Assembly: GCA_017885605.1 (NCBI GenBank)
Contig: JAFNFT010000071.1
Coordinates: 85,519 to 149,518, forward strand
Length of the DNA: 64,000 bases
From: Methanobacteriota archaeon
GTDB taxonomy: Archaea; Thermoplasmatota; E2; DHVEG-1
Reading direction: 5' to 3'
A program made the translations under genes and the position numbers. Below the pieces are notes generated by a model. It had not been told where the DNA came from, did no database searches, and saw only the letters and a program-made list of their open reading frames with translations. Positions within the stretch are counted from its first letter, which is position 1. Each line of letters starts with the position of its first letter. Below, piece after piece: positions 1 through 64,000 of the stretch.

Positions 1-2
1 TA

Positions 3-830
3 ACGCTGTACCCTTTCTCCTTTACAGAATGCCTTCTCTTACACAACATCCAACCAAAAAACCCCGTTCTTCTCACTAATGAAAGAGCACAACTGAAAAA
101 AGAATTCAATACCTATCTTGAAAAAGGTGGTTTCCCTGAATATAGACTTTACAACAATAATCAGATGCTTAAAGACCTGTACGAGAACATCCTCTATCGA
201 GACGTCATTGCGAGATACCATATCGCAAATGAAAAAACACTCAAAGAGCTCTCCTTTTATTTGTTTTCAAACTATGGAAAAGAAATCAGTTACAATCAAC
301 TGAAAAACCTTCTGAAAACAGGTTCCGCAAACACGATAAAAAATTATATTGAATACCTTGAAAACGCCTATCTTGTATTTTCCGTTCCAAAGTACGATCC
401 CTCTGTTAAAAAACAAATCTATTCTAAAAAGAAAATATATGCTATTGATACGGGACTCATCAATTGTATCTCCTTTCAATTTTCAAAAAATATGGGAAGA
501 ATCCTCGAAAACACGGTGTTCCTTGAATTAAAAAGAAAAAACAAGGATATCTACTATTACAAAAATAAATACGAATGCGATTTTGTCATTACGGACAATC
601 GCACGATAACACAAGCAATACAAGTTACTCAAGAAGTAAACGATACAAATAAAGAAAGAGAAACAAAAGGACTCTTTGAAGTGTTAAAAAAGTTTAACCT
701 ACCATGTGGATTGATTCTCACCTACGATCAAGAAGAAGAAATGACGTATGAAAAGAAAAAAATTTTCATACAACCGGTATGGAAATGGCTGCTTGAAAAA
801 GAGCCACAAGAGATGAAAGCCCATATCTAA
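3..830 (+). CDS. AAA+ ATPase family protein, C-terminal part (DUF4143-like); 5-prime truncated by window edge
   Basis: Open frame runs from nt 3 with no stop, so the listed M at 165 is internal. The C-terminal region looks like the archaeal DUF4143-containing ATPase family. There is no Walker A in the visible part, consistent with the N-terminus lying upstream of the window. Confidence 0.45.
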   Translation, partial: TLYPFSFTECLLLHNIQPKNPVLLTNERAQLKKEFNTYLEKGGFPEYRLYNNNQMLKDLYENILYRDVIARYHIANEKTLKELSFYLFSNYGKEISYNQLKNLLKTGSANTIKNYIEYLENAYLVFSVPKYDPSVKKQIYSKKKIYAIDTGLINCISFQFSKNMGRILENTVFLELKRKNKDIYYYKNKYECDFVITDNRTITQAIQVTQEVNDTNKERETKGLFEVLKKFNLPCGLILTYDQEEEMTYEKKKIFIQPVWKWLLEKEPQEMKAHI

Positions 831-1281
831 GCGACAACGAACTCTGCCGTATAGAGGCTTCTTTTCCAGGGGTGGATGAATCTTATTGCTTCATGTGTAA
901 TCAGCATAGAAGTCTTTGCTATCCTCTTTTCGATTGAGAAAAAAAAAGATAAAATGTACCACGTGTTTGTTGGAAAGAATGAAACAATGTTTTGTCTTCT
1001 TTTTGTTATGTTAATGTCTTTATTAGTGCTCATTTAGTGTTTCATCATCCGTGACGCTTGATAGGAGATGATTTTGGCGATAGAATTCAGAGGGAGAACA
1101 AAAAGAATGAGAAGGAATGCCGTAGCATAAACTATTATTGCGAGCGCTGGGTATTTTGTTCCGAGTTGAAAGTAGGTTCTTATCAAGATTGGAAATCGTT
1201 CGTTTTTTAGAATGGCTATACTCGATTTCTTCCGCAGATATTATATACCTAAAAAATTATTCACCTGTGGCAATTACGATA

Positions 1282-1299
1282 GTAATTGTTAACAATTAC
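1282..1299. promoter_or_regulatory. Perfect 18-bp palindrome gtaattgttaacaattac (overlapped by a caattac-N4-gtaattg inverted repeat at 1271-1289) ~55 bp upstream of the histidine kinase start
   Basis: Read directly; its own reverse complement. Lies in the 520-bp intergenic region before the 1354 gene. Candidate operator. Confidence 0.35.
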
Positions 1300-1353
1300 G
1301 TATTTACCTTACTTGGATGGGATGCTATACGAACTATAAATTAGCGACTCTAA

Positions 1354-3321
1354 TTGGCGGAGAATTTATCACTAAGATGTTTTGGATGGGGATATTTAAT
1401 GCAGAATGTTACTGACCTCGAGCAGCAGACAGAACGAACCGTTCAGGATGCTCGTGAATACGCTGGAAGCATTGTAGAGACGCTCCGAGAGCCTTTGATA
1501 GTGCTTGATGCTGACTTAAAAGTAATCTCAGCTAATCGTTCCTTTTACCAGACCTTTAAAACGAAACCCGAGGAGACTGAGGGGAAATTGGTCTACGACA
1601 TAGGTAATCAGCAATGGAATATTCCAAAGCTCCGAGAGCTTTTGGAGGAGATTTTACCCAAGAATACTTCTTTCGACAACTTTGAGGTTGAGCATGATTT
1701 TCCTCATCTTGGTAAACGAATAATGCTCTTGAATGCTCGATTGGTACCCCAGCCGCCAGCAAAACCCCGAATAATGCTTCTTGCTATTGAGGATATCACA
1801 GAACGCAAGCAGGTTGAACAAATAGCCAACGATGCTCGTGAATACGCTGAAAGCATTGTAGAGACGCTCCGAGAGCCTTTGATAGTGCTTGATGCTGACT
1901 TAAAAGTAATCTCAGCTAATCGTACTTTTTACCAGACCTTTAAAACGAAACCCGAGGAGACTGAGGGGAAATTGGTCTACGATATAGGTAACCAGCAATG
2001 GAATATTCCAAAGCTCCGAGAGCTTTTGGAGGAGATTTTACCCAAGAATACTTCTTTCGACAACTTTGAGGTTGAGCATGATTTTCCTCATCTTGGTAAA
2101 CGAATAATGCTCTTGAATGCTCGATTGTTACCCCAGCCGCCAGCAAAACCCCGAATAATGCTTCTTGCTATTGAGGATATCACAGAGCGTAAATGGGCGG
2201 AGGCGCTGAGGACTTCGGAGATCCGGTATCGTCGGCTCTTTGAGTCGGCCAAAGACGGAATTATAATCCTCGATGCTGAGACCGGGATGATTGTAGACGC
2301 GAATCCGTTCTTAATTGAGATGTTGGGTTACTCAAAAGAACAGTTCCTGGGAAAGTCAATCTGGGAAATGGGGCTTCTCAAGGGTATCGTCACCAACAAA
2401 GACAAATTCATGGAATTGCAACGACAGGAATATGTCCGCTACGAGGATTTGCCGCTGAAAACCGCCGATGGGCGCCGTATCGAGGTGGAGTTCGTCAGTA
2501 ACGTCTATGTAGTGGACCACCAGAAGGTAATCCAGTGCAACATCCGGGACATCACCGAACGTAAGCAGATGGAACATAAACTTAATGAAGCGTATCAAAA
2601 AATCAAAACACATACCAAGGAACTTGAGATGATCAACGAAAATCTGGACAGTTTTGCATATTCTGTCTCTCATGATCTTCGCACACCACTTCGGGCTATA
2701 AGTGGCTTCGCCCAAGTGTTAAAAGATACACACGGCGATAAAATCGACGAGGAGATGCGACATTATCTAAACAGAATTAGTGAAGGCGCTCAAAAAATGG
2801 GCCAATTAATCGATGATCTCCTCGGTTTCTCAAGGGCTACCCGGAGCGAGATAAAATATAAGACGATAAATGTTGAAAATATCGTTAATGATCTCGTAAA
2901 GGCATATCGTGATGTCGAACCGGATAGGGACATTGAATTTATTGTGAATCCATTAGGGGAAGTTGAAGCAGATAAAGAAATGCTAAAGGTTGTTTTTTCT
3001 AATCTTCTGCAAAATGCAGTTAAATTCACTATCGATCGGAAAAAGGCTCGTATTGAGATTGGAAGCGAGCAGAAAGAGGATCATATTCAATTTTATGTTA
3101 AAGATAACGGTATAGGTTTTGATATGAAATATAAAGATAAATTGTTCGTTGCCTTCCAGCGGATCCAAACAGATCAAAGGTTCACGGGTACTGGAATAGG
3201 TCTTACAACCGTGAAAAGGATAGTAACCAAACATGGCGGAAATATATGGGCCAATGGAGAGGTTGATAAAGGAGCAGAATTCTATTTTACTCTGCCTTCC
3301 AAGACGCATGTAAAAGATTGA
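1354..3321 (+). CDS. Cytoplasmic sensor histidine kinase with two tandem-duplicated PAS-like modules, a third PAS, HisKA and HATPase_c
   Basis: H-box VSHDLRTPLRAISGFAQVL and G-box region GTGIGLTTVKRIV...HGGNIWANGEVDKGAEFYFTLP. Three DITERK PAS linkers. No TM segment. Alternative start ATG at 1399. Confidence 0.9.
   Translation: MAENLSLRCFGWGYLMQNVTDLEQQTERTVQDAREYAGSIVETLREPLIVLDADLKVISANRSFYQTFKTKPEETEGKLVYDIGNQQWNIPKLRELLEEILPKNTSFDNFEVEHDFPHLGKRIMLLNARLVPQPPAKPRIMLLAIEDITERKQVEQIANDAREYAESIVETLREPLIVLDADLKVISANRTFYQTFKTKPEETEGKLVYDIGNQQWNIPKLRELLEEILPKNTSFDNFEVEHDFPHLGKRIMLLNARLLPQPPAKPRIMLLAIEDITERKWAEALRTSEIRYRRLFESAKDGIIILDAETGMIVDANPFLIEMLGYSKEQFLGKSIWEMGLLKGIVTNKDKFMELQRQEYVRYEDLPLKTADGRRIEVEFVSNVYVVDHQKVIQCNIRDITERKQMEHKLNEAYQKIKTHTKELEMINENLDSFAYSVSHDLRTPLRAISGFAQVLKDTHGDKIDEEMRHYLNRISEGAQKMGQLIDDLLGFSRATRSEIKYKTINVENIVNDLVKAYRDVEPDRDIEFIVNPLGEVEADKEMLKVVFSNLLQNAVKFTIDRKKARIEIGSEQKEDHIQFYVKDNGIGFDMKYKDKLFVAFQRIQTDQRFTGTGIGLTTVKRIVTKHGGNIWANGEVDKGAEFYFTLPSKTHVKD
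1447..2190 (+). repeat. Near-perfect tandem duplication, 384-bp unit x ~1.9, in frame, duplicating one 128-aa PAS-like module
   Basis: Copy 1 starts at 1447 (gatgctcgtgaatacgctggaagc) and copy 2 at 1831 (gatgctcgtgaatacgctgaaagc). I count only about six substitutions by eye over ~360 bp. The antisense ORFs 1556-1762 and 1940-2146 are near-identical shadows of it. Confidence 0.9.
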
Positions 3322-3351
3322 AAAATGATGTAAAAAAGGTTGTAATAAAGT

Positions 3352-3795
3352 GTGGTAAAAATGGACAAAGAAATAGAAATATTACTGGTAGAAGATAATG
3401 CTACTGATGAAGAATTAGCAACAATCGCATTAAAAAAACACAATATAAAAAATAAACTAAAAATAGCGAGAGATGGCGTAGAGGCCCTGGAATATCTTTT
3501 TGGCTCTGTTGATAGTGAAACGCTTAAATGTTTTGGTCCATTGGTGATTCTTCTTGATCTCAAGTTACCCCGGATAAATGGACTTGAGGTGTTAAGAAGA
3601 ATAAAGTCGCATCCAGAAGCAAAAAAAATACCTGTTGTAATATTGACATCATCCAGTGAAGAGAAAGATATATTGGAATCTTATCAACTCGGTGCAAACA
3701 GCTATATTCGTAAACCTGTGGATTTTAACCAATTTGAAGAAGCGATAAATCAGATTGGTTTGTATTGGTTGGTGCTGAATAAGCAATCTTCGTAG
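3352..3795 (+). CDS. Single-domain response regulator (CheY-like receiver)
   Basis: Matches the receiver-domain D-D-K pattern: LLVEDNATDEEL ... VILLDLKLPRINGLEV ... ILTSS...IRKPV. Probable true start is ATG at 3361. Directly downstream of the histidine kinase. Confidence 0.85.
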   Translation: MVKMDKEIEILLVEDNATDEELATIALKKHNIKNKLKIARDGVEALEYLFGSVDSETLKCFGPLVILLDLKLPRINGLEVLRRIKSHPEAKKIPVVILTSSSEEKDILESYQLGANSYIRKPVDFNQFEEAINQIGLYWLVLNKQSS

Positions 3796-3965
3796 GTACA
3801 AATCTATGAAAAATCGATTCCAAGAGCTGCTGAACTCTTCGATAAAGAAGTTGCTGGGGACGAAGTGCATTGCAAAATGCAGGGCAATGAAAAATGTCTA
3901 TTTAGAATCATGGAGCAAAAAGAATCGGAGGAAAAAACAAGAGAAAGAATCAAAAAGATGTTGAA

Positions 3966-4535
3966 ATGAAAACAGAACAAATAGAGAAGATAAAAAATGC
4001 ATTCAACGATTTACCAGAACACTGGCTATTACTATTCTTAATTAACGCCGAAGATTATCTGGAGAAAAATATAGCAATCCTAAACGAAGTATTAAAACAA
4101 GAAGACGTTGTTGGTGTTTATGTCACCTTAAACCGACCTTATTCAGTGTTAATAAAAATTTTAGAGAAAAACAACATCAATACAGACAAATTATTCTTCA
4201 TAGACTGTATAACAAAAACATTAGGACTGGAAAGAGAAGAAAAGAAATGTTTATTTTTAGAAAATCCACAGAATTTGACAAATATTGCAATAGCAATAGA
4301 TGAAATCATGAGTGCGATACCAGCAAAGAATAAATCGCTGTTTGTTGACCCTATGAGCACATTGTTGATTTATAACAGGGTTGAAACTGTTTCAAAGTTT
4401 CTACATGTTCTCACAGGAAAGATACGGGTTTTGAATTTAAACGGGGTTCTACTTTCTGCAGAGAAAGAACTTGATCCTGAATTCGCAGATCAATTGGAGC
4501 AATTTGTTGACAAAACAGTAGATTTAAGCAAATAA
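3966..4535 (+). CDS. DUF835-like protein (paralog 1 of 4 free-standing copies)
   Basis: C-terminal SLFVDPMSTLLIYNRVETVSKFLHVLTGKIRVLNLNGVLLS...EKELDPEF matches my recollection of the DUF835 consensus (…vlLDglEYLllhNgFe.vlkFlh.l.d.....n..lli.idp.al.e.e...L). FIDCIT is a Walker-B-like strand. No Walker A. Confidence 0.5.
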   Translation: MKTEQIEKIKNAFNDLPEHWLLLFLINAEDYLEKNIAILNEVLKQEDVVGVYVTLNRPYSVLIKILEKNNINTDKLFFIDCITKTLGLEREEKKCLFLENPQNLTNIAIAIDEIMSAIPAKNKSLFVDPMSTLLIYNRVETVSKFLHVLTGKIRVLNLNGVLLSAEKELDPEFADQLEQFVDKTVDLSK

Positions 4536-4586
4536 AATATGAATAAGAGAAAGATGCAAAAAAATTATTGTTGATGGTGTTGTAAG

Positions 4587-5141
4587 GTGCAGGAAGAAAT
4601 TGTAACTATTGATAAAAAAATGATTGAACTTAAAAATTATGAAAGTGTTTTAATAATTGAGAATGTGAAATCCTTACGGGCAACAGTAAATGAAATTTTA
4701 AAAACTCTTCAAGATAAACCTATTATTTACCTTAATTTAACTACTACATATAATTCATTAGTATCAAATTTAAAAAAGGATGGGCTAAAGATAGATAATA
4801 TTCTATTTATTGACTGCATTACACAGTTAGCTGGAGGTACTGTCAGTGATCAAGAGAATGTTTTATTTATTAAAGAGCCAAATGATTTAACCAGTTTAGG
4901 AATCGCGATCTCTCAATTTTTTGAAAACATACTTGGTGAGAAATGGCTTGTTTTATATGGTTTTAGTATTTTTAAAATTTACAATAAAGAAGATATTGTT
5001 TTAAGGTTCATTCAATCTATTTTTGAAAATGCCTCAATGAATAATGCAAAAATTGTTATTTTATCGACGCAAGTAAAGAATGATAGTCTAATTAAAAAAA
5101 TGGCTCATTTTTTTGAAAAAGTTGTTATGGAAATTGAGTAA
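4587..5141 (+). CDS. DUF835-like protein (paralog 2)
   Basis: Same length class and motifs as 3966 (IYLNLTTTYNSL..., ILFIDCITQLAG, LVLYGFSIF..., KIVILS). Preceded by an SD-like gtaaggtg. More divergent than the others. Confidence 0.4.
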   Translation: MQEEIVTIDKKMIELKNYESVLIIENVKSLRATVNEILKTLQDKPIIYLNLTTTYNSLVSNLKKDGLKIDNILFIDCITQLAGGTVSDQENVLFIKEPNDLTSLGIAISQFFENILGEKWLVLYGFSIFKIYNKEDIVLRFIQSIFENASMNNAKIVILSTQVKNDSLIKKMAHFFEKVVMEIE

Positions 5142-5143
5142 AA

Positions 5144-6337
5144 ATGACGCAAGAAAAGAGTGAACAAAATATTGAGCGCTTGGAATTACGGAATAAGGAG
5201 AAAGCAGAATTACTACACAAGAAGCTAGATGAAAAACAAGCAAAACAGCAAGCAAAGCAGAAAGAGCGGGACGCAAAAAGACTAGCAAAAGAACATGAAG
5301 AGAAGTTACGATTAGAGCGATTAGAATTACGCATGAATGAGAAAGCAGAATTACTACACAAGAAGCTGGATGAAAAACAAGCAAGATGGGAAGCGAAGGA
5401 GAGGGGGCGGGAGGAGGAAAGACGCGCAAAGGCGGAACTGAAATCGAAGCAGCGCATACTTGCCTTAAAAGAACTTGAATGGAGGACAAAGGAAAAAGAA
5501 GAACGTATACAAAAAAAGATTGAAGAAAAAAAAGCAAAACAGGAAGAAAAAGAAAAACAACATCGTCTCAAAGAACGTGAAGAGAAATCACGGTTAAAAC
5601 AGGTAGAAATACAAGAGGAAAAAGAGAAACAGAAAAAATTGGAAGAGAAACTTGCAAAACGAGACGCAAAGGAAAAAGAACATGAAGCAATAAGACGTGA
5701 AAAAGAAGAGGAAAGAAGAAAGCAGCAAATTCTTTCTATGAAAGAAATGGAAATAAAAGAAAACGAAAAGGAAGAACAAAAACAGAAACATGTTAAGGAA
5801 AAAAGAGAAAGACTACATTTAAGTGAACTTGATTTCGGAAAAGCAAAAGATGATGGGGCTATAGAAGAACGTAAAAAAGCGGAAAAAATAAAAAATACGA
5901 TGTCTTTAGTAAGAATTGCCGCAGAAGAAAAAGAACTCCGTAAAACCAAAGTTTTTGAACGAAAGATGAAAAAAGAGATGAAAAAAAATGAAAAAGAAGA
6001 ACAAAAATTCAAAATGAAGGAAGAGATGAATGCGAGGAAAAAAATGGCTGTACATATACAAGAAGAAATCATTAAGGGAAAAATCAGTGGTCAAAAAGAA
6101 AGGAGTGATGCATTCGTTGCATTTGATGGTATTGATGAAGAAACCGCGATTTATCTCTTCGAGAATGGATATAACACAGTAGAAAAATTGCGACAGACAA
6201 CGGTTAAAGATCTTATGAAAATTGGTTTAAGGAAAAAAATTGCCCAAAGGATAGTTGCTGAATGTGAAGAATTTGTTGAATGGGACGTGTATGACGCTGA
6301 TGAATATACTACGAGAAAATCCGATACACTACTCTGA
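5144..6337 (+). CDS. Lys/Glu-rich coiled-coil protein with a C-terminal helix-hairpin-helix (RadA/Rad51 N-terminal-like) domain
   Basis: About 300 aa of KEKxELxxKK heptad-like charged repeats, including an internal near-repeat ERLELRNKEKAELLHKKLDEKQA at aa 12 and aa 58 (nt ~5180 and ~5318). C-terminal GIDEETAIYLFENGYNTVEKLRQTTVKDLMKIGLRKKIAQRIV resembles a HhH pair. Its start is 3 nt after the 4587 gene's stop. Confidence 0.55.
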   Translation: MTQEKSEQNIERLELRNKEKAELLHKKLDEKQAKQQAKQKERDAKRLAKEHEEKLRLERLELRMNEKAELLHKKLDEKQARWEAKERGREEERRAKAELKSKQRILALKELEWRTKEKEERIQKKIEEKKAKQEEKEKQHRLKEREEKSRLKQVEIQEEKEKQKKLEEKLAKRDAKEKEHEAIRREKEEERRKQQILSMKEMEIKENEKEEQKQKHVKEKRERLHLSELDFGKAKDDGAIEERKKAEKIKNTMSLVRIAAEEKELRKTKVFERKMKKEMKKNEKEEQKFKMKEEMNARKKMAVHIQEEIIKGKISGQKERSDAFVAFDGIDEETAIYLFENGYNTVEKLRQTTVKDLMKIGLRKKIAQRIVAECEEFVEWDVYDADEYTTRKSDTLL

Positions 6338-6409
6338 ACCCATAGAGGTTTCACCCGATATAAAAAGAGGTATTTGTAAAGTAAAATTTATATGCGATCA
6401 AACTATTCG

Positions 6410-6440
6410 TAATTTATATGTAATTTATATGTAATGTGTA
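6410..6440. promoter_or_regulatory. Direct repeat cgtaatttatatgtaatttatatgtaatgtg (unit tatatgtaattta x2) ~140 bp upstream of the KaiC-histidine kinase gene; TATA-like
   Basis: Read directly. AT-rich tandem motif in the 237-bp intergenic region. Confidence 0.25.
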
Positions 6441-6574
6441 TTGTGAGCGGGTAAGATGGGATGCAAAAAAACAGTTTCAATTAAGATTAGATTAACAAGA
6501 ATGTTATATATCACTTTATTTGCAACTATAATTCCGTTAATTTCTTTCTTTAAAAAACAAATTGCTTTAGATTA

Positions 6575-9500
6575 TTGGTGAAGGAGATGCAAAACAAAAA
6601 AAATCTCAATCAATTTTCCCAACAGCATCAGAGTGTTGTTCAAGAAGTTGAACAAATATTACAGGAAAAAAAATACGTCATACCACCTGAAAAACTACTA
6701 TCGCTTGATAATAATTTCCCATCTGCATTCAATGTTTCTTTTACGGGTATAAAAGAGTTTGATCAACTTCTTGATGGCGGATTTACTAAGGGTTCAATTA
6801 TCTTGCTTGCCGGATCATCAGGAAGCGGCAAAACTATCTTTTCCTTCCAATGGCTTTTTGAAGGAATTAAAAACAATGAAAATGGAATCTATATCACTCT
6901 TACAGAACCGCTTTTCAAAACCTTAGAAAATCTTGAAAAACTAAGTTTTTACAATAAAGAAGCTATAGAAAATGAAAAATTGAGAATCGTTGATCTGCGG
7001 AAGATATATGAAAAGGAAGGTTTTGACCAGCAAAAAATCCTCGATTTTATTGAAAACGAGGTCAAACGAACAAATGCAAAACGACTATGCATTGATTCGA
7101 TTACCGCTATCGCGTATCAGCTTGATGATAGGGCCAAGATTAGAGCTTTTATATTTGCTCTAGGTACGACACTTGCAACACTCGGTTGCACAACTGTTTT
7201 AACCAGTGAAGTTTCTGAAATGAATAAATACTCTAAGTACGAAGTCGAGGAATTTATATCTGATGCAATTTTACGATTTGATCAAATTAAAGAAAAAGAC
7301 GAACCACAAAGAATAATACAGATAATCAAAGTGAGAGGGAGAAACCATAGGTCAGATGACATTTATTTCAAAATTACAAAGGATGGCATCACCGTTTTTC
7401 CTAAACTCAGGATTCCGCTTGAACATTTTTCTACGACAGAACGGATCTCGATGGGCATTTCTACGCTGGATGACATGTTAGGCGGAGGTATTTTTGTTGG
7501 TTCTTCTACACTCATAACTGGTTCGCCTGGAACCGGAAAATCTACGTTGGGTTTAAGTTTCCTTGCTGAGGGATTGAAAAATGGGGAGATGTGCCTGTAT
7601 GTTGGATTCGAAGAAAGTAAGAAACAAGTATTAAGAAACGCCAAAAATTTTGGATGGGATTTCGAGAAGTCCGAAAGAAATGGTCTTCTTGTCATGCGAT
7701 GTATTTATCCGAACGAAAAGCATCTTGAAGAACATCTAGCAGATATAAGAAAAATAGTGGAAGAAAAAAAAATTAAAAGATGTGTTGTTGACCCTCTCTC
7801 TGCCATTTCGAGTGCGTTCTCACCGGATGCATTTATAAGTTTTTCAAAACGACTTAATGGATATTTGAAAACTCGTGAGGTGACTCCTTTATTTACATCA
7901 ACCACAAACTCGCTCATAGGCAATACAAAAGATGTAGATTCGCATATTTCTACGATATCAGATAATATTATCTTGTTGCGTTATGTTGAAATGCAAGGTG
8001 ATGTACAGTTTGTAATAAACATTATCAAAATGAGAGGGAGTGAGCATAGCAAAAATCTAAGAATGTACAACATAACAGATAAGGGCTTAGTCGTCGGTAA
8101 AAGTCTCGAAGGTTATGAAGGTGTTACAACTGGTGTCAGTAAAAAAATTGCTGAACTCGAGAAAGAAGGTTTGGAACTTAAGGAAGTTATCAAGCAGAAA
8201 GAAATGGCGGAAAAGGTTCTGCGAGAGAGCGAGGAGAAATTTAGATTATTGTTTAATGACTCTCCTTTAGGTATTGCACTGGTAGATCCAGAAGGAATCA
8301 TTAAAGAAGTAAACAGCAGCTTACTTCAGCTGTTATCAATACGAAAAGAAGAATTTATCGGTAAAAACTTTGTTCAATTAATCTCAGTTTATGGTTTAGA
8401 TGTCCAAGAGCAAACCTCAGATTTCAAAAACAGAATTGCCGGAAAACCATCAAAAAGTGAAATAACATTTTTATCTAAAGACAACAAGAAAGCGACGATG
8501 ACGGTACAGAGTTCGATTATTAAAAGTAACGATGTAATAATTGGTGTTCTCTTCATTTTAGAAGACATCACCGAGCGTAAGCGGGTGGAGGGTATGCTAA
8601 GTGAGACGAATCAATACCTCGAAAACCTATTCAACTATGCAAATGCTCCTATCATCGTCTGGGATGCACAATTCGCAATCACCCGTTTCAATCATGCCTT
8701 CGAATCGTTGACCGGCCGGAGCGTGAAAGATGTTATCGGAAAAACTCTTGAAATTCTCTTTCCCCCAGACCTGGTGGAAAGTTCAATGGAACTAATTCGA
8801 AAAACGCGGGAAGGGAAACAATGGGAGGTGGTCGAGATTGATGTTCTGCATCTCGATGGATCAAGGAGGACCGTCCTCTGGAACTCAGCCAACCTTTTCG
8901 CCCCAGACAGTAAGACTCTCATCGCCACAATTGCGCAAGGTCAAGATATCACCAAACGCAAGCGAGCACTGGACGAATTGAAGGTAGCTAATGAAAAACT
9001 TAATCAAATAAAATCAGATTTTTTCGAAGTGACAACTCGCGAAATAAGATCGCCGTTAACTACAATAAAAGGATATATGGAAATGTTGTCAAATCGAACC
9101 TTTGGTGAAATAAATGATGAGCAAAAAAAATATCTTGATATAATGTTACGGAATACAAATCAGCTTGACAACCTTGTATCAGATCTTGTGGGCATTTCAA
9201 GCATTGAATCAGGGGATATGACTTTTACTTTGAAAAAAACGAGTATTAGTAAGATGGTGAATGAAGCAGTTGAAAAAATACAGTCATCTGCAGATGTAAA
9301 AAACATTGCAGTCAATGTAGAAATAGAGGATCAAATACCTGATTTAATCGTTGACCAAGATCGGATAAAACAAGTCCTTATAGATATACTCGGGTACACA
9401 ATAAAATTCTCACCAGATAAAACTACGGTTAATATGCGCGCAAAAAAACAAGAAACCGATGTTTTATTCGAGATTCAAGACCAAGGATTGAATATACCAA

Positions 9501-9769
9501 AGGATAAACAGAAAAAGATTTTTAAGGCGTTTTACCGAGCTGAAGAAGGTAAAAGTAAAGAATACTTAGGAGGCGGTATTAGACTTGCACTATCACGAGG
9601 TATTATCACCATTCATGGCGGCAAGATGTGGGTAGAAAGCGAGGATGAAAAGGGAAGTACATTTAGATTTACACTGCCAATAAAACCAGTTGATAATATT
9701 CAAACAAGATATAAAGAATCTGACATATTCGAATCAAAAAAAGATGATGAAAACATTGAAATTAATTAA
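6575..9769 (+). CDS. Fusion protein: two KaiC/RecA-like ATPase domains + coiled coil + 2 PAS + HisKA + HATPase_c (KaiC-histidine kinase)
   Basis: Walker A LLAGSSGSGKTIF (domain 1) and LITGSPGTGKSTLG (domain 2), with KaiC-like FDQLLDGGFTKGS and LDDMLGGGIFVGS leaders. EDITERK PAS linkers. H-box TTREIRSPLTTIKGYMEML. G2 region GGGIRLALSRGIITIHGGKMWVESEDEKGSTFRFTLP. Listed start is GTG; ATG at 6587 is more likely. Confidence 0.85.
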   Translation: MVKEMQNKKNLNQFSQQHQSVVQEVEQILQEKKYVIPPEKLLSLDNNFPSAFNVSFTGIKEFDQLLDGGFTKGSIILLAGSSGSGKTIFSFQWLFEGIKNNENGIYITLTEPLFKTLENLEKLSFYNKEAIENEKLRIVDLRKIYEKEGFDQQKILDFIENEVKRTNAKRLCIDSITAIAYQLDDRAKIRAFIFALGTTLATLGCTTVLTSEVSEMNKYSKYEVEEFISDAILRFDQIKEKDEPQRIIQIIKVRGRNHRSDDIYFKITKDGITVFPKLRIPLEHFSTTERISMGISTLDDMLGGGIFVGSSTLITGSPGTGKSTLGLSFLAEGLKNGEMCLYVGFEESKKQVLRNAKNFGWDFEKSERNGLLVMRCIYPNEKHLEEHLADIRKIVEEKKIKRCVVDPLSAISSAFSPDAFISFSKRLNGYLKTREVTPLFTSTTNSLIGNTKDVDSHISTISDNIILLRYVEMQGDVQFVINIIKMRGSEHSKNLRMYNITDKGLVVGKSLEGYEGVTTGVSKKIAELEKEGLELKEVIKQKEMAEKVLRESEEKFRLLFNDSPLGIALVDPEGIIKEVNSSLLQLLSIRKEEFIGKNFVQLISVYGLDVQEQTSDFKNRIAGKPSKSEITFLSKDNKKATMTVQSSIIKSNDVIIGVLFILEDITERKRVEGMLSETNQYLENLFNYANAPIIVWDAQFAITRFNHAFESLTGRSVKDVIGKTLEILFPPDLVESSMELIRKTREGKQWEVVEIDVLHLDGSRRTVLWNSANLFAPDSKTLIATIAQGQDITKRKRALDELKVANEKLNQIKSDFFEVTTREIRSPLTTIKGYMEMLSNRTFGEINDEQKKYLDIMLRNTNQLDNLVSDLVGISSIESGDMTFTLKKTSISKMVNEAVEKIQSSADVKNIAVNVEIEDQIPDLIVDQDRIKQVLIDILGYTIKFSPDKTTVNMRAKKQETDVLFEIQDQGLNIPKDKQKKIFKAFYRAEEGKSKEYLGGGIRLALSRGIITIHGGKMWVESEDEKGSTFRFTLPIKPVDNIQTRYKESDIFESKKDDENIEIN

Positions 9770-9792
9770 AAAAAATTCCAATAAGTGATACC

Positions 9793-10380
9793 ATGTTAAA
9801 AGATGAAACAAAAAAATCTATTGAACAAGCAATACAAATGGACAAACATGGCGTCATAATTATGATAGAACTTCCAATAAATGCTTATTTTGAAATGAAT
9901 TCTTCCACCATTAAAATATTGACAAACCATGGTTTTCAAGGGATATACATTAGCTTTCAGAGACCGTTTAATAACATATCTTCCTTTTTTGAATCTGAGG
10001 GAATAGACACTAATACACTATTATTTATAGATGCTGCAACAGCCCTTTCCGGTGAAAAACAACATGAAGATGCTCGTTGTATACATGTCTCCCAAGAACT
10101 CGATATTGATGAACTGGTAAAAGCCATCTATCTTTCTCTGCCAAAGCTAAAAAGCCAAAAAAAGTTTATTTTTATCGATTCATTAACTACAATATCTCTT
10201 TACAAACCATTATCTCAAATAATGAGATTTTCAGAATTCCTGATGAGGACAGTACGTAAAGAAAACGAGGAAAATGTTATACTCATTTTTAACGTGGCAA
10301 AAGATCTCGCCCAAAAAAAATTTATCAGAGAGGTAGCCTTCCATGTGGACCAAGTAATAAGTGTGGATAATAATGAATGA
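9793..10380 (+). CDS. DUF835-like protein (paralog 3)
   Basis: GIYISFQRPFNNI...LLFIDAATALSG...KFIFIDSLTTISLYKPLSQIMRFSEFLMRTV...VILIFNV: same pattern as 3966. Starts 24 nt after the KaiC-histidine kinase stop. Confidence 0.45.
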   Translation: MLKDETKKSIEQAIQMDKHGVIIMIELPINAYFEMNSSTIKILTNHGFQGIYISFQRPFNNISSFFESEGIDTNTLLFIDAATALSGEKQHEDARCIHVSQELDIDELVKAIYLSLPKLKSQKKFIFIDSLTTISLYKPLSQIMRFSEFLMRTVRKENEENVILIFNVAKDLAQKKFIREVAFHVDQVISVDNNE

Positions 10381-10930
10381 TCTAGAAAAAATTTCTCAAG
10401 AATTAAACAATCTGCCAAAAGGCTGGATTGTAATGCTGGAAACTTCTCCAGAAAAAATGTTAGAGGTTTCTTTGTCAACGATAAAATTTTTATCTGATGA
10501 AAAAAACTACATTGGAATTATCGTATCAGCAAGCAGACCTCAAAAAAATTTGATACAACTCTACCAACAAAAAAAAATCGATATTAAAAAAATTCTCATT
10601 CTCGACTGTATCTCAAAAAGCCAGAGTTTGGACCTGGAGGAAGCGAGCAATGTTATATATCTTGAATCAGTATCTTCTCTTACAAATATTTCACTTGCAA
10701 TAACAGCGAGTATTCAACGAATACCGGGAGATAAATTTGTTTTTATTGACTCTATCAACAGCATGCTTATTCATAACAAACCTGAAGTTTTTGCTCAATT
10801 CATTCATGGGATTTTAACTAAGCTGAGAATTGGCGGGATAAACGGTTTACTTATTTCTCTAGAACATGAAACGAACAAAGAGATACATGCAGAAATTGCA
10901 CAACTGTGCGATCGGATTGTGAAAATATAA
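10361..10930 (+). CDS. DUF835-like protein (paralog 4)
   Basis: KFVFIDSINSMLIHNKPEVFAQFIHGILTKLRIGGINGLLISLEHETNKEIHAEIAQL is the strongest DUF835-type match of the four. Overlaps the upstream paralog by 20 nt and the downstream kaiC by 25 nt. Confidence 0.5.
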   Translation: MWIIMNDLEKISQELNNLPKGWIVMLETSPEKMLEVSLSTIKFLSDEKNYIGIIVSASRPQKNLIQLYQQKKIDIKKILILDCISKSQSLDLEEASNVIYLESVSSLTNISLAITASIQRIPGDKFVFIDSINSMLIHNKPEVFAQFIHGILTKLRIGGINGLLISLEHETNKEIHAEIAQLCDRIVKI

Positions 10931-11853
10931 TGGATGAAAAAAAGAGTAAACAAAGTAATATCTTTGACATGGCTAAAATCAAAGCAGAGATTGAGAATAA
11001 GCTAAAGGGTACTGATGACAAAGGTTATTCCACGGGAGGAACTTTAGAACAAAAAACGCAACAGTTGCATGAAACAAAAAATGAAGCTAAAACGGGAAAA
11101 AAATTTGTTTTAACAGGCGTTTCCGGATTTGATGAACTATTTGAAAATGGCATACCAAAAGGTTCCAATATTCTCGTTGCTGGAGGTGCAGGTTCAGGAA
11201 AAACAATTTTTTGTCTACAAACACTGTGGTACCATATCTTATGTGGGGAAAAATGTTTTTACATGAGTTTTGAAGAATCTGAAAAAAGATTAATGGAACA
11301 TATGGAGGATTTTGGTTGGAATCCAGAAAAACTTCTCGCATCAGGTAACTTTAAAATCAAGAGGTATCTACCGAGCGATATTCATTATGTATCTGAAAAA
11401 GGTAACGATAATGCAATGTTTGCTAAAGAAGAGGACAGTCAACTTTTACAGTTAGAGCCAGTAACTTTGGAAGAAGGATTTAATCCTGATTTTGTTGTCA
11501 TTGATTCACTTACGGCAATTGCCTCGGCATTTATGGGAAAAGAAGGTTCGTACAGGTTTTATGCTGAGCGACTCTTCAGGTTTTTTGAAAATATGGGGAG
11601 TACAAATTATTTTATAACAGAGACCGGACAGATGCCAGAAACTTTTTCACAGACCGGTGTTGAGGAGTTCTTAGCTGATGGGGTGATTGTTTTGTATAAT
11701 ATTAAACGAGAAAATATGCGGGAACGCGCTATAGAGGTTTTGAAAATGCGTGGTACAAAACATCAAGAGAGAATAGTTGCAATGAAAATTTCCGAAAAAG
11801 GTATGGTTGTGTATCCAAAACAGGAGATTTTTGGTGAGATTCACACTAAATAA
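10906..11853 (+). CDS. Single-domain KaiC-like (RecA superfamily) ATPase
   Basis: Walker A VAGGAGSGKTIFCLQ preceded by the KaiC-like GVSGFDELFENGIPKGSNIL. Walker B DFVVIDSLTAIAS. Confidence 0.8.
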   Translation: MRSDCENIMDEKKSKQSNIFDMAKIKAEIENKLKGTDDKGYSTGGTLEQKTQQLHETKNEAKTGKKFVLTGVSGFDELFENGIPKGSNILVAGGAGSGKTIFCLQTLWYHILCGEKCFYMSFEESEKRLMEHMEDFGWNPEKLLASGNFKIKRYLPSDIHYVSEKGNDNAMFAKEEDSQLLQLEPVTLEEGFNPDFVVIDSLTAIASAFMGKEGSYRFYAERLFRFFENMGSTNYFITETGQMPETFSQTGVEEFLADGVIVLYNIKRENMRERAIEVLKMRGTKHQERIVAMKISEKGMVVYPKQEIFGEIHTK

Positions 11854-11946
11854 AATTCATATTTATAGTGGCCCTCAAACCCGATTTAAACAACCGTTGG
11901 GGAAACGTGTTTGTCTAACTTGAAAACCATGTTTTTATTAAATCCA

Positions 11947-12777
11947 TCAAGAAGCTATCCACGCATCTATTTCTATGATGTTTAGAGCGAGATTAACGGT
12001 GGTGATTCCTAAAAATTCTATAGTTATTTCGCCAGTAGTATCCGTCACTGAAAAATTGGCTCCATAGGTAAGGTTTGCTGATTGTAATGTACTTTTAAAC
12101 GCTTGATGCCAGGCATTTGGATAATTTGTGGTAATTGTAATGTTTTTTATATTGTTCATCAAAGAAGTTTTATTACTAACGAATTCTGTCCGTATCGGAT
12201 AGGTTCCATATCCGCCTGCGGATGTTCTTCCACCAACTCCTGTGATGTTTACAATATCGAGGGTTAGGTTAACAACATTTACGTTTATTATTGCGGAAAA
12301 AGGTTTTATGGACATTACATTTCCTTCAGATTGATTCAATATTACAGATCCAGCCTCATAAATGTAAGATTGATCAAGATAGTATACATTTTTCGATGAA
12401 TATTTTATGATTCCAAGTGAATACGAAGCGGAGTTTGAGATATTTGTGATTGTCACTGTACAATTATTTGATAAAATCAGAAGAGACCCAAACGCTCTAC
12501 TCGCTGAGAAATAAGGTATTTCTTTATTTCCAAGAGTAATAGATGTTGACATTGGTGTTTTTTGCCCAGTTGCAGCTTGTATGTCTATCGCAGATTTTAA
12601 CTGAGAAAACTGATCTGCTACGTCACCCATATGCTCTGCTTCTATCGACCTCATCCATTTTGGCACATACGTGGTTTGTATCAATGAAATAACAATGACA
12701 ATGAGTCCTACAAGTAATATTGCAGTAATAATGCCTGCCACTGCATTATCCGAACACCATCTCTGGTTCACTCTCAT
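11947..12777 (-). CDS. Pilin-like protein with class III signal peptide / N-terminal hydrophobic helix (putative minor pilin), rich in N-x-S/T sequons
   Basis: N-terminus DNAVAGIITAILLVGLIVIVISLIQ, about ten N-x-S/T sequons. Last gene of the minus-strand pilus operon. Confidence 0.45.
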   Translation of the reverse strand: MRVNQRWCSDNAVAGIITAILLVGLIVIVISLIQTTYVPKWMRSIEAEHMGDVADQFSQLKSAIDIQAATGQKTPMSTSITLGNKEIPYFSASRAFGSLLILSNNCTVTITNISNSASYSLGIIKYSSKNVYYLDQSYIYEAGSVILNQSEGNVMSIKPFSAIINVNVVNLTLDIVNITGVGGRTSAGGYGTYPIRTEFVSNKTSLMNNIKNITITTNYPNAWHQAFKSTLQSANLTYGANFSVTDTTGEITIEFLGITTVNLALNIIEIDAWIAS

Positions 12778-12788
12778 CTCAATTCTCC

Positions 12789-14540
12789 TTACGTATGCCT
12801 ACATCTCGAATCAGCACTCGCAGGTGCGCCCTCGACAGTACCAGCATACCTCCCTCTACTGTAAAATTCATAATACACATTCCCATTCGGAAAATCAAAA
12901 CTCCAACTCCATGGATGCGAAGTATCAGGGTTATTCGAATTATTCCAGATTATCCAATTGCTCTGTATCAAAGAATAATTATTTTCCTGCCCCCAAGTTC
13001 CATGAGATGGTTCAGGGGAGACGTGTTTACAGACACGGATATCATCATAATATGAATAACTTCCATAGTGATTCTGTAATGAAATTTCTCCTGCGTTTGA
13101 ATATGCAGAAGAAGGAGGAGTCTCACTACATGTTTTTGTCTTCCCATCACATGTTATTGTAAACGATGAGCCACTTACGGTAATATTGAATGGTTTCCAT
13201 GATCCCGTTCCAACGGCAGTTCCTGTTACTGAACAACCGGTAAAAAACGCCCAAGCGGTATAGGGTGGTCTGAGGTAAGAAAGACCTTCATTGGTTCTTG
13301 CGTCCATTCTAGATTTATACCCGGTGTTACCCGTATAATTTCCTCGCCATCCGACTTCTGCAATGGCATTTGATGAAAGGTATACTTTTCCTTCAATTGT
13401 TCCATTGATGAATCCAGTATAGGTTGCATTTGAACCCAGAACGGTGTGGCCATAAGACCCGCTCGTTGAACCTCCACCACAGACGAGATATCCATTTTCA
13501 ATTCTTGGGTAAACTCCTGAGAGTTTGTGCCTTGTCCATTTACTGAGATCCCCACTAAAATCATCAAAGAAAATGAACGTATTCGTTCCATTACTTTTGT
13601 TCGTAGCAGCACTATTTCCATAATATAACCAGATTGAGCTGCCTGTTGTATTCAAATTGTCAGGTATTTTGACCCAAAAGGTAGCATTACTGCCTGTGTT
13701 TTTCTGTTCTATCCAGTAGTCCAGTTTGGTTGTATTATCAGTATAGCTGATAAATCGTATATCGCCAAAGTCGTTTCGTGCTTTGTTATTGATATAGACA
13801 GTGTCCTCACTATCAGTCCCTGTCCCATTTTTCACAATAATTTTTACTTGGTAATTTGATCCAGCGCCACTTGCGCTTCCTATGTCATGCTTCTTACGGT
13901 ACCCCCAAGAGTTGTTCCACCAATTTTCATTCTCGCCCCATGAAGCATTATCTGCAGAATAACGATACCAGAGCGTTACAATCTCCAATCCTGAATCGCC
14001 AGTAGCATTGACAGTAAGTGGAGAAGATGTTTGATGGTAGGGACTAATTGTATCAACAGAAGTAACAAGTGACGGAATAGTCGTTGTTTCTCCCTCCTGT
14101 AGAACTCCCATCATCATTATAGAATTGCTATCCCTATCAACTACAGTAGCCTCGATTTGCAAACCTGTCATATTCCCAGATAAATTGTAGTGGTAGACGA
14201 GCTGCTCACTAATATCCCATCGATAATTTCCATTAGAATCAATCAATAAATCGTGAACAGTCTTACTAATCCTTGTTCCCCCTACGATAAATGAGACTGT
14301 TGCGTTTTGATCCAGTGAATCTCCACCACGATGTTCTAGTACTATATTACTCCCTTCAATTGATCCGACAATATCTACAGAAGGTACCGACGGAGAAAAT
14401 GGATACGACATAACAATGAAATACAATATGGAGAAAAGTGCTACACCTATCCCTACCATTAAAATAGCGCCAATGACTTCAGAGACAGCACCATCCAGTT
14501 TTTTCCATTTCATTTTCATATCCATTATACCACTCTTCAA
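12789..14540 (-). CDS. Large pilin-like surface protein A: archaeal type IV pilin N-terminal domain + LamG/DUF2341-like beta-sandwich region
   Basis: KWKKLDGAVSEVIGAILMVGIGVALFSILYFIV matches the archaeal pilin N-terminal (class III signal) pattern. IWLYYGNSAATNKSNGTNTFIFFDDFSGDLSKW is typical of DUF2341/LamG. Many N-glycosylation sequons. Paralog of 15033-17282. Confidence 0.65.
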   Translation of the reverse strand: MKSGIMDMKMKWKKLDGAVSEVIGAILMVGIGVALFSILYFIVMSYPFSPSVPSVDIVGSIEGSNIVLEHRGGDSLDQNATVSFIVGGTRISKTVHDLLIDSNGNYRWDISEQLVYHYNLSGNMTGLQIEATVVDRDSNSIMMMGVLQEGETTTIPSLVTSVDTISPYHQTSSPLTVNATGDSGLEIVTLWYRYSADNASWGENENWWNNSWGYRKKHDIGSASGAGSNYQVKIIVKNGTGTDSEDTVYINNKARNDFGDIRFISYTDNTTKLDYWIEQKNTGSNATFWVKIPDNLNTTGSSIWLYYGNSAATNKSNGTNTFIFFDDFSGDLSKWTRHKLSGVYPRIENGYLVCGGGSTSGSYGHTVLGSNATYTGFINGTIEGKVYLSSNAIAEVGWRGNYTGNTGYKSRMDARTNEGLSYLRPPYTAWAFFTGCSVTGTAVGTGSWKPFNITVSGSSFTITCDGKTKTCSETPPSSAYSNAGEISLQNHYGSYSYYDDIRVCKHVSPEPSHGTWGQENNYSLIQSNWIIWNNSNNPDTSHPWSWSFDFPNGNVYYEFYSRGRYAGTVEGAPASADSRCRHT

Positions 14541-15013
14541 AATAAAAATTTGAAAACAAAAAGTGAGATCACACCAAGAACAAAACTGTACCGAAGGCCT
14601 GAAGAAAGTTTACCATCCATCATGAACCCTCCGATCATACCTGCACCAATACCCTGTGTAAAAACAAATGAACTCAATGCGTATTTCAACGCCACGGGAT
14701 CCACTTTATTCATCATGACACCAGCCATTTCAACCGTGCTGCTCTGACTCTTGAAAAATGAGGCGAACAGCGTGTTATTAAGAATCATAATTATTCCGAG
14801 GAACACAAAAAAACTCATGATAATTACAACGGTATAGGTAGCCATTTCCGATTTTCTCTGCTCCTTAATATTATTAATTTGATTGATTTCTTTTGCCGCT
14901 GCTTTAAAAACCTTTGACGTCATCCCCCCCATTCTCAATCCTGTATTTATCGAAACAACTATTCTTTTGACAATAGGAGATCTCATCCGTTCAGCAAAAT
15001 TCTCAAACTTCAT
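13955..15013 (-). repeat. Segmental duplication copy A (pilin 5-prime ~590 bp + tadC 3-prime ~480 bp); copy B at ~16695-17745
   Basis: The pilin N-terminal ~95 codons are essentially identical between 14225-14520 and 16950-17245. The tadC 3-prime 477 bp (14537-15013) is ~90% identical to 17260-17740 by eye. Confidence 0.6.
14537..15013 (-). pseudogene. 5-prime-truncated duplicate of the tadC/flaJ-like gene (C-terminal 158 codons only); may be expressed as a small 3-4 TM protein
   Basis: MKFENFAERMRSPIVKRIVVSINTGLRMGG... aligns residue-for-residue with the last 158 aa of the 586-aa protein at 17260-19020 (KVFENFAERMRSAIIKRIVVSINTGLRMGG...). Confidence 0.5.
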
Positions 15014-15032
15014 TTTTTTTTATCTCGCCTCT

Positions 15033-17282
15033 TTACATTTTTTGGCATCTTGCATCAGCGCTCACGGGTGCGCCCTCGATAGTACCAGCATACCTTCCTA
15101 TACTGTAAAACTCATAATATCCCACCCCTTTGGGAAAGTTAAAACTCCAACTCCATGGACTATTTAAGTCAGGATTAGTATCACCTGTATAAATAATCCA
15201 GTTATGTCCTTCTCCTCCACCTATATATGTTTCTTCAGCTCCAGCTGAGCTATAAGATGGTTCTATTGCAATGCATTTTCTAACAAAAACATCATCAAAA
15301 GAAGCTGTTTCTCCCATGCTTCCTCCATTAAGAGCAAGGTAACCTGGACGACCACTTCTTGGCCATGAATTAAAGGCACCCGGCGTCCCACCAATATTCC
15401 AGACTCTTCCTCTGACATTTGTTCCATCATGATAGATTTCAAACCAATACCATGTTCCAAAAGACCATGCAGTTCGAGTATATGATGTTCCCCAGGCTAC
15501 ATGGTCATCTAAGAATTGTTCTGTCGTCTTGGTAACGAAATCATGAAACACATAATTGTAACTTTCACCATTAGCGGCACTAGTTTTAATGCTTAGACCT
15601 GCCCTTCCATCGGCATCTGTTCCAGCCTCTGGTCTCACTTTTGCTCTAATTGCATAATAATTGGATTGAGGAGCTGATGTTGCAATACATTTCTTAGGGT
15701 CGGCAGTTCCTGTGGATGTCTGTCTCATTATCCCGCCTGTTTCGCTCCAAGTGCCTTGGTATGTAGTCCATTTGCTTGCATCAATAGAATTATCGTCAAA
15801 GTTATCAAAGAAATTAAAGGTGTTAGTTCCATTACTAGCATTTGAAGCAGATGGATTGCCGTAATAGCAATAAATGCTGGTACTGCTATTCAAGCTGTCT
15901 TTTACTTCTACCCATACCTTTGCAAGTCTGTTTGGGGCTGTTCCGGATACATCTTCTACCCAGAAATCAAGCGAGGTTGTACCACTCTTATTAGTAAATC
16001 TTAAGTCTCCACCTATGTTTTTCCCGCTAGGAAAGTTTGATGAGTGTCCACCCAAATTAAAATATGCCCCTGAAACACCAGACGTTTCCCCTATCATTAA
16101 AAGCACTTGATAGTTAGGTCCAGCTCCAGCTTGACCAGTAATGTTAATCTTCTTTCTATAAATCCAATTAGCATCATACCAGTTCTCACTATCCCCCTCA
16201 CCAACTGTAGCATTTACATATATTTGATCAATGTAAACATCATTGCTATTATTTTGTGCATCACAACGGAATTTAATCTTCATATCAGATGGGAACGTAT
16301 AACTCGTTTCATTAATCCAAACAATTTCATAATAAAACTGATCGTTTACAAAATCAGTACCAGCAACAAAAGAAGCTACAGTCTGCCAAATAGCTCCATC
16401 ATAATACTCCACAAAAAAATCATGACCATCGCTCAGACCCTCAGATCGAAACCAGAAACTAATAGTAATACAAGTATAACCCGGTGAATGTACATCCACC
16501 CCATTTGTATGATAAAAAGACGATGCATTACCACCATTACCCTGTATATCTGCAGCTTTGCTTCCCTGATGAGCGTATGTACCACCTGTATAAAGAGAAC
16601 AATTCACTCCACCGTCACTGTAATTACCAAATCCTCCTTCAAAATCATCATATGTCAATGTAGTCCAATCCACGGTCCAATTATCATTACTCCAACGATA
16701 ATAAAGTGTAACGTTATTCAACCCAGGATCACCAATAGCATAAACAGTAAGTGGAGAAGATGTTTGATGGTAGGGACTAATTGTATCAACAGAAGTATCT
16801 AGTGAAGGAATAGTCGTTGTTTTTCCCTCCTGTAGAACTGTCATTATCATTATAGAATTGCTGTCTGTATCAATTACGGTAGCCTCGACTTGCAAATTTG
16901 TCATAGATGAATTGTTGTAGACAAGCTGCTCACCTATATCCCATCGATGATTTCCATTAGTATCATTTAAAAAAAATCCAACTGTATTACTAATCCTTGT
17001 TCCCCCTACGATAAATGAGACTGTTGCGTTTTGATCCAGTGAATCTCCACCACGATGTTCTAGTACTATATTACTCCCTTCAATTGATCCGACAATATCT
17101 ACAGAAGGTACCGACGGAGAAAATGGATACGACATAACAATGAAATACAATATGGAGAAAAGTGCTACACCTATCCCTACCATTAAAATAGCGCCAATGA
17201 CCTCAGAGACAGCACCATCCAGTTTTTTCCACTTTATTTTCACAGCCATCAACCACCCTTCAAAATACAAACTTAAAAACAA
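15033..17282 (-). CDS. Large pilin-like surface protein B (749 aa): type IV pilin N-terminal domain + LamG/DUF2341-like domains with an extra ~170-aa insert
   Basis: N-terminal 180 aa nearly identical to protein A. YCYYGNPSASNASNGTNTFNFFDNFDDNSIDASKWT is DUF2341/LamG-like. Conserved C-terminus YYEFYSIGRYAGTIEGAPVSADARC. Likely true start is MAVKIKWKK (~17249). Confidence 0.65.
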   Translation of the reverse strand: MFLSLYFEGWLMAVKIKWKKLDGAVSEVIGAILMVGIGVALFSILYFIVMSYPFSPSVPSVDIVGSIEGSNIVLEHRGGDSLDQNATVSFIVGGTRISNTVGFFLNDTNGNHRWDIGEQLVYNNSSMTNLQVEATVIDTDSNSIMIMTVLQEGKTTTIPSLDTSVDTISPYHQTSSPLTVYAIGDPGLNNVTLYYRWSNDNWTVDWTTLTYDDFEGGFGNYSDGGVNCSLYTGGTYAHQGSKAADIQGNGGNASSFYHTNGVDVHSPGYTCITISFWFRSEGLSDGHDFFVEYYDGAIWQTVASFVAGTDFVNDQFYYEIVWINETSYTFPSDMKIKFRCDAQNNSNDVYIDQIYVNATVGEGDSENWYDANWIYRKKINITGQAGAGPNYQVLLMIGETSGVSGAYFNLGGHSSNFPSGKNIGGDLRFTNKSGTTSLDFWVEDVSGTAPNRLAKVWVEVKDSLNSSTSIYCYYGNPSASNASNGTNTFNFFDNFDDNSIDASKWTTYQGTWSETGGIMRQTSTGTADPKKCIATSAPQSNYYAIRAKVRPEAGTDADGRAGLSIKTSAANGESYNYVFHDFVTKTTEQFLDDHVAWGTSYTRTAWSFGTWYWFEIYHDGTNVRGRVWNIGGTPGAFNSWPRSGRPGYLALNGGSMGETASFDDVFVRKCIAIEPSYSSAGAEETYIGGGEGHNWIIYTGDTNPDLNSPWSWSFNFPKGVGYYEFYSIGRYAGTIEGAPVSADARCQKM

Positions 17283-19020
17283 AAAGTGAAATCACACCAA
17301 GAACAAAACTGTACCGAAGCCCTGAAGAAAGTTTACCATCCATCATGAACCCCCCAATCATACCGGCACCAATACCTTGAGTAAAAACAAATGAACACAA
17401 CGCGTATTTCAATGCCACCGGATCGACCTTATTCATCATGGCACCAGCCATTTTCACGGTACTACTCTGACTCTTGAAAAATGAGGCGAACAGTGTATTA
17501 TTAAGTATCATAATTATTCCGAGGAACACAAAAAAACTCATGATAATTACAGTGGTATACGTAGACATCTCCGATTTTCTCTGCTCTTCAATATTATTAA
17601 TTTGATTGATTTCTTTTGCTGCTGCGATAAAAACCTTTGATGTCATCCCCCCCATCCTCAATCCGGTATTTATCGAGACAACTATTCTTTTGATGATGGC
17701 GGATCTCATTCGTTCAGCGAAATTCTCAAACACCTTTGTTACGGGAATACTCCAAGATAGCTCAGATTTCATTTTTTGTATTTCAGGGGTCAATCTTCCA
17801 TAACGGCCTTTTGATGAAATTTTTATTGCATCAAAAATGGTCATCCCTGAGGAGATACAGTTTCCCATTTCGACCACAAAATCTGGTAATCTTCGCTCAA
17901 TCTCACGCTGTTTTTGCGCTTGCTTATGACAATAAAAGGTAATAGGCCCTATGAAAACCAGGACGGACAGGAAAAAAACATCAAAAAAGAAGTAGGTGGT
18001 GAAATTCATATATTTGTAATAACTTAATACATAAATAATGCAGTAAAAAGAAAGCAATAAACCTGTTGAAAGAAGCAGAATTAAAATAAATGGTCTGTTT
18101 TTTTTATAAAAATCTTTCACTGAAGGTCTCTTCTTCGAATGAGGGTTTCTTATCTCTTCTATACTTGTTGATCGTATGAGAGCGTAATATCCACCATATG
18201 CTATGGGTAGAACAACGAACGAAAAAATAAACAAAATCTCTATAGTGAAACTTGAGGAACCACCAAAAAAACCCATCACAGAGATAATGATCACAAGAAA
18301 AATCGGAAACGCGACAAGCGTGGTGACAAATGTTTCTGCAAGAACCCCAAGAGTATCCAAGTTTTTCTTCCTTGCTAAAAATTCATCGGCCATGTACTGA
18401 TCTACAATGGTTGAAAGGTAAATATGAAGGTCACTACCTGATTGAATAGTACCGATTATCCCTTGGAGAAACGATTTGAATTTTTTTGAAGGAGTGTTTT
18501 CAAGGGCGTGTTTTAGCGCAGTAATCGTATCAATCCCCATGACATCGAGTTCTATGATGATTTTCTTTGCTTCTTGTTGTACTTCACCATAGATATCGAT
18601 TGTTGCAAAAGATCGAAAGATATCTGCGGGTGAAACACCCGCAATTGCCATGGTGCTGATAAAATTCACCGCATAAGGTAAGAATCTATCGATATTCGCG
18701 GCTCTTTTTTTGATATGAGAGTGCGGGATGTATTGACACATCACCCAGATGCTAAACGGCACAAGTGCAGGCAAAAGAATCGCAAGTAAGAGAGTATTTA
18801 ATGAAGGGAAAAAGAGATACAGGAGTAAAGATGGGATGATGGTGAGTATAAACCCCAGGAGCATTGTCATCAAAAACATCGAGAAGTACTCCTGGTATAA
18901 CATATTGATATCGGCTTGTTTTAATAGTATGTTTTTCTCTTGGAGCCGCTGTTTTGTTTTTATTGAAAAAAATCTATCAAATTTCCAGAGGCAGAAGTTC
19001 GAATATTTTGAGGATTTCAT
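17260..19020 (-). CDS. Type IV pilus / archaellum assembly membrane platform protein (FlaJ/TadC/PilC-like)
   Basis: 586-aa polytopic membrane protein with the typical FlaJ/TadC topology, immediately downstream of the secretion ATPase and overlapping it by 4 nt (ATGA). Confidence 0.7.
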   Translation of the reverse strand: MKSSKYSNFCLWKFDRFFSIKTKQRLQEKNILLKQADINMLYQEYFSMFLMTMLLGFILTIIPSLLLYLFFPSLNTLLLAILLPALVPFSIWVMCQYIPHSHIKKRAANIDRFLPYAVNFISTMAIAGVSPADIFRSFATIDIYGEVQQEAKKIIIELDVMGIDTITALKHALENTPSKKFKSFLQGIIGTIQSGSDLHIYLSTIVDQYMADEFLARKKNLDTLGVLAETFVTTLVAFPIFLVIIISVMGFFGGSSSFTIEILFIFSFVVLPIAYGGYYALIRSTSIEEIRNPHSKKRPSVKDFYKKNRPFILILLLSTGLLLSFYCIIYVLSYYKYMNFTTYFFFDVFFLSVLVFIGPITFYCHKQAQKQREIERRLPDFVVEMGNCISSGMTIFDAIKISSKGRYGRLTPEIQKMKSELSWSIPVTKVFENFAERMRSAIIKRIVVSINTGLRMGGMTSKVFIAAAKEINQINNIEEQRKSEMSTYTTVIIMSFFVFLGIIMILNNTLFASFFKSQSSTVKMAGAMMNKVDPVALKYALCSFVFTQGIGAGMIGGFMMDGKLSSGLRYSFVLGVISLFVFKFVF

Positions 19021-21029
19021 TTAGAACCGCCTTTTGCCTTTTCCAATACAACCTCTGGCTCTCGGCTATAGTCTGCTACAACCTTTCCGACTTCCTTATA
19101 CGAGCGCAGATTATTTTTTCTCATCCATTCCAATACAATAATTCTATTTTTAACCTCTGAAATGAGCTGCGCATCGCTCCATCCTTTCTTACTTTGAGTT
19201 CTATCAAGTAAGATGCTTTTTGCTTCTTTCTTAAAATGATCCTCTGATTCGGAAACCCATGAAAAAGGGATTGAAAAAATTAGTTTGTTCGTACTAGGCT
19301 CCATTTTTATTATTTCGATAACATTGGTGATTCTTCGAGCAGGTTTCCCATTTATCACAGTAGCTTTTAAAAACACGACAAGATTAAGGGAGATAAGAAG
19401 TGCTTTCGGCAAAGAAATAGGGGGATTCTCCAGCCTCTGAACCAACGTATGAATATCACTTGCATGAATTGTTGAATATGAAATATGACCAGTAGCCATC
19501 GCTTGGAAAAGAGCATAGGCTTCTTGCCCACGTATCTCACCTACGATTACAACTTGTGGCCGCTGACGCAGTGCAGCCCTAGTAAGATCAAACATATCAA
19601 TATCTTTACTAGTTTTATGTTCTGCAGATTGAGAAAAACCAGTTCTCGTAGTACTCGCTATCCAGTTCTCATGGGGGAGCATCAGTTCTCTGGTATCCTC
19701 TATGGAAAAAATCTTATATGCAGCAGGTAAAAAAAGTGCAAAAGCATTCAATGTGGATGTCTTCCCAGAAGCAGTACCCCCACAGAAGAGAATAGATGCA
19801 CCATTTTCAATGGCAAGCCAGAAATATGCCGCCATCTCCAATGACATCGTGCCGGTATTAATCAAATCAATTGGAGTGAAGGGATCCTCTCGAAATCTCC
19901 TAATGGTAAATGTTGAAAATGGCGTCACGGTTTTCGCCAACATTACCGATAGCCGAGACCCATCCGCAAGTTTCCCATCGATAATCGGTTCATAAATTGA
20001 GATTTGTTTACCGCAAATCTGAGCCAATTTCACCGCAAAAGAATCCAATTCATCAGGATTTTCAAAGACGATGTTGCTCTTTATCGATTCATATGTTTTA
20101 TGATAAATAAAAATAGGGATATTAGGACCGTCACAAGAAATATCCTCAATACCTTCGTCATGCATCAATATATCGATTTTACCATATCCTGTGAACTCTT
20201 GAAAAATATAGTAAAAGATTTTATCCTTGGAGATTTCGCTGAGTTTAATATGGCCATCAACAATAATTTTTTGTAATGATTCATCCAGCTTTATTGATTT
20301 TTCAACGGTGTTACTTTCGAAAACATCAATAGTGGAACGTAATTCAAACAACTCAAGGAGTTTGTTTTTTATTTCTTGTTCCTCTTTTTCCAGCGAAGGC
20401 TCATGTACCTCATAGACGTAGGTCTTACTATTTTTATCAAACTTGATTACCCGACTTCCAAGACCTTTCCATCCAAAACCTGTTCGTTCGTCGTCTGCCT
20501 TCTCGCTGCTTTTTTTCTGTAACCCTTGTTGATCGTTTGATACAAAATCTTCTGATGCATTTAGAGTTTTTCCCCTTTGTGGTATTGGTAATTCTTTGGT
20601 TTTTTCAGGTGGTTTCATTACTTGTTGTAATTTTTGTGGTGCCATTGATTCTTTTTGAACCCCTGCGTCATCGTTTTCTCCTATCAACCTCGTGCGGAAC
20701 TCTGAGTCATCCGTCTGGTCTATATTTGCATCTCTTGTTTTTATCCCAAGAATATTTTTTAGTTGTCGTTCCACAGAGGCCATAAATTTAAAATTAGGGT
20801 TGTCGGTGGTGGGAATATCTGAAATAACGTTTCCTGATTCAACGGTTTTTTCATTAAAAATATCCTTTGAACATGTAACAAGCTCAAATTCCTGAGGTTT
20901 TTCCTCTATTTTTCCCAGCATTTCCTCTTTTCGAAGTATTTTTATTATCTCAGGTTCGTCCTTCATTGAAACCTCCAAAAAACAACTTTTTGTATTTGGA
21001 GAAAACAGAAATCTTCTTGACAGTATCAA
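19017..21029 (-). CDS. Type IV pilus assembly ATPase (FlaI/TadA/GspE-VirB11 family) with a long acidic N-terminal extension
   Basis: Walker A FCGGTASGKTSTLNAF, Asp box/Walker B RPQVVIVGEIRGQEA, His box ATGHISYSTIHASD. The ~190 aa before the conserved core are low-complexity and acidic. Confidence 0.85.
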   Translation of the reverse strand: MILSRRFLFSPNTKSCFLEVSMKDEPEIIKILRKEEMLGKIEEKPQEFELVTCSKDIFNEKTVESGNVISDIPTTDNPNFKFMASVERQLKNILGIKTRDANIDQTDDSEFRTRLIGENDDAGVQKESMAPQKLQQVMKPPEKTKELPIPQRGKTLNASEDFVSNDQQGLQKKSSEKADDERTGFGWKGLGSRVIKFDKNSKTYVYEVHEPSLEKEEQEIKNKLLELFELRSTIDVFESNTVEKSIKLDESLQKIIVDGHIKLSEISKDKIFYYIFQEFTGYGKIDILMHDEGIEDISCDGPNIPIFIYHKTYESIKSNIVFENPDELDSFAVKLAQICGKQISIYEPIIDGKLADGSRLSVMLAKTVTPFSTFTIRRFREDPFTPIDLINTGTMSLEMAAYFWLAIENGASILFCGGTASGKTSTLNAFALFLPAAYKIFSIEDTRELMLPHENWIASTTRTGFSQSAEHKTSKDIDMFDLTRAALRQRPQVVIVGEIRGQEAYALFQAMATGHISYSTIHASDIHTLVQRLENPPISLPKALLISLNLVVFLKATVINGKPARRITNVIEIIKMEPSTNKLIFSIPFSWVSESEDHFKKEAKSILLDRTQSKKGWSDAQLISEVKNRIIVLEWMRKNNLRSYKEVGKVVADYSREPEVVLEKAKGGSK

Positions 21030-21111
21030 TTATTAATACTCTATCCATCTGATGAATCCCATCCTCTATCAGTCCCTGTTTTTTTTTATGTAACCATCTG
21101 TAATGCTAGAA

Positions 21112-21127
21112 CATTACAATTGTAATG
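21112..21127. promoter_or_regulatory. Perfect 16-bp palindrome cattacaattgtaatg ~85 bp upstream of the pilus-operon ATPase gene
   Basis: Read directly; self-complementary. Embedded in tgtaaccatctgtaatgctagaacattacaattgtaatg, which has further GTAAT/ATTAC half-sites. Confidence 0.35.
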
Positions 21128-21311
21128 AATATCTTACCAATATAAAATATTAACGGATGAAAAATTACGAGCATATTTTTGAACGATAAAACTGAAACGG
21201 ATACATACCTCCAAAGAACAATGGTAGAACAGATTGAAGCTTAGAATATCTTTGGTATTATATGTTTTACCTCAAAATTACCTCAAAATATTTTTTTGTT
21301 ACAAGAATGTT

Positions 21312-22616
21312 TTAAGCATATTTTCTAATTACCAAAATGATAATAACAATTGCTATCCCCAAAAATGTGAAAATAAGGTAATCAAATAAAGGAGATCTCT
21401 GTAAATCTTTACCGGGCGAGGTTGAAATAAAGATGGTGACATATTCTGTCGCTGTATCACTAACACCATCGTTATCAATAACCCTTAGAGATATCTGATA
21501 TGTTCCTCCATGAGAATAATTATGACCAGGATTCCTCACATTCGAAGTTACTCCATCCCCAAAATCCCAACTCCAAGAAACCACTACTCCGTCAGCATCT
21601 AATGATGTATCGGTGAACAATATCGTATCATTAATCTTTGGAAGAAACGGTGAAAAAAACGTAAACATAGCGGTAGGCCCCACATTTAACGCGGATATCT
21701 TCCGAGAAACCTGATTTACTGCTTGATCATCATCAACAATACTCAAAGTCACAATATACGATCCATTATCAACATACTGATGTGTCACATTCTGCAATGT
21801 AGACGTATTTCCATCACCGAAATCCCAAAACCATGAAACAATATGGCCATCGAAATCTGTCGACGTATCATTAAAAGTCACGATTTGTAGATCAGTAGGA
21901 ATAAGGGGAGAAAAACTAAAATGAGCAACAGGCGGTACCGTAAACGGTTTCATCAACGGATGCATATCAAAACTACCAGCACCAGCAATACGATAGGAGG
22001 TATCACCAAATCCATCCCTATCACCATCCACACCGGTATAATCATCCCAATAGTTTCCACCGTGGAGATAACCAGCATCCCAGGAGTTCCTCCCCAGATC
22101 ATACGCATTCTGCGTATTATTCAAAAAATTATTATTATAGATAACGTTGTTAAAAACACTTCCTAAAAACATACCGTACTCTGCATCTCGAAAAGTGTTT
22201 TCCGTAATAATACTACCAGACGAATTATATATTCTAATACCACAGGTACCATTTTTGATTGTACAACCACATATCGTCACATTATCAGCAGAAATATTTA
22301 CAACATCTTTAGTTCCACAGCCATCAATAATCACATTTCCTTTACCAGTACGATTTACATTGATAGTTTTATTGATAACTATATTTCCACGATAGATCCC
22401 TGCAAAAACATATACAGTACCGTTTTCCGTTACCGCATCAATACCATCTTGAATAAACTGAAATGGATGACCAGATGAACCATCCCAAGGACCCACAGTA
22501 TTGTTACCATTAACAAAAATAGGAGACCCCGCGGCATGTACCGTATCAAATAGAAAAACAAATACAAATGAAAATACCATTAAAAAAACTACGAAGTATA
22601 CCAACTTTTTTTGCAT
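21312..22616 (-). CDS. Cell-surface protein: signal peptide, right-handed parallel beta-helix region, two PKD domains, C-terminal TM anchor
   Basis: N-terminal MQKKLVYFVVFLMVFSFVFVFLF...VHAAG. Beta-helix-like repeats NVTICGCTIKNGTCGIRIYNSSGSIITENTF. Two WxWDFGDG PKD motifs (SWFWDFGDGNTS, SWSWDFGDGVTS). C-terminal LIFTFLGIAIVIIILVIRKYA. Confidence 0.75.
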   Translation of the reverse strand: MQKKLVYFVVFLMVFSFVFVFLFDTVHAAGSPIFVNGNNTVGPWDGSSGHPFQFIQDGIDAVTENGTVYVFAGIYRGNIVINKTINVNRTGKGNVIIDGCGTKDVVNISADNVTICGCTIKNGTCGIRIYNSSGSIITENTFRDAEYGMFLGSVFNNVIYNNNFLNNTQNAYDLGRNSWDAGYLHGGNYWDDYTGVDGDRDGFGDTSYRIAGAGSFDMHPLMKPFTVPPVAHFSFSPLIPTDLQIVTFNDTSTDFDGHIVSWFWDFGDGNTSTLQNVTHQYVDNGSYIVTLSIVDDDQAVNQVSRKISALNVGPTAMFTFFSPFLPKINDTILFTDTSLDADGVVVSWSWDFGDGVTSNVRNPGHNYSHGGTYQISLRVIDNDGVSDTATEYVTIFISTSPGKDLQRSPLFDYLIFTFLGIAIVIIILVIRKYA

Positions 22617-22974
22617 GTTTCTCCGCGCAACAATAAAATCATACTGTCTTTATATAATATGATTTAAAAAAATATAGAGTGATATACTTTTTGTTCATTT
22701 TATATTTGCAATGAAATGAGTCTAACATAAATAAGGGATGTGAGAAATACTTAGATATTGTTAAACTCATATCATTGCTTATCCGTATGGGTTCAATCCA
22801 ATTGTTATTGCAACAATTAATACCATAGGTATAACAACAGAAATTCCTCTATTATCATCTTTCACAAGTTTTCTATGTGCTTTTATCCTCATCACCACCT
22901 ATCAAATTAAAATTACGATAAAATTACAGAAGCATTACATAATATAAATATTTTTTGGTAGGCAGTTGAAAAAT

Positions 22975-22998
22975 TCGTGAGAACTAAATAGTTCACGA
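22975..22998 (-). terminator. Imperfect inverted repeat cgtgagaacta-aa-tagttcacg followed on the minus strand by a T-run, just 3-prime of the histidine kinase at 23006
   Basis: Read directly. Archaeal intrinsic terminators are oligo-T tracts, sometimes with hairpins. Confidence 0.25.
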
Positions 22999-23005
22999 TT
23001 TCGTC

Positions 23006-24706
23006 TCATTCTTTTTCCAAACCAAACACATCTGCTCCTTTAAAACGCTCCTCGATATTAACAACAGATTCAACCGGTAAGGTAAACCGAAACGTACTTC
23101 CTTCTCCAGGTTTCCCTGTACTTTCAACCCAAATACGACCACCATGAGCAAGAATAATACCATAACAAATCGCAAGACCTAGGCCGGCTCCACCAAATTT
23201 TGTATCTGCATCAGAATCTACTTGATAGAAAGTCTGGAAGATTTTCTTATGATGTTCTTCTGGTATGCCTCTGCCGTAATCCTGCACCTCAAACAAAACA
23301 TCTTCCTTTTCTTTCCTTACTTTGATATGTATCATTGAACTATCCGGTGAGAACTTTATAGCGTTGTTTAAAAGATTGATGATAACTTGCGAAATCCGGT
23401 CTTTATCGATAGTTAATTCAGGGACATCTATTCCCATTTCTGCTATAATTTTTATTCTTTTTAAATCTGCGGATGCCTGCATAGTTTCCGCGACTTCTTT
23501 TACCATTTTTGTTACATCTGTTTTTTCAGTAACAAATTTCATCGTCCCAGATTCCAGTCGTGAAATATCGAGAATGTCTTGGATGAGACGATTCAGACGA
23601 TTTGTATTCCGTAAGATAACCTCCAAGGAATGTTTTTGTTCATCATTGATCGTTCCCAGATTACCTTTTAAAATCATTTGAATGTGGCCTTTGATCGCTG
23701 ACATCGGTGTACGTAGTTCGTGAGATGTGATATTTAAAAAAGCTGATTTTATTTGACTTAGCCGTCTTAGTTTATTAGTGGTTTCATCCAAATCCTTCAT
23801 GATGTTAAGAGTTGCGATCTCACTTTCTTTCAATTCAACAATTTTTTTATCGAGTTCTTTTGTTCGTCCTTCAATTTTTTCCTCAAGATTCTTTTGTGCA
23901 TCTAATAATTTTTTGCGCGCAACATTTAAAGATTGTCTCATTACTTCAAATGACTGACTCAATTCGCCTATTTCATCTTTTCTTTTAACATCCACTGTGA
24001 TATTAGTATTACCTATACTGATTTCTTTGGTGGTCTTGTTCAGTTTCTTAATATCTTTAATAAGTGTCAGAGAGAATAATCCAATGATACTTGCAGCAAT
24101 AAGAATCGCCACCCCGAGGATCCCATAAATCGTATTACCAATAAAATTCTGTTTTTCGATTACTTTCGTAATTGATATATCAAATCCAACGATCGCTACC
24201 ACAGTACCACTCGAAGTTTTTACCGGAGCATACCCTGAAAGAAGAGTCCCCCACCGGTCCGTAGAAAAATCTGTTTCTGCGATAGGGTGATCAAAACCTT
24301 GTAAGAGTACCGGGGTGGCGTTATAGATTTCGCCGATTGCAGCTCCGGGATCTTTAGGGTTACCATAATCTGCATCGACAATAAATTGAATTTGATTCGC
24401 AACTTTTCTCATTGTATAGACATATTTTATATCTGGATGAGAATCTCGTATATTCTTTAATTGGTCGCGAATTGATAGGAATTGAGTGGTATTTTCATTA
24501 CCAGGTTTCAATAAGGCAAGCGTGTCCCCATCTATCTGCGTTGCTGTTGTCGATGCCAGTGCGGTCAGTTCATCTCGTATTATTTCATTTAATGCTCTTT
24601 TTGCTTCAGTATATGTATATGTGAAGGTCAAGCCAGAAATGACTATTATTAAAACAATAAAACTTAGAATTAACTTTATTTGTAAGCTATGTATCATTTT
24701 GACCAT
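23006..24706 (-). CDS. Membrane sensor histidine kinase with extracellular Cache-like domain, HAMP/coiled coil, HisKA and HATPase_c
   Basis: TM1 ILSFIVLIIVISGLTF. A ~170-aa periplasmic domain. TM2 IYGILGVAILIAASIIGLFSLTLI. H-box TSHELRTPMSAIKGHIQMI. G-box GGAGLGLAICYGIILAHGGRIWVES. Confidence 0.85.
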   Translation of the reverse strand: MVKMIHSLQIKLILSFIVLIIVISGLTFTYTYTEAKRALNEIIRDELTALASTTATQIDGDTLALLKPGNENTTQFLSIRDQLKNIRDSHPDIKYVYTMRKVANQIQFIVDADYGNPKDPGAAIGEIYNATPVLLQGFDHPIAETDFSTDRWGTLLSGYAPVKTSSGTVVAIVGFDISITKVIEKQNFIGNTIYGILGVAILIAASIIGLFSLTLIKDIKKLNKTTKEISIGNTNITVDVKRKDEIGELSQSFEVMRQSLNVARKKLLDAQKNLEEKIEGRTKELDKKIVELKESEIATLNIMKDLDETTNKLRRLSQIKSAFLNITSHELRTPMSAIKGHIQMILKGNLGTINDEQKHSLEVILRNTNRLNRLIQDILDISRLESGTMKFVTEKTDVTKMVKEVAETMQASADLKRIKIIAEMGIDVPELTIDKDRISQVIINLLNNAIKFSPDSSMIHIKVRKEKEDVLFEVQDYGRGIPEEHHKKIFQTFYQVDSDADTKFGGAGLGLAICYGIILAHGGRIWVESTGKPGEGSTFRFTLPVESVVNIEERFKGADVFGLEKE

Positions 24707-24758
24707 ATTACCACCATATTCGTGAGTATTTTTTCTCTAAAGTATGAAGAATGGACTC

Positions 24759-27700
24759 CTACATTTCTCCTTTCAATTTTTCCTCCAATTCCGCTATTCT
24801 TTTTTTCAATTCAATCATTTTTAGTTCTCTATTTACTGTTAATTTTTTATATAGTTCAAGGGCATCAATTTCCTCCTTTAACTTTTTTTCAAGTTGTTTT
24901 TGCATGGTGATATCTCTGACAGTTGCCTGGAGAAATACCTTTCCACCCTGCACGACCCTTGATAAGAGCACCGTTGCGAAAAAATCCTCGCCATTGATTC
25001 GTTTGTGTGTCCACTCGAAGAATTTGGATCCATTGCGCATTGCTGTTTCAATCATCTCTTTAGCCTTCTCTGCTGAAGAACGTCCGTCTGGTTGGCGTTC
25101 GGGAGATAAATTCTCAGGTCCTTTGGAAGTGAATTCCTCTTCGTTCTTAACCTTGAACATTTCTAGTGTTGCCGGGTTTCCAGTTGTGAAATTCCAGGTC
25201 GGAGGCTCAAGGGTCATGATAGCGTCACGGGAGCTTTCAAAAAGAACCCGATGCCGTTCTTCACTATCCAGTAGCGCTTCCTCCGACCGCTTACGTTCGG
25301 TGATGTCTTTTGTTATAGCTACGAATGATAGTGGATTGCCAGAGGCATCTCTGATTAGGCACGCTGAAAGTTCTGCTGGAAACTCCTGACCGTCTTTCGT
25401 CAATAGGGTGTATTCTAAATTCTTTACCGATTCCGACTCAAGGGTTTCCTTTAAACTTTCTTTTGCCCTTTCGAGGTCTTTCGGTGAAAATAATTCTAAG
25501 GCATTTTTACCGATTAATTCCTTTTTATTAAAGCCATGCAACATTGATGTTGCTTGGTTACATTCGATAATGTTTCCATTTAGATCCGTGACGGTGATTG
25601 CGTCAGGAGATGAATCAAGTATTCGCCTTAGTTTTTCTGCGCTTTCAATGACTTCTTTTTCTGCCTTCTTGCGTTCGGTGATATCGGTGACCGTCCCAAT
25701 CCATCTGATGGGATGTCCGTCCGGCGTCCTTGCTACGGCGCCCCGCGCTGTCCACCACCGGCAGGTCCCATCTTTCGTTCGAACACGATATTCGATAGCA
25801 TAGGGCATGCGTTCGTCCAGATACGCCTGAACTGCAGCCGCAACGCGCTTCTTGTCCTCCGGATGGATCAAGTCCGTCCAAGCGTCAAATGTTCTCGGGA
25901 ACTCGCCTGGACCATAACCGAGCATCTCATCAATTTTTCCAAACCACTGAACGCTGTGTTGCAGGTCCCATTCGTACACCGCATCGTTTGAGGTCTCGGC
26001 GGCAATGCGAAAGCGTTCTTCTGTCTCGTGCAGTCTCTCCTCCATCCGCTTGCGCTCGGTGATATCTGCAAACGATGCCTCCATGCAGACTGGCTTACCA
26101 GCAGCATCCACTGTCATGCTTGCCGAAACCTGAACCTCAAAGAGAGCGCCATTCTTTCTATGAGCTACCAATTCCCCGATCCAACCTCCGCGAGTGCGCA
26201 ACGCATCTATGACTTCTGCTGCTTTTTCGCCCATCTGCCAGAATTCCGTAGCCGATTTCCTCAGTATTTCTGCTGAGGAACTATATCCCCACAACTTGAG
26301 AAATGCGGGATTCACATAGTTCAGGTTTCCCTGTAAGTCGGAGATTGCAATGGCGTTTATCGCCGATTCGATGACCCAATCCTTTACCCGCAGCGCCTCC
26401 TCCGCCTGCTTGCGCTCGGTGATGTCTCTTAGAATGCCCATCGTCCCTATTGGGTTACCCTTATCATCCTTGATAATAAAAGCAGATAAAATGGCAGGAA
26501 ATTTTTCCTTATTTTTTCTGATGTTTATTACGTCACCACTCCATCTCTCTTTCACAGCTATATCCTGCATAACTTTTTTGGCAACCATTGGATCGGCATC
26601 GAGTTCAGCTATGTTTAGCTTCAAGAATTCCTCAGAGGTATATCCAAATGCGCTGATAGCGGATTCATTTGCGTAAGTAATATTTCCCTTCACGTCAGTA
26701 AGCATAAAGCAATCAAAGGCGCTAGCGATAGCATCGGAAAATATCTTAATTTTCTCCTCTGCTTTCTTGCGCTCGGTGATGTCACGAGATATTGAAAGGA
26801 TCACGTGTTTCCCTGAAGCATCCTTCACAAGTTTCGCTGCGGTATCATAGATATGATACACACCTGATTTATCCCTTAGATGATATTCAAAACGAGAGCT
26901 CGTTCCTGGTTTATACATTCCAATGACTAATTGTTTTAACATGGAGGTAATACTTATCTTATCTTCAGGATGTAGTACGAAGAAACTATCTTGTCCAACC
27001 AGTTCATCAGGAGTATAACCTAACGATTTAATCGAGGGGCTCACATAACGAAAAGTTTTATCAATATTAGTGATAATTATCAGATCATTTGTATTTTCTG
27101 TAATCAACCGATACTTTTCTTGGCTCTCTATCAACGCTCCTTCTGCTTTCTTGCGCTCGGTGATGTCCCTTCCATATAAATTCACATATCCTTCGTCTGC
27201 TACGGGTGAAACGACAAATGAAAAGATTTTATCATTAATTTCTTCTTCTTCTTCTTCTGCTTTCAAATTCTTAGATACAAACTTTTTTCTGATTATGTTA
27301 CGCCATCGCTCTGGGACATCTTCTCCGATATTCGTTTTCCAAAAATCGAGTATCTGAAAACCCGCTTTATTACTATATACAACCTCACCATCCTTTTTAA
27401 TACGCAACACTGGATTAGGGTTCTCCGCTGGGAACTTTGCTAACCTTTTAATTTCTTCCTCTGCTTTCTTGCGCTCGGTGATATCCTGAAATACTATTCC
27501 TTGACTCCCTTCTTCTTCTGCTACTGTTTTTTTCACAACGAAGGAGCGAACATTAAAATCTTTTCCTCTAAATTTCAATTCCTTAGACCTACCATCTACT
27601 TGTAAAAGGTTTTCAAAAACAGCGAAAATCTCCGATGGTACCACATCTTTTAGATTCCTCGTGATATACTCATTTTTCGTTTCTCCAAACGCAGAAATAA

Positions 27701-29906
27701 AAGATTTGTTTACATACTCAATATGTTTTCCTTTCACAATCAATATCGGATTTGGATTACTTTCAAGAATATTCTCATTATAGTCTTTTAAATATCTAAT
27801 TTCTTCTTCTGCTATCTTCTGTACTGTAATATCTCTTGCAATTAATTGGATAGTTCTCTTCCCGCCAGGATGGATGATGGGGACATAAATATTTTGAAAA
27901 TATCGTCCTGCTCTTTCGTCCTCGTATTCTTGATTTTTCATTTCTTTAAGTGCCGTTCTGGCGATTTTTGCGCGTTCTTCAGCTATTTCTCTTGGAAGGA
28001 TATCAAAAATATTTTTACCAATTAACTTATCAGCTGGAACACCTATACTTTTTACCATCATTGGATTCATAGCTAGGATATTCCCTTTTTCATCAGTTTC
28101 AATGATTAAATCAGGAGACGAATCAAATAATCTTCTGAATTTTTCCTCAGATTCTTTTAATATTTGTTTCGCTTGCTTTTGTTCAGTAATGTTGTGCGCT
28201 ATCCCTTGAATAGCGTAGGGTTTTCCATCGCGATACACTTTCTCTGCAGTTGTTTCTATGTCGATAATCGTACCATTCTTTGTCTTCAGTCTGTATTCGG
28301 TCGATTCTTTTTGATGGCCATATTTTTTGATCTCGTTCAGCGCTTTCATTGCTTTCCATATTTGCCCGCCATCAAGTATTGAAGAAAAATTAAGCGAACC
28401 CAATTCTTCCTTACTGTAACCCAATAGTTTTAATGCCGTAGGATTCGCATCAATGAAATTTCCTTTGAGATCATGAAGATATACTAATTCAAATGAACTA
28501 TTAAATAACGCTTGATAACGTTCCTCGTTCTCCTTTGGGGTCGCGGTGATTTTTTCATGTTCTGTTATAGAACCAGATGCGTCTTCATCCGTTGTATCCG
28601 TTGTTACAGAATTCACAGCTAAGCCAACACTTTCCGCAGACGTATTCTCCGATGGCATCTCCTCCTTTAAATCTGTGTTATCCATATCGGAAATTGACTG
28701 AATGGGGAGCGTAAACAGAAATGTGCTACCGATGCCTTCTGTGCTCTCGAACCATATATTTCCACCGTGTAATCCTACAATACCTTTGGAGAGAGCAAGA
28801 CTAAGACCTACTCCACCAAACAGTCTATCATCACCAGAATCAGCCTGATAAAACGCATCAAAAATCATTCCCTGTTTATCCTTTGGTATGCCTTGTCCGA
28901 AATCCTGCACTTCAAACAAAACATCTTCCTTTTCTTTTCTTGTTTTTATATTTATTGTTGAACCATCTGGCGAGAACTTTATGGCATTGTCTACAAGGTT
29001 CAACAAAACTTGTTTAATCCGCTCACCATCAATCATCAAATCTGGAAGATCTTTTTCTAGATTAACATTAATTGTCATCTCTTTTTTATTCGCAAATGGT
29101 TCCATCGTTTTGGTTATTTCTTCCACGAGTGCTCTTGGATTTACTTTTCGTGGAATGAATTTCATACTCCCTGACTCCAAACTCGAAGCATCAAGGATAT
29201 TCTGGATTATCTGATCAAGACGATTTGTGTTACGCAAGATTACCTCAAGACCTTTCATCTGTCCTTCGTTAATTTCACCTAGAGTCTTTTTCATCAACAT
29301 CTGTACATATCCTTTTATGGACGTTATTGGAGTGCGTAATTCGTGGGACGTGGTTTTGAGAAAAGTTTTCTTGGTTTCATTTAGTTTTTGCAATTTTACA
29401 TTCTGCGACCAAAGATTTTTATTTAATTCATCATACATTTTATTAATTTCGGTAACATCCTTTAGTATAGATATGGAGTACAGAATCGCTCCATCAGCAC
29501 CTCTTACAGCACTTGCACTGAGCAACACTCTCCGTTTCTCCCCCTGTTTTGTCTCAATAACCATTTCTTCGTTATCTATTTCGCCGGTTTCTTTCCATTT
29601 GGAGAAGAGGATCTTCATCTTTTCATGGGATTCAGGAGCATAAATAGTGGTGAGATTTTTTCCTAGTAATTCCTCTTTTTTATAACCTAGATTCGTAAGC
29701 GCTGTTTTGTTTATTTCAAGAATTGTTCCTTCAGGCGAAACCATGTATTCATATAGCGGCGCGTTTTCAAAGAATTTTTTAAAACATGTATGTTCAAGGT
29801 TTTGATCAGAGGTATTATTTTTAGAGGATTCTTTTGATGAAGAAAAAAGTCTCCCATGTTTTTCTTCTTCTTTCAGTTCTTGAACAATTTCATAGTTATT
29901 CTTCAT
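24759..29906 (-). CDS. Giant cytoplasmic multi-PAS sensor histidine kinase (1715 aa): PAS1-HisKA-HATPase_c-acidic linker-10 further PAS domains-C-terminal coiled coil
   Basis: H-box TSHELRTPITSIKGYVQML and G-box GGVGLSLALSKGIVGLHGGNIWFEST lie at aa ~180-400. Eleven (D/N)IT(E/Q)(R/Q)K PAS junctions are counted along the protein. Confidence 0.9.
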   Translation of the reverse strand: MKNNYEIVQELKEEEKHGRLFSSSKESSKNNTSDQNLEHTCFKKFFENAPLYEYMVSPEGTILEINKTALTNLGYKKEELLGKNLTTIYAPESHEKMKILFSKWKETGEIDNEEMVIETKQGEKRRVLLSASAVRGADGAILYSISILKDVTEINKMYDELNKNLWSQNVKLQKLNETKKTFLKTTSHELRTPITSIKGYVQMLMKKTLGEINEGQMKGLEVILRNTNRLDQIIQNILDASSLESGSMKFIPRKVNPRALVEEITKTMEPFANKKEMTINVNLEKDLPDLMIDGERIKQVLLNLVDNAIKFSPDGSTINIKTRKEKEDVLFEVQDFGQGIPKDKQGMIFDAFYQADSGDDRLFGGVGLSLALSKGIVGLHGGNIWFESTEGIGSTFLFTLPIQSISDMDNTDLKEEMPSENTSAESVGLAVNSVTTDTTDEDASGSITEHEKITATPKENEERYQALFNSSFELVYLHDLKGNFIDANPTALKLLGYSKEELGSLNFSSILDGGQIWKAMKALNEIKKYGHQKESTEYRLKTKNGTIIDIETTAEKVYRDGKPYAIQGIAHNITEQKQAKQILKESEEKFRRLFDSSPDLIIETDEKGNILAMNPMMVKSIGVPADKLIGKNIFDILPREIAEERAKIARTALKEMKNQEYEDERAGRYFQNIYVPIIHPGGKRTIQLIARDITVQKIAEEEIRYLKDYNENILESNPNPILIVKGKHIEYVNKSFISAFGETKNEYITRNLKDVVPSEIFAVFENLLQVDGRSKELKFRGKDFNVRSFVVKKTVAEEEGSQGIVFQDITERKKAEEEIKRLAKFPAENPNPVLRIKKDGEVVYSNKAGFQILDFWKTNIGEDVPERWRNIIRKKFVSKNLKAEEEEEEINDKIFSFVVSPVADEGYVNLYGRDITERKKAEGALIESQEKYRLITENTNDLIIITNIDKTFRYVSPSIKSLGYTPDELVGQDSFFVLHPEDKISITSMLKQLVIGMYKPGTSSRFEYHLRDKSGVYHIYDTAAKLVKDASGKHVILSISRDITERKKAEEKIKIFSDAIASAFDCFMLTDVKGNITYANESAISAFGYTSEEFLKLNIAELDADPMVAKKVMQDIAVKERWSGDVINIRKNKEKFPAILSAFIIKDDKGNPIGTMGILRDITERKQAEEALRVKDWVIESAINAIAISDLQGNLNYVNPAFLKLWGYSSSAEILRKSATEFWQMGEKAAEVIDALRTRGGWIGELVAHRKNGALFEVQVSASMTVDAAGKPVCMEASFADITERKRMEERLHETEERFRIAAETSNDAVYEWDLQHSVQWFGKIDEMLGYGPGEFPRTFDAWTDLIHPEDKKRVAAAVQAYLDERMPYAIEYRVRTKDGTCRWWTARGAVARTPDGHPIRWIGTVTDITERKKAEKEVIESAEKLRRILDSSPDAITVTDLNGNIIECNQATSMLHGFNKKELIGKNALELFSPKDLERAKESLKETLESESVKNLEYTLLTKDGQEFPAELSACLIRDASGNPLSFVAITKDITERKRSEEALLDSEERHRVLFESSRDAIMTLEPPTWNFTTGNPATLEMFKVKNEEEFTSKGPENLSPERQPDGRSSAEKAKEMIETAMRNGSKFFEWTHKRINGEDFFATVLLSRVVQGGKVFLQATVRDITMQKQLEKKLKEEIDALELYKKLTVNRELKMIELKKRIAELEEKLKGEM

Positions 29907-30175
29907 AAAAAACCTCTCTAATATTTTAAAGGGTTTTCTCCTAAAATTGTAGCATCCACCTCAACGTCACAAAACAGCATCATTTCGTAACCCCTCATTT
30001 CCTTTTTCCCGCCACAATTAAATTACGCAAACATTACAATATAATACTTCTTTCTTATTTAACTTTAATGGACGAATCAAAAAAGTAAAAACAAAAAAAT
30101 CATCAGATGATCCTTATCTGATATGCAACAAAGTTGAATCAGGACGATATTTGGAGGAAGCAGCAATGTCTGGAC

Positions 30176-30232
30176 TGAATCATAAAACGATATTTTCAAT
30201 CAATCTCTTTCACCTTAGAGATGATTCGATAC
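30176..30232 (+). repeat. Copy A of a ~57-bp imperfect direct repeat flanking the MEDS-histidine kinase gene
   Basis: atcataaaacgatattttcaatcaatctctttcaccttagagatgattcgatac versus 31936-31995 atcataaaaacgatattttcaaaccatccttttcaccctagagatggtatctggtatc. The atctct/agagat inverted repeat is internal. About 45 of 55 positions match. Confidence 0.45.
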
Positions 30233-30456
30233 GAAGTTAAAAAAAAATTAACTATTGGGCAAAAATAAAATATATTTACTCGTTCTCGAAGAATGGGTTT
30301 ATTTTCAATATGTAAGATAATAGAGTTATTGTAGCGTGGGAATGAAATTAATGTAACAATTTGTAATAAATTTTTATTAAAAGTAAAAAACGTTGCAAAA
30401 CGAAACATTTAAGATTTGCTACAATATTGTAGTTTTATATTTTTATAGAGAAAAAA

Positions 30457-31848
30457 ATGAAAAACCCAGCAATAAGAAAACTAGGTCTCGATGTAATCAA
30501 GGAAGCCCCTTGGGGGACACATCTCTGTTTTTTTTACGACTCTATCAATGACTACTTAGATATTATAAAACCATATATCAAAGCAGGTTTAGAAAATAAT
30601 GAATTTTGCGTGTGGATTATTTCTAAAGACCTCGAGAAGGAAAAGGCATTTGAGATTTTACAAACAGCGATTCCTACCCTTGATTGTTATCAACGAAAGA
30701 AACAAATCGAGATTCTTTCACATTCTGAATATTATTTAAATAATGGAAGATTCGATGGAGAAGCAGTTATCACGAATTGGGAAAACAAACTTGACAACGC
30801 TCGATCCGCAGGATTTGATGGATTACGAGTAGAAGGTGACATTTCATGGGTTGGAACGAATCGGTGGAAACTCTTTAAGGATTATGAATTTGAACTTGGA
30901 AATGTAATTTTCAATAACAAGATTTTAGCTATTTGTTCGTACCCTCTTAAAAAGATTGGAGCAAGAGAAATTATTGATGTTATAGAAAATCATCATTTTG
31001 CTCTAATCAGGCGTAATGAGAAATGGATATATGCAAAGAGTTTTGTAGATATGATGGATAAATTACTCGACATCCAAAATCACATTAAAGGAGAAAATAT
31101 TGAATTAATAAAACAGGGAATAGTACAGAATACCCTTTTTAACGTATCATCCCATGAGATAAAAACACCTTTAAGTTCAATTAAAGGCTATACTCAAATG
31201 TTGATAAAAGAACAATTCGGTACAATTAATGAGCAACAAAAGGAGGTTCTCGAGATCCTGAAACGAAATACTGATTATTTGAACCACTTAATTAATAATT
31301 ATCTTAATTTAGTTCAACTACAAACAGGCACAATGAAATTCATAGTGGAGAAGATTCCTATAAAGAGTCTAATCAAAGATACTATGGATATTATGTCCCC
31401 GTTGGCAGATTCTAAAAAAGTTAAAATAGATGTCCGATTGGCAGACGGATTACCACCGCTTAGCATTGATGTTGATAAGATAAACCAAGTTCTAATAAAT
31501 ATCATTGGTAACGCTATTAAATTTTCACCTGAGGGGGCATCAATCAATATTAATGTGAAGAAAAAAAACGAGTATATCCTTTTTGAAATTCAGGATTTCG
31601 GATTGGGTATACCAAAGAATGAGCATGAAAAAATCTTTGGCATGTTTTTCCAATCTGAATCAATTCGGGATAAAAATATAAAGGGCTCTGGGCTGGGGCT
31701 TCCCATTTCAAAGGCTATCGTTGAAGCGCATGGGGGACAGATATGGGTTGATAGTAAAATAGGCAAAGGAAGCAAGTTTAGTTTTACACTGCCCATCAAG
31801 TCTGTGAAAGCACGTAAGATTAATCTCATAAAGGGCCTACTTGAGTAA
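30457..31848 (+). CDS. Cytoplasmic histidine kinase with N-terminal MEDS-like sensory domain
   Basis: [35 protein letters not shown]...[14 protein letters not shown] fits the MEDS pattern (conserved His and FY near the N-terminus, GLRV...W at the end). H-box [20 protein letters not shown]-box [24 protein letters not shown]. Confidence 0.75.
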
Positions 31849-31935
31849 TCGAACTTTTAGATGTGACCTGAACTTTGTTTGGTCGTTTATTCCATACTCA
31901 AGCTCCTTATCGTGCAGGTAGTATCTTCTTATTCA

Positions 31936-31995
31936 TCGATCATAAAAACGATATTTTCAAACCATCCTTTTCACCCTAGAGATGGTATCTGGTAT
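31936..31995 (+). repeat. Copy B of the ~57-bp direct repeat (see 30176-30232), 90 bp downstream of the MEDS-histidine kinase stop
   Basis: See copy A. Confidence 0.45.
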
Positions 31996-32115
31996 CAATC
32001 AGATATTGATAGTGGTATTTGCGAGATTTAAGTATTACTCGGACAAGTTCAAATCATACGAATGAAAGATTACAGGAACACAAAATCAATATTCTGAACG
32101 GAGGAAAAAATCGTT

Positions 32116-32505
32116 CTACTGTTCCAACATAGTACGTACTCTGTTCAACAAATCATCCACATCAAAGGGTTTGGTGATATAATCGATAACCTTCAAATCA
32201 TTTAAAATCTGTTTTCCCTGTTCCTTAAAATTTGCAACGGTAAAAAACGCAATCTTGATATCCTTCAAACCAGGATCTTTCTCGGCTCTGATCGTTTTGC
32301 ATACTTCCCTTCCGCTCATCCCTGGCATAAACATGTCAAGCAATATAAGATCGGGTCTCTCGTCATCTTTCACGCTCCGTAATTTATCCAGTGCTTCTTT
32401 CCCATTAAAAGCGATGATGGTAGTATACCCTTCAGATTTCAGAAGTTTTTCAACCAGCTCCACGGTATCCCTTGTATCATCAACAATCATAATTTTTTTT
32501 ACCAT
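32116..32505 (-). CDS. Single-domain response regulator (CheY-like receiver)
   Basis: IMIVDDTRDTVEL...LILLDMFMPGMSGREV...FTVANFKEQ...YITKPF. Receiver-domain pattern with D-D-K residues. Confidence 0.85.
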   Translation of the reverse strand: MVKKIMIVDDTRDTVELVEKLLKSEGYTTIIAFNGKEALDKLRSVKDDERPDLILLDMFMPGMSGREVCKTIRAEKDPGLKDIKIAFFTVANFKEQGKQILNDLKVIDYITKPFDVDDLLNRVRTMLEQ

Positions 32506-33275
32506 TTTTCCTCACCCAGCACTCTATCCACAAGCATTGAAATGTCGTTTATGGTTTGTTTATCAAGAGATTCTATTTTTCCAATAAAAAAACCCTGGGC
32601 TCCATTTGATTTAATCAGGGAAGCAGTATCTTGGACAAAGAGCGGCATCTCAAATTTTTCAATATTCTTTACCGCAGAAACGTTATCCACAATAACGCAT
32701 TTTATATCTTTTTCCTTAAGTATCCTATCCAATGAGCTTTTGATATCACTTGGATTATTTTTTACCGTTACACAGTTTTTGGCGTTGCAATCTCCACCTG
32801 ATGCATCTAAAAATTGAAAGCCGGACGTATCTATTCCATACAAATCGAAAACATCAACTATCTTTTCGTACGGTACTTCCAGCGTCAAATAACAGATGCC
32901 CCGTATATTTTTAACAAGATCCACGAGCTTGCCTTCATATTTGTCCTTGGATGTGATTAAAAATGCTTGGCCAAAATCTGAAAGATTTTTGATAAGCGTT
33001 TTCAGTTTGTACAGTCCGATCACGAGGAAGAAAATAAAGACAATGGTGAATAACTCAGGAGCAATCGTTTGAGGTAAAATTAAAAATAATTCAAATATCT
33101 TAAACGTTTCTAACAAGACAAACGCTATCATGCCTATGAGAAGAAAAACAAAGCCTTGTCGTATCGCAGATTTGGTCCTTTTCATTATGGCAAACACTAT
33201 TCCAATGGTAAAGAGACCAAAACAGAATCCTATTATACTTAGGAGTCCTGATGCGGTCAACAGATCCATGTTCAC
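32499..33275 (-). CDS. Membrane protein (4 TM) with C-terminal cytoplasmic DUF835-like domain
   Basis: Four N-terminal hydrophobic helices. Then ICYLTLEVPYEKIVDVFDLYGIDTSGFQFLDAS...KCVIVDNVSAVKNIEKFEMPLFVQDTASLIKSNGAQGFFIGKIESLDKQTINDISMLVDRV, matching the DUF835-like pattern of the small paralogs. Overlaps the receiver gene by 7 nt. Confidence 0.45.
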   Translation of the reverse strand: MNMDLLTASGLLSIIGFCFGLFTIGIVFAIMKRTKSAIRQGFVFLLIGMIAFVLLETFKIFELFLILPQTIAPELFTIVFIFFLVIGLYKLKTLIKNLSDFGQAFLITSKDKYEGKLVDLVKNIRGICYLTLEVPYEKIVDVFDLYGIDTSGFQFLDASGGDCNAKNCVTVKNNPSDIKSSLDRILKEKDIKCVIVDNVSAVKNIEKFEMPLFVQDTASLIKSNGAQGFFIGKIESLDKQTINDISMLVDRVLGEEKW

Positions 33276-33475
33276 TGTCTACCCGCAGTTTTTATGAATT
33301 TTTGGAGATCTTTCACAGAAACAGTGAGAACCTCGCTCGTAGCAGGTTTACGATCCAACATTTTTCTCACGCTATCTCGGACCGCTTCAGATCTATTTGG
33401 ATAGGTGCCCTGTTGTATCAAAACATCAATTCTCTCCAACATATTTTTTGTCAATCTTATTTGAAGTGTTTCCAT
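33272..33475 (-). CDS. Ribbon-helix-helix (CopG/Arc/MetJ-like) transcriptional regulator
   Basis: IRLTKNMLERIDVLIQQGTYPNRSEAVRDSVRKMLD is a textbook beta-alpha-alpha RHH. The 4-nt ATGA overlap with the downstream membrane-DUF835 gene implies an RHH / DUF835 / receiver operon. Confidence 0.6.
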   Translation of the reverse strand: METLQIRLTKNMLERIDVLIQQGTYPNRSEAVRDSVRKMLDRKPATSEVLTVSVKDLQKFIKTAGRQ

Positions 33476-33599
33476 TTTTTATCACGTCCATTTTTCTTTT
33501 TTTGATATTATTTTTGTGCTGCTTATACCATTACAACACAATTACGTATAAGCGTGCATGTTTTATAAAATTATCTCTTTCGAAAAATCAGGATTTTTT

Positions 33600-34199
33600 T
33601 CATTTAAAAAATTTCTCCAATTCAATAAACTTCTTCAAATCATCCTCGGAAACCTTCAATTTTGATATCCGCCTGTGCTCATGAAACAATCCACCGACCG
33701 TAATAATCAATGCCCCGCCCATGACATACTCGATCAATAGTTGCTGATTCGCTGACACCTCAACGACACTAAAGGATTTACTCGCTTCCACATATTTCGT
33801 CCCATCAAGCGAGGTAACATTTGCTTTCACGAGATAGACCCCACCTTTAATGGTTTCTGGTAATTGTATCTCCTCGGAAAAAGAACTTAACGTTTCTATT
33901 GCCACGGTTGTACTTTCAACCAAAATACTGTTGTCTTTTAAATCAGTTACCTCGTAGGTAACCTTCACATCAACCCTGCCCGATGATTTTGAGTTTCTGA
34001 TCTCCGTAATAATGTGGAACGATTGACCTGGTCGAAATGTATCGCCCTCTACGACCGACACGGAGATCGCTAGCGATGCAGTAGATTCTGAAATGACCGT
34101 TGCCCCACACAGGAGTGAAAAAAGAAAATATGCGACGAACAAGAGTATGCAAATCTTTCCCAAGCTACTTTTGAACCCATGGTGCAATCCCATAGCCAC
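33600..34199 (-). CDS. Hypothetical secreted/membrane-anchored protein (N-terminal TM or signal, beta-rich ectodomain, C-terminal TM)
   Basis: N-terminal ICILLFVAYFLFSLLCGATV and C-terminal GGALIITVGGLF followed by a basic tail. No recognisable motifs. Confidence 0.4.
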   Translation of the reverse strand: MAMGLHHGFKSSLGKICILLFVAYFLFSLLCGATVISESTASLAISVSVVEGDTFRPGQSFHIITEIRNSKSSGRVDVKVTYEVTDLKDNSILVESTTVAIETLSSFSEEIQLPETIKGGVYLVKANVTSLDGTKYVEASKSFSVVEVSANQQLLIEYVMGGALIITVGGLFHEHRRISKLKVSEDDLKKFIELEKFFK

Positions 34200-34346
34200 G
34201 CTCCGATATACAAAAATGAAATAGGAAGATATTGTTTAAATTTTTTGATTGATAGTTTCTTTCGAACGAGGGCGTAAAAAGAGAATGACAAGTTTTTCCA
34301 GTAGCGTGGTCGCTTTCCCGTCTCACGGATCTTTCTTCCTTGTCAA

Positions 34347-35327
34347 TTACGATACGGTGACGAAGAGATGTGTTTCTCGGTACGCATCCGTGATCTTTTC
34401 TGCGATACTATCTTTGTAGTCTATAGTATAATTCGAGGCGTCTTTTGGGGTGGTAAATAAGAGGAACTCAAGTTTGAGGTCTTTTCCTTTCTGGCTGATG
34501 TTGAAGGTATAGTTGTATTCCCATTGCGGCTCCCATGCTGCTTCGATATCAACAGAGGTATGATTGAGCATGACCGTAACGCTGTTCATGAACCATGCAT
34601 GGTTGTACAAGGTTTCGTTATTTTGTGTTGAGTTGCTGTACACTATAGTTTGATTGATGAGCCATACCTCAACTGTGTAAGTAATTGGTCGGTATTCATG
34701 GTTGACGATGCCAATGATGACCGATGCTTCTTCACCCACGGTAAGATTCGTTGGGTAGTCATCTGCTCGTCGTTCGGTGCTCAGCAGGTAGAACTCAGTG
34801 AATTTCTCACCTGTTTTTGGGACCACGATAACATAGGTTAAGGAGGTAATTGCAATAATGATGGCAGCACCCAGCATTAGAGTCAATGCTTTATCTATTC
34901 TCTGTTCAGCTTTTGGTAATGCTACATCAAGAGCTATGGTAAATCTTTCGCTGGTGTCGGTTTTCGTCCATCGGTAGATTGCAATGGATCCGACACCTAT
35001 GATAAAAATGAATACTGAGAGGAGAATAGGTTGTAGTCGTATGCCCCATGGCGTGTAATTTAATCCTAGCCCTATCAGGGGTACAATTGCTATTGACAGG
35101 CCGAAGCTGAGGGCAATTCTTTCTATGGAATCTATTCCTTTGTCTGTTATTCTAGTGGGGAATAGTGCAAAGATGAGTACGTATCCTGGTATGAAGAGGA
35201 TGAACGGTAAACCCAGTATGATCCTTACGGTTCCTTCTATGTTTAGTGTTGCTATTGGTAAAATAATCATGCTCCATGTTATACTTAGAAGTATGTCGAT
35301 TGGATATTTTTCGAATCGTATCCTCAT
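34347..35327 (-). CDS. Polytopic membrane protein with C-terminal extracytoplasmic N-x-S/T-rich domain (possibly the archaeal DUF1616 family)
   Basis: 4-5 N-terminal TM helices, then a ~170-aa region with many sequons (NLTV, NQTI, NSTQ, NETL, NHTS, NYTF, NISQ, NYTI). Family assignment is from memory of the architecture only. Confidence 0.4.
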   Translation of the reverse strand: MRIRFEKYPIDILLSITWSMIILPIATLNIEGTVRIILGLPFILFIPGYVLIFALFPTRITDKGIDSIERIALSFGLSIAIVPLIGLGLNYTPWGIRLQPILLSVFIFIIGVGSIAIYRWTKTDTSERFTIALDVALPKAEQRIDKALTLMLGAAIIIAITSLTYVIVVPKTGEKFTEFYLLSTERRADDYPTNLTVGEEASVIIGIVNHEYRPITYTVEVWLINQTIVYSNSTQNNETLYNHAWFMNSVTVMLNHTSVDIEAAWEPQWEYNYTFNISQKGKDLKLEFLLFTTPKDASNYTIDYKDSIAEKITDAYRETHLFVTVS

Positions 35328-35456
35328 CTTTCCCCGGCATTTAGATGATGTAACAGTTTAATTACCTTTTTCTTTTAAAAAAGGAAGAGTATAAATATAA
35401 CTTTACATATACAGTACATAAGTGATGTTTAAAAATCACAACGTGAGGGTGATGAG

Positions 35457-35720
35457 ATGATAACAACTGTAACAACTACGACAACCACTGTCGTTGCGAC
35501 AACTACCACGACAACGGCAGCAATATCGATAACTGCCTCCTTGGCAATAATAGGCACAATTGTTTTAATATCACTCCTCATAGCAAAGGAGCTTTTATCA
35601 TCACATGAGGCAGAACGAACACAGTTTTTATCGGACAGACTCAGCATCGCCATCGTACCACTATTGATGATGTTTGCGATGATTGTCATAACAAAAATAG
35701 TGGATGTTCTTCATTTTTAA
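35457..35720 (+). CDS. Small Thr-rich membrane protein (poly-Thr N-terminus, 2 predicted TM helices)
   Basis: SD-like gagggtgatgag 7 nt before the ATG. TTVTTTTTTVVATTTTTT, then AAISITASLAIIGTIVLISLLIA and LSIAIVPLLMMFAMIVITKIV. The antisense ORF 35429-35689 is its Val-rich mirror; which strand is real is uncertain. Confidence 0.25.
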   Translation: MITTVTTTTTTVVATTTTTTAAISITASLAIIGTIVLISLLIAKELLSSHEAERTQFLSDRLSIAIVPLLMMFAMIVITKIVDVLHF

Positions 35721-36577
35721 ATCAGAACGAGCGGGCAGATTATAAAAAGAAATACGTTCACTACTGTGTGTGATATACTTACTCCTATAACTGTTTTGGT
35801 TGTTTTTACGACGACGGCGTATAATCCACCGATAGAAAAAACAAGCAGCACGTCCAGCAAAGAGAGATTTCCAATGTGAAGCACCGCGAAAATAAGGGTG
35901 ATAAAAAATATGCCCGGCCATACTCCAAGGATGTCTGTAGATTTTTTTTGAAGAAGTCCTCTGAAGATTAATTCCTCCATGAGTCCCGTTGCTATGAACA
36001 AGATCAGAACAGCTACGATGATGTTTTCTATGGAAAATGAGTCAATAAAAGGGGTAGGCCTTAGTATATAATACTCTGCGAATCCTAAAGGTATTCCAAG
36101 CAGTATGATGCCAACCTCTATGGGAATGTGTTTTTTGGTTGGAAGCCGTAGGCCGCATTCCTTGATATTGATTTTTTGCTGAAATAATAAGACGAAAAAT
36201 GCAAGATAGACTGCAACGCCGATGATGATAAACCATTGTATGCGTGGAAAATGAGAGAGCGGCATGACCAGGCTTAAGATGCGTATGAGCGGGACAAGGG
36301 TGAGAGCAAGGAGTATTGAGGTAAGTTTTACCCTGTTGTCTATAAGTTTCTGTACTAGGCTTGAAGGTTTTTTCTTCTCTTTGATCATGAGCCATTGTAA
36401 TTTGTTTATTGACATTTTTTCTTTATTTATGAATCCCGAATGAATGAAGAGCAGACAGAGAATGATGATGTGGAAGAATATCCCTGCCTGTGGACTGACA
36501 TATGCGACAGTAATTTCTGCGAGAGTTATGAGAATGAGATACAGTAAGAGGTACTGTCCGTCCGATATTTTGTTCAT
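35717..36577 (-). CDS. CPBP family intramembrane glutamic endopeptidase (CAAX protease / Abi domain)
   Basis: Motif 1 GLMEELIFRG and motif 2 FAVLHIGN. Multi-TM. Confidence 0.8.
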   Translation of the reverse strand: MNKISDGQYLLLYLILITLAEITVAYVSPQAGIFFHIIILCLLFIHSGFINKEKMSINKLQWLMIKEKKKPSSLVQKLIDNRVKLTSILLALTLVPLIRILSLVMPLSHFPRIQWFIIIGVAVYLAFFVLLFQQKINIKECGLRLPTKKHIPIEVGIILLGIPLGFAEYYILRPTPFIDSFSIENIIVAVLILFIATGLMEELIFRGLLQKKSTDILGVWPGIFFITLIFAVLHIGNLSLLDVLLVFSIGGLYAVVVKTTKTVIGVSISHTVVNVFLFIICPLVLI

Positions 36578-36793
36578 TCAGACAAGGAATCGATATAGTG
36601 CATATAAAAATTACGGGGAAATTACGCATGGTGGACAATTTTAGTCTTTTAAAACCACTATCTTTATAAATAAAAAAAATATTACATTAGTAATTGTATC
36701 GTAATGTATTTGTGTTGCTCTCTTGCAGCACAAGTGGGGGTGATGTAATCGATCACATACTACCCGAAATACACTAGGATGGATAATCAAACT

Positions 36794-36813
36794 GAGATGA
36801 GATGAGATGAGAT
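36794..36813 (+). repeat. Pentanucleotide microsatellite (gagat)4 immediately 5-prime of, and overlapping, the ATG of the 36812 gene
   Basis: ctgagatgagatgagatgagatgagtgg read directly. Contains four ATGs spaced 5 nt apart. Confidence 0.6.
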
Positions 36814-37228
36814 GAGTGGTGAGGAAGCCTGGCACAGGGGAAAATGTTCTCATGTAGATTGTGGTAGAGAACACAGGATATGGCTCCCTGAAACCATCGC
36901 TTCTTCAGATGATACGAGAACTCCTAGTAGTACTGGAAAATCAGACGTCTCGTTACACCACTGGTGCGTGCTTTGCGGATGCATACAAAATATCTCTGAT
37001 GATCGCCCTAAAAAAATGGGTTATTGGATAAATGTTCTTTCGAAGATGGCGCGAGAATATCATCTCACAGACTGCCAGAAACGACTTGTTATTAAAGCAT
37101 TGGAAACCAATGAATTCTTTGAGGACCTGTACGGAACCACAGGTTCTGCACAACAGGGGGTATTTGTTAAGGTAGTACAAAACTATAGTAATCTAGGTGA
37201 AAACACGATTGATTCATTTATCTTTTAG
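36812..37228 (+). CDS. Hypothetical protein with Cys/His cluster (possible zinc ribbon)
   Basis: CSHVDCGREH and HHWCVLCGC. No further similarity recognised. Confidence 0.35.
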   Translation: MSGEEAWHRGKCSHVDCGREHRIWLPETIASSDDTRTPSSTGKSDVSLHHWCVLCGCIQNISDDRPKKMGYWINVLSKMAREYHLTDCQKRLVIKALETNEFFEDLYGTTGSAQQGVFVKVVQNYSNLGENTIDSFIF

Positions 37229-37315
37229 ACTGAATTGACAACCTCTATGGTTGAGTGATACGAGGCTAAAGGATGGGTAGTCTGAGGAAGGATAAGGTTG
37301 AGGAGCAGAGAATAA

Positions 37316-38215
37316 ATGGTTAATGGAATTAAACGTACGCTTGTCGTTATCCCCTGTTTTAATGAAGAGGCAACGATCGGCAGCGTTGTCCTAAAGGCGA
37401 AACAATATGTTGACGAGGTTGTTGTCATCGATGATGGGAGCACAGACAAAACAGCAAAGATAGCGGAATACGCGGGTGCAACAGTCCTCAGACATGATGA
37501 AAACAAAGGATATGGGGCTGCACTGAAAAGCGGTTTTGAATATGCACGTGAGAAAGACTTTGATGTCATGACAATCCTTGATGGAGACGGGCAGCATGAC
37601 GCGGATCAAATTCAAACGGTTATGATGCCTGTTTCAGATGGGAAGGCAGATATCTGTGTTGGTTCTCGTTTCCTTGACAGCACCGGCAACATGGTTCCGA
37701 TGTATCGTCATTTTGGTATTGCGGTGTTAACCAAGTTTACCAATGCAGGCTCAGAGAAGGAAAATAAAGTGACCGATGGCCAGAGTGGTTTTCGCTCGTA
37801 TTCGCGAAAAGCCATCGAAAATATTGATCTGAAAGATACTCAGATGGGGGCGTCAGCCGAAATCCTTATGCAAGGTCGAAGGATGCATCTCAACTGCGAG
37901 GAGGTCCCCATCACGTGTAGTTATGAAGGAGATTGCTCGACAGAACGACCAGTTGATCACGGTCTCGGGGTTCTTATTTCCATCTTGAAATATTTTGAAG
38001 TAGAGCATTCTTTGTTGTTCTTTGGCGTCCCTGGTCTTATCATGTTTGTTGCAGGGCTTGCCTTGGGCACCTGGGTATATTTTGATTTCATGGCAAACAA
38101 CGTTCTTGCACTTGGTAATGCGTTAATTACCGTGATACTCCTTGTTCTTGGGACGCTTGCAGGTATCACAGGGTTGATCTTACATGCTGTGATCAACGCA
38201 AATCAACGAAGATAG
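37316..38215 (+). CDS. GT2 family dolichyl-phosphate sugar synthase-like glycosyltransferase (Dpm1/AglJ-like) with C-terminal TM helices
   Basis: VVIPCFNEEATI, VIDDGSTD and DGDGQHD motifs (GT-A DXD). Two C-terminal TM segments. Confidence 0.85.
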   Translation: MVNGIKRTLVVIPCFNEEATIGSVVLKAKQYVDEVVVIDDGSTDKTAKIAEYAGATVLRHDENKGYGAALKSGFEYAREKDFDVMTILDGDGQHDADQIQTVMMPVSDGKADICVGSRFLDSTGNMVPMYRHFGIAVLTKFTNAGSEKENKVTDGQSGFRSYSRKAIENIDLKDTQMGASAEILMQGRRMHLNCEEVPITCSYEGDCSTERPVDHGLGVLISILKYFEVEHSLLFFGVPGLIMFVAGLALGTWVYFDFMANNVLALGNALITVILLVLGTLAGITGLILHAVINANQRR

Positions 38216-38422
38216 AACCAAGGTTTTTCCAAATGGTAGGTGCTCTTCCTATGTTTATTGATTTTCTTCTCAATTCGTTTCCTCGTATTATACAACGGAC
38301 GATACGTGAGGTTCGGTGGGAGCAGTAAGATGGATATTTCTATTTGCAGACCTTGAAAACCATATACCATAGGTGGAACCGCTATTTTAAATGTAAAAAA
38401 GGAAGACGGATAAAGGGTTGTA

Positions 38423-40216
38423 ATGCCAGTCGAATTTGTTGAACTAGCAAAGTTAATAGGTGGCGTTATTCTCCTCATTGTTCCAGGTTATCTCTGGAGT
38501 TTTATTTTATTTCCAAAAATCATGCATCTCGAAAGAATCGTGTTTGGGTTTGTATTGGACCTATGCGTACTTTCCTGTGGAATGTTTATTTTGAATGTCG
38601 TATTTGGGATAACCCTAACATATACAGTTATATGGGTGCTCCTTGCGTTTTACACCATTCCTGTTCTGATTATAATTATATATTGTTTATTAGTATTCAA
38701 ATTTGATTTTAAAAAACCAAGTTTTAAAGATTTTAAAAACCCCAAATTATTGTTACTTGTATTTGTCTTAGGGTTTACAGTGTTAATGATCTTTTTACCT
38801 CATCTTAAAGAAGGTTATTTTCTCCCGTTTCATGTTGATGAATGGGAGCACTGGAGTTATTCAAGAGCTGTGGCAGAATCTGGTTCTACTTCATTTGTTA
38901 ATCCTTACTTAGGGCAAGGAATTCTTCAGCCTCTTGAAATAGGATTTAACCTTGTCGTCTTAGGTGTTTCTTGGAGTTCTGGAAGTAATCTTGTCACTAT
39001 CTTTGTGTTTATGCCATCTCTTATTGCAATATTTACAAGCCTTGCAGCATTTAACATAGGCGAAAGAACAGAACGGAAATTTGGTCTTGAGGCAGCATTT
39101 TTTGTGGCATTGATTCCAACCACCTGCCGGATGATGGGGCCGTCTTTCTTTGTGCCGGTGGCGTTAGGATTGTTATTCATCGTACTTATCATCTGGATTT
39201 TACAGCAGAAAACATATCGAGCAATGCTGCTTATTCCTTTCATTATTTGGTGTATGTTTCTTATTCATCCACCCACCGCACTCGCTGGATTCATGGTGTG
39301 CATAATTTTTACCGTACTGTTTCTGTTTGAAAAGAAATATAAATTATCCCTGCTCGCTGCCGGATTATCTCTAATCCCCATAGGATTTGTGTTACTTCTT
39401 TCAACAAGATGGAATATGTCCATTCAAGATGTAGTCAAGGCGTTTCTTGGAGAAGGAAGATTTATGGATCTAGACCTTCCAAAAATCTGGATCTCCTTTG
39501 AACATATGGGCATAGTCATTTGGGTATTTTTTATCATTGGGGCATACTTTGCATTCAGTAAAGGAAAAACAACGGTGCGTGCCATAGGTCTTTTGGCTAT
39601 CGCATTTATTACACTCATTGGACTATATGACAAATTCAATTATGGCATACCAATCATGTATGAACGCTCGTTTTTGTATCTTTTTTTGATGGTGGCATTG
39701 ATGGCGGGTTGGGGATTGAGTGAACTGAAAAGAACCTTGGCTGAGAACTCAGAAAAATTTGTGCCAAAACGATATGGGGAGCTTTTGAAACACAACAATA
39801 TCATTATCTCTCTTGTAGTATGTCTCATCTTGGTGGCAACAACGGTTCCTGCTCATCTCAATATCCCCTATTACCATATGATAAATGAAGATGAATATGA
39901 AGCTTTCTCCTGGATTCATGATAATATCAAATCCTTTAGAGACGAAAATCATTCATACGATAGATGTGCCGTTGATCCATTTAAAGCATCACCATTTGTT
40001 GCAATATCGGGATTGTATATTGTCTCCTCTACGATGAGTCCACTTTATGGATATAGTTCGCACGCTGAGGTAGAACAGTTTCTGAATGGTAAATGCACTG
40101 ATACAAATTTTTTGTATAAATACCAAATTTCTGTGATTTATTCTCCAAGTTGTAACAATAAAAATTTCACTATCATATATCCAAATGTTTACCTGTATCC
40201 TGGATTGAATAAATAA
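38423..40216 (+). CDS. Polytopic membrane protein, putative GT-C-type glycosyltransferase (PMT/ArnT-like)
   Basis: 12+ hydrophobic helices. LPFHVDEWEHWSY sits in the first extracytoplasmic loop, as does the acidic DE motif of GT-C enzymes. No STT3 WWDYG motif seen, so probably not AglB. Confidence 0.4.
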   Translation: MPVEFVELAKLIGGVILLIVPGYLWSFILFPKIMHLERIVFGFVLDLCVLSCGMFILNVVFGITLTYTVIWVLLAFYTIPVLIIIIYCLLVFKFDFKKPSFKDFKNPKLLLLVFVLGFTVLMIFLPHLKEGYFLPFHVDEWEHWSYSRAVAESGSTSFVNPYLGQGILQPLEIGFNLVVLGVSWSSGSNLVTIFVFMPSLIAIFTSLAAFNIGERTERKFGLEAAFFVALIPTTCRMMGPSFFVPVALGLLFIVLIIWILQQKTYRAMLLIPFIIWCMFLIHPPTALAGFMVCIIFTVLFLFEKKYKLSLLAAGLSLIPIGFVLLLSTRWNMSIQDVVKAFLGEGRFMDLDLPKIWISFEHMGIVIWVFFIIGAYFAFSKGKTTVRAIGLLAIAFITLIGLYDKFNYGIPIMYERSFLYLFLMVALMAGWGLSELKRTLAENSEKFVPKRYGELLKHNNIIISLVVCLILVATTVPAHLNIPYYHMINEDEYEAFSWIHDNIKSFRDENHSYDRCAVDPFKASPFVAISGLYIVSSTMSPLYGYSSHAEVEQFLNGKCTDTNFLYKYQISVIYSPSCNNKNFTIIYPNVYLYPGLNK

Positions 40217-40235
40217 AAATGAGCAAGGTTTTTTT

Positions 40236-41330
40236 ATGAAGGATCATACATTAAGAATAGCAATAGTTGTCGGTACTCGCCCTGAAATAATCAAGATGTC
40301 TCCGATAATCCGTGAATGCAAAAGAAGAAAACAAGATTATTTTATCTTGCATACAGGGCAACATTATTCCTATAATATGGATCAGGTTTTTTTTGAACAA
40401 CTTGAGCTACCAAAACCAAAATACAATCTTGATGTCGGCTCTGGTACGCAAGCAGAGCAAACCGGAAGAGCCCTTATCGGAATTGAGCAAGTGTTACTAA
40501 AGGAAAAGCCAGATGTTGTATTGGTTGAAGGCGACACAAATACGGTTCTTGCAGGAGCTCTTGCAGCAACAAAGTTACACATAAAAGTTGGACATGTTGA
40601 GGCAGGTCTGAGATCCTATGACCGAACCATGCCTGAGGAGATCAATAGGGTTTTGACCGATCATATCTCAGATTTTTGTTTTGCACCAACGGAACAATCC
40701 CGACAAACGCTTCTCAGAGAAGGTATTGAAGAAAACAAGATTTTTGTCACGGGAAATACGATTGTCGATGCAGTGTATCAAAATCTTGAACTTGCACGTA
40801 AAAAGGCAAATATATTGGAACGACTTGGTCTCAAAGAAAAGGAATATTTTCTTGTTACTGTACATAGGCCGGAAAATGTCGATAACAAAGACCGCTTTCA
40901 AGGAATTCTTTCTGGTTTGCAGCAATTAGAAAAGGAATATAATATACCGGTCGTCTATCCTATTCATCCTCGTTCTCGCAAGAAGATGGATGAGTTTGGG
41001 CTGTTCGCAGACAACATTAATCTTGTTGATCCTCAAGATTTATTTGGTTTTTTACAACTTGAGCAAAATGCAAAAGTGGTTCTCACAGATTCCGGGGGTG
41101 TCCAGGAGGAGACGTGCATTCTAGGAAATCCCTGTGTAACCCTAAGAGATAATACTGAGAGACCAGAAACCATAGACGTAGGATCCAATGTTTTGGCAGG
41201 TACACATCCGGAGGATATTGTTAACGCGGTTTCAATGATGCTTCATAAAGAAAGAGAGGGAAGCAATCCGTTTGGTGATGGTCAATCTGGTAAAAAAATT
41301 GTTGATATATTGGAGAAAGAAATTACATGA
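40236..41330 (+). CDS. wecB: UDP-N-acetylglucosamine 2-epimerase (non-hydrolysing)
   Basis: IVVGTRPEIIKMSPI, HTGQH and HVEAGLRS with typical length. Canonical WecB/MnaA motifs. Confidence 0.9.
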   Translation: MKDHTLRIAIVVGTRPEIIKMSPIIRECKRRKQDYFILHTGQHYSYNMDQVFFEQLELPKPKYNLDVGSGTQAEQTGRALIGIEQVLLKEKPDVVLVEGDTNTVLAGALAATKLHIKVGHVEAGLRSYDRTMPEEINRVLTDHISDFCFAPTEQSRQTLLREGIEENKIFVTGNTIVDAVYQNLELARKKANILERLGLKEKEYFLVTVHRPENVDNKDRFQGILSGLQQLEKEYNIPVVYPIHPRSRKKMDEFGLFADNINLVDPQDLFGFLQLEQNAKVVLTDSGGVQEETCILGNPCVTLRDNTERPETIDVGSNVLAGTHPEDIVNAVSMMLHKEREGSNPFGDGQSGKKIVDILEKEIT

Positions 41331-42304
41331 ATAAAGAGAAAAAGATACTTGTTACTGGTGGAAGTGGTTTTATTGGTACGAATCTTGTGAATGAATTACG
41401 TAAACGTGGTCACAAGGTAATAGCGTGTGATTTATTGAATCACGAACTTCCGGATTATATCCGTTGTGATGTTCGAAATTTTCGTCAGTTGGAGCGGGTG
41501 TTTGATCGATTCGGATCTTTTGAATATTTGTACCATCTTGCTGCGGAGTACGGACGGTGGAACGGGGAGGATTACTATGAGAATTTGTGGGAAACGAACG
41601 TGATCGGGACGAAACACATGATTCGGCTGCAGGAGAAGCATAAATTCCAGATGATTTTCTTCTCGAGCGCAGAAGTATATGGAGATTTCATGGGAACGAT
41701 GAGAGAGAACGTCATGGAGGATGCCCTGATTAAAGAAGTGTATCAAATGAATGATTATGCGATTACGAAATGGGCTGGGGAGCTGATGTGTTTGAATTCC
41801 GCGAAGATGTTTGGAGCGGAGACCGTGCGAGTGCGACCCGTGAACTGTTATGGTCCGCATGAGCAGTATAATCCGTATCGTGGGTTCATTCCGAAATTCA
41901 TCTATCACGCGTTGCATGATAAATCGTATACGGTGTATTGTGGCCATACGCGCATTATTGATTATGTGGAGGACACGTGTCGTACGTTTGCGAACATTGT
42001 TGACAACTTTATTCCTGGTGAGGTGTACAATGTTGGTGGCCGCGAAGAATGGGAGCGAGATATCAAGGAATACTCTGATTTAGTACTCAAAGCGTGTGGG
42101 AAGGATGATTCGCTCGTAACGTACAAAGATGCGGAGCCGCATACTACAAAAGTGAAACATATGGATTTTTCAAAAGCAGAACACGATTTACATCATAACC
42201 CAAAGATAACTCCTGACGAAGGAATTCAAAGAACAGTGGATTGGATGAAATGGTTTTATCGATTTGATAGAAAAGAAAAGCCGGATCTTGAAACAATTGC
42301 CTAA
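41327..42304 (+). CDS. NAD-dependent nucleotide-sugar epimerase/dehydratase (extended SDR)
   Basis: VTGGSGFIGTNL Rossmann motif and catalytic YAITK. Visibly GC-richer than its neighbours. Confidence 0.8.
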   Translation: MNKEKKILVTGGSGFIGTNLVNELRKRGHKVIACDLLNHELPDYIRCDVRNFRQLERVFDRFGSFEYLYHLAAEYGRWNGEDYYENLWETNVIGTKHMIRLQEKHKFQMIFFSSAEVYGDFMGTMRENVMEDALIKEVYQMNDYAITKWAGELMCLNSAKMFGAETVRVRPVNCYGPHEQYNPYRGFIPKFIYHALHDKSYTVYCGHTRIIDYVEDTCRTFANIVDNFIPGEVYNVGGREEWERDIKEYSDLVLKACGKDDSLVTYKDAEPHTTKVKHMDFSKAEHDLHHNPKITPDEGIQRTVDWMKWFYRFDRKEKPDLETIA

Positions 42305-42330
42305 AAAAAATAATTGGGGGTGAAGAAAAA

Positions 42331-43389
42331 ATGGGAAGATTTAATGAATACAATGGTAAAACTATTTTAGTCACCGGTGGCGCAGGTTGCATTGGTGGCA
42401 ACCTGTGTAAAAAGCTATCAGAGCTCCATGCTCGCAACATCATCATTCTTGATAATTTATCATCAGCCTATGAATGGAATATACCTCAAGCAGACAACAT
42501 TTCTTTTGTCAAAGGAGATGTACTTTCTGATGAAGATCTCAAACGAGTGTTCAAAGAAAAACCAGACCATGTGTTTCATTTGGCCGCGCATTTCGCTAAT
42601 CAAAACAGTGTTGATAGCCCGGAAACAAATCTTCTTGTCAACGGCCTCGGCATCCTAAAGACACTGGAACATGCACAGCTCACCGGAGTAAAACGATTTG
42701 TGTACTCATCCTCAGGCTGTGGCGTGTATGGACTAGATTCACAGATGCCCTTTAAAGAACATGACATATCAATACACCTTCATACACCCTATCAAGTAAC
42801 AAAACTTCTTGGCGAACTCTACACAAATTATTTCCACAACCTCTACAACCTCCCCATCGTCAACGCACGGTTCTTCAACGTCTTTGGACCAGGTGAAGTC
42901 CCAGGGAAATATCGAAACGTGATTCCTAATTTTATGTACTGGGCAATGCATCATCAACCATTACCAATCACAGGAGATGGCAGCGAAACAAGGGATTGGA
43001 CCTATGTTAGTGACATCGTCAACGGACTTCTTGCAATGGGTGTGGTCGATGAAGCAATTGGTGAAGCAATAAATCTAGGATCAGCTACGGAAACTAAGGT
43101 TATCGATATGGCTCATCTGATCAATGATCTCACAGGAAACCCTAATGGCATCAAATACATTGAAAGACGGAACTGGGATGTAAAGACACGACTTCTTTCA
43201 TCAGTTGACAAAGCCAAAGATATCTTGGATTACAAGCCGCAAACATCCTTTGAAGCTGGTGCTGAACAACTGTATCAGTGGTTTGTTGAAAACTGGACGC
43301 TTATTCAAAAAAGTGCAGAGTTTGCAGGGTATAAGAAACAACAATGGGAACACACTACGCCTCAAAAAACCCAAGAGGCTATCGCATAG
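42331..43389 (+). CDS. NAD-dependent nucleotide-sugar epimerase/dehydratase (extended SDR)
   Basis: VTGGAGCIGGNL and catalytic YQVTK. Confidence 0.8.
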   Translation: MGRFNEYNGKTILVTGGAGCIGGNLCKKLSELHARNIIILDNLSSAYEWNIPQADNISFVKGDVLSDEDLKRVFKEKPDHVFHLAAHFANQNSVDSPETNLLVNGLGILKTLEHAQLTGVKRFVYSSSGCGVYGLDSQMPFKEHDISIHLHTPYQVTKLLGELYTNYFHNLYNLPIVNARFFNVFGPGEVPGKYRNVIPNFMYWAMHHQPLPITGDGSETRDWTYVSDIVNGLLAMGVVDEAIGEAINLGSATETKVIDMAHLINDLTGNPNGIKYIERRNWDVKTRLLSSVDKAKDILDYKPQTSFEAGAEQLYQWFVENWTLIQKSAEFAGYKKQQWEHTTPQKTQEAIA

Positions 43390-43466
43390 ATGAATATATG
43401 TTACAAGTTGAACATCGTAATACCTATTGATTTAAGTTTCAATGGTTCAAAGTCTACTTAGATTGG

Positions 43467-43486
43467 AGTGGCAAATTTTTGCCACT
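43467..43486 (+). terminator. Inverted repeat agtggcaaa-tt-tttgccact 78 bp after the epimerase stop
   Basis: Read directly. Lies at the left boundary of the AT-rich methyltransferase insert. Confidence 0.3.
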
Positions 43487-43568
43487 TCCATTATTTAAAT
43501 TTATACAAAGATTTAAAAATGGAAATTATGCTAGAATGATAAATATTTTTTTTAAATACAATGGTTGA

Positions 43569-44528
43569 ATGGTCGATTTTATGAACAAAGTTGCTAGAAA
43601 TTTGCAAAAAAGCTTTTTATTATTTCATAAAATTGGGCTTAAGGTTGGATTGCAATTACTTCCCAATCATTACTATTCATCATATGCTGATATAAATTAC
43701 CTAGAAAGAAACAAGGAACTCTGGGCAAAAAGATCAGATTTGCCAGGCATTAAAATAAATCTCAAAAATCAAGTGAAAAACTTAAAAAAGATTTGTTTAC
43801 CTTTTAAAGAAGAGTATATCGGTAACAAAGTGTTTCTAGGCGCGGTAAAAGGTGATTGCGGTTCGGGTTTTGGATATATCGAAGCGCAAGTATTGCATTC
43901 GATTATTCGATATTACAAACCAAAAAAAATCATTGAAATTGGTAGTGGTGTTTCTACATATTGTTCATTAAATGCAATTCACTTAAATAAATGTGATACT
44001 GATTATAAATTTAATATGACTTGTATAGAGCCCAATCCTAGTAAAAAGTTACAATTAGAAAAAAAAGTCGAACTTATTAAAAATGATGTTCAAAAAGTAC
44101 CATTGGATTTATTCGAGAATTTGCAGGAAGACGATCTATTATTCATTGATTCTACTCATACCGTAAAACCTGGATCTGATGTAAACTATTTGATTCTTGA
44201 AGTTCTACCAAGACTTCAACATGGTGTAATTATCCATTTTCATGACATATTTTTTCCTTACGATTATCAAAGAGATGTACTCCAAACTTTTTTTCAATGG
44301 AATGAAAATTCACTACTTAGATCTTACCTAACATATAATAATACTATTGAGATTTTATTTTGTTTATCTATGTTACATTATGAAGCTAGAGATGCTCTAA
44401 AAGAAGTGTTCCCAGAATACGTCCCACAAAAGGATAAAAACGGACTGGTGGATGATTATTATAAACCTTTTCAGAAAATCAAAGAACATTTTCCTTCATC
44501 AATTTATTTGAAAGTAAATAAGACATAG
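43569..44528 (+). CDS. Class I SAM-dependent methyltransferase (TylF/CmcI-like O-methyltransferase fold)
   Basis: Motif I IIEIGSGVSTY and acidic motif LLFIDSTHT. Very AT-rich relative to the upstream genes. Confidence 0.6.
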   Translation: MVDFMNKVARNLQKSFLLFHKIGLKVGLQLLPNHYYSSYADINYLERNKELWAKRSDLPGIKINLKNQVKNLKKICLPFKEEYIGNKVFLGAVKGDCGSGFGYIEAQVLHSIIRYYKPKKIIEIGSGVSTYCSLNAIHLNKCDTDYKFNMTCIEPNPSKKLQLEKKVELIKNDVQKVPLDLFENLQEDDLLFIDSTHTVKPGSDVNYLILEVLPRLQHGVIIHFHDIFFPYDYQRDVLQTFFQWNENSLLRSYLTYNNTIEILFCLSMLHYEARDALKEVFPEYVPQKDKNGLVDDYYKPFQKIKEHFPSSIYLKVNKT

Positions 44529-44529
44529 A

Positions 44530-44815
44530 GATTTGCCAGCGCAACAGATGCAAGAGTCATCGGCATGGCAAATAGAGTCAATGAGCTCATCGCAAATCAA
44601 ACAAGCATCATCTACACTAAAAGACGTAACTGGGATGTGAAAAAACGACTTATTTCATCAGTTGACAAAGTCAAAGACATCTTGAATTACAAGTCACAAA
44701 CATCATTTGAAGATGGTGTTTAACAACTGTATCCGTGGTTTACAAACAACTGGAATAATATTGAGGAATCTGCTGAGTTTCTCAAGTATCTGAAAAATCA
44801 ATGGGAAAAGAATAT
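44530..44815 (+). pseudogene. Decayed 3-prime remnant of an NAD-dependent epimerase/dehydratase gene, homologous to the C-terminus of 42331-43389, with an in-frame stop
   Basis: ...ELIANQTSIIYTKRRNWDVKKRLISSVDKVKDILNYKSQTSFEDGV*QLYPWFTNNWNNIEESAEFLKYLKNQWEK aligns with ...AHLINDLTGNPNGIKYIERRNWDVKTRLLSSVDKAKDILDYKPQTSFEAGAEQLYQWFVENWTLIQKSAEFAGYKKQQWEH. TAA at ~44720. No start or N-terminal part. Confidence 0.6.
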
Positions 44816-45999
44816 TGATAGAGGTGAGATGGTTGACATCAAAAAAAGATGTTGATGTATTTTCAGATGTAAAACGTTGCAGTAAATGTATTTTACCCCA
44901 AACTTTTCCAGGTATATCCTTTGACAAGAACGGTGTGTGTAAGTATTGTCATGACTGGGAACCTGTAAAAGTATTAGGTGAAAAAGAACTTGAAAAGAAA
45001 CTTCAGGAATATAAAAACAAAGGAGTAGAGTATGATGTTTTGGTCCCGTTTAGCGGTGGTAGGGATAGCTCATTTGTGTTGCATCAAATGGTTAAAAAAT
45101 ATCATATGAGAACTTTAGCAATTACTGTTGATAGTGGTTTTTTAACAAAAGAAGGTTTTCAGAACATAGAAACGGTTACCAAAGCATTACATGTTGATCA
45201 TGTATGGTTAAAAAATGAAGGAAAAATTGATACTTCGAAGCAGAACTGTAAAATTAAATTTCATGGCTGGCTAAAAAAACCATCGATTAACACTATTGTT
45301 CCTGTGTTGAACTCTGGTGATAAAACGATGAATCTTCAGATGTTTCAGTATGCTCATGATCATAATATTCCTGTGGTCATGGGTGGAAACAACATCGGGA
45401 ACAGTATTTTTGAGCAGGAGCATTGGAAGACCGGTTTTCTCGGTGTTTTCCCCAATGAACGAGGATACTACGGACCATCTGATCGGTTGAAGTTATCGTT
45501 TCTTTTTGGAGTCGAATATCTCCGAAATCCTGCGAACTTTAGTTTTCCTATTTTTAAAGAGTATTTCAAAGGAGCAAGTGTATATTTCTTTGAATCGTTT
45601 CTCAAACCAAACGATGTTGACACGCTAGGGTTCTACGACTATATCTACTGGGATGAAAAAAAGATACTGTCTACCATTCTGAAGGAAGCCGGTTGGAAAG
45701 GGGCGGCGGATACAACCGCAACTTGGCGGGTTGATGATTCCGCATATCCGTTAATTAACTACATGTATCATACACTCGTAGGTTTTACAGAGCATGATGA
45801 ATTCTATAGTAAGATGATTCGTGAGGGTCAGCTAACACGTAAAGAAGCATTGGAGCGATGTCTCTCAGATCAGAAACCCCGGTTGCCATCGCTTCATAGA
45901 ACGTTTGGGGAGTTGGACGTCACGAAAGAGCAGGTGGATGACTTACTCGAAAAATATAGGACGAAATTGCTAGGGCAGATCAAGGGAGATTACCGATGA
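44815..45999 (+). CDS. N-acetyl sugar amidotransferase (PP-loop ATP pyrophosphatase, WbuX/WbpG-like)
   Basis: N-terminal CxxC...CxxC (CSKCILP...CKYCHDW). PP-loop VPFSGGRDSSFVL. Matches the architecture of the LPS N-acetyl sugar amidotransferase family. Confidence 0.6.
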   Translation: MIEVRWLTSKKDVDVFSDVKRCSKCILPQTFPGISFDKNGVCKYCHDWEPVKVLGEKELEKKLQEYKNKGVEYDVLVPFSGGRDSSFVLHQMVKKYHMRTLAITVDSGFLTKEGFQNIETVTKALHVDHVWLKNEGKIDTSKQNCKIKFHGWLKKPSINTIVPVLNSGDKTMNLQMFQYAHDHNIPVVMGGNNIGNSIFEQEHWKTGFLGVFPNERGYYGPSDRLKLSFLFGVEYLRNPANFSFPIFKEYFKGASVYFFESFLKPNDVDTLGFYDYIYWDEKKILSTILKEAGWKGAADTTATWRVDDSAYPLINYMYHTLVGFTEHDEFYSKMIREGQLTRKEALERCLSDQKPRLPSLHRTFGELDVTKEQVDDLLEKYRTKLLGQIKGDYR

Positions 46000-46907
46000 A
46001 AATCGTCATACCAGGTGGTGCTGGGTTTGTTGGGCGAAATCTTGTCAGAATGCTCTATTCGACGAATCAAACCATGTCTGAAGTTATTATCTTCGATATC
46101 AACCAGATTAATTTAGAGTATGTCAAAAAGTATGGTGTTCACGCAGTCAATGCAGATCTCTCAAAACAAGGAGATTGGAATCATGAATTTGAGAATGCAG
46201 ACATGGTCATTAATCTTGCAGCTCAATTGTCTTCATCCAACCATGAACCATTCCATAGGAACAACGTATTGACTACGAAAAATATCATAGACGCAATGAA
46301 AAAAGCAAATGTTCAAAGAATCATTCATTTTAGTTCAGCAGCAGTTCTCTCTCTCTGGCAAGATGACTATGCTCGTACGAAAAATGAAGGGGAAAATCTC
46401 GTAAAGTCAAGTGATCTTGACTACTGTATTCTCCAACCCTCGATTATGTACGGACCAACCGATGAAACAAATATCGGCTATCTGATCAATTTTGCAAAAA
46501 AGATACCGGTTTTTCCCATACCCGGACAAGGAAAGTGGCCCAGACAACCTCTCTATATTGATGATGTATGTCGTTTGATTTTGAGAATTATTGAGGATTT
46601 CCCTCATAACGAGACTCTGAGTATCAATGGACAAGAGGTCATTTATTTCAAGGATATGGTCAAAATCGTCCTTCAAGAACTTGGAGGAATCAAATTTCGG
46701 GTTTTTTTGCCGATACGTCTTTTTACGGTCCTCATGATGATCTACCAGAAGGTAAAAGGGGTCACCGAATTTACCCCTGATCAAGTACGAGCTCTTACGA
46801 CCGTCGAGACCTTTCCAGAATACCCCTGGTGGGATACATTTGATATCCCAGTCACATCATTTGAGCAAGGTGTCAGAACAATGCTAACTCACAAGGAGAT
46901 GATATAA
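45996..46907 (+). CDS. NAD-dependent epimerase/dehydratase family protein (short form)
   Basis: IPGGAGFVGRNL and YARTK. Overlaps the upstream gene by 4 nt. Confidence 0.7.
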   Translation: MKIVIPGGAGFVGRNLVRMLYSTNQTMSEVIIFDINQINLEYVKKYGVHAVNADLSKQGDWNHEFENADMVINLAAQLSSSNHEPFHRNNVLTTKNIIDAMKKANVQRIIHFSSAAVLSLWQDDYARTKNEGENLVKSSDLDYCILQPSIMYGPTDETNIGYLINFAKKIPVFPIPGQGKWPRQPLYIDDVCRLILRIIEDFPHNETLSINGQEVIYFKDMVKIVLQELGGIKFRVFLPIRLFTVLMMIYQKVKGVTEFTPDQVRALTTVETFPEYPWWDTFDIPVTSFEQGVRTMLTHKEMI

Positions 46908-47020
46908 GGGGGGATTTGGGCTATTTCAAAGATTCCAAGCAATATCTATCTCGAATTCAAAGAATAATACTCAACTATGAAAAGAATATCTATGACTAAA
47001 TATTTTAGGAAACGAGTCGA

Positions 47021-48199
47021 ATGAAAATTCTATTCTTACAGGATACTGATTGGATTAAGCGTAATCCTCATCAACAAGTTCATTTAGCAGAACGTATGGT
47101 ACAAAGGGACCACGAGGTTCGTGTCATCGACTACGAAATCCTCTGGCATGATGAGAAGAAACGGGAGTTATTATCGAAAAAAAAGATTCATACCGTTAGT
47201 AAAGTCTTTCCTGACGTAAAAATCACCGTCATCCGCCCCCCGATTCTCAAAATACTCCTTCTTGATTATATCTCGATGCTTTTTACGTATTCGCGAGAAA
47301 TCAAACATCAGATCAAGGAGTTCAAACCCGATGTCATCTTCTCCATGGACATCCTTATTGCATTTCTCGCATATCCTCTTGCAAAGCGTCATGGTATCCG
47401 AGTCGTTTACTATACAATCGATATCGATTATCGCCTTATTCCCTATCAATTCCTTCAACCCCTTGGGAAATGGTTAGAGAGTTGGAATATCCGGCGTGCG
47501 GACCTGGTTCTCTCCATCAACGAAGGATTACGAGAATATACTATTCGAATGGGTGCCGATCCAAAGAAGACAATGGTGATTCGTGCTGGTGTCGATTTTC
47601 AGAGATTTCACTCGGGAGTTAACGGTGATGAGATACGGAAAAAATACGGTATTGGGCAGGATGATACTCTATTGTTTTTTGTCGGCTGGTTGTATCATTT
47701 CTCAGGATTAAAAGAAGTTGTAGTTGAGCTATCAAAAATAAAAAGAGACGACATTAAACTTTTAATCGTCGGCGATGGAGATGGTTATGATGATCTCAAA
47801 CAAATGATGTCAGACTATCATCTTGAAAATAAAATGATTATGACCGGTAAGCAACCATACGATTTACTTCCACAATATCTTGCTGCAGCAGATATCTGCT
47901 TACTTCCAGCATATAACAATGAGATTATGAGGGATATTGTACCTATAAAAATGTATGAATACATGGCAATGGGAAATCCTGTTATTGCTACAAGACTACC
48001 AGGTATTGAAAAAGAATTTGGTGATGATAATGGCATTATTTTTATTAATAATTCGAATGAAACAGTAAACAGATCATTAGAATTAATCGAAAAGGGAGTA
48101 ATAATCAGTGAAGGAAAAAAAGCGAGGAAGTTTATTGAAAAAAACGATTGGAACAAAATTACAGATGATTTTGAAAAGGTTTTAAAGGAATTAATATGA
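47021..48199 (+). CDS. Glycosyltransferase family 4 (GT-B)
   Basis: C-terminal GT4 pattern LLFFVGWLYHFSGLKEVV...IVGDGDGYDDLKQ...EYMAMGNPVIAT. Confidence 0.8.
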   Translation: MKILFLQDTDWIKRNPHQQVHLAERMVQRDHEVRVIDYEILWHDEKKRELLSKKKIHTVSKVFPDVKITVIRPPILKILLLDYISMLFTYSREIKHQIKEFKPDVIFSMDILIAFLAYPLAKRHGIRVVYYTIDIDYRLIPYQFLQPLGKWLESWNIRRADLVLSINEGLREYTIRMGADPKKTMVIRAGVDFQRFHSGVNGDEIRKKYGIGQDDTLLFFVGWLYHFSGLKEVVVELSKIKRDDIKLLIVGDGDGYDDLKQMMSDYHLENKMIMTGKQPYDLLPQYLAAADICLLPAYNNEIMRDIVPIKMYEYMAMGNPVIATRLPGIEKEFGDDNGIIFINNSNETVNRSLELIEKGVIISEGKKARKFIEKNDWNKITDDFEKVLKELI

Positions 48200-49335
48200 A
48201 AATTCTGCATGTTATTCCTTATTTCAATCCGAAGCGCGGCGGAGATGTGAATGTGTGTTATCACATTGCAAAACATCTCGCTAAGCGAGGATATGATGTA
48301 ACGATATTTACTACGGATTTTGAATTCGATGAGAAGTTTGCTCGTACTCTTAATGGTGTTCGTGTCGTTCCGTTTCATTGTTGTCTCAATATTCAATTAT
48401 TTCTTTATTCACCTCAGATGAAAAAGGAGTTGAAAAAAGAAATTAAAAATTTTGATATTATTCACGTACATGATTTTCGAACGTATCAGAATGTCGTAGG
48501 GCATCACTATGCAATGAACTATCACGTCCCTATTGTATTACAGGCTCATGGAGATATTCCGTTCTTTGAAAAAAGCAGATTAAAAACTCTTTATGATTTT
48601 GTTTGGGGAAAACGGATTTTAAATAATACGACAAAAGTTATTGCTCTTACTAAGGTGGAAGCAGAACAGTACAAGAAGATGGGTGTGAATCCAAATAAAA
48701 TTGAGATTATACCGAATGGAGTGGATCTCTCTGAATATGAGAACCTGCCTGAAAGAGGAATCTTTAGGAAAAAATATGGAATAAACAACGATGAAAAAAT
48801 TGTTTTGTATCTAGGTAGGATTCATAGGATTAAAGGTATTGATCTACTGGTCGAGGCATTCGCAGATCTGGAAAAAGAAATGGATGATGTGAAGCTTGTA
48901 ATTGCTGGGCCTGACGACGGATTTTTATCAATTTTGGAAAGGAAAATAAACGATTTGAAGATTGGTAGAAAAATTTTGTTTACAGGTCCACTTTATGAAC
49001 GGGATAAATTCGGAGCGTATGTGGATGCCGATGTCTATGTTCTTCCCTCCGTCTATGATGCATTTCCAAATACCGTTCTTGAAGCATGGGCTTGTGGCAC
49101 GCCTGTAATCGTTACGGATCGCTGTGGGATTGCCAACCTTGTGGACGATAAAGTCGGATGTGTAGTTGAATTTGATAAAAGTCAATTAAGGAATACAATG
49201 TTCAAGGTTTTGAGTAATGAAAAATTGAGGAGGAAATTTGGGGAAAATGGCAGGAAATTAGTTGATGAACGATTCGATTGGGGTAAAATTATTGATAGGG
49301 TAGAAAAAGTGTATTCTGCATTGAAGAACCGGTAA
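48196..49335 (+). CDS. Glycosyltransferase family 4 (GT-B)
   Basis: ILHVIPYFNPKRGGD...YLGRIHRIKGIDLLVEAF...IAGPDDG...EAWACGTPVIVTD. Overlaps the upstream gene by 4 nt. Confidence 0.85.
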   Translation: MKILHVIPYFNPKRGGDVNVCYHIAKHLAKRGYDVTIFTTDFEFDEKFARTLNGVRVVPFHCCLNIQLFLYSPQMKKELKKEIKNFDIIHVHDFRTYQNVVGHHYAMNYHVPIVLQAHGDIPFFEKSRLKTLYDFVWGKRILNNTTKVIALTKVEAEQYKKMGVNPNKIEIIPNGVDLSEYENLPERGIFRKKYGINNDEKIVLYLGRIHRIKGIDLLVEAFADLEKEMDDVKLVIAGPDDGFLSILERKINDLKIGRKILFTGPLYERDKFGAYVDADVYVLPSVYDAFPNTVLEAWACGTPVIVTDRCGIANLVDDKVGCVVEFDKSQLRNTMFKVLSNEKLRRKFGENGRKLVDERFDWGKIIDRVEKVYSALKNR

Positions 49336-49363
49336 AGATAGCTTTACAAGGAGTTGATTAATT

Positions 49364-50725
49364 TTGACAAGTGTAAATTCTGATGTATGCAATGTTGAAA
49401 AAAAGAAACGAATTCTCTTCATCGGTTATAACCTACCTCCACTGGGAGGTCCCCACAGTAACAGACTCATTAATTTTGTTAATTATCTTGATAAATTAGG
49501 TTGGAAGGTTGATGTATTGACAATTTCACCTCCTCCAAGTTTTCCTCTTTATGACAATAATTCAGGTAACTGTTTTCGAGAATCTATTAGGTTTTTCAGA
49601 ACTTCTCATGGATTTATAAATAGAACTTACTATGATATGATGAAAACTGCTAACGATAAAATAAAACATGCATACACATCCGATAGTAAAATAAATGCCA
49701 AAAAATTACGAACTTACCTCTTGAAAATTCTTAGACATATTGCAAATTCTGTATTGGTACCGGATAGCACGATTGAGTGGTTTCCTTTTGGAGTTTATCA
49801 AGGGCTCAAGCTAACAAAAAAATACAAATATGATCTTTTGATTTCTTCAGCATTTCCCGCTACTTGTCACTTTATTGCCTACATCATTAAGAAACGAAGA
49901 GGTCTGCCATGGATTGCTGATTACGGAGACCCATGGGTTTTTAATCCCACGTTCAATCCCAAAAGAATTAAGTTTCCTATTGAATATAAAGTAGAATCGA
50001 GTATTTTAAAAGCAGCTGATGCTATAATTGTGACAGCTGATGAAACTAAGCAGAATTATTTAAAAAACTATCCTGTGCTTAAGGAAGAAAAAATAATTGT
50101 TATACCGATGGGTACAGATTATAATTTGTTTAAAAGAATGCAAATTGAAAGATCAAAAAAATTTAGAATATTATATGCTGGTACGTTGTATGCTGGTACA
50201 AAATATGGATCTAAAAATCTAGAGCCGTTTTTAGATGCAGTTGAATTACTTTTTGAACAGGAGAAATTTAGGAAGGACATTGAAATCATTTTCATTGGTA
50301 ATATTCTAGATGATGCTATTGAAGTTATAGAAAACAAACAACTTCAGGATAAAGTAATACTTAAAGGGTATCTTCCACATGATAAAATCCCCTCTTTACT
50401 TATGGGTTCGGATATACTTCTTTTATTTGGCGGGGAGGGCGAAATTCAAGTTGCCAGTAAAATATTTGAGTACATCGCCGCACGGAGACCCATTTTATGT
50501 GTAAAAGGAAGTGAAAAGGATCCAACATTAAAATTACTTCAAGGATTGAATAGGGGAATTATTGTGGATAATAAAAAGGAGAATATTTATTCAGAAATAA
50601 TTGGGCTATACAATCTTTATCAAAAACAAGAACTTGAGGGGACATTCGATTTAAGAGCGAGACTGGATTGTTCATGGGAAAATAGGGTAAGGGTTTTAGA
50701 TAAAATATGTGGTGAATTAATATGA
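49364..50725 (+). CDS. GT-B fold glycosyltransferase (GT4-like, divergent)
   Basis: ILFIGYNLPPLGGPHSNRL N-terminal donor-site-like motif and C-terminal FEYIAARRPILC. Weaker match. Confidence 0.5.
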   Translation: MTSVNSDVCNVEKKKRILFIGYNLPPLGGPHSNRLINFVNYLDKLGWKVDVLTISPPPSFPLYDNNSGNCFRESIRFFRTSHGFINRTYYDMMKTANDKIKHAYTSDSKINAKKLRTYLLKILRHIANSVLVPDSTIEWFPFGVYQGLKLTKKYKYDLLISSAFPATCHFIAYIIKKRRGLPWIADYGDPWVFNPTFNPKRIKFPIEYKVESSILKAADAIIVTADETKQNYLKNYPVLKEEKIIVIPMGTDYNLFKRMQIERSKKFRILYAGTLYAGTKYGSKNLEPFLDAVELLFEQEKFRKDIEIIFIGNILDDAIEVIENKQLQDKVILKGYLPHDKIPSLLMGSDILLLFGGEGEIQVASKIFEYIAARRPILCVKGSEKDPTLKLLQGLNRGIIVDNKKENIYSEIIGLYNLYQKQELEGTFDLRARLDCSWENRVRVLDKICGELI

Positions 50726-50821
50726 TGGCCAAAAAATATCTTAAAACCCAAACTTTGGATTGTTAAAATATGAAGTTTAGATATTGTTTTAGATATATCT
50801 TTTTTTGGCACTAATAGGGGA

Positions 50822-51589
50822 ATGTTATATATGGTAATGAAGAACATGAGATTTAAAAATAGATCTGTAATTGTAACAGGTAGCTCAAGGGGTTTAGGAA
50901 AGGTAATGGCTTTGGCCTTCGCAAGGGAAGGGGCCAATATTGTAGTTAATTATGTAAAAAATGTCAAAGCAGCAAAGGAGGTTGCAAATTCAATTGGGAA
51001 AATTGGCAGTCGCTTCTTAGTGATTAAAGCCGACGTTGCAGAGTATAAGCAAGTAGAGAAATTAGTGGAACAAACTTTAGATGAGTTTGGAAAGATAGAT
51101 GTATTGATCAATAATACCGGCGTTCATAATGACAGTGTTGTTTGGAAGATGGATAATGAACAATGGAATGACATTATAGATGTTAATCTTACAGGTGTTT
51201 TTCATTGTACAAGGGCTGTAATAGGACATATGATAAAACAAGAATATGGGCGGATTATAAATATGTCCTCGGTTGTTGGACAAATTGGTGCATTTGGCAC
51301 ATCAAACTACTCTGCTTCAAAAGCAGGTATAATTGGGTTTACCAAAGCAGTAGCAAAAGAGGTTGCAAAAAAAGGAGTAACAGTAAATGCTATTGCAGTA
51401 GGTTACATTGATGTAGGCATGGGCCGGAGACTTCCACAAGAACTGAAAAATACTTTAATTCAACAGACGCCCATTGGAAGATTTGGGAAGCCAAAAGAAG
51501 TTGCACAAACAGTTATGTTTTTAGCTTCAAAGGATGCTAGTTTTATCACAGGCCAAGTGATTAATGTAAATGGAGGCTATTATTTATGA
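50822..51589 (+). CDS. SDR family oxidoreductase (3-oxoacyl-ACP reductase FabG-like)
   Basis: VTGSSRGLGKVMA, NNTGV and catalytic SNYSASKAG. Confidence 0.85.
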   Translation: MLYMVMKNMRFKNRSVIVTGSSRGLGKVMALAFAREGANIVVNYVKNVKAAKEVANSIGKIGSRFLVIKADVAEYKQVEKLVEQTLDEFGKIDVLINNTGVHNDSVVWKMDNEQWNDIIDVNLTGVFHCTRAVIGHMIKQEYGRIINMSSVVGQIGAFGTSNYSASKAGIIGFTKAVAKEVAKKGVTVNAIAVGYIDVGMGRRLPQELKNTLIQQTPIGRFGKPKEVAQTVMFLASKDASFITGQVINVNGGYYL

Positions 51590-52455
51590 TTCTATGTAAT
51601 AAAAAGAAAGTTGGATACAAATTCAAAGTTGGTAAGAATGTCAAGATAGTATGTGATACAATGATAGTGGGCGATGAAACAATAATAGAAGATGGTACAG
51701 ATATTTATTTACATGGTAAATTGGAAATCGGTAATTTAAGTAATATCGGCCCAAATACTACTATTAGAGGAAATAATGTATCCATTGGCTCTGAGTTTTT
51801 TAGTGATGGAGGCTTAGAAATTGGTGGAGGGGGTTGGCACAATCCAATTGCAAATCTAATTATAGGTGATAGATGTGTTATGCATAACAATCATATCAAT
51901 ATCAACAGTCCAATTACTATATGTAATCATGTTGGTTTGAGCCCCAATGTAGATTTAATAACACACGGGTACTGGCTTTCAATATTGAAAGGATTCCCTT
52001 TTAGAGAAGGGCCAATTACTATAAAAGATAATGTGATCGTTGGAAGAAATAGTATTATTTTAGCTAATGTTTTAATAGGTGAAAATGCCGTTATTGGTGC
52101 TGGTTCCATCGTTACAAAAAATGTTGATGCTTATCATGTAGTTGGAGGTGTCCCGGCCAAAACAATTTACATCATCAAACCAAATAAATTAACAATGACG
52201 GAAAAGGAAAAAATAGCCAAAAATATCATAAATGAGTATAAAAAATCATTAGCGTTTAGAAAAATCACCGATGTTAAAATAAACTTAGAATATCCAAAAG
52301 TTTATGTAAACAACGCAGTTTTTAATTTAGAAAAAGAGACTTTTGATGTAAAAGATCATACAGATATTACTGATGATTTTAGGGATTTTATGCGAAGAAA
52401 GGGCATATGGTTTTATGGTAGAAGGTTTAAATCTATTAGAAAAGTGATATTATGA
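51586..52455 (+). CDS. Hexapeptide-repeat (left-handed beta-helix) acyl/acetyltransferase
   Basis: Runs of [LIV]-G-x-x-x-x hexads (IGNLSNIGPNTTIRGNNVSIGSE...IGDRCVMHNNHININ...IGENAVIGAGSIVT). Confidence 0.65.
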   Translation: MILCNKKKVGYKFKVGKNVKIVCDTMIVGDETIIEDGTDIYLHGKLEIGNLSNIGPNTTIRGNNVSIGSEFFSDGGLEIGGGGWHNPIANLIIGDRCVMHNNHININSPITICNHVGLSPNVDLITHGYWLSILKGFPFREGPITIKDNVIVGRNSIILANVLIGENAVIGAGSIVTKNVDAYHVVGGVPAKTIYIIKPNKLTMTEKEKIAKNIINEYKKSLAFRKITDVKINLEYPKVYVNNAVFNLEKETFDVKDHTDITDDFRDFMRRKGIWFYGRRFKSIRKVIL

Positions 52456-53057
52456 AAATATTAGTAATAGGAGCACATCCTGATGATATCGAACTGGGAT
52501 GTGGCGGAACTATCAATTTATATAATTCGAATAACCACCCGGTTTATGGTCTAATATTAAGTAATGGAGAAAGATCAGGTGACCCGGTAATCAGGAAACA
52601 AGAGACTGTAGATTCATTGAACGCATTAGGTGTTAAAAGGTTGTTCTTTGGAGAATTACCTGATACTAAAATAGGAAATGATATATCTACAATTAGTGTA
52701 ATAGAAAATATTGTTAACAAATTAAAACCGGATATTATTTTTACTCATTCTATAAACGAGATACATCAAGATCATCGGAATACTGCATTATCTACATTTT
52801 CAGCAGCGAGAAATGTTCCCACAATACTATGTTATGAAAGCCCATCATTGATGTTAGATTTTAAACCTCAATGCTACTACGATATAATAAAAACCATTGA
52901 TCAAAAAATTGAGGCTTTAAAACTCCATAAATCCCAAATTGATAAACGATATTTTAAAATCGATGCTATTTTTGGTCTTGCTAAGTATAGGGGAAATCAA
53001 ATGAATCTAAAATATGCAGAATCATTTGAAGTATTTAAAATGCTAAATTTTGTTTAA
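52452..53057 (+). CDS. PIG-L/LmbE family N-acetyl-sugar deacetylase (copy 1)
   Basis: GAHPDDIELGCGGT plus a downstream HQDH metal-binding motif. Confidence 0.8.
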   Translation: MKILVIGAHPDDIELGCGGTINLYNSNNHPVYGLILSNGERSGDPVIRKQETVDSLNALGVKRLFFGELPDTKIGNDISTISVIENIVNKLKPDIIFTHSINEIHQDHRNTALSTFSAARNVPTILCYESPSLMLDFKPQCYYDIIKTIDQKIEALKLHKSQIDKRYFKIDAIFGLAKYRGNQMNLKYAESFEVFKMLNFV

Positions 53058-53125
53058 TATATTTTAAAGCAGAACATATAATGATGATGGATGAAAAAGA
53101 AAATCTAGAGGATCGATAAGTTAAA

Positions 53126-54313
53126 ATGAAAATCTGTCACATAACTTATGATTTTCCACCCACCAAGGGTGGAGTTGAAACGCATAATTATTCATTAGTT
53201 AAGTATTTACTTAAAAAAGGCTATGATGTGGATGTAATAGTTCTAAGATCTTCTTTACCAAAGGCGCAAATTGCAAAAGCATCTGCCACTGTTAATAAAG
53301 GTATAAAAGTACACGACATTTCTCCTAAGCCCTTTCCATTCTGGATTTTTCAGGTAAGAAAAAAGATTAAAAAAATAGAGGAAGAAGGAAAAATAGACGT
53401 TTTTGACATTCATTCAATAAATCATGCGTTCCCATTTGTATTTCAGAAGAGAAAAATTGTTTTTTCTTTACATTACTTTGAACTAAATTGTCCAGGTCCG
53501 CGAGTAAATCCTTTTCCTCAACCATGTATCAGTTCTTTTACGAAATGTTGGCGATGTTGCGGTATCAAGCGCTATTTCGAATGGAAGTTGACAAGATGTC
53601 TCGCCATAAAAAAGACAACAAAATTTATGGCTAAATATGATCATATGAAAAAATTAATAGTTAAAAGCGGAGTCGGAGAAGACAGAATCAAAGTGGTTCC
53701 GCACTGGATAGATGTAGATAAAAATAGAAAAATAATGGAAAATTCTAAATTAACAATTGTCGGTGTCGATGAACATAACAATATTTTTGTTCATGTAGGT
53801 AGACTATCGCCAGAAAAGGGAGTTATGGAATTGTTAAAAGCATTTAATATTCTAATTAAAAAATATAAAAATGCAAAATTAATTTTTGTAGGTGATGGTG
53901 TTCTTAAGACCAAAATGGAAGATTTTTGTAGTAAGAACAATATCGATAATAATGTTATTTTCGTTGGAGCAGTGAAACATGATGCTATTTTTAAATATCT
54001 TTCTATAACTAATTATATTGTATCTTGTCAACTTTACGATAACTATGGATGGGCTTTACTCGAATATATGTGTGCAGTAAAGCCAATTATTGCAACAAAT
54101 GTGGGGGCAACATCAGACATTCTTGAAGATGGTTATAATGCTCTATTCGCAGAGCCAACTATAGAATCTTTAAGTATGAAAATGCAGGAAATATTAGAGA
54201 ATCCAAAGTTAGCGAAAAAGATAGCGAAAAACGCATTAGAAACAGTAAGAGCGAAACATGGATATGGAAATTTGAGGAAATATGAAGAGCTTGTCAAAGA
54301 GGTGGTTGAATGA
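53126..54313 (+). CDS. Glycosyltransferase family 4 (GT-B)
   Basis: HVGRLSPEKGVMELLKAF...FVGDG...EYMCAVKPIIATNVG. Confidence 0.8.
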   Translation: MKICHITYDFPPTKGGVETHNYSLVKYLLKKGYDVDVIVLRSSLPKAQIAKASATVNKGIKVHDISPKPFPFWIFQVRKKIKKIEEEGKIDVFDIHSINHAFPFVFQKRKIVFSLHYFELNCPGPRVNPFPQPCISSFTKCWRCCGIKRYFEWKLTRCLAIKKTTKFMAKYDHMKKLIVKSGVGEDRIKVVPHWIDVDKNRKIMENSKLTIVGVDEHNNIFVHVGRLSPEKGVMELLKAFNILIKKYKNAKLIFVGDGVLKTKMEDFCSKNNIDNNVIFVGAVKHDAIFKYLSITNYIVSCQLYDNYGWALLEYMCAVKPIIATNVGATSDILEDGYNALFAEPTIESLSMKMQEILENPKLAKKIAKNALETVRAKHGYGNLRKYEELVKEVVE

Positions 54314-55464
54314 ATATTTGTGTAATTGCTTCGGGGTATCCTTCTCGATCTAATCCTGTTTTAGATATTTTTATCCATGAACAAGCGAGAGAGATGGTCA
54401 GACAAGGATTGAACATTCATGTGATTACGATCGGCACTAGTGAAGATTTTTGTGAGGAGATAATGGATGGAGTCTATGTCCATAGAGTAATTCGTGATGA
54501 TTTTAAACCATCGTATTTGCTATTTCTTGCATTCTCCTTAAAGGCCTTAAGGGCTGCGATTCAATTAAATCGTAAATTGAGATTTGACATAATCCATTCT
54601 CATTTTGCAGATCATGCTGGGTTTGCCGGAGCAGTCATATCAAAATTGTTAGGAAAACCCTTTGTGCTAACATCACATGGTTATGATATATATTATAACA
54701 AAAAGTTAGGTTATGGGCTAGGTTCCCATTTGCCCTCACGACTTTTAATATGGTTTATTCTTAAAATGCCAAGCAAAATAACAGTAGCAAGTAAGGCATT
54801 AAAGAATCAGCTAAAAACTTGGAATGTTGATTCCAAGAAAATCGAGATTATAAATAATGGGATAAATTTGGATTTCATAAAGAGCGATATTACTCCAAAA
54901 ATAATTAAAAATTCTCAAGTTATATTAACAGTAGCCAATCTTTTACCAATTAAAAACATTGGATATATGCTGGAAGCAATGCCTTATGTGCTTGAAAAAT
55001 TTACAGATGTTCGATATATAGTTGTGGGCGATGGCCCCGAGAGAGAAAAATTGGAGAGAATCGCAGACAAAAGAGAATTGACCAATAATGTTGATTTTGT
55101 CGGCGAACTTAGAAATAATGAATTGCCACGATATTATTCAATGGCTGATGTATTTGTGTTGCCATCGGTTCATGAAGGTTTTGGGATTGTAAAGTTAGAA
55201 GCATTTGCTTTTGGAGTGCCTGTTATTGTTACAAATGGCGGAGGAGCTGTTGAAGGGGTAAACCATGGGGAAAACGGATTTGTGGTGCCGCTTAACCAGC
55301 CGAAAAAATTAGCAGAAGCAATTATCACAATACTAGCTAACCCTGAGTTAAAAGAGAGTATGGGTCGAAGAGGAAAAGAAATCGTGATGAAAAACTATCT
55401 ATGGAAACATAATGTCAAAAAAGTTATCAAAGTCTACAGTGGGTTGATGAGTAATCACACGTGA
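54310..55464 (+). CDS. Glycosyltransferase family 4 (GT-B)
   Basis: LTSHGYD..., VVGDGPEREKLE and LEAFAFGVPVIVTNGGG. Confidence 0.85.
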   Translation: MNICVIASGYPSRSNPVLDIFIHEQAREMVRQGLNIHVITIGTSEDFCEEIMDGVYVHRVIRDDFKPSYLLFLAFSLKALRAAIQLNRKLRFDIIHSHFADHAGFAGAVISKLLGKPFVLTSHGYDIYYNKKLGYGLGSHLPSRLLIWFILKMPSKITVASKALKNQLKTWNVDSKKIEIINNGINLDFIKSDITPKIIKNSQVILTVANLLPIKNIGYMLEAMPYVLEKFTDVRYIVVGDGPEREKLERIADKRELTNNVDFVGELRNNELPRYYSMADVFVLPSVHEGFGIVKLEAFAFGVPVIVTNGGGAVEGVNHGENGFVVPLNQPKKLAEAIITILANPELKESMGRRGKEIVMKNYLWKHNVKKVIKVYSGLMSNHT

Positions 55465-55467
55465 TAT

Positions 55468-56598
55468 ATGATGGAAAAAATAAAAATTTTCGCATTGGTT
55501 GAGGGGAAAATCATAGATGAACTTAGCGATAGGGTTAGCGGGACTTTTATACGGATTCACTATATATTAAAACATTTACAACAGCATAAAGACATTAAGT
55601 TAATCTACATTCCTTTTGAATATAAGCAGAAATATTCAGATACATATTCCAGAATCAGCTGGTGTATTGATACATTTTACCATTTTGCAATTCCCTTTTT
55701 TTCCTTGCTAATCATTATTTTCAAGCGTCCTCATTTCATTTATTTTTCATATCCGAACGTTGTTTATAATGATAAGTTCAATATCCCTTTGCTGAAATTT
55801 GCCAAAAAAATCGGGACAAAGCTATTGATGTATTCACATGATTGGACGGAGCAGAGCGAGGTTTCAGGGCAGGGCAAAAACAAGTTTTTATCAGAAAAGC
55901 TAGAAGACGAGTTGGTAAAGCTTTCTGATGTTTTGGTGGTAGTATTGAGTAAATATCCAGAGCATGAAACGGCGATACTTCCTGGTGGTTTGGAAGAAAA
56001 CGAATTTGAAAGCTTGAAATATGAAATCCATGATGGAAGGTTTAACATTGCGTATACAGGTGCTATGGTGATAGATACCGGAGTTAACCTACTTGTGGAT
56101 GCGGCTGTTATGCTTCATAAAAAATATCCCTACATAAAACTTTATCTTTTTGGAAGAATCTTTGCATTAGATGATGAAACAAAGAAAAAGATAGAAGAAA
56201 CAAGTTTCATCATACAAAAAGTAGTACCAAGAACGAAATTAATTAGTTATTTCTCTGAGATTGATGTATTTGCTTATGCATATAACCCAAATATTCCTTA
56301 TTATAACAATACTAGACCAACAAAATTTTTTGAATACATTGGTTCTGAGATACCATTTATAGCAACGAAGTGCGATGGATTAAAGATGATTAGTGATGGA
56401 AAGGGATTTTTGTGGGTTAATTATTCAGTGAAGGGTTTTTGTGAAAAATTAGAATATTTATTAAAAAACCCACAAAAGAGGATGAGATTGAGTAAAGAAT
56501 TGCATGAATTGAAAAAGGATAACACCTGGGAAAAAAGAGCTGATACGTTACATGAGATACTATTACAAAATTTAATAAAGGAAGAACTGTCAAAATGA
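55468..56598 (+). CDS. GT-B-like glycosyltransferase (divergent)
   Basis: Position, size and weak GT4-like C-terminal pattern only (IAYTGAMVIDTGVNLLVDAA...FEYIGSEIPFIATKCDG). Confidence 0.4.
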   Translation: MMEKIKIFALVEGKIIDELSDRVSGTFIRIHYILKHLQQHKDIKLIYIPFEYKQKYSDTYSRISWCIDTFYHFAIPFFSLLIIIFKRPHFIYFSYPNVVYNDKFNIPLLKFAKKIGTKLLMYSHDWTEQSEVSGQGKNKFLSEKLEDELVKLSDVLVVVLSKYPEHETAILPGGLEENEFESLKYEIHDGRFNIAYTGAMVIDTGVNLLVDAAVMLHKKYPYIKLYLFGRIFALDDETKKKIEETSFIIQKVVPRTKLISYFSEIDVFAYAYNPNIPYYNNTRPTKFFEYIGSEIPFIATKCDGLKMISDGKGFLWVNYSVKGFCEKLEYLLKNPQKRMRLSKELHELKKDNTWEKRADTLHEILLQNLIKEELSK

Positions 56599-56675
56599 TA
56601 CATTCTGTGAAAAAACAGAAGGAGTGGCATATGCAATATTTGGATAAAATATCTCTTTCAAATAAATTATAGGAC

Positions 56676-58070
56676 TTGTTTATAATGAGCAAATTAGATT
56701 GTGTATTAGTTTATCCTGAACCAAGTTTAGAAAGTCCAGCTAAAGGTCCAGCTTTAAGTATTTTTTATCCAGGCGCTATGTTAGAATATAAGGGTTATAA
56801 AGTTGAATATATAGATCTCAGATTTGACAAGCAAAAAGTTTTGGAGAATATCATCTCTGAATGTCCATTGGCCGTAGGTATTAGTTCTATGACAGGTTAT
56901 CAGTTAGTCGGTGCTAAAAAAGTAATTGAGTTTGTTAAGGAATATGATAAAAATATTAAAACGATTTTGGGTGGACCCCATGTTACTATTCAAAAAGAAA
57001 AGGTATTGAAAGAACAAAAAGGAATTGATTATTACATCGTGGGGGAAGGTGAAATTCAATTATGTAATCTCATGCATTGCATTAAGAATAACAAGAAATT
57101 TGATCCTAAACGGTATGAGAATAGTCATGTTAATTTAGATACAATTCCATCACCTTTAACTGAAAAAACTAAACCTTATTATAAAATAGCAAATAATGCC
57201 AACTCGATCAGAGTTCTAACGACAAGAGGTTGTATGTATTCCTGTAATTTCTGTTATAATCAAGCAGTATATAATGGTAAATGGGAAAAAATGGGCATTC
57301 ACATTTTTGAGAAAGAGATTGAGAATTTAAACAAAGAATTTGACATTAAACATATTATCCTAGGTGATGATAACATAGGAAATAATAAGAAAAGAATAAA
57401 GAATATTGGGGATATAATGAAGCGTTATGATATCAAATGGCATTCATCTATTAGGCCTGAGTGGGTTAAACCCGATATGATCAATATCTTGGAGAAAGGT
57501 GGTTGTGACTCTCTATTTCTTGGAATCGAGTCCGGGTCTGAAAGAATTTTAACTGAAGTTATCAATAAGAGGTTGCCTCGCGGTTTGCTAGATATAAGAG
57601 ATTGCACTAAAAATCTAGGTAAATCAACTATTAGCGGTATGTATTCTTTTATGTGTGCTATTCCAACAGAAACAAATGAAGAACTGTTAGAGTCAATGAA
57701 TTTGGCTGATTGGATATGTAAAACTGATCCAAATGCTCGATTAGGATTCTATGTTTATGCGCCGTATCCGGGAACTAAAATGTATGAAATGGCTTTGGCA
57801 ACAGGATTTAATGAACCAAGAAATTGGGACGAGTGGAGCAAAGTCAGTCTTTCAGAATCTTGGGGGGATGAGTGGGAAAATTTTTACTACATGACGGGAT
57901 TGCATTTTAGAAAGGATAAAACGGAACAGAATTTTCCAGGTATCCGAAGAGATATTATTAAACTATACGAAGACTTGGCGAACTTGCACTGGCGAAACAG
58001 AACCTGGAAGAACTTCCCAGGGAAAAATGTTAAACATCTTATTATAAAAGAACGGCATAGATTGAACTAG
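56676..58070 (+). CDS. B12-binding domain radical SAM protein (class B rSAM, putative methyltransferase)
   Basis: N-terminal cobalamin-binding-like region and CxxxCxxC cluster TTRGCMYSCNFCYN. Confidence 0.8.
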   Translation: MFIMSKLDCVLVYPEPSLESPAKGPALSIFYPGAMLEYKGYKVEYIDLRFDKQKVLENIISECPLAVGISSMTGYQLVGAKKVIEFVKEYDKNIKTILGGPHVTIQKEKVLKEQKGIDYYIVGEGEIQLCNLMHCIKNNKKFDPKRYENSHVNLDTIPSPLTEKTKPYYKIANNANSIRVLTTRGCMYSCNFCYNQAVYNGKWEKMGIHIFEKEIENLNKEFDIKHIILGDDNIGNNKKRIKNIGDIMKRYDIKWHSSIRPEWVKPDMINILEKGGCDSLFLGIESGSERILTEVINKRLPRGLLDIRDCTKNLGKSTISGMYSFMCAIPTETNEELLESMNLADWICKTDPNARLGFYVYAPYPGTKMYEMALATGFNEPRNWDEWSKVSLSESWGDEWENFYYMTGLHFRKDKTEQNFPGIRRDIIKLYEDLANLHWRNRTWKNFPGKNVKHLIIKERHRLN

Positions 58071-58266
58071 AGGATTTGAGCCTTTGAGAAAGTGCATTAT
58101 CATGAACGTCCCATCTTGTCTTTAAATTTTAATTTAAAGCTATATTCGGTCTAATGATTCTAGTTTTTAAATTTTTTTATTTACTTATTTGAAATAAAAA
58201 ATTTCAACCCATTTTATTTTTCATTACATATACTTTTCTATTTTTAAAAAATAATGGAGACAGATT

Positions 58267-58905
58267 ATGAGATCATTCGATAAAATTTTGGTTTTATCTC
58301 CACACGCAGATGATGGAGAGGTTGGTGCAGGAGCTACAATTGCAAGATTTATTGAAGAAGATAAAGAGGTTCATTATGTGGCATTTTCAAGCTGCGAATT
58401 ATCAGTACCAAATGGATTTCCAAAAGATATTTTGAAGAAGGAATGTAAAAAGGCAACTAAAATGTTAGGAATTTTTCAAGAAAATTTATATATGTTGAAT
58501 TATGAAGTCAGGAAATTTCCTACATTTAGGCAAGAAATTTTAGAGGATATAGTACAACTCAATAAAAAAATCAGGCCAGATTTAATTTTGACTCCTTCAT
58601 CAAATGATACTCATCAAGACCATCAGACAATTTTTAAAGAAACATTAAGGACATTCAAAAAAACATCATCTATATGGGGTTATGAACATCCCTGGAACAA
58701 TTTTACATTCACTACAGACGTTTTTGTTAAATTGGAAGAAAAACACATTCAAAAGAAGATCAATGCTTTAAAACAATACAAATCTCAAGAGTTCCGTACT
58801 TATTTTGATGAGCGTTATATTAAATCATTAGGTTTTACAAGAGGGACACAAGTAAACTTTAATTATGCGGAATGTTTTGAGTTATTAAGAATGTTAGTGA
58901 AATAG
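58267..58905 (+). CDS. PIG-L/LmbE family N-acetyl-sugar deacetylase (copy 2)
   Basis: LSPHADDGEVGAGAT and THQDHQ. First gene after a 200-bp AT-rich promoter-like gap. Confidence 0.8.
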   Translation: MRSFDKILVLSPHADDGEVGAGATIARFIEEDKEVHYVAFSSCELSVPNGFPKDILKKECKKATKMLGIFQENLYMLNYEVRKFPTFRQEILEDIVQLNKKIRPDLILTPSSNDTHQDHQTIFKETLRTFKKTSSIWGYEHPWNNFTFTTDVFVKLEEKHIQKKINALKQYKSQEFRTYFDERYIKSLGFTRGTQVNFNYAECFELLRMLVK

Positions 58906-58925
58906 GAAGGATACGAGGAAGTTCC

Positions 58926-59675
58926 ATGATTTTCACTACTCTTGAAGATAAAATGAGTCCAATATTAGCTAAACAAACAGATTTGAACGCCGTCAGAGTC
59001 GCCATTCATCAACCTAACTACTTGCCATATATTGGATTTTTTCAAAAGATGGCTTTAGTAGATGTTTTTGTTATTTTGGATGTGGTACAATTTTCCAAAG
59101 ACAGTTATACACAAAGAACGAAAATAAGAACAAAAGATGGATGGATGTGGCTAACAATACCTATAGAAAAAAAATATTATTTTAAACCCATTAAAGATAT
59201 TTATTTACCACAAGATAAAAAATGGTTTAAAAAACATAAACTATCAATTATCTCAAACTATTCAAAATATAAATTTATTGATGATAAATTTATTGATGAA
59301 TATTATTCTTGTCAAGGAAATTTTAAGAAATTGCATGAATTCAATGAATATGGGATTTTTTATTTAAAAGATAAATTCAGAATAAAAACTAGAATTGTTA
59401 GAGCAAGTGAGTTGAATATCGATGAGAAGTTAAAATCTTCAGATTTGCTGGTGGACATTGTAAAAAAAGTCGAAGGGGATATTTATATTTCTGGTTCGGG
59501 AGGCAAAAACTACATGGATACTAAGAAGTTTTTGATAAATAAAATAAAGCTAAAGTATTTTGAATTTAAACCGATGGAGTATCCTCAAAGATGGAATGGC
59601 TTTGAACCTTATATGAGTGCGATTGATTTGTTATTTAATGTTGGGGAACCAAATGAGAATATGTTTTTTTGGTAA
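58926..59675 (+). CDS. WbqC-like family protein
   Basis: VAIHQPNYLPYIGFFQKMALVDVFVILDVVQFSKDSYTQRTKIRTKDGWMWLTIP fits my recollection of the WbqC consensus (IHQPnYlPw.GyF.K...aD.FV.lDdVQf......NRN.I......wLTvP). Confidence 0.65.
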   Translation: MIFTTLEDKMSPILAKQTDLNAVRVAIHQPNYLPYIGFFQKMALVDVFVILDVVQFSKDSYTQRTKIRTKDGWMWLTIPIEKKYYFKPIKDIYLPQDKKWFKKHKLSIISNYSKYKFIDDKFIDEYYSCQGNFKKLHEFNEYGIFYLKDKFRIKTRIVRASELNIDEKLKSSDLLVDIVKKVEGDIYISGSGGKNYMDTKKFLINKIKLKYFEFKPMEYPQRWNGFEPYMSAIDLLFNVGEPNENMFFW

Positions 59676-60789
59676 TTTACAGAGCATCCATCTTCAAAGA
59701 TGGGTGAGATATTTTGTGGAGAAGGGACACGAGGTTCATATAATTACACGGGAACCATCTGAGATTTCTGATGTACACATTCATGTTTTTGTTAGTCATT
59801 CGATATTATCATTCTTTTATAAAATTCCTATTATCGCTCGCCTCTTCTACTCTTTACATAAATATTTTGAAATAAACAGATTAAAAAAACTTATAAACAA
59901 AATTAAACCTGATTTAATAAACGCCCATTATTTAACTGATTACGGAATTTTAGCATCTAAGTTAAATTTTCATCCATTAGTAATAACCTGTTGGGGAAGC
60001 GATATATTAATTGCACCAGCTAAATTTGGAGAAAAACATGTTAAAGAAATGAGGGGAAGTCTCAGTAGTGCAGATAGGATACTAGTTGAGTCTAATTATA
60101 TGAAAAAGGAAATCGAAAAATTCGGTATTAATGAGGAAAAGATAATCTTAAACCCTTGTGGCGTTGACACAAATATGTTTAATCCCAAAGCCAAATCAAT
60201 TGATCTCAGGAAGTTACACGATCTATGTGATGGACCAATATTTATCACTACAAGGAATTTGGAAGATATATACAATCAAAGCTGTCTTTTAAAGGCAATT
60301 CCAATTGTTAAGAAGAGGCATCCAAAGGTAAATCTTTTAGTTGCAGGGAAAGGGAGTAAAAAGGATGAATTGGAAAAAATTGTAAAAGAATTAAAAATTG
60401 GTGAAAATGTACGGTTCTTGGGTTTTATTGACCATCATAAACTTCCCAGCTATCTAGTCAGCTCGAACATCTATATCTCAACAGCCCTTAGCGAAGGAAT
60501 GGGTAAATCTAACTTAGAAGCTTTATCTTGTGGGATAATTACGATTGTTACGGATGTTCCTGTTGTACACGAATACATTAACCCGGGTGTTACTGGTTTT
60601 ATTGTAAAGGATGATCCTAGTGAGTTGGCAGAACAAATAAAAAACTGCATTGATAATTATGCAGAATATAAGCGGTTACTATCAAAAAATAGTATAAAGC
60701 TGATTAATGAACGATATAATTGGAATAAAAATATGGATGAGATTGAAGAATTATATTGTGAATTAGCTAAAAATTCTCATTCACTATGA
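59653..60789 (+). CDS. Glycosyltransferase family 4 (GT-B)
   Basis: The listed ORF starts at 59617; ATG at 59653 (MRICFFGN...) is the more likely start. ...LVAGKGSKKDELE...EGMGKSNLEALSCGIITIVTD. Confidence 0.8.
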   Translation: MRICFFGNLQSIHLQRWVRYFVEKGHEVHIITREPSEISDVHIHVFVSHSILSFFYKIPIIARLFYSLHKYFEINRLKKLINKIKPDLINAHYLTDYGILASKLNFHPLVITCWGSDILIAPAKFGEKHVKEMRGSLSSADRILVESNYMKKEIEKFGINEEKIILNPCGVDTNMFNPKAKSIDLRKLHDLCDGPIFITTRNLEDIYNQSCLLKAIPIVKKRHPKVNLLVAGKGSKKDELEKIVKELKIGENVRFLGFIDHHKLPSYLVSSNIYISTALSEGMGKSNLEALSCGIITIVTDVPVVHEYINPGVTGFIVKDDPSELAEQIKNCIDNYAEYKRLLSKNSIKLINERYNWNKNMDEIEELYCELAKNSHSL

Positions 60790-60814
60790 TGTTGGCAATA
60801 TCATATAACTAAGG

Positions 60815-61669
60815 GTGAAACATACGACTGAAAAAATAACGACATACGAACCGGATAACTCGCTGAGAAAAGGATATCGATTTATCTTTGGTGAGATATT
60901 CAACGAACTTAAAAAAAATCGATGGCTAATCTTTCAATTATTCAAAAGAGATTTTTTTACTATATATAAACAATCATTTATTGGGGTTTTATGGGCGGTT
61001 GTTATACCGATTGTCAGCGTTGGCACATTTATTGTGTTGAACCAATCTGGTGTGTTTGCTATCGGCGATATTGATGTCCCGTATCCGATTTATGCAGTAC
61101 TTGGTATGGCATTCTGGCAGTTGTTCTCAACCGGTTTGATTGCAAGTTCGAATTCATTGGTATCTGCGGGTTCAATGATAACCAAAATTAACTTTTCTAA
61201 GAAATCTTTAGTAATTGCTTCCACTGGCCAGGCAATTGTATCATTTCTGATTCAAATTTTTTTGATAGTTATATTATTTGTTTACTATGGACTCAAACCA
61301 AACATAGCAATTTTATTGATTCCAATAACTATGATTCCGATGATGCTACTTACACTTGGACTGGGTTTTATTTTATCGATTCTAAATGGAATTATGCGGG
61401 ATATTGGAAAAATAATCGTAGTGCTTATGACATTTTTAATGTTCTTGACTCCTGTTTTGTATGCAAAGCCGACCACAGGAATCCTTGCAACTGTTACAAA
61501 ATATAATCCACTATATTATTTAGTTTCAGTACCAAGAGAACTTGTACTGAAGGGGACGATTTCCGAATGGAAAGGATTTTTAATCGCCAGTATCGCATCA
61601 TTTATCATTTTTATAATATGTTTAATTGTTTTCCATCTGACTGAAACGAGGGTTGCGGAGAGAATTTAA
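60815..61669 (+). CDS. wzm: ABC-2 type polysaccharide exporter permease (Wzm/TagG/KpsM-like)
   Basis: Six TM helices and ABC-2 family topology. Immediately upstream of the ATPase, overlapping it by 17 nt. Confidence 0.8.
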   Translation: MKHTTEKITTYEPDNSLRKGYRFIFGEIFNELKKNRWLIFQLFKRDFFTIYKQSFIGVLWAVVIPIVSVGTFIVLNQSGVFAIGDIDVPYPIYAVLGMAFWQLFSTGLIASSNSLVSAGSMITKINFSKKSLVIASTGQAIVSFLIQIFLIVILFVYYGLKPNIAILLIPITMIPMMLLTLGLGFILSILNGIMRDIGKIIVVLMTFLMFLTPVLYAKPTTGILATVTKYNPLYYLVSVPRELVLKGTISEWKGFLIASIASFIIFIICLIVFHLTETRVAERI

Positions 61670-62954
61670 TATGGATGACGGAACAGCTATAAAAGTCGAA
61701 AACGTGTCCAAGAAATATTGTAAGTCATTAAAGAGATCTATGCTTTATGGTGTGAAGGATATTGGACGAAATACATTTGGATTGAGTTCTCATTCTGATC
61801 GATTGAGAAATGGTGAGTTTTGGGCGGTTGATGATATTTCTTTTGAAGTGAAAAAAGGAGAAACGCTTGGAATTATTGGTCCTAATGGTTCAGGTAAAAC
61901 TACCCTTTTAAAAATGCTCAATGGTATTTTTTGGCCAGATAAAGGCAAAATCACAATGAAAGGTGAGGTTGGCGCACTTATTGAGATAGGGGCTGGTTTT
62001 CACCCACTGCTCACGGGAAGAGAAAATATTTACATTAATGCAGCGATATTAGGTATGAACAAAAAATATGTAGATGAAAAATTTGAGGATATTATAAAAT
62101 TTGCAGATATCGGTGATTTTATTGACACACCAGTTAAATTTTATTCATCAGGAATGTTTGTAAGACTTGGATTTGCTGTTGCTGTGCACTGTGAACCAGA
62201 TATATTGCTTGTGGATGAGGTTTTAGCGGTTGGAGATACATCGTTTATAAATAAATGTTATAAAAGATTACATGAAATTAAAAGTGATAAAAATGCAGCT
62301 ATACTCATTGTGTCACATAATTTATATATTTTAGAAAGGTTTTGTGATAAAGGAATATTTATTAACCATGGAAAAAACACAAGTTATGGCGAAATTCACA
62401 AAGTTATTGGGGATTATCAGGTTGTAATTCACCAATTAATGAAAAATCAGGAAAGTATTGCTGCCCCCCTCCTTGAGGAAAGTTGCACTAAGGACGTTAA
62501 AATAACGAATGTGAAATTATTGACTCAAGATGGCATAGAAAAAAAAGTATTTAATTTTAGGGATACGTTAAGAATAAAGATAGAATATGAATCTAAAGAT
62601 ATAATTCACAATCCTCAATTTCAGATACTTTTATGGAGTTACGATGGAAAACTTATTTCTGCATTTGGGCCCCATCTAGATAATCTTAAAATCTCAAACA
62701 TCGATAAAGGACAAGGGGTAGCAGAGTGCTGTATCGAAAAACTTCCTCTTCTGGCAAATAGGTATTATATAACGGTTGGAATGTATGATAAAACTCGTAC
62801 AATTACTTTAGATTATTGGGCGGCTGATACACATCCGGAACTTTCTTTTGGTATATTGCCAAATTTAGTTAGCACAACAATGGGGCAAATGGCATCTATT
62901 TGTCATTTTGATAGTAGATGGTTAATAGATGGAAAACAATTAGATCGAACTTAA
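61653..62954 (+). CDS. wzt: ABC transporter ATP-binding protein for polysaccharide export (Wzt/TagH-like) with extra C-terminal ~170-aa domain
   Basis: Walker A GPNGSGKTTLLK, signature YSSGMFVRLGFA, Walker B ILLVDEVLAVGD and H-loop VSHN. C-terminal extension beyond the nucleotide-binding domain, as in Wzt carbohydrate-binding domains. Confidence 0.85.
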   Translation: MRREFNMDDGTAIKVENVSKKYCKSLKRSMLYGVKDIGRNTFGLSSHSDRLRNGEFWAVDDISFEVKKGETLGIIGPNGSGKTTLLKMLNGIFWPDKGKITMKGEVGALIEIGAGFHPLLTGRENIYINAAILGMNKKYVDEKFEDIIKFADIGDFIDTPVKFYSSGMFVRLGFAVAVHCEPDILLVDEVLAVGDTSFINKCYKRLHEIKSDKNAAILIVSHNLYILERFCDKGIFINHGKNTSYGEIHKVIGDYQVVIHQLMKNQESIAAPLLEESCTKDVKITNVKLLTQDGIEKKVFNFRDTLRIKIEYESKDIIHNPQFQILLWSYDGKLISAFGPHLDNLKISNIDKGQGVAECCIEKLPLLANRYYITVGMYDKTRTITLDYWAADTHPELSFGILPNLVSTTMGQMASICHFDSRWLIDGKQLDRT

Positions 62955-63047
62955 AAAAAGAAAACCAGCCATCTGATGAATCATTCTTTGATAAAACAAT
63001 TATGACTAAAGTATTGTTGGAAATGATACGTCGTAAAGAGGTAATAA

Positions 63048-63950
63048 ATGAAAATTAAATCCGTAGTAAGTAGGTTCCTTGGAAAAATTATTAGAATTGA
63101 AATATTAAATACTTCATTGAGACGATTAATAAAACTATTTTTGCCAATAATGCCAAAGAATGTTATAAGCAGCATACCTGTAGTTGGAATAATTTGTTTA
63201 AAATTAACTGATTCAAAGAAAATTTATCTTAAATCAGACGAAGATCCTATAGCACAACTCTTATACTGGCATGGTATAGACGGCTTTGAACATAATTCGA
63301 TTCAACTTTTCATCAAATTATTGAAATATTCAGATACTGTTTTTGACATTGGTGCTAATACAGGGATATATGCCTTAATTGCAGCAATTGATAATTCTCA
63401 TAGAATGGTGTATGCTTTTGAGCCAGTTCCAAGAATTGTTGATTACTTGAAGGAGAATGTCAAAATTAACAAACTGCACAACTTACAAATCAATTCCAGT
63501 GCAATCACTAACTATGACGGAAAAATTACATTATATGTCCCTTCTTTTACTATTCCCTCGAGTGCTTCAACGTTACAGGGGTTTAGAGATGTTTCTGAAA
63601 CAATTTCTGTTCCTGCATTAACAATAGATTCTTTTGTTGCTATGAACAGTATACCAAAAGTTGATTTAATAAAAATAGATACAGAGGCGACTGAGCATAT
63701 GGTTTTGGAAGGTGCAAAGAACTTATTAAAACGGGATGAACCCATAATAATTTGTGAAGTTTTAAAAGGAAGAACAGAAAAATATTTACATTCTATTTTG
63801 GATAACTTACAGTACAAGTATTATTGGATATCTGATGAAGGCCTGATTGAAAAGGAACAGATTGAGGGGGATGGGACATATAAAAACAGTAATTATCTTT
63901 TCATCACGAAAAAGAAAATACGAGTGGTCATGAAAGAAATAACTGTGTAA
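63048..63950 (+). CDS. FkbM family SAM-dependent methyltransferase
   Basis: VFDIGANTGIYAL, YAFEP and DLIKIDTEATE are FkbM (Methyltransf_21) hallmarks. Confidence 0.8.
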   Translation: MKIKSVVSRFLGKIIRIEILNTSLRRLIKLFLPIMPKNVISSIPVVGIICLKLTDSKKIYLKSDEDPIAQLLYWHGIDGFEHNSIQLFIKLLKYSDTVFDIGANTGIYALIAAIDNSHRMVYAFEPVPRIVDYLKENVKINKLHNLQINSSAITNYDGKITLYVPSFTIPSSASTLQGFRDVSETISVPALTIDSFVAMNSIPKVDLIKIDTEATEHMVLEGAKNLLKRDEPIIICEVLKGRTEKYLHSILDNLQYKYYWISDEGLIEKEQIEGDGTYKNSNYLFITKKKIRVVMKEITV

Positions 63951-64000
63951 GTTTTTCAGCACGTTTAAACATGTTCGCCCCTAGAAACCTTTTTTTACCT

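Follow-up and report, generated by a model that had tools for sequence, protein, structure and literature searches.

The window, the 64,000 nucleotides of archaeal DNA that were analyzed, contains a pseudogene remnant, a non-functional decayed copy of the 3' end of the epimerase gene epi5. The intact epi5 gene is located upstream, and the two copies are separated by an AT-rich spacer and by a gene encoding a methyltransferase (MT) (Table 1). The remnant, referred to below as the stub, is probably the scar of a 3'-end, or 'C-terminal', displacement that affected a single epi5 gene. All of the relatives used for comparison were metagenome contigs of uncultured archaea.

Table 1. Features of the window discussed in the text.
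Feature	Position	Strand	Basis and remarks
epi2, UDP-GlcNAc 2-epimerase	40236..41330	+	Pfam Epimerase_2, E 1.7e-122; opens the conserved module epi2-epi4-epi5
epi4, SDR NAD-dependent epimerase/dehydratase	41327..42304	+	Pfam PF01370; syntenic in relatives
epi5, intact SDR epimerase/dehydratase	42331..43389	+	Pfam PF01370, E 1.4e-51; closes the conserved left arm
Copy A of the direct repeat	43096..43350	+	Local alignment and repeat search; part of epi5 homologous to the stub
Tail A of epi5 (..EHTTPQKTQEAIA*)	43339..43389	+	Homology to L028 and L069 stops at 43338 (blastn end points)
AT-rich spacer, 179 nt, GC 0.246	43390..43568	+	GC content; would have arrived with MT
Hairpin, 10-pair stem	43465..43488	+	Folding
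MT, class I SAM methyltransferase, full length	43569..44528	+	Methyltransf_24; alternative start at 43581
Stub region 1, codons ~248-288	44529..44650	+	Older, heavily decayed 5' third; starts at the proposed illegitimate junction 44528/44529
Stub regions 2-3	44651..44815	+	Younger, probably overwritten later; contain the window-specific TAA (44721-44723)
PP-loop N-acetyl-sugar amidotransferase-like gene	44824..45999	+	Start at 44815, 44824, or 44833; opens the window-type right arm
epi8, SDR epimerase family	45996..46907	+	Pfam; right arm; syntenic in L017, L031, L032, and L033

Local alignment of the 3' end of epi5 (43096-43350) with positions 44552-44807 revealed 197 identities out of 253 (77.9%). 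The score of this alignment, 201, was far above chance, as 200 shuffles gave 21.5 ± 2.3 with a maximum of 29. A direct-repeat search returned the segments 43084-43357 and 44541-44814 (274 nt, 74% identical without gaps, spacing of 1457 nt). The homology begins within approximately 6 to 9 nt of the TAG stop codon of MT (44526-44528) and is maintained in one reading frame, the phase of 44529, for about 95 codons devoid of any frameshift. These codons align residue by residue with positions 248-341 of the epimerase, a 352-residue SDR enzyme; the stub lacks both its Rossmann fold and its catalytic region. A single in-frame stop codon is present (TAA, 44721-44723), at a position occupied by GAA in every other copy. 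Sequencing error was considered as the origin of this codon and rejected because the TAA was recovered in at least five independent assemblies, as part of an identical stub in L001, L002, L004, and L005 and within a 40-mer spanning it in L003. The four elements described by the initial annotation, namely the repeat, the remnant interrupted by a TAA, the AT-rich MT, and the hairpin, were all confirmed at the positions given or a few bases away. A protein search with the stub matched other stubs only (P0001 and P0002) and no intact parent. In L017, L018, and L019, the frame of the stub is open (79-92 aa in L017 and L019), and the ATG of the small open reading frame is the conserved Met260 of the epimerase. 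The last bases of the stub overlap the ribosome-binding and start region of the next gene, which encodes the amidotransferase-like protein.

Comparison of the window with L017 gave a dN/dS of 0.94 for the stub and a nucleotide divergence of 5.6%; the flanking genes displayed dN/dS values of 0.12-0.38 and dS values of 0.030-0.066. In region 1, 25 substitutions were common to all three stub lineages at positions where three intact genes agree, and they fell on residues that are invariant, or nearly so, in 121 homologs. Together, the dN/dS ratio, a divergence close to the dS values of these neighbors, the replacement of invariant residues, and the TAA indicate that the stub evolved neutrally. The decay was uneven along the stub, since shared derived changes numbered 25 in region 1 versus none in regions 2-3 (Fisher p = 3e-10), the latter containing 8-9 changes private to the window. 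Shared derived changes affected approximately 25% of region 1, as compared to a neutral divergence of approximately 5% between the window and L017, indicating that the stub has persisted for far longer than the time elapsed since these two lineages split.

Retention of the stub for a function, as a small protein, as the promoter or ribosome-binding site of the amidotransferase operon, or as a silent cassette for gene conversion of epi5, is an unlikely explanation of this persistence. The private changes of the window are located in the part that is supposed to be useful, and the segment is not conserved at the nucleotide level in distant epi5 genes. Although the open frame in three relatives, the overlap with the start of the amidotransferase gene, and the stub-like bases detected in epi5 of L017 (see below) would fit a functional role, as would the long persistence itself, the dN/dS of 0.94 and the stop codon in the middle of the window copy argue for neutrality, and the ATG of the small open reading frame merely reflects conservation of Met260 in the epimerase.

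The two copies are nearly identical over a segment of about 90 nt (43200-43290 and 44655-44745). The presence in this segment of an embedded conserved DNA element, such as a promoter or a recombination site, was considered and rejected since the average identity of distant epi5 genes over this segment, 0.57-0.71, was not above that of the rest of the gene.

The initial annotation had proposed that two tandem epimerase paralogs were present in the ancestor and that MT replaced most of the second, leaving its 3' end. A 3' remnant beside an intact homolog is the leftover expected from such a replacement, but none of approximately 45 related loci contained two epi5 copies, the extra copy being found only as the stub of L017, L018, and L019. 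In 12 related loci, a lone epi5 lay directly against the amidotransferase gene (gaps, 18-182 nt), and a single uninterrupted epi5 was present at the site in the insert-free loci L028, L029, L030, L069, and L022 and in 11 further loci. Four of these (L028, L029, L030, and L069) are colinear with the window over 32674/36651-43338 and contain one epi5, no MT, no stub, and other genes after epi5. Comparison with related genomes did not reveal the intact second epimerase, and the sister lineages are single-copy, the homology to the window stopping at 43338 in L028 and L069. The alignment scores of the spacer located upstream from MT were at the level of shuffled sequences, revealing no 5' epimerase remnant. 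In addition, the intact gene (tail A) and the stubs end in tails of distinct types, each of them natural to this epimerase family, tail A being also present in P0130, P0134, P0135, P0142, P0144, and others. The existence of distinct natural tail types suggests that two alleles were joined by recombination; the intact epi5 and the stub look like two such alleles rather than the products of a local duplication. Based on these comparisons, replacement of a paralog appears very improbable, and displacement of the 3' end of a single epi5 is the simpler reading.

The order epi2-epi4-epi5 recurs in more than 15 related loci, and epi5 is 75-88% identical to many archaeal homologs. Alignment with L028 revealed blocks of 93-98% nucleotide identity alternating with blocks of 57-77%, a pattern from which we conclude that epi5 itself is a recombination mosaic. 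At sites where epi5 of the window differs, epi5 of L017 has stub-like bases. We also considered that tail A might be encoded by the inserted DNA, as would be the case for an integrated circle carrying an internal gene fragment. This was rejected because tail A is a natural C-terminus in many homologs.

The product of the gene located between the two copies matched Methyltransf_24 (PF13578) over residues 122-227 (E 6.6e-13; 49.9 bits for a gathering cut-off of 26.3), and searches of PDB and NCBIfam with its sequence returned no match. The AlphaFold model of MT (pLDDT 90.2, pTM 0.90) has the predicted Rossmann-like methyltransferase fold. Its top PDB matches were all class I methyltransferases, although distant (TM ≤0.38, 10-19% identity), and included the sugar O-methyltransferases MeT1, CalS11, and SpnK. 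Based on the gene neighborhood, MT is probably a glycan or sugar O-methyltransferase, most likely acting on a sugar in the cell-surface glycan that the island produces. MT is very AT-rich, as initially noted, since its GC content (0.297) and GC3 (0.228) are the lowest among the 38 open reading frames of at least 250 aa in the window; the GC content of epi5 is 0.42. The nearest non-self homologs of MT are approximately 60% identical. This low GC content relative to epi5 and the distance to the nearest homologs support the view that MT and the spacer form a compositionally foreign insert. In L024, L025, and L027, which harbor the nearest MT homologs, we found no shared flanks and no neighboring epimerase gene.

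The spacer is 96-98% identical in L017 and L019 but resembles neither epi5 nor the corresponding spacers of relatives, and seven contigs break within it. The epi5 transcript probably ends in the spacer, the hairpin and a U-tract being the candidate site, and the promoter of MT is probably located there as well. The hairpin reported by the initial annotation is real: the minimum free energy of 43440-43510 is -16.9 kcal/mol versus -8.6 ± 2.5 for shuffled sequences (z = -3.3), and pairing is retained with all three stem substitutions found in L017 and L019. A TATA-like motif, TTTTAAATA, located at about 43550, is a candidate promoter element for MT. The insert-specific DNA amounts to 1190 nt, and MT is its sole gene. 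No transposase or integrase gene, terminal inverted repeat, short target-site duplication, or attC/att site was detected around MT. The only inverted repeats were short AT-rich matches, and the flanking direct repeat consists of approximately 250 nt of the target gene, not of a short duplication. Neither tRNA genes nor Rfam matches were detected in the window.

Reading downstream, the locus consists of an intact epi5 with an alternative 3' end, cargo, and an orphaned 3' end in the same orientation. In the displacement that we favor, a DNA segment would have recombined with the resident locus in the ancestor of the window, L017, L018, and L019. The incoming segment would have comprised the 3' part of another epi5 allele, with a type A tail, the 179-nt spacer, and the foreign MT gene. 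The left join would have been a homologous crossover within epi5, and the right join a single illegitimate event immediately after the stop codon of MT, in the vicinity of codons 248-250 of the resident gene. The junction is located at most 9 nt past the usual stop position of the MT homologs, with which the N- and C-termini of MT agree. The event would have left the epimerase intact, added MT, and moved the resident 3' end to a downstream position, where it became an orphan truncated on its 5' side; the neutral evolution of this orphan is documented above. A stub-free donor arrangement, in which this spacer and MT come after a tail-A epi5, was not found among the loci compared, nor was this MT (>61% identity) found outside the stub-bearing lineage; in L064, the one locus with tail A that was examined, epi5 is followed by other genes.

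The same structure could have arisen from a linear fragment (3' part of epi5 with tail A, spacer, and MT) circularized by end-joining and integrated, as in the Campbell model, by a single homologous crossover in the 3' part of epi5. This route would place a copy of the homologous segment on either side of the insert, in agreement with the direct repeat observed. Circularization followed by a single crossing-over is a documented fate of linear DNA in E. coli (PMC3240628). However, after so much decay its product is indistinguishable from that of one-sided illegitimate recombination, and no circular element, replication gene, or integration gene was seen in the window. We give this route a low probability.

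The genes that follow epi5 differ between relatives, which contain at least five different gene sets at this position. These are MT-stub-amidotransferase in the window and L017, MT-stub-GT4 in L019, a GT4 set in L028, an ATP-grasp/deacetylase/DegT set in L069, Methyltransf_11-amidotransferase in L032, and small open reading frames with a toxin-antitoxin in L064. The amidotransferase of the window scored 154.4 bits against NCBIfam TIGR03573 (WbuX), below the curated cut-off of 203.2, and the best match was restricted to the N-terminal half. It is a related PP-loop enzyme and at most a putative WbuX member. Since the homology to L028 and L069 stops at 43338 and various gene sets follow, the proposal that this site is a hot-spot for exchange is well supported by the comparison of relatives, as is its identification as the boundary of a replacement glycan island.

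Locus L019 indicates how the stub itself took part in exchange. Its spacer, MT, and stub region 1 are 96% identical to those of the window, and they are followed by an L028-type right arm. Comparison of L019 with L028 revealed 63.9% identity in stub region 1 versus 95-96% in regions 2-3 and the following spacer. This combination argues for a single origin of the insertion followed by a swap of the right arm. Because live epi5 genes and regions 2-3 of the orphan were still alike, the orphan provided the left crossover site for replacement of the downstream glycan block, an event documented in the lineage of L019 and presumed for that of the window. This replacement would have overwritten the 3' two-thirds of the orphan, and the window copy would later have gained its TAA. 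The uneven decay of the stub counts against displacement to the extent that it calls for at least two later overwriting events, and hence for a longer history.

Exchange of right arms also bears on a mirror image of the displacement, in which the resident locus was epi5 (tail A)-spacer-MT and an imported glycan block, carrying a 5'-truncated donor epi5, was joined illegitimately after the stop codon of MT. This course of events leads to an identical structure through an equal number of events, right arms have demonstrably been exchanged at the site, and donors with epi5 directly upstream from the amidotransferase gene are common. However, it merely defers the question of how MT came to follow epi5, and no epi5-MT arrangement devoid of the stub was found with this MT. 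Region 1 is moreover common to lineages with two different right arms, implying that the stub is older than at least one of these arms. We consider the mirror image to be plausible but rather unlikely.

More speculatively, the orphan tail might be a retained 'landing pad', a site beyond the intact gene at which about 150 nt match live epi5 alleles almost perfectly. Its persistence and 'refreshing' would then reflect second-order selection for exchangeability of the glycan. The stub-like bases of L017 epi5 would be explained by occasional donation of sequence from the orphan to the live gene. If this were true, whole downstream glycan blocks could be exchanged without endangering either the essential epimerase or MT. 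We regard this proposal as quite doubtful.

Displacement of 3' ends, leaving orphaned 3' ends, was reportedly described by Jackson and colleagues in 2009 for rhs, CDI, and T6SS effector-immunity loci. As in these systems, a conserved 5' part would have been kept in the epi5 locus, a 3' end would have come in together with cargo, and the old 3' end is found downstream as a truncated orphan. The likeness extends to the proposed mechanism, which combines anchoring by homology at one end with an illegitimate join at the other. Kirchberger et al. (2017; PMC5361080) put forward this architecture and mechanism for rhs and T6SS effector loci. In contrast to these loci, the displaced gene encodes a metabolic sugar epimerase rather than a polymorphic toxin, and the cargo is MT instead of an immunity gene. 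There is also one orphan and no array, the orphan is neutral with no evident use, and the host is an uncultured archaeon.

Homology-facilitated illegitimate recombination is said to have been reported in 2002 by de Vries and Wackernagel and by Prudhomme and colleagues. The proposed event is similar in that foreign DNA would have been joined by homology at one end only and inserted beside a partly duplicated or deleted target. The process is defined in a later article (Amarir-Bouhram et al., 2011; PMC3240628). Unlike this process, which was demonstrated by experiments on transformable bacteria and on conjugation of E. coli, the event described here was deduced from its end product alone, in an archaeon.

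Replacement flexible genomic islands have reportedly been found in Alteromonas, and O-antigen or capsule loci can be switched via recombination in conserved flanking genes. The epi5 locus resembles replacement flexible islands since the conserved flank ends at a fixed gene, different glycan sets follow, and the flanking gene is a mosaic. It differs from ordinary replacement by double homologous crossover, which leaves no scar, as the site would record one illegitimate event and the reuse of a pseudogene as a crossover anchor. Archaeal N-glycan (agl) clusters contain a WbuX-like amidotransferase and methyltransferases, as exemplified by AglXYZ and AglV of Methanococcus maripaludis; Jones and colleagues are said to have worked on such a cluster in 2012. 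Nucleotide-sugar epimerases/dehydratases, a PP-loop amidotransferase, one or more methyltransferases, and many GT4 glycosyltransferases are similarly found in one archaeal cluster here, although this likeness is one of gene content, with an amidotransferase below the WbuX cut-off and an MT devoid of sequence matches in NCBIfam or PDB.

The type of event described here is ordinary and already known, orphaned 3' ends and replacement islands being well documented in bacteria, and current views are unchanged. For annotation, positions 44529-44815 should carry the label of a pseudogene fragment, and the open reading frame of 52 aa annotated in some assemblies should not be counted as a gene. The locus places the left boundary of the island at the end of epi5 (43338), with a precision of a few bases. 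An unrelated MT occupies the same slot in one related lineage, which hints that methylation of the sugar made by this pathway has been repeatedly selected. The locus would record one illegitimate insertion that added MT, and indicates that a dead gene fragment can later act as a homologous anchor for replacement of a downstream block. It thus provides a clean and datable example of the rebuilding of a surface-glycan island in uncultured archaea.

The genes between 37 and 64 kb of the window lie on one strand and form a glycan-biosynthesis cluster. The initial annotation described a methyltransferase gene (MT) lying beside a decayed second 3' end of the upstream epimerase gene epi5, and this observation was confirmed as a whole. 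Positions 43096–43350 of epi5 and 44552–44807 of the remnant, referred to as the stub, are 77.9% identical over 253 nt, with an alignment score of 201 versus 21.5 ± 2.3 for shuffled sequences. A repeat search recovered the epi5 3' end and the stub as a 274-nt direct repeat with a spacing of 1457 nt. The stub is read from 44529 in one frame matching residues 248–341 of epi5, with no frameshift and a single in-frame TAA (44721–44723). A sequencing error was ruled out as the source of this stop codon since four independent assemblies carried the identical TAA-bearing stub and a fifth contained the 40-mer spanning the TAA. DNA specific to the insert (43339–44528) comprises the epi5 tail, the spacer, and MT, and is bordered on both sides by epi5 direct repeats of ~250 nt.

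Features of the glycan-biosynthesis cluster (37–64 kb of the window).
Feature	Coordinates	Remark
GT2 glycosyltransferase		Within the cluster
Unknown protein	38423–40216	597 aa
epi2	40236–41330	UDP-GlcNAc 2-epimerase
epi4	41327–42304	SDR epimerase/dehydratase
epi5	42331–43389	SDR epimerase/dehydratase
MT	43569–44528	Methyltransf_24 methyltransferase
Stub	44529–44815	Orphaned epi5 3' end; region 1, 44529–44650; regions 2–3, 44651–44815
PP-loop amidotransferase-like gene	About 44824–45999	WbuX-like, score under curated cut-off
epi8	45996–46907	SDR gene
Many GT4 glycosyltransferases		Within the cluster

The 597-aa protein had no Pfam or NCBIfam match; counterparts of 595, 618, and 542 aa are conserved at the corresponding position of the left module in loci L028, L064, and L069, respectively. 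Outside the cluster, the window contains archaeal type IV pilin genes and an ATPase and membrane-platform gene pair, with a type IV pilus locus at 12789–21029 (minus strand) encoding two Pilin_N/DUF2341 proteins and T2SSF-like and T2SSE-like products. PAS/MEDS/KaiC histidine kinases are unusually dense across 1354–31848, one multi-PAS protein reaching 1715 aa. This gene content identifies the host as an archaeon.

The remnant had been attributed to a second epimerase paralog largely replaced by MT. A scan with the amidotransferase yielded 33 loci from metagenomes and 4 from genomes, 12 of which carried a single epi5 homolog directly abutting the amidotransferase gene (gaps of 18 to 182 nt), usually with epi2 and epi4 upstream. 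The closest lineages lacking MT, reached by an epi5 protein search and cluster look-up, harbored one epi5 each followed by wholly different genes, and were colinear with the window up to 43338 (from 32674 for L028 and from 36651 for L069). Among the relatives compared, an extra epi5 fragment was found only in L017, L018, and L019. Since relatives carry a single epi5 and the spacer upstream of MT contained nothing recognisable as the 5' end of an epimerase, replacement of a paralog was left without support. C-terminal tails of several natural types occur in the epimerase family. The intact epi5 of the window ends in tail A (..KKQQWEHTTPQKTQEAIA), as do P0130, P0134, P0135, P0142, and P0144. Sister lineages end in tail B (..YLKNTW.SKKKSIME.ER), as does the L019 stub, same stop codon included, and the stubs of the window and L017 display a third type resembling P0136 and P0143. 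As judged from sequence, the tails of the intact gene and of the stub look like two alleles and not a local duplicate. In L069 (9586–10642 of a 712-kb ENA contig), epi5 is split into ORFs of 135 and 213 aa, either because long-read assembly introduced a false frameshift or because the gene truly is a pseudogene. In L051 (4927–5953), a truncated epi4 (residues 5–237) is joined straight to an epi5 3' fragment (residues 204–331) upstream of the amidotransferase gene, which looks like a deletion fusing two SDR genes.

We infer that the MT-stub architecture is the product expected of 3'-end displacement of a single epimerase gene. One homologous crossover inside epi5 would account for the left side, and one illegitimate join of the MT stop codon to codon ~248–250 of the resident epi5 for the right side. 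The outcome would be an intact epi5 with a new tail and cargo, the old tail being shifted downstream. MT is complete at both ends, the stub junction lying at most 9 nt past the usual stop position. Orphaned 3' ends of T6SS effector and rhs loci have the same architecture, for which the mechanism proposed is homology-facilitated illegitimate recombination (PMC5361080). PMC3240628 describes this process and, as an alternative, circularisation followed by a single crossover. The MT segment may have entered a resident locus consisting of epi5 and the downstream glycan-gene block (right arm), a right arm carrying a truncated epi5 may have entered a resident epi5-MT locus, or a circular intermediate may have taken part in the founding event; the product is identical for all three. 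No donor arrangement for the MT segment was found among the MT homologs, cluster members, and tail-A locus checked. Searches of the insert and window gave no transposase or integrase, no terminal inverted repeats, and neither a tRNA nor a known RNA element.

A GC and codon-position check verified that MT is AT-rich, with GC (0.297) and GC3 (0.228) the lowest among the 38 ORFs of at least 250 aa. The family is very large (6588 matches), and the best matches beyond its own lineage were ~60% identical and came from assorted archaeal and bacterial contigs. The nearest homologs (~60%) are lone genes on other archaeal contigs (L024, 6001–7044; L025, 6001–6963; L027, 3528–4457), neighbored by fragments of genes (151 aa of an ABC ATPase, parts of GT4 genes, and 141 aa of an integrase) as well as by small ORFs and extended non-coding gaps. 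Sequence searches of NCBIfam and PDB gave no match. The AlphaFold model was confident (pLDDT 90.2), and all its PDB matches were distant class I methyltransferases (TM ≤ 0.38), including the sugar O-methyltransferases MeT1, CalS11, and SpnK. Gene context suggests that MT O-methylates a surface-glycan sugar.

The spacer preceding MT (179 nt) has a GC content of 0.246, versus 0.42 for epi5. The hairpin reported upstream of MT proved real (43465–43488, 10-pair stem); positions 43440–43510 fold with a minimum free energy of −16.9 kcal/mol, a z of −3.3 relative to shuffled sequences. In the few sequences available (L017/L019), three stem substitutions all preserved pairing as RNA (G.U to A-U, A-U to G.U, and G-C to G.U). 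The spacer also contains an imperfect 31-nt direct repeat (43420–43450 and 43539–43569, 71% identity), both copies ending in CAATGGTT(C/G)AA and the second reaching up to the MT start codon. Seven near-identical metagenome contigs from different samples (L003, L004, L009, L010, L014, L015, and L016) begin or end within the spacer (43389–43548), which may reflect co-existing junction variants or a coverage drop across the AT-rich hairpin region.

L017 has the gene order of the window, with 93% overall identity. Between these lineages, the stub had a dS of 0.057, a dN of 0.054, and a dN/dS of 0.94, versus a dS of 0.030–0.066 and a dN/dS of 0.12–0.38 for flanking genes; its raw divergence (5.6%) equalled the neutral rate. 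The stub remains an uninterrupted ORF of 79–92 aa in L017, L018, and L019, the ATG of this ORF simply being Met260, a conserved epimerase residue. Replacements common to all stubs affect N248, L249, G250, D259, T268, and G269, which are (nearly) invariant in 121 functional homologs. The substitution pattern indicates that the stub is a neutrally evolving pseudogene.

L019 is ~96% identical to the window through epi5 tail A, the spacer, MT, and the first third of the stub; starting with the last part of the stub, it matches the L028-type right arm and not the amidotransferase gene. L019 and L028 were 63.9% identical in region 1; the corresponding values were 95.8% (region 2), 94.9% (region 3), 95.2% (spacer following the stub), and 87.6% (next gene). 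Counted at positions identical in three intact genes, derived substitutions common to the three stub lineages numbered 25 in region 1 and zero in regions 2–3 (Fisher p = 3 × 10⁻¹⁰). These comparisons indicate that the MT-stub junction arose once. Region 1 is old: its shared derived change amounts to ~25%, versus a neutral divergence of ~5% separating the window from L017. Replacement of downstream blocks overwrote the remainder of the stub, as shown for L019 and inferred for the window lineage; the left crossover lay at the point from which the stub is again well matched to live epi5 genes. A conserved DNA element keeping regions 2–3 similar was rejected since more distant epi5 genes show no unusual conservation in this part. 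In the window lineage, the overwritten part has since acquired 8–9 private changes, including the TAA. At ~43253–43261, the epi5 of L017, the stubs, and L028 read GATGGTGTT, and the window epi5 reads GCTGGTGCT; the presence of GATGGTGTT in the L017 epi5 could have arisen if the live gene underwent gene conversion with the stub or with an L028-like allele.

The proposal that the locus is an exchange hot-spot gained strong support, at least six arrangements following epi5 in relatives: MT-stub-amidotransferase (window, L017, and L018), MT-stub-GT4 (L019), a GT4 set (L028/L029/L030), an ATP-grasp/deacetylase/PHP/DegT set (L069), small ORFs with a toxin-antitoxin pair (L064), and, in L031 and L032, an unrelated methyltransferase of the Methyltransf_11 type occupying the exact MT slot between epi5 and the amidotransferase gene, without a stub. 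L031 and L032 are the nearest relatives whose right arm is of the window type, and their Methyltransf_11-type gene (266 aa) lies at 5043–5843 in L032 and at ~2630–3579 in L031. In L033, a 267-aa Methyltransf_24 protein (2674–3477) is encoded between epi2 and an epi4-like gene, and a UDP-sugar dehydrogenase gene (4508–5824) takes the place of epi5 before the amidotransferase gene. Comparison with L028 revealed epi5 to be a mosaic, blocks of 93–98% identity alternating with blocks of 57–77%. The dS between the window and L017 was very uneven (epi2, 0.84; epi8, 0.20; epi5, 0.054; range of 0.03–0.11 for epi4, epi5, MT, and the amidotransferase gene), indicating that there must be several recombination breakpoints within the island. 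This replacement island has its left boundary at the end of epi5.

The replaced-paralog reading should give way to one in which the 3' end of the single epimerase gene was displaced and the orphan was afterwards reused as an anchor for recombination. The locus would be a tidy archaeal instance of a phenomenon already known in bacteria.

Follow-up and report, generated by a model that had tools for sequence, protein, structure and literature searches.

An archaeal ABC-transporter-dependent glycan locus in which three modules appear to edit the N-acetyl groups of hexosamines

Which decorations are put on the sugars of a cell-surface glycan by the genes found between positions 44815 and 59675 of a 64,000-nucleotide stretch of archaeal DNA (contig JAFNFT010000071.1; hereafter the window)? 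A first-pass annotation had listed in this interval an amidotransferase, an LbH acyltransferase, an SDR, two PIG-L deacetylases, WbqC, a B12-type radical SAM (rSAM) enzyme and six GT4 glycosyltransferases, and all of them were confirmed by open reading frames, Pfam and NCBIfam, on the + strand and no more than a few codons away from the positions first given to them. Judged from the sequence, domain support for the named genes is strong and chance is ruled out. The interval is, however, only part of a unit that extends from 37316 to beyond 64000, the exporter and the pathway-defining upstream genes having been missed. The glycan cluster genes are uninterrupted and co-directional on the + strand and include those for eight glycosyltransferases (one GT2 and seven GT4), WecB, Wzm/Wzt and two methyltransferases; several independent metagenome assemblies carry the same gene order with 97–100% identity. 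The cluster is one large ABC-transporter-dependent cell-surface glycan locus of a methanogen-like archaeon and the interval is its tailoring core, in which three separate modules appear to alter or replace the C2 N-acetyl group of hexosamines. What was observed directly is the gene content, the assignment to families and motifs, resemblances in fold, the conservation of gene neighbourhoods and fusions between domains; which substrates are used, in what sequence the steps follow, which acyl groups and amino acids are attached and what the rSAM catalyses are all inferred from these.

Upstream of the tailoring core the unit contains:
37316..38215, + strand: GT2, AglJ/PpgS-like polyprenyl-phosphate sugar synthase (Pfam Glycos_transf_2, 98.8 bits)
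38423..40216, + strand: 597-aa polytopic membrane protein (hydropathy scan: about 14 hydrophobic segments and a C-terminal soluble part)
40236..41330, + strand: WecB, non-hydrolysing UDP-GlcNAc 2-epimerase (TIGR00236, 449 bits, cutoff 210)
41327..42304, + strand: extended SDR, epimerase/dehydratase family (PF01370, 139 bits; NCBIfam equivalogs all under cutoff)
42331..43389, + strand: extended SDR, GalE/RmlB/TviC-like (PF01370, 175.7 bits; NCBIfam matches all under cutoff)
43569..44528, + strand: class I SAM methyltransferase (Methyltransf_24, PF13578, 49.9 bits)

The GT2 matches AglJ (146.8 bits) and PpgS (125 bits) in NCBIfam, both under cutoff, and the membrane protein, for which Pfam and NCBIfam searches gave no match, is a candidate GT-C-like transferase or ligase. 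WecB, which scores only 98 bits with the NeuC model of NCBIfam, would supply UDP-ManNAc, and the sugar supply would be limited to the UDP-GlcNAc/UDP-ManNAc pool. For the SDR at 42331 an FnlA/PseB-like identity was rejected; Polysacc_synt_2 reaches only 51 bits. A tblastn search of the whole window revealed no NeuB, CMP-synthetase, DegT aminotransferase, UDP-sugar dehydrogenase or GFO enzyme. Since the window lacks NeuB, aminotransferase and uronate genes, the nonulosonic-acid (legionaminic, pseudaminic) and diacetamido-uronic acid pathways are excluded; the comparison with these pathways that had been recommended is therefore inapplicable.

The first module (44815–46907) consists of two genes:
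44815..45999, + strand: divergent PP-loop N-acetyl-sugar amidotransferase (NASAT) of the WbuX/WbpG type (TIGR03573, motifs)
45996..46907, + strand: extended SDR (PF01370, 91.8 bits), overlapping the NASAT gene by 4 nt

The NASAT, whose gene starts at 44824 according to other gene callers, has no Pfam match at E ≤ 0.001 and matches the WbuX model TIGR03573 with E = 5e-45 and 154 bits, which is under the curated cutoff of 203. It carries a Zn-ribbon motif (C22-x2-C25...N39-G-V-C42-x2-C45) and a PP-loop motif (S80-GGRDS85), both defined for the family in PMC10607449, and across the two it matches LpNASAT (PDB 8WEX) with E = 9e-8; its C-terminal half is diverged. The family assignments of the first-pass annotation hold, that of 44815 as WbuX-type at the motif level only. 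The SDR at 45996 is translationally coupled to the NASAT gene. The NASAT would adenylate the acetamido carbonyl and then add ammonia to yield an acetamidino sugar; a scan of genes from 30 to 64 kb revealed no HisH/HisF-like ammonia supplier. There is an archaeal precedent for such an amidotransferase: the N-glycan of Methanococcus maripaludis contains an acetamidino sugar made by the WbpG homologue MMP1081 (PMC2952790), and the earlier view that archaeal glycans with decorations of this kind are undescribed was therefore too strong.

The third module (56685–59675) comprises:
56685..58070, + strand: cobalamin-type (class B) rSAM enzyme, 461 aa, of a small WbqC-linked clade
58267..58905, + strand: PIG-L2, PIG-L/LmbE-family de-N-acetylase (PF02585, 73.6 bits)
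58926..59675, + strand: WbqC (PF08889, 206.6 bits), the true start being probably about 20 codons downstream of 58926

Here PIG-L2 would free the amine, WbqC would activate an amino acid or another carboxylate with ATP and ligate it to this amine, and the dedicated cobalamin rSAM would then act on an unactivated carbon of the product and most likely methylate it. The rSAM starts with the ATG at 56685 rather than at 56676, public assemblies recording only the 461-aa product, and has a B12-binding domain (PF02310, 81.6 bits) and a Radical_SAM domain (61.3 bits) with CX3CX2C at C183/C187/C190. In its clade WbqC lies directly downstream, in glycan loci, in four of five cases as compared with 0 of 51 for the outgroup of more distant homologues (Fisher p = 1.4e-5), which argues against a generic maturase unrelated to sugar chemistry. 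The window and a variant locus (L023) have in common a 95%-identical block whose first base lies 39 bp ahead of the start of the rSAM gene.

Methylation is the favoured rSAM reaction. Among NCBIfam families the enzyme matches PhpK methyltransferases best (127 bits), with HpnJ at 90 bits and all matches far under cutoff; of its four nearest neighbours in structure, three are cobalamin-dependent methylases; and the sequence of the N-terminal B12 domain matches those of proteins that truly bind cobalamin (TsrM, OxsB, B12-dependent mutase). The closest structure is nevertheless that of the non-methylating AprD4, an aminosugar diol-dehydratase, although AprD4 matches the rSAM core only and not the B12 domain. 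It is possible, if distinctly less likely, that the enzyme is no methylase and catalyses an AprD4-like radical dehydration/deoxygenation, with an SDR of the cluster as reductase, or an HpnJ- or OxsB-like ring rearrangement; the substrate would then be the hexosamine de-N-acetylated by PIG-L2, and WbqC would act on the product or independently. The several SDRs of the cluster would fit this, as would the HpnI (GT), HpnK (deacetylase) and HpnJ (rSAM) series, which acts on GlcNAc and then on GlcN and in which a PIG-L-type deacetylase followed by an rSAM provides a non-methylating precedent for the PIG-L2/rSAM pair. Moreover, there are WbqC-PIG-L loci in the viral collection with a non-B12 rSAM, so that cobalamin methyl transfer is not universally required by this pairing. 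The C-methylated sugar suggested at first is thus one option besides others, and a methylating rSAM might act on the acyl group that WbqC installs rather than on the sugar.

WbqC had been listed without a role. Its best global fold match is BshC, and its longest and best superpositions are with aminoacyl-tRNA synthetase (aaRS) catalytic cores and BshC (176–206 aligned residues versus about 100–110 for nucleotidyltransferases). WbqC is predicted to be a minimal HUP/class-I-aaRS-like, BshC-like nucleotide-binding enzyme, and we propose that it is an ATP-dependent ligase acylating the freed sugar amine, for which BshB then BshC and MshB then MshC are the model. PIG-L2 (metal motifs PHADD and HQDH) is 69% identical to the WbqC-adjoining PIG-L of another locus (L022). 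A PIG-L is encoded within a few genes of WbqC for six of eight distinct cellular WbqC genes and in 33 of 35 viral-collection loci; many of the latter are near-duplicates of one another, and after clustering at 70% identity the count is 11 of 13. The pairing is kept across archaea, bacteria and viral-collection contigs. Of the cellular loci without PIG-L, one (L018) has an aminotransferase, which is another source of a free amine, and one (L021) only a weak polysaccharide-deacetylase-like neighbour. Fusions of WbqC with a GNAT acetyltransferase occur in both domain orders and resemble MshC then MshD. A precedent for de-N-acetylation followed by amino-acylation is VimE/VimA, and the E. coli O121 antigen, from the serogroup that gave the wbq genes their name, carries an amide-linked N-acetyl-glycine, WbqC being linked to O121 by gene naming. 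It is rather unlikely that WbqC is no amide ligase but another HUP-fold enzyme, such as a nucleotidyltransferase by which a sugar or an acid is activated, or a partner of PIG-L that binds nucleotides without catalysis, with LbH or a GNAT re-acylating after PIG-L2. In favour of this reading, the Foldseek E-values are not significant, a sequence-level link to any ligase was not found, WbqC (about 230 aa) is much smaller than MshC or BshC, and the FemAB-like aminoacyl transferases that adjoin WbqC in L021 and L022 could be the true amino-acid adders. The superpositions argue for a ligase all the same, and the coupling with amine-generating PIG-L or DegT, the GNAT fusions and the O121 N-acetyl-glycyl group fit one that leaves an acetylatable amine. 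By its predicted aaRS/BshC-like fold and the GNAT fusions, WbqC is now the probable re-acylating enzyme of module 3.

The second module (50822–53057) is formed by:
50822..51589, + strand: FabG-type 3-ketoacyl reductase (SDR; adh_short_C2, 219 bits; TIGR01830; NF009466)
51586..52455, + strand: LbH acyltransferase, 289 aa, with a conserved C-terminal extension (Hexapep, Pfam)
52452..53057, + strand: PIG-L1, PIG-L/LmbE-family de-N-acetylase (PF02585, 84.5 bits)

PIG-L1 would remove the N-acetyl group, the reductase would make a 3-hydroxyacyl thioester, in the simplest case 3-hydroxybutyryl-CoA from acetoacetyl-CoA, and LbH would move the 3-hydroxyacyl group to the freed amine to give an N-(3-hydroxyacyl)hexosamine, which is the logic of LpxC then LpxD. 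Archaea make acetoacetyl-CoA for the mevalonate pathway, and O antigens are well known to contain N-(3-hydroxybutanoyl) amino sugars. PIG-L1 has the metal motifs AHPDD and HQDH and matches diacetylchitobiose deacetylase with E = 1.5e-13; the best NCBIfam match of both PIG-Ls is BshB1, far under cutoff (88 bits for PIG-L1). SDR, LbH and PIG-L occur together in all three archaeal and bacterial loci sampled, one of them in a Lokiarchaeota MAG and another in a bacterial genome of 4.6 Mb, with LbH identities of 77%, 44% and 42%; the full-length LbH family is present in both domains, and the LbH-adjoining SDRs of L103 and L104 are orthologues of that at 50822 (59–60% identity). In the bacterial locus L105 a true FabH (381 bits, cutoff 249) is encoded directly 5' of the three genes, and together with these it points to an exchange of N-acetyl for N-(3-hydroxyacyl). 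The PIG-L that adjoins LbH in L105 resembles PIG-L2 more than PIG-L1, so that the deacetylases are not cleanly split between the modules.

The closest solved relatives of LbH are acetyl-CoA-dependent acetyltransferases of both O- and N-type, so it is the gene context that suggests N-acylation. It is unlikely, though worth considering, that LbH is such an ordinary O- or N-acetyltransferase and that the SDR reduces or oxidises a sugar, the product being acetylated and not 3-hydroxyacylated: the SDR scores just under the cutoff of the FabG equivalog TIGR01830 (290 versus 298 bits) and is also similar to sugar/polyol dehydrogenases, and archaea generally lack ACP-based fatty-acid synthesis. But it would make no sense for a co-conserved PIG-L to remove acetyl if acetyl were then put back, L105 has a genuine FabH directly upstream of the trio, and the top scores of the SDR are with 3-ketoacyl and acetoacetyl-CoA reductases (259.5 bits with the FabG subfamily model NF009466, cutoff 222; 265 bits with the acetoacetyl-CoA reductase model). 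The initial proposal that hexosamines are de-N-acetylated and then re-acylated or amidinated is backed by the conserved SDR-LbH-PIG-L and PIG-L-WbqC neighbourhoods.

The remaining genes are:
47021-48199, 48196-49335 and 49364-50725, + strand: three GT4 (Pfam Glycos_transf_1/Glyco_transf_4)
53126-54313, 54310-55464 and 55468-56598, + strand: three GT4 (Pfam)
59617..60789, + strand: seventh GT4 (start about 59617–59653; Pfam)
60815..61669, + strand: Wzm-type ABC-2 permease (PF01061, 43.3 bits; Wzm/RfbD model, 41.7 bits, under cutoff)
61653..62954, + strand: Wzt-type ABC ATPase with C-terminal Wzt_C carbohydrate-binding domain (PF00005, 80.6 bits; PF14524, 48.1 bits)
63048..63950, + strand: FkbM-family methyltransferase adjoining the exporter (TIGR01444, 100 bits, cutoff 37.7)

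The GT4 at 59617 lies within the 95%-identical block and is co-inherited with module 3. That it forms with PIG-L2 and WbqC a soluble GlcN-based bacillithiol- or mycothiol-like metabolite instead of a glycan decoration is very improbable, for in spite of the parallel to BshA/BshB/BshC and MshA/MshB/MshC, of BshA (102 bits, cutoff 274) and BshB1 being the best NCBIfam matches of the GT4 and the PIG-Ls and of the fold match to BshC, the Bsh scores are all far under cutoff, the three genes are embedded in and co-inherited with Wzm/Wzt and GT genes, and WbqC homologues occur in O-antigen, nonulosonic-acid, bacillosamine-type and viral glycan loci.

The GT2 and the seven GT4 would build the chain and Wzm/Wzt would export it, its end likely being capped by the FkbM methyltransferase; L023 differs in lacking FkbM and in having a sulfotransferase inserted between GT4 and Wzm. 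Taken as a whole, an ABC-dependent glycan cluster with three N-acetyl-editing modules of the substrates and chemistry proposed here is the probable reading of this archaeal locus.

The window carries genes of the kind expected for an ABC-transporter-dependent polysaccharide pathway. ORF listing and scans with Pfam and NCBIfam confirmed all the genes named in the first-pass annotation, each on the forward strand and at the coordinates given there, and from 37316 to the end of the window the genes run in one direction with tight spacing, forming a unit that exceeds the interval given there. The DNA recurs with 97–100% identity and the same gene order in several independent metagenome assemblies, which is why the locus is considered to be real and stable. 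The seeming truncation of the GT4 gene at 48196 in some metagenome contigs is a difference between gene callers, the DNA being 100% identical. No match was obtained when the window was scanned with Rfam and for tRNA genes.

Genes of the cluster, by position in the window unless another contig is named; (+), forward strand
Upstream of the first-pass interval (+), AglJ/PpgS-like GT2
38423–40216 (+), upstream of the interval, 597-aa protein with about 14 transmembrane segments and without family
40236 (+), upstream of the interval, WecB (449 bits; cutoff 210)
41327 and 42331 (+), upstream of the interval, two generic extended SDRs
Upstream of the interval (+), Methyltransf_24 enzyme
44815–45999 (+), divergent N-acetyl-sugar amidotransferase (NASAT), module 1
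45996–46907 (+), extended SDR, module 1
50822 (+), FabG-like SDR, module 2
51586 (+), LbH acyltransferase of the hexapeptide type, module 2
52452 (+), PIG-L deacetylase (PIG-L1), module 2
56685–58070 (+), B12-binding radical SAM enzyme (rSAM), module 3
58267 (+), PIG-L deacetylase (PIG-L2), module 3
58926 (+), WbqC, module 3
59617 (+), downstream of the interval, seventh GT4, inherited alongside module 3
Downstream of the interval (+), Wzm permease, Wzt ATPase with the carbohydrate-binding domain Wzt_C, and FkbM methyltransferase
L001 (identical metagenome contig) 17376–19262, just past the window end, 628-aa polytopic protein

Six GT4 genes are interspersed among the tailoring genes. The ABC export genes are above the gathering scores of PF01061, PF00005 and PF14524 and below the cutoffs of the specific NCBIfam equivalogs. 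The cluster resembles the ABC-transporter-dependent O-antigen pathways of the E. coli O8/O9a type in having Wzm, Wzt with Wzt_C, many GT4 genes and a methyltransferase beside the exporter as possible chain terminator, no Wzx/Wzy being seen. It differs from them in its archaeal host with dolichol-type carriers, in the lack of a WbdD-like kinase/methylase terminator and in the two unclassified 14-TM proteins that flank it. These flanking proteins of 597 and 628 aa, each with about 14 hydrophobic segments and a soluble C-terminal part, may act as GT-C-type transferases, as polymerases or as ligases; in L023, the locus of a related strain or species, the same position after Wzt is taken by an ORF of 624 aa that likewise matches no family.

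Outside the glycan cluster, the window encodes histidine kinases with MEDS and PAS domains, DUF1616, and archaeal type IV pilins that contain DUF2341, a gene content from which the host is judged to be a methanogen-like archaeon. The pilins are in an archaeal type IV pilus-like operon (12789–21029, − strand). Two large pilin-like proteins (583 and 749 aa) of this operon have Pilin_N at the N terminus and DUF2341 in the interior, and they are accompanied by a membrane protein similar to T2SSF and an ATPase similar to T2SSE; the pilin-like proteins are possible carriers of the glycan of the neighbouring cluster. Two sensor kinases are unusual: one of 1064 aa (6575–9769, +), in which a double KaiC domain is fused to PAS and histidine kinase domains, and one of 1715 aa (24759–29906, −), a histidine kinase that contains some nine PAS domains.

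Which amino sugars are available for tailoring follows from the genes that are missing. In tblastn searches of the 64-kb window with queries from NeuB to GFO taken from the related loci L019 and L020, NeuB, CMP-synthetase, DegT, UDP-sugar dehydrogenase, GFO oxidoreductase and PglD were all absent, the sole match being the weak one expected between Epimerase_2 and WecB; when every ORF of the cluster was scanned with Pfam, genes for nonulosonic and diacetamido-uronic acids were likewise lacking. This leaves C2 amines of GlcNAc/ManNAc-type sugars as the only available amino groups, and the comparison with the legionaminic, pseudaminic and diacetamido-uronic acid pathways that had been suggested does not apply here. 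Relatives of the rSAM-WbqC pair do sit in NeuB/CMP-synthetase loci, but a nonulosonic acid pathway was rejected here because the window has no such genes. A UDP-L-FucNAc/L-FucNAm pathway (FnlA/B/C plus WbuX) for 40236–45999 was rejected because the genes at 41327 and 42331 code for extended SDRs of a generic kind, with no more than a weak Polysacc_synt_2 match, and that at 40236 for a plain WecB.

The two PIG-L proteins (52452 and 58267) score 84.5 and 73.6 bits with PF02585 (cutoff 28.2) and contain the metal/catalytic motifs (A/P)H(P/A)DD and HxDH, as AHPDD/HQDH and PHADD/HQDH, respectively. Among solved structures they come closest to those of diacetylchitobiose deacetylases and BshB. With 88 and 71 bits against the 182.5 required by the BshB1 equivalog TIGR04001 they are, judged by sequence, not bacillithiol enzymes.

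Two motifs characterise the family to which the amidotransferase of module 1 is assigned, the PP-loop SGGXDS and the tetracysteine CXXCXn[GN]XCXXC, which binds Zn (PMC10607449). Both are found in the 44815 protein, as S80-G-G-R-D-S85 and as C22-SK-C25 ... N39-G-V-C42-KY-C45, and it is exactly across this region that LpNASAT (8WEX) aligns. The match to TIGR03573 (154.3 bits, E = 5e-45) is under the curated cutoff of 203.2 and comes in two stretches, the best of which spans only model positions 2–172 of 344; a Pfam match was not obtained at E ≤ 0.001. Since the C-terminal half has diverged and the curated cutoff is missed, the protein is treated as a divergent NASAT, which would turn the acetamido group of a sugar into an acetamidino group. 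With WbuX, WbpG, LfnA, PseA, LpNASAT and the archaeal MMP1081 it shares the Zn-ribbon tetracysteine, the PP-loop ATP pyrophosphatase and the setting in a glycan cluster; it departs from them in its score, in its C-terminal half, in its translational coupling to an extended SDR, with whose gene it has a 4-nt overlap, and in that HisH/HisF-like partners were not seen near it. The N-glycan of Methanococcus maripaludis already contains an acetamidino sugar, made by the WbpG homologue MMP1081 (PMC2952790), and the predicted chemistry of module 1 is for this reason not new for archaea, contrary to the novelty that had been claimed for it. Literature on MMP1084/AglU was not found.

In module 2 the genes of the FabG-like SDR, LbH and PIG-L1 overlap by 4 nt each. 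The SDR exceeds the cutoff of the FabG subfamily NF009466 (259.5 bits; cutoff 222) and is just below that of the FabG equivalog TIGR01830 (290.4 bits; cutoff 297.75), which the SDR of the related locus L103 passes with 306.6 bits. LbH belongs to a family of proteins of 275–290 aa that are conserved from end to end and occur in Lokiarchaeota, Euryarchaeota, Bacteroidota and WOR-3, and in all three contexts sampled LbH is accompanied by an adh_short SDR and a PIG-L. The order is PIG-L, SDR, LbH in L103 (LbH 77% identical), PIG-L, GT2, SDR, LbH in L104 from Lokiarchaeota (44%), and FabH, SDR, LbH, PIG-L in L105, a bacterial genome of 4.6 Mb (42%); the SDRs of L103 and L104 are 59–60% identical to that of the window. 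The FabH of L105 is genuine (381 bits; cutoff 249). The standard route to a 3-hydroxyacyl thioester is via KAS III and then a ketoreductase. Conservation of a deacetylase alongside would be pointless unless another group took the place of the acetyl, and we infer that module 2 exchanges N-acetyl for N-(3-hydroxyacyl), by the logic of LpxC followed by LpxD. The simplest donor in an archaeon would be 3-hydroxybutyryl-CoA formed from acetoacetyl-CoA. Bacterial O antigens commonly contain N-(3-hydroxybutanoyl) amino sugars (PMC7685785).

As in lipid A synthesis by LpxC/LpxD, a GlcNAc derivative would be de-N-acetylated and an LbH protein would then add a 3-hydroxyacyl group to the amine; unlike there, the deacetylase is of the PIG-L type, the LbH, with 34 bits, does not qualify as LpxD, the host is archaeal, and the donor is probably a short 3-hydroxyacyl-CoA from a dedicated FabG-like reductase. 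It should be noted that solved relatives of the LbH include O- as well as N-acetyltransferases, which qualifies the proposed N-acyl exchange, and that the PIG-L of L105 is nearer to PIG-L2 than to PIG-L1, which qualifies the partition of the deacetylases between modules.

WbqC, which the first-pass annotation correctly listed while leaving its role incomplete, is here proposed to be the amide-forming partner of PIG-L. The window protein (58926) matches PF08889 with 206.6 bits (cutoff 21.3) over model positions 1–214 of 218. The family, named after the wbq genes of E. coli O121, is very large, with 15,277 representative clusters (50% identity clusters, E ≤ 1e-3), and is highly conserved, with 60–80% identity between archaeal phyla; it has an invariant HQPNY after beta-1 and YISGxGG after a late strand. 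Literature on its function was not found, and a profile search of PDB sequences yielded no relative among solved proteins. HIGH and KMSKS motifs were not detected in WbqC, nor was sequence homology to BshC/MshC-type ligases, with which it is compared by working principle and not filed as a family member. The HUP fold, to which a WbqC of the class-I-aaRS type would belong, also includes nucleotidyltransferases.

The gene neighbourhoods point to a deacetylase partner. PIG-L adjoins WbqC twice within one archaeal contig and also in 33 of 35 IMG/VR contigs (11 of 13 clusters at 70% identity), usually at a distance of 5 bp or less. The usual order in IMG/VR is PseB-like dehydratase, epimerase, PseC-like aminotransferase, WbqC, PIG-L, then, in 11 loci, a non-B12 radical SAM protein of 358 aa, and after it an uncharacterised 314-aa protein and a GT2; an example is L107 (5193–12579). 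The contigs (L106–L140, mostly 30–170 kb) are from a viral collection and putatively viral, and their cassette looks like virus-encoded amino-sugar tailoring. Two cellular loci are without PIG-L, of which L018 has a DegT aminotransferase as alternative source of a free amine and the archaeal L021 has only a weak polysaccharide-deacetylase-like neighbour. Six long WbqC proteins in which the WbqC domain is single were examined, and four of them carry a fused GNAT acetyltransferase, in both domain orders.

Tandem duplications of WbqC, with two or three matches per polypeptide, occur in P0372 (494 aa) and P0382 (489 aa). In the archaeal loci L021 (1372–6835) and L022 (4803–13169) WbqC lies near DUF354, FemAB/Acetyltransf_6 proteins (VimA-like aminoacyl transferases) and long proteins weakly similar to polysaccharide deacetylase, and L022 has two WbqC/PIG-L/methyltransferase sets about 6 kb apart.

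In the proposed mechanism PIG-L would expose the sugar amine, WbqC would use ATP to ligate an amino acid or other carboxylate onto it, and GNAT, if present, would cap the new amine. The adjacency of PIG-L or DegT and the GNAT fusions are indirect support for the ligation. WbqC, as predicted ligase, and PIG-L would thus reproduce the logic of BshB followed by BshC and of MshB followed by MshC and MshD. There are differences: the products of the bacillithiol (BshA/BshB/BshC) and mycothiol (MshA/MshB/MshC/MshD) pathways are soluble thiols rather than polymer decorations; WbqC has about 230 aa, corresponding to the core only, with no detectable sequence similarity to BshC/MshC; and in the window the Bsh model scores are below cutoff and a dedicated B12-rSAM is added. 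The O121 antigen of E. coli contains an amide-linked N-acetyl-glycine. In Porphyromonas gingivalis a 2-N-seryl sugar is formed by deacetylation by VimE and amino-acid transfer by VimA, and the Wbp/Vim pathway of this organism and Tannerella forsythia offers a parallel in that an amino sugar of the glycan is de-N-acetylated at C2 and then N-aminoacylated with Ser or Gly (PMC7468200), and in that FemAB/VimA-like genes are found near WbqC in L021 and L022. Unlike in the cluster under study, its acylating enzyme is FemAB/GNAT-like and its deacetylase is of another family, whereas the window has no FemAB-like gene and its sugar is not a 2,3-diamino uronic acid.

The rSAM starts at ATG 56685, and the resulting 461-aa product is the only one in public assemblies. 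Its CX3CX2C cysteines (C183, C187 and C190) are invariant in two alignments (A2 and A3), PF04055 scoring 61.3 bits, and they are preceded by a cobalamin-binding Rossmann domain (PF02310, 81.6 bits). It does not belong to a characterised subfamily: PhpK is best with 127 bits against 600, followed by HpnJ (90 against 578), MJ_0865/MgmA (50 against 360) and AprD4 (45 against 500). Beyond the same species (97% identity) there are about 30 protein clusters at 37–48% identity, after which identity falls to about 30%, and in GTDB representative genomes only distant relatives (22–27% identity) are present. Unlike the class B methylases MgmA, CysS, TsrM and TokK, OxsB and the B12-like AprD4 and HpnJ, the window enzyme is in a small clade without name, far under every curated class B family cutoff and defined by an adjacent WbqC gene. 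Of five distinct loci of the clade, four (from Chloroflexota, Deltaproteobacteria and two metagenome contigs) have WbqC directly downstream and three have a PIG-L in the vicinity, as compared to none of 51 outgroup loci, counted only if at least 1.5 kb of downstream flank was present, with WbqC or PIG-L (Fisher p = 1.4e-5).

The locus of the clade without WbqC is L017 (10001–12545), where a 366-aa protein, for which no family was found, is directly downstream in a NeuB/CMP-transferase/carbamoyltransferase neighbourhood; this protein may functionally replace WbqC.

As to the reaction, a rearrangement as catalysed by OxsB, or other non-methylating rSAM chemistry, could also be envisaged. Direct precedents, none of them methylating, exist for an rSAM that works on a hexosamine after a deacetylase, namely the HpnI, HpnK, HpnJ system (PMC13459092) and AprD4 acting on paromamine. 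AprD4, however, matches only the rSAM core (positions 181–386), whereas the N-terminal domain, for which PF02310 gives the 81.6 bits, matches proven cobalamin binders: TsrM at 24–148, OxsB at 37–301 and a B12-dependent mutase at 30–98. These matches speak for a genuine cobalamin enzyme and, as methylases make up four of the five cobalamin-dependent neighbours, for methylation. All curated subfamily cutoffs are missed widely. Methylation of the sugar or of the group installed by WbqC is the most likely option, to which we give a roughly even chance. Confidence in sugar C-methylation had been too high at first.

Comparison with L023 shows how the cluster is assembled. The DNA is 95% identical from window position 56646 through GT4 and 94% identical through Wzm and Wzt (L023 1–17383 versus window 56646–63023), the shared block beginning 39 bp upstream of the rSAM start, and there is zero DNA similarity upstream of 56646. 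There the place of the window's genes is taken in L023 by four GT4 genes of other kinds, a GH130-like protein and, directly before rSAM, an Epimerase_2; NASAT and FabG-LbH-PIG-L are absent within 8 kb. From this sharing pattern it is concluded that rSAM-PIG-L2-WbqC-GT4 moves with the exporter as one block and that modules 1 and 2 are exchangeable cassettes. L023 has a sulfotransferase inserted between GT4 and Wzm and lacks the FkbM gene, which suggests cassette exchange and a different chain-end modification, sulfate for methyl.

Archaeal surface glycans are chemically diverse and their tailoring enzymes mostly uncharacterised. The outline proposed initially, deacetylation followed by re-acylation or amidination, was right, and the cluster is predicted to combine known kinds of chemistry in an archaeal exporter-dependent glycan locus, all chemical assignments being predictions. 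New are the function proposed for WbqC, its pairing with PIG-L in sequences from cells and the viral collection, and the B12-rSAM clade that WbqC defines. It is a tentative and, taken as a whole, rather unlikely proposal that WbqC is a minimal aaRS-like ligase aminoacylating sugar amines with PIG-L in archaea, bacteria and large viruses, joined here by a dedicated cobalamin rSAM that C-methylates the residue or the sugar. If true, the product would be a non-proteinogenic N-aminoacyl hexosamine, and both the decoration and the enzyme pairing would be previously undescribed.

Three concrete and testable predictions of N-acyl editing come from the locus. The SDR-LbH-PIG-L trio would be a portable 3-hydroxyacyl-swap cassette common to archaea and bacteria and as such useful for annotation. 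For WbqC a function is proposed for a widespread family with which fold, neighbourhoods and domain fusions agree, and as partner it limits the range of substrates to be considered for a class B rSAM that could not otherwise be classified. And since WbqC-PIG-L, often with another radical SAM protein, is found in many large contigs of the viral collection, this chemistry may matter in virus-host surface interactions.
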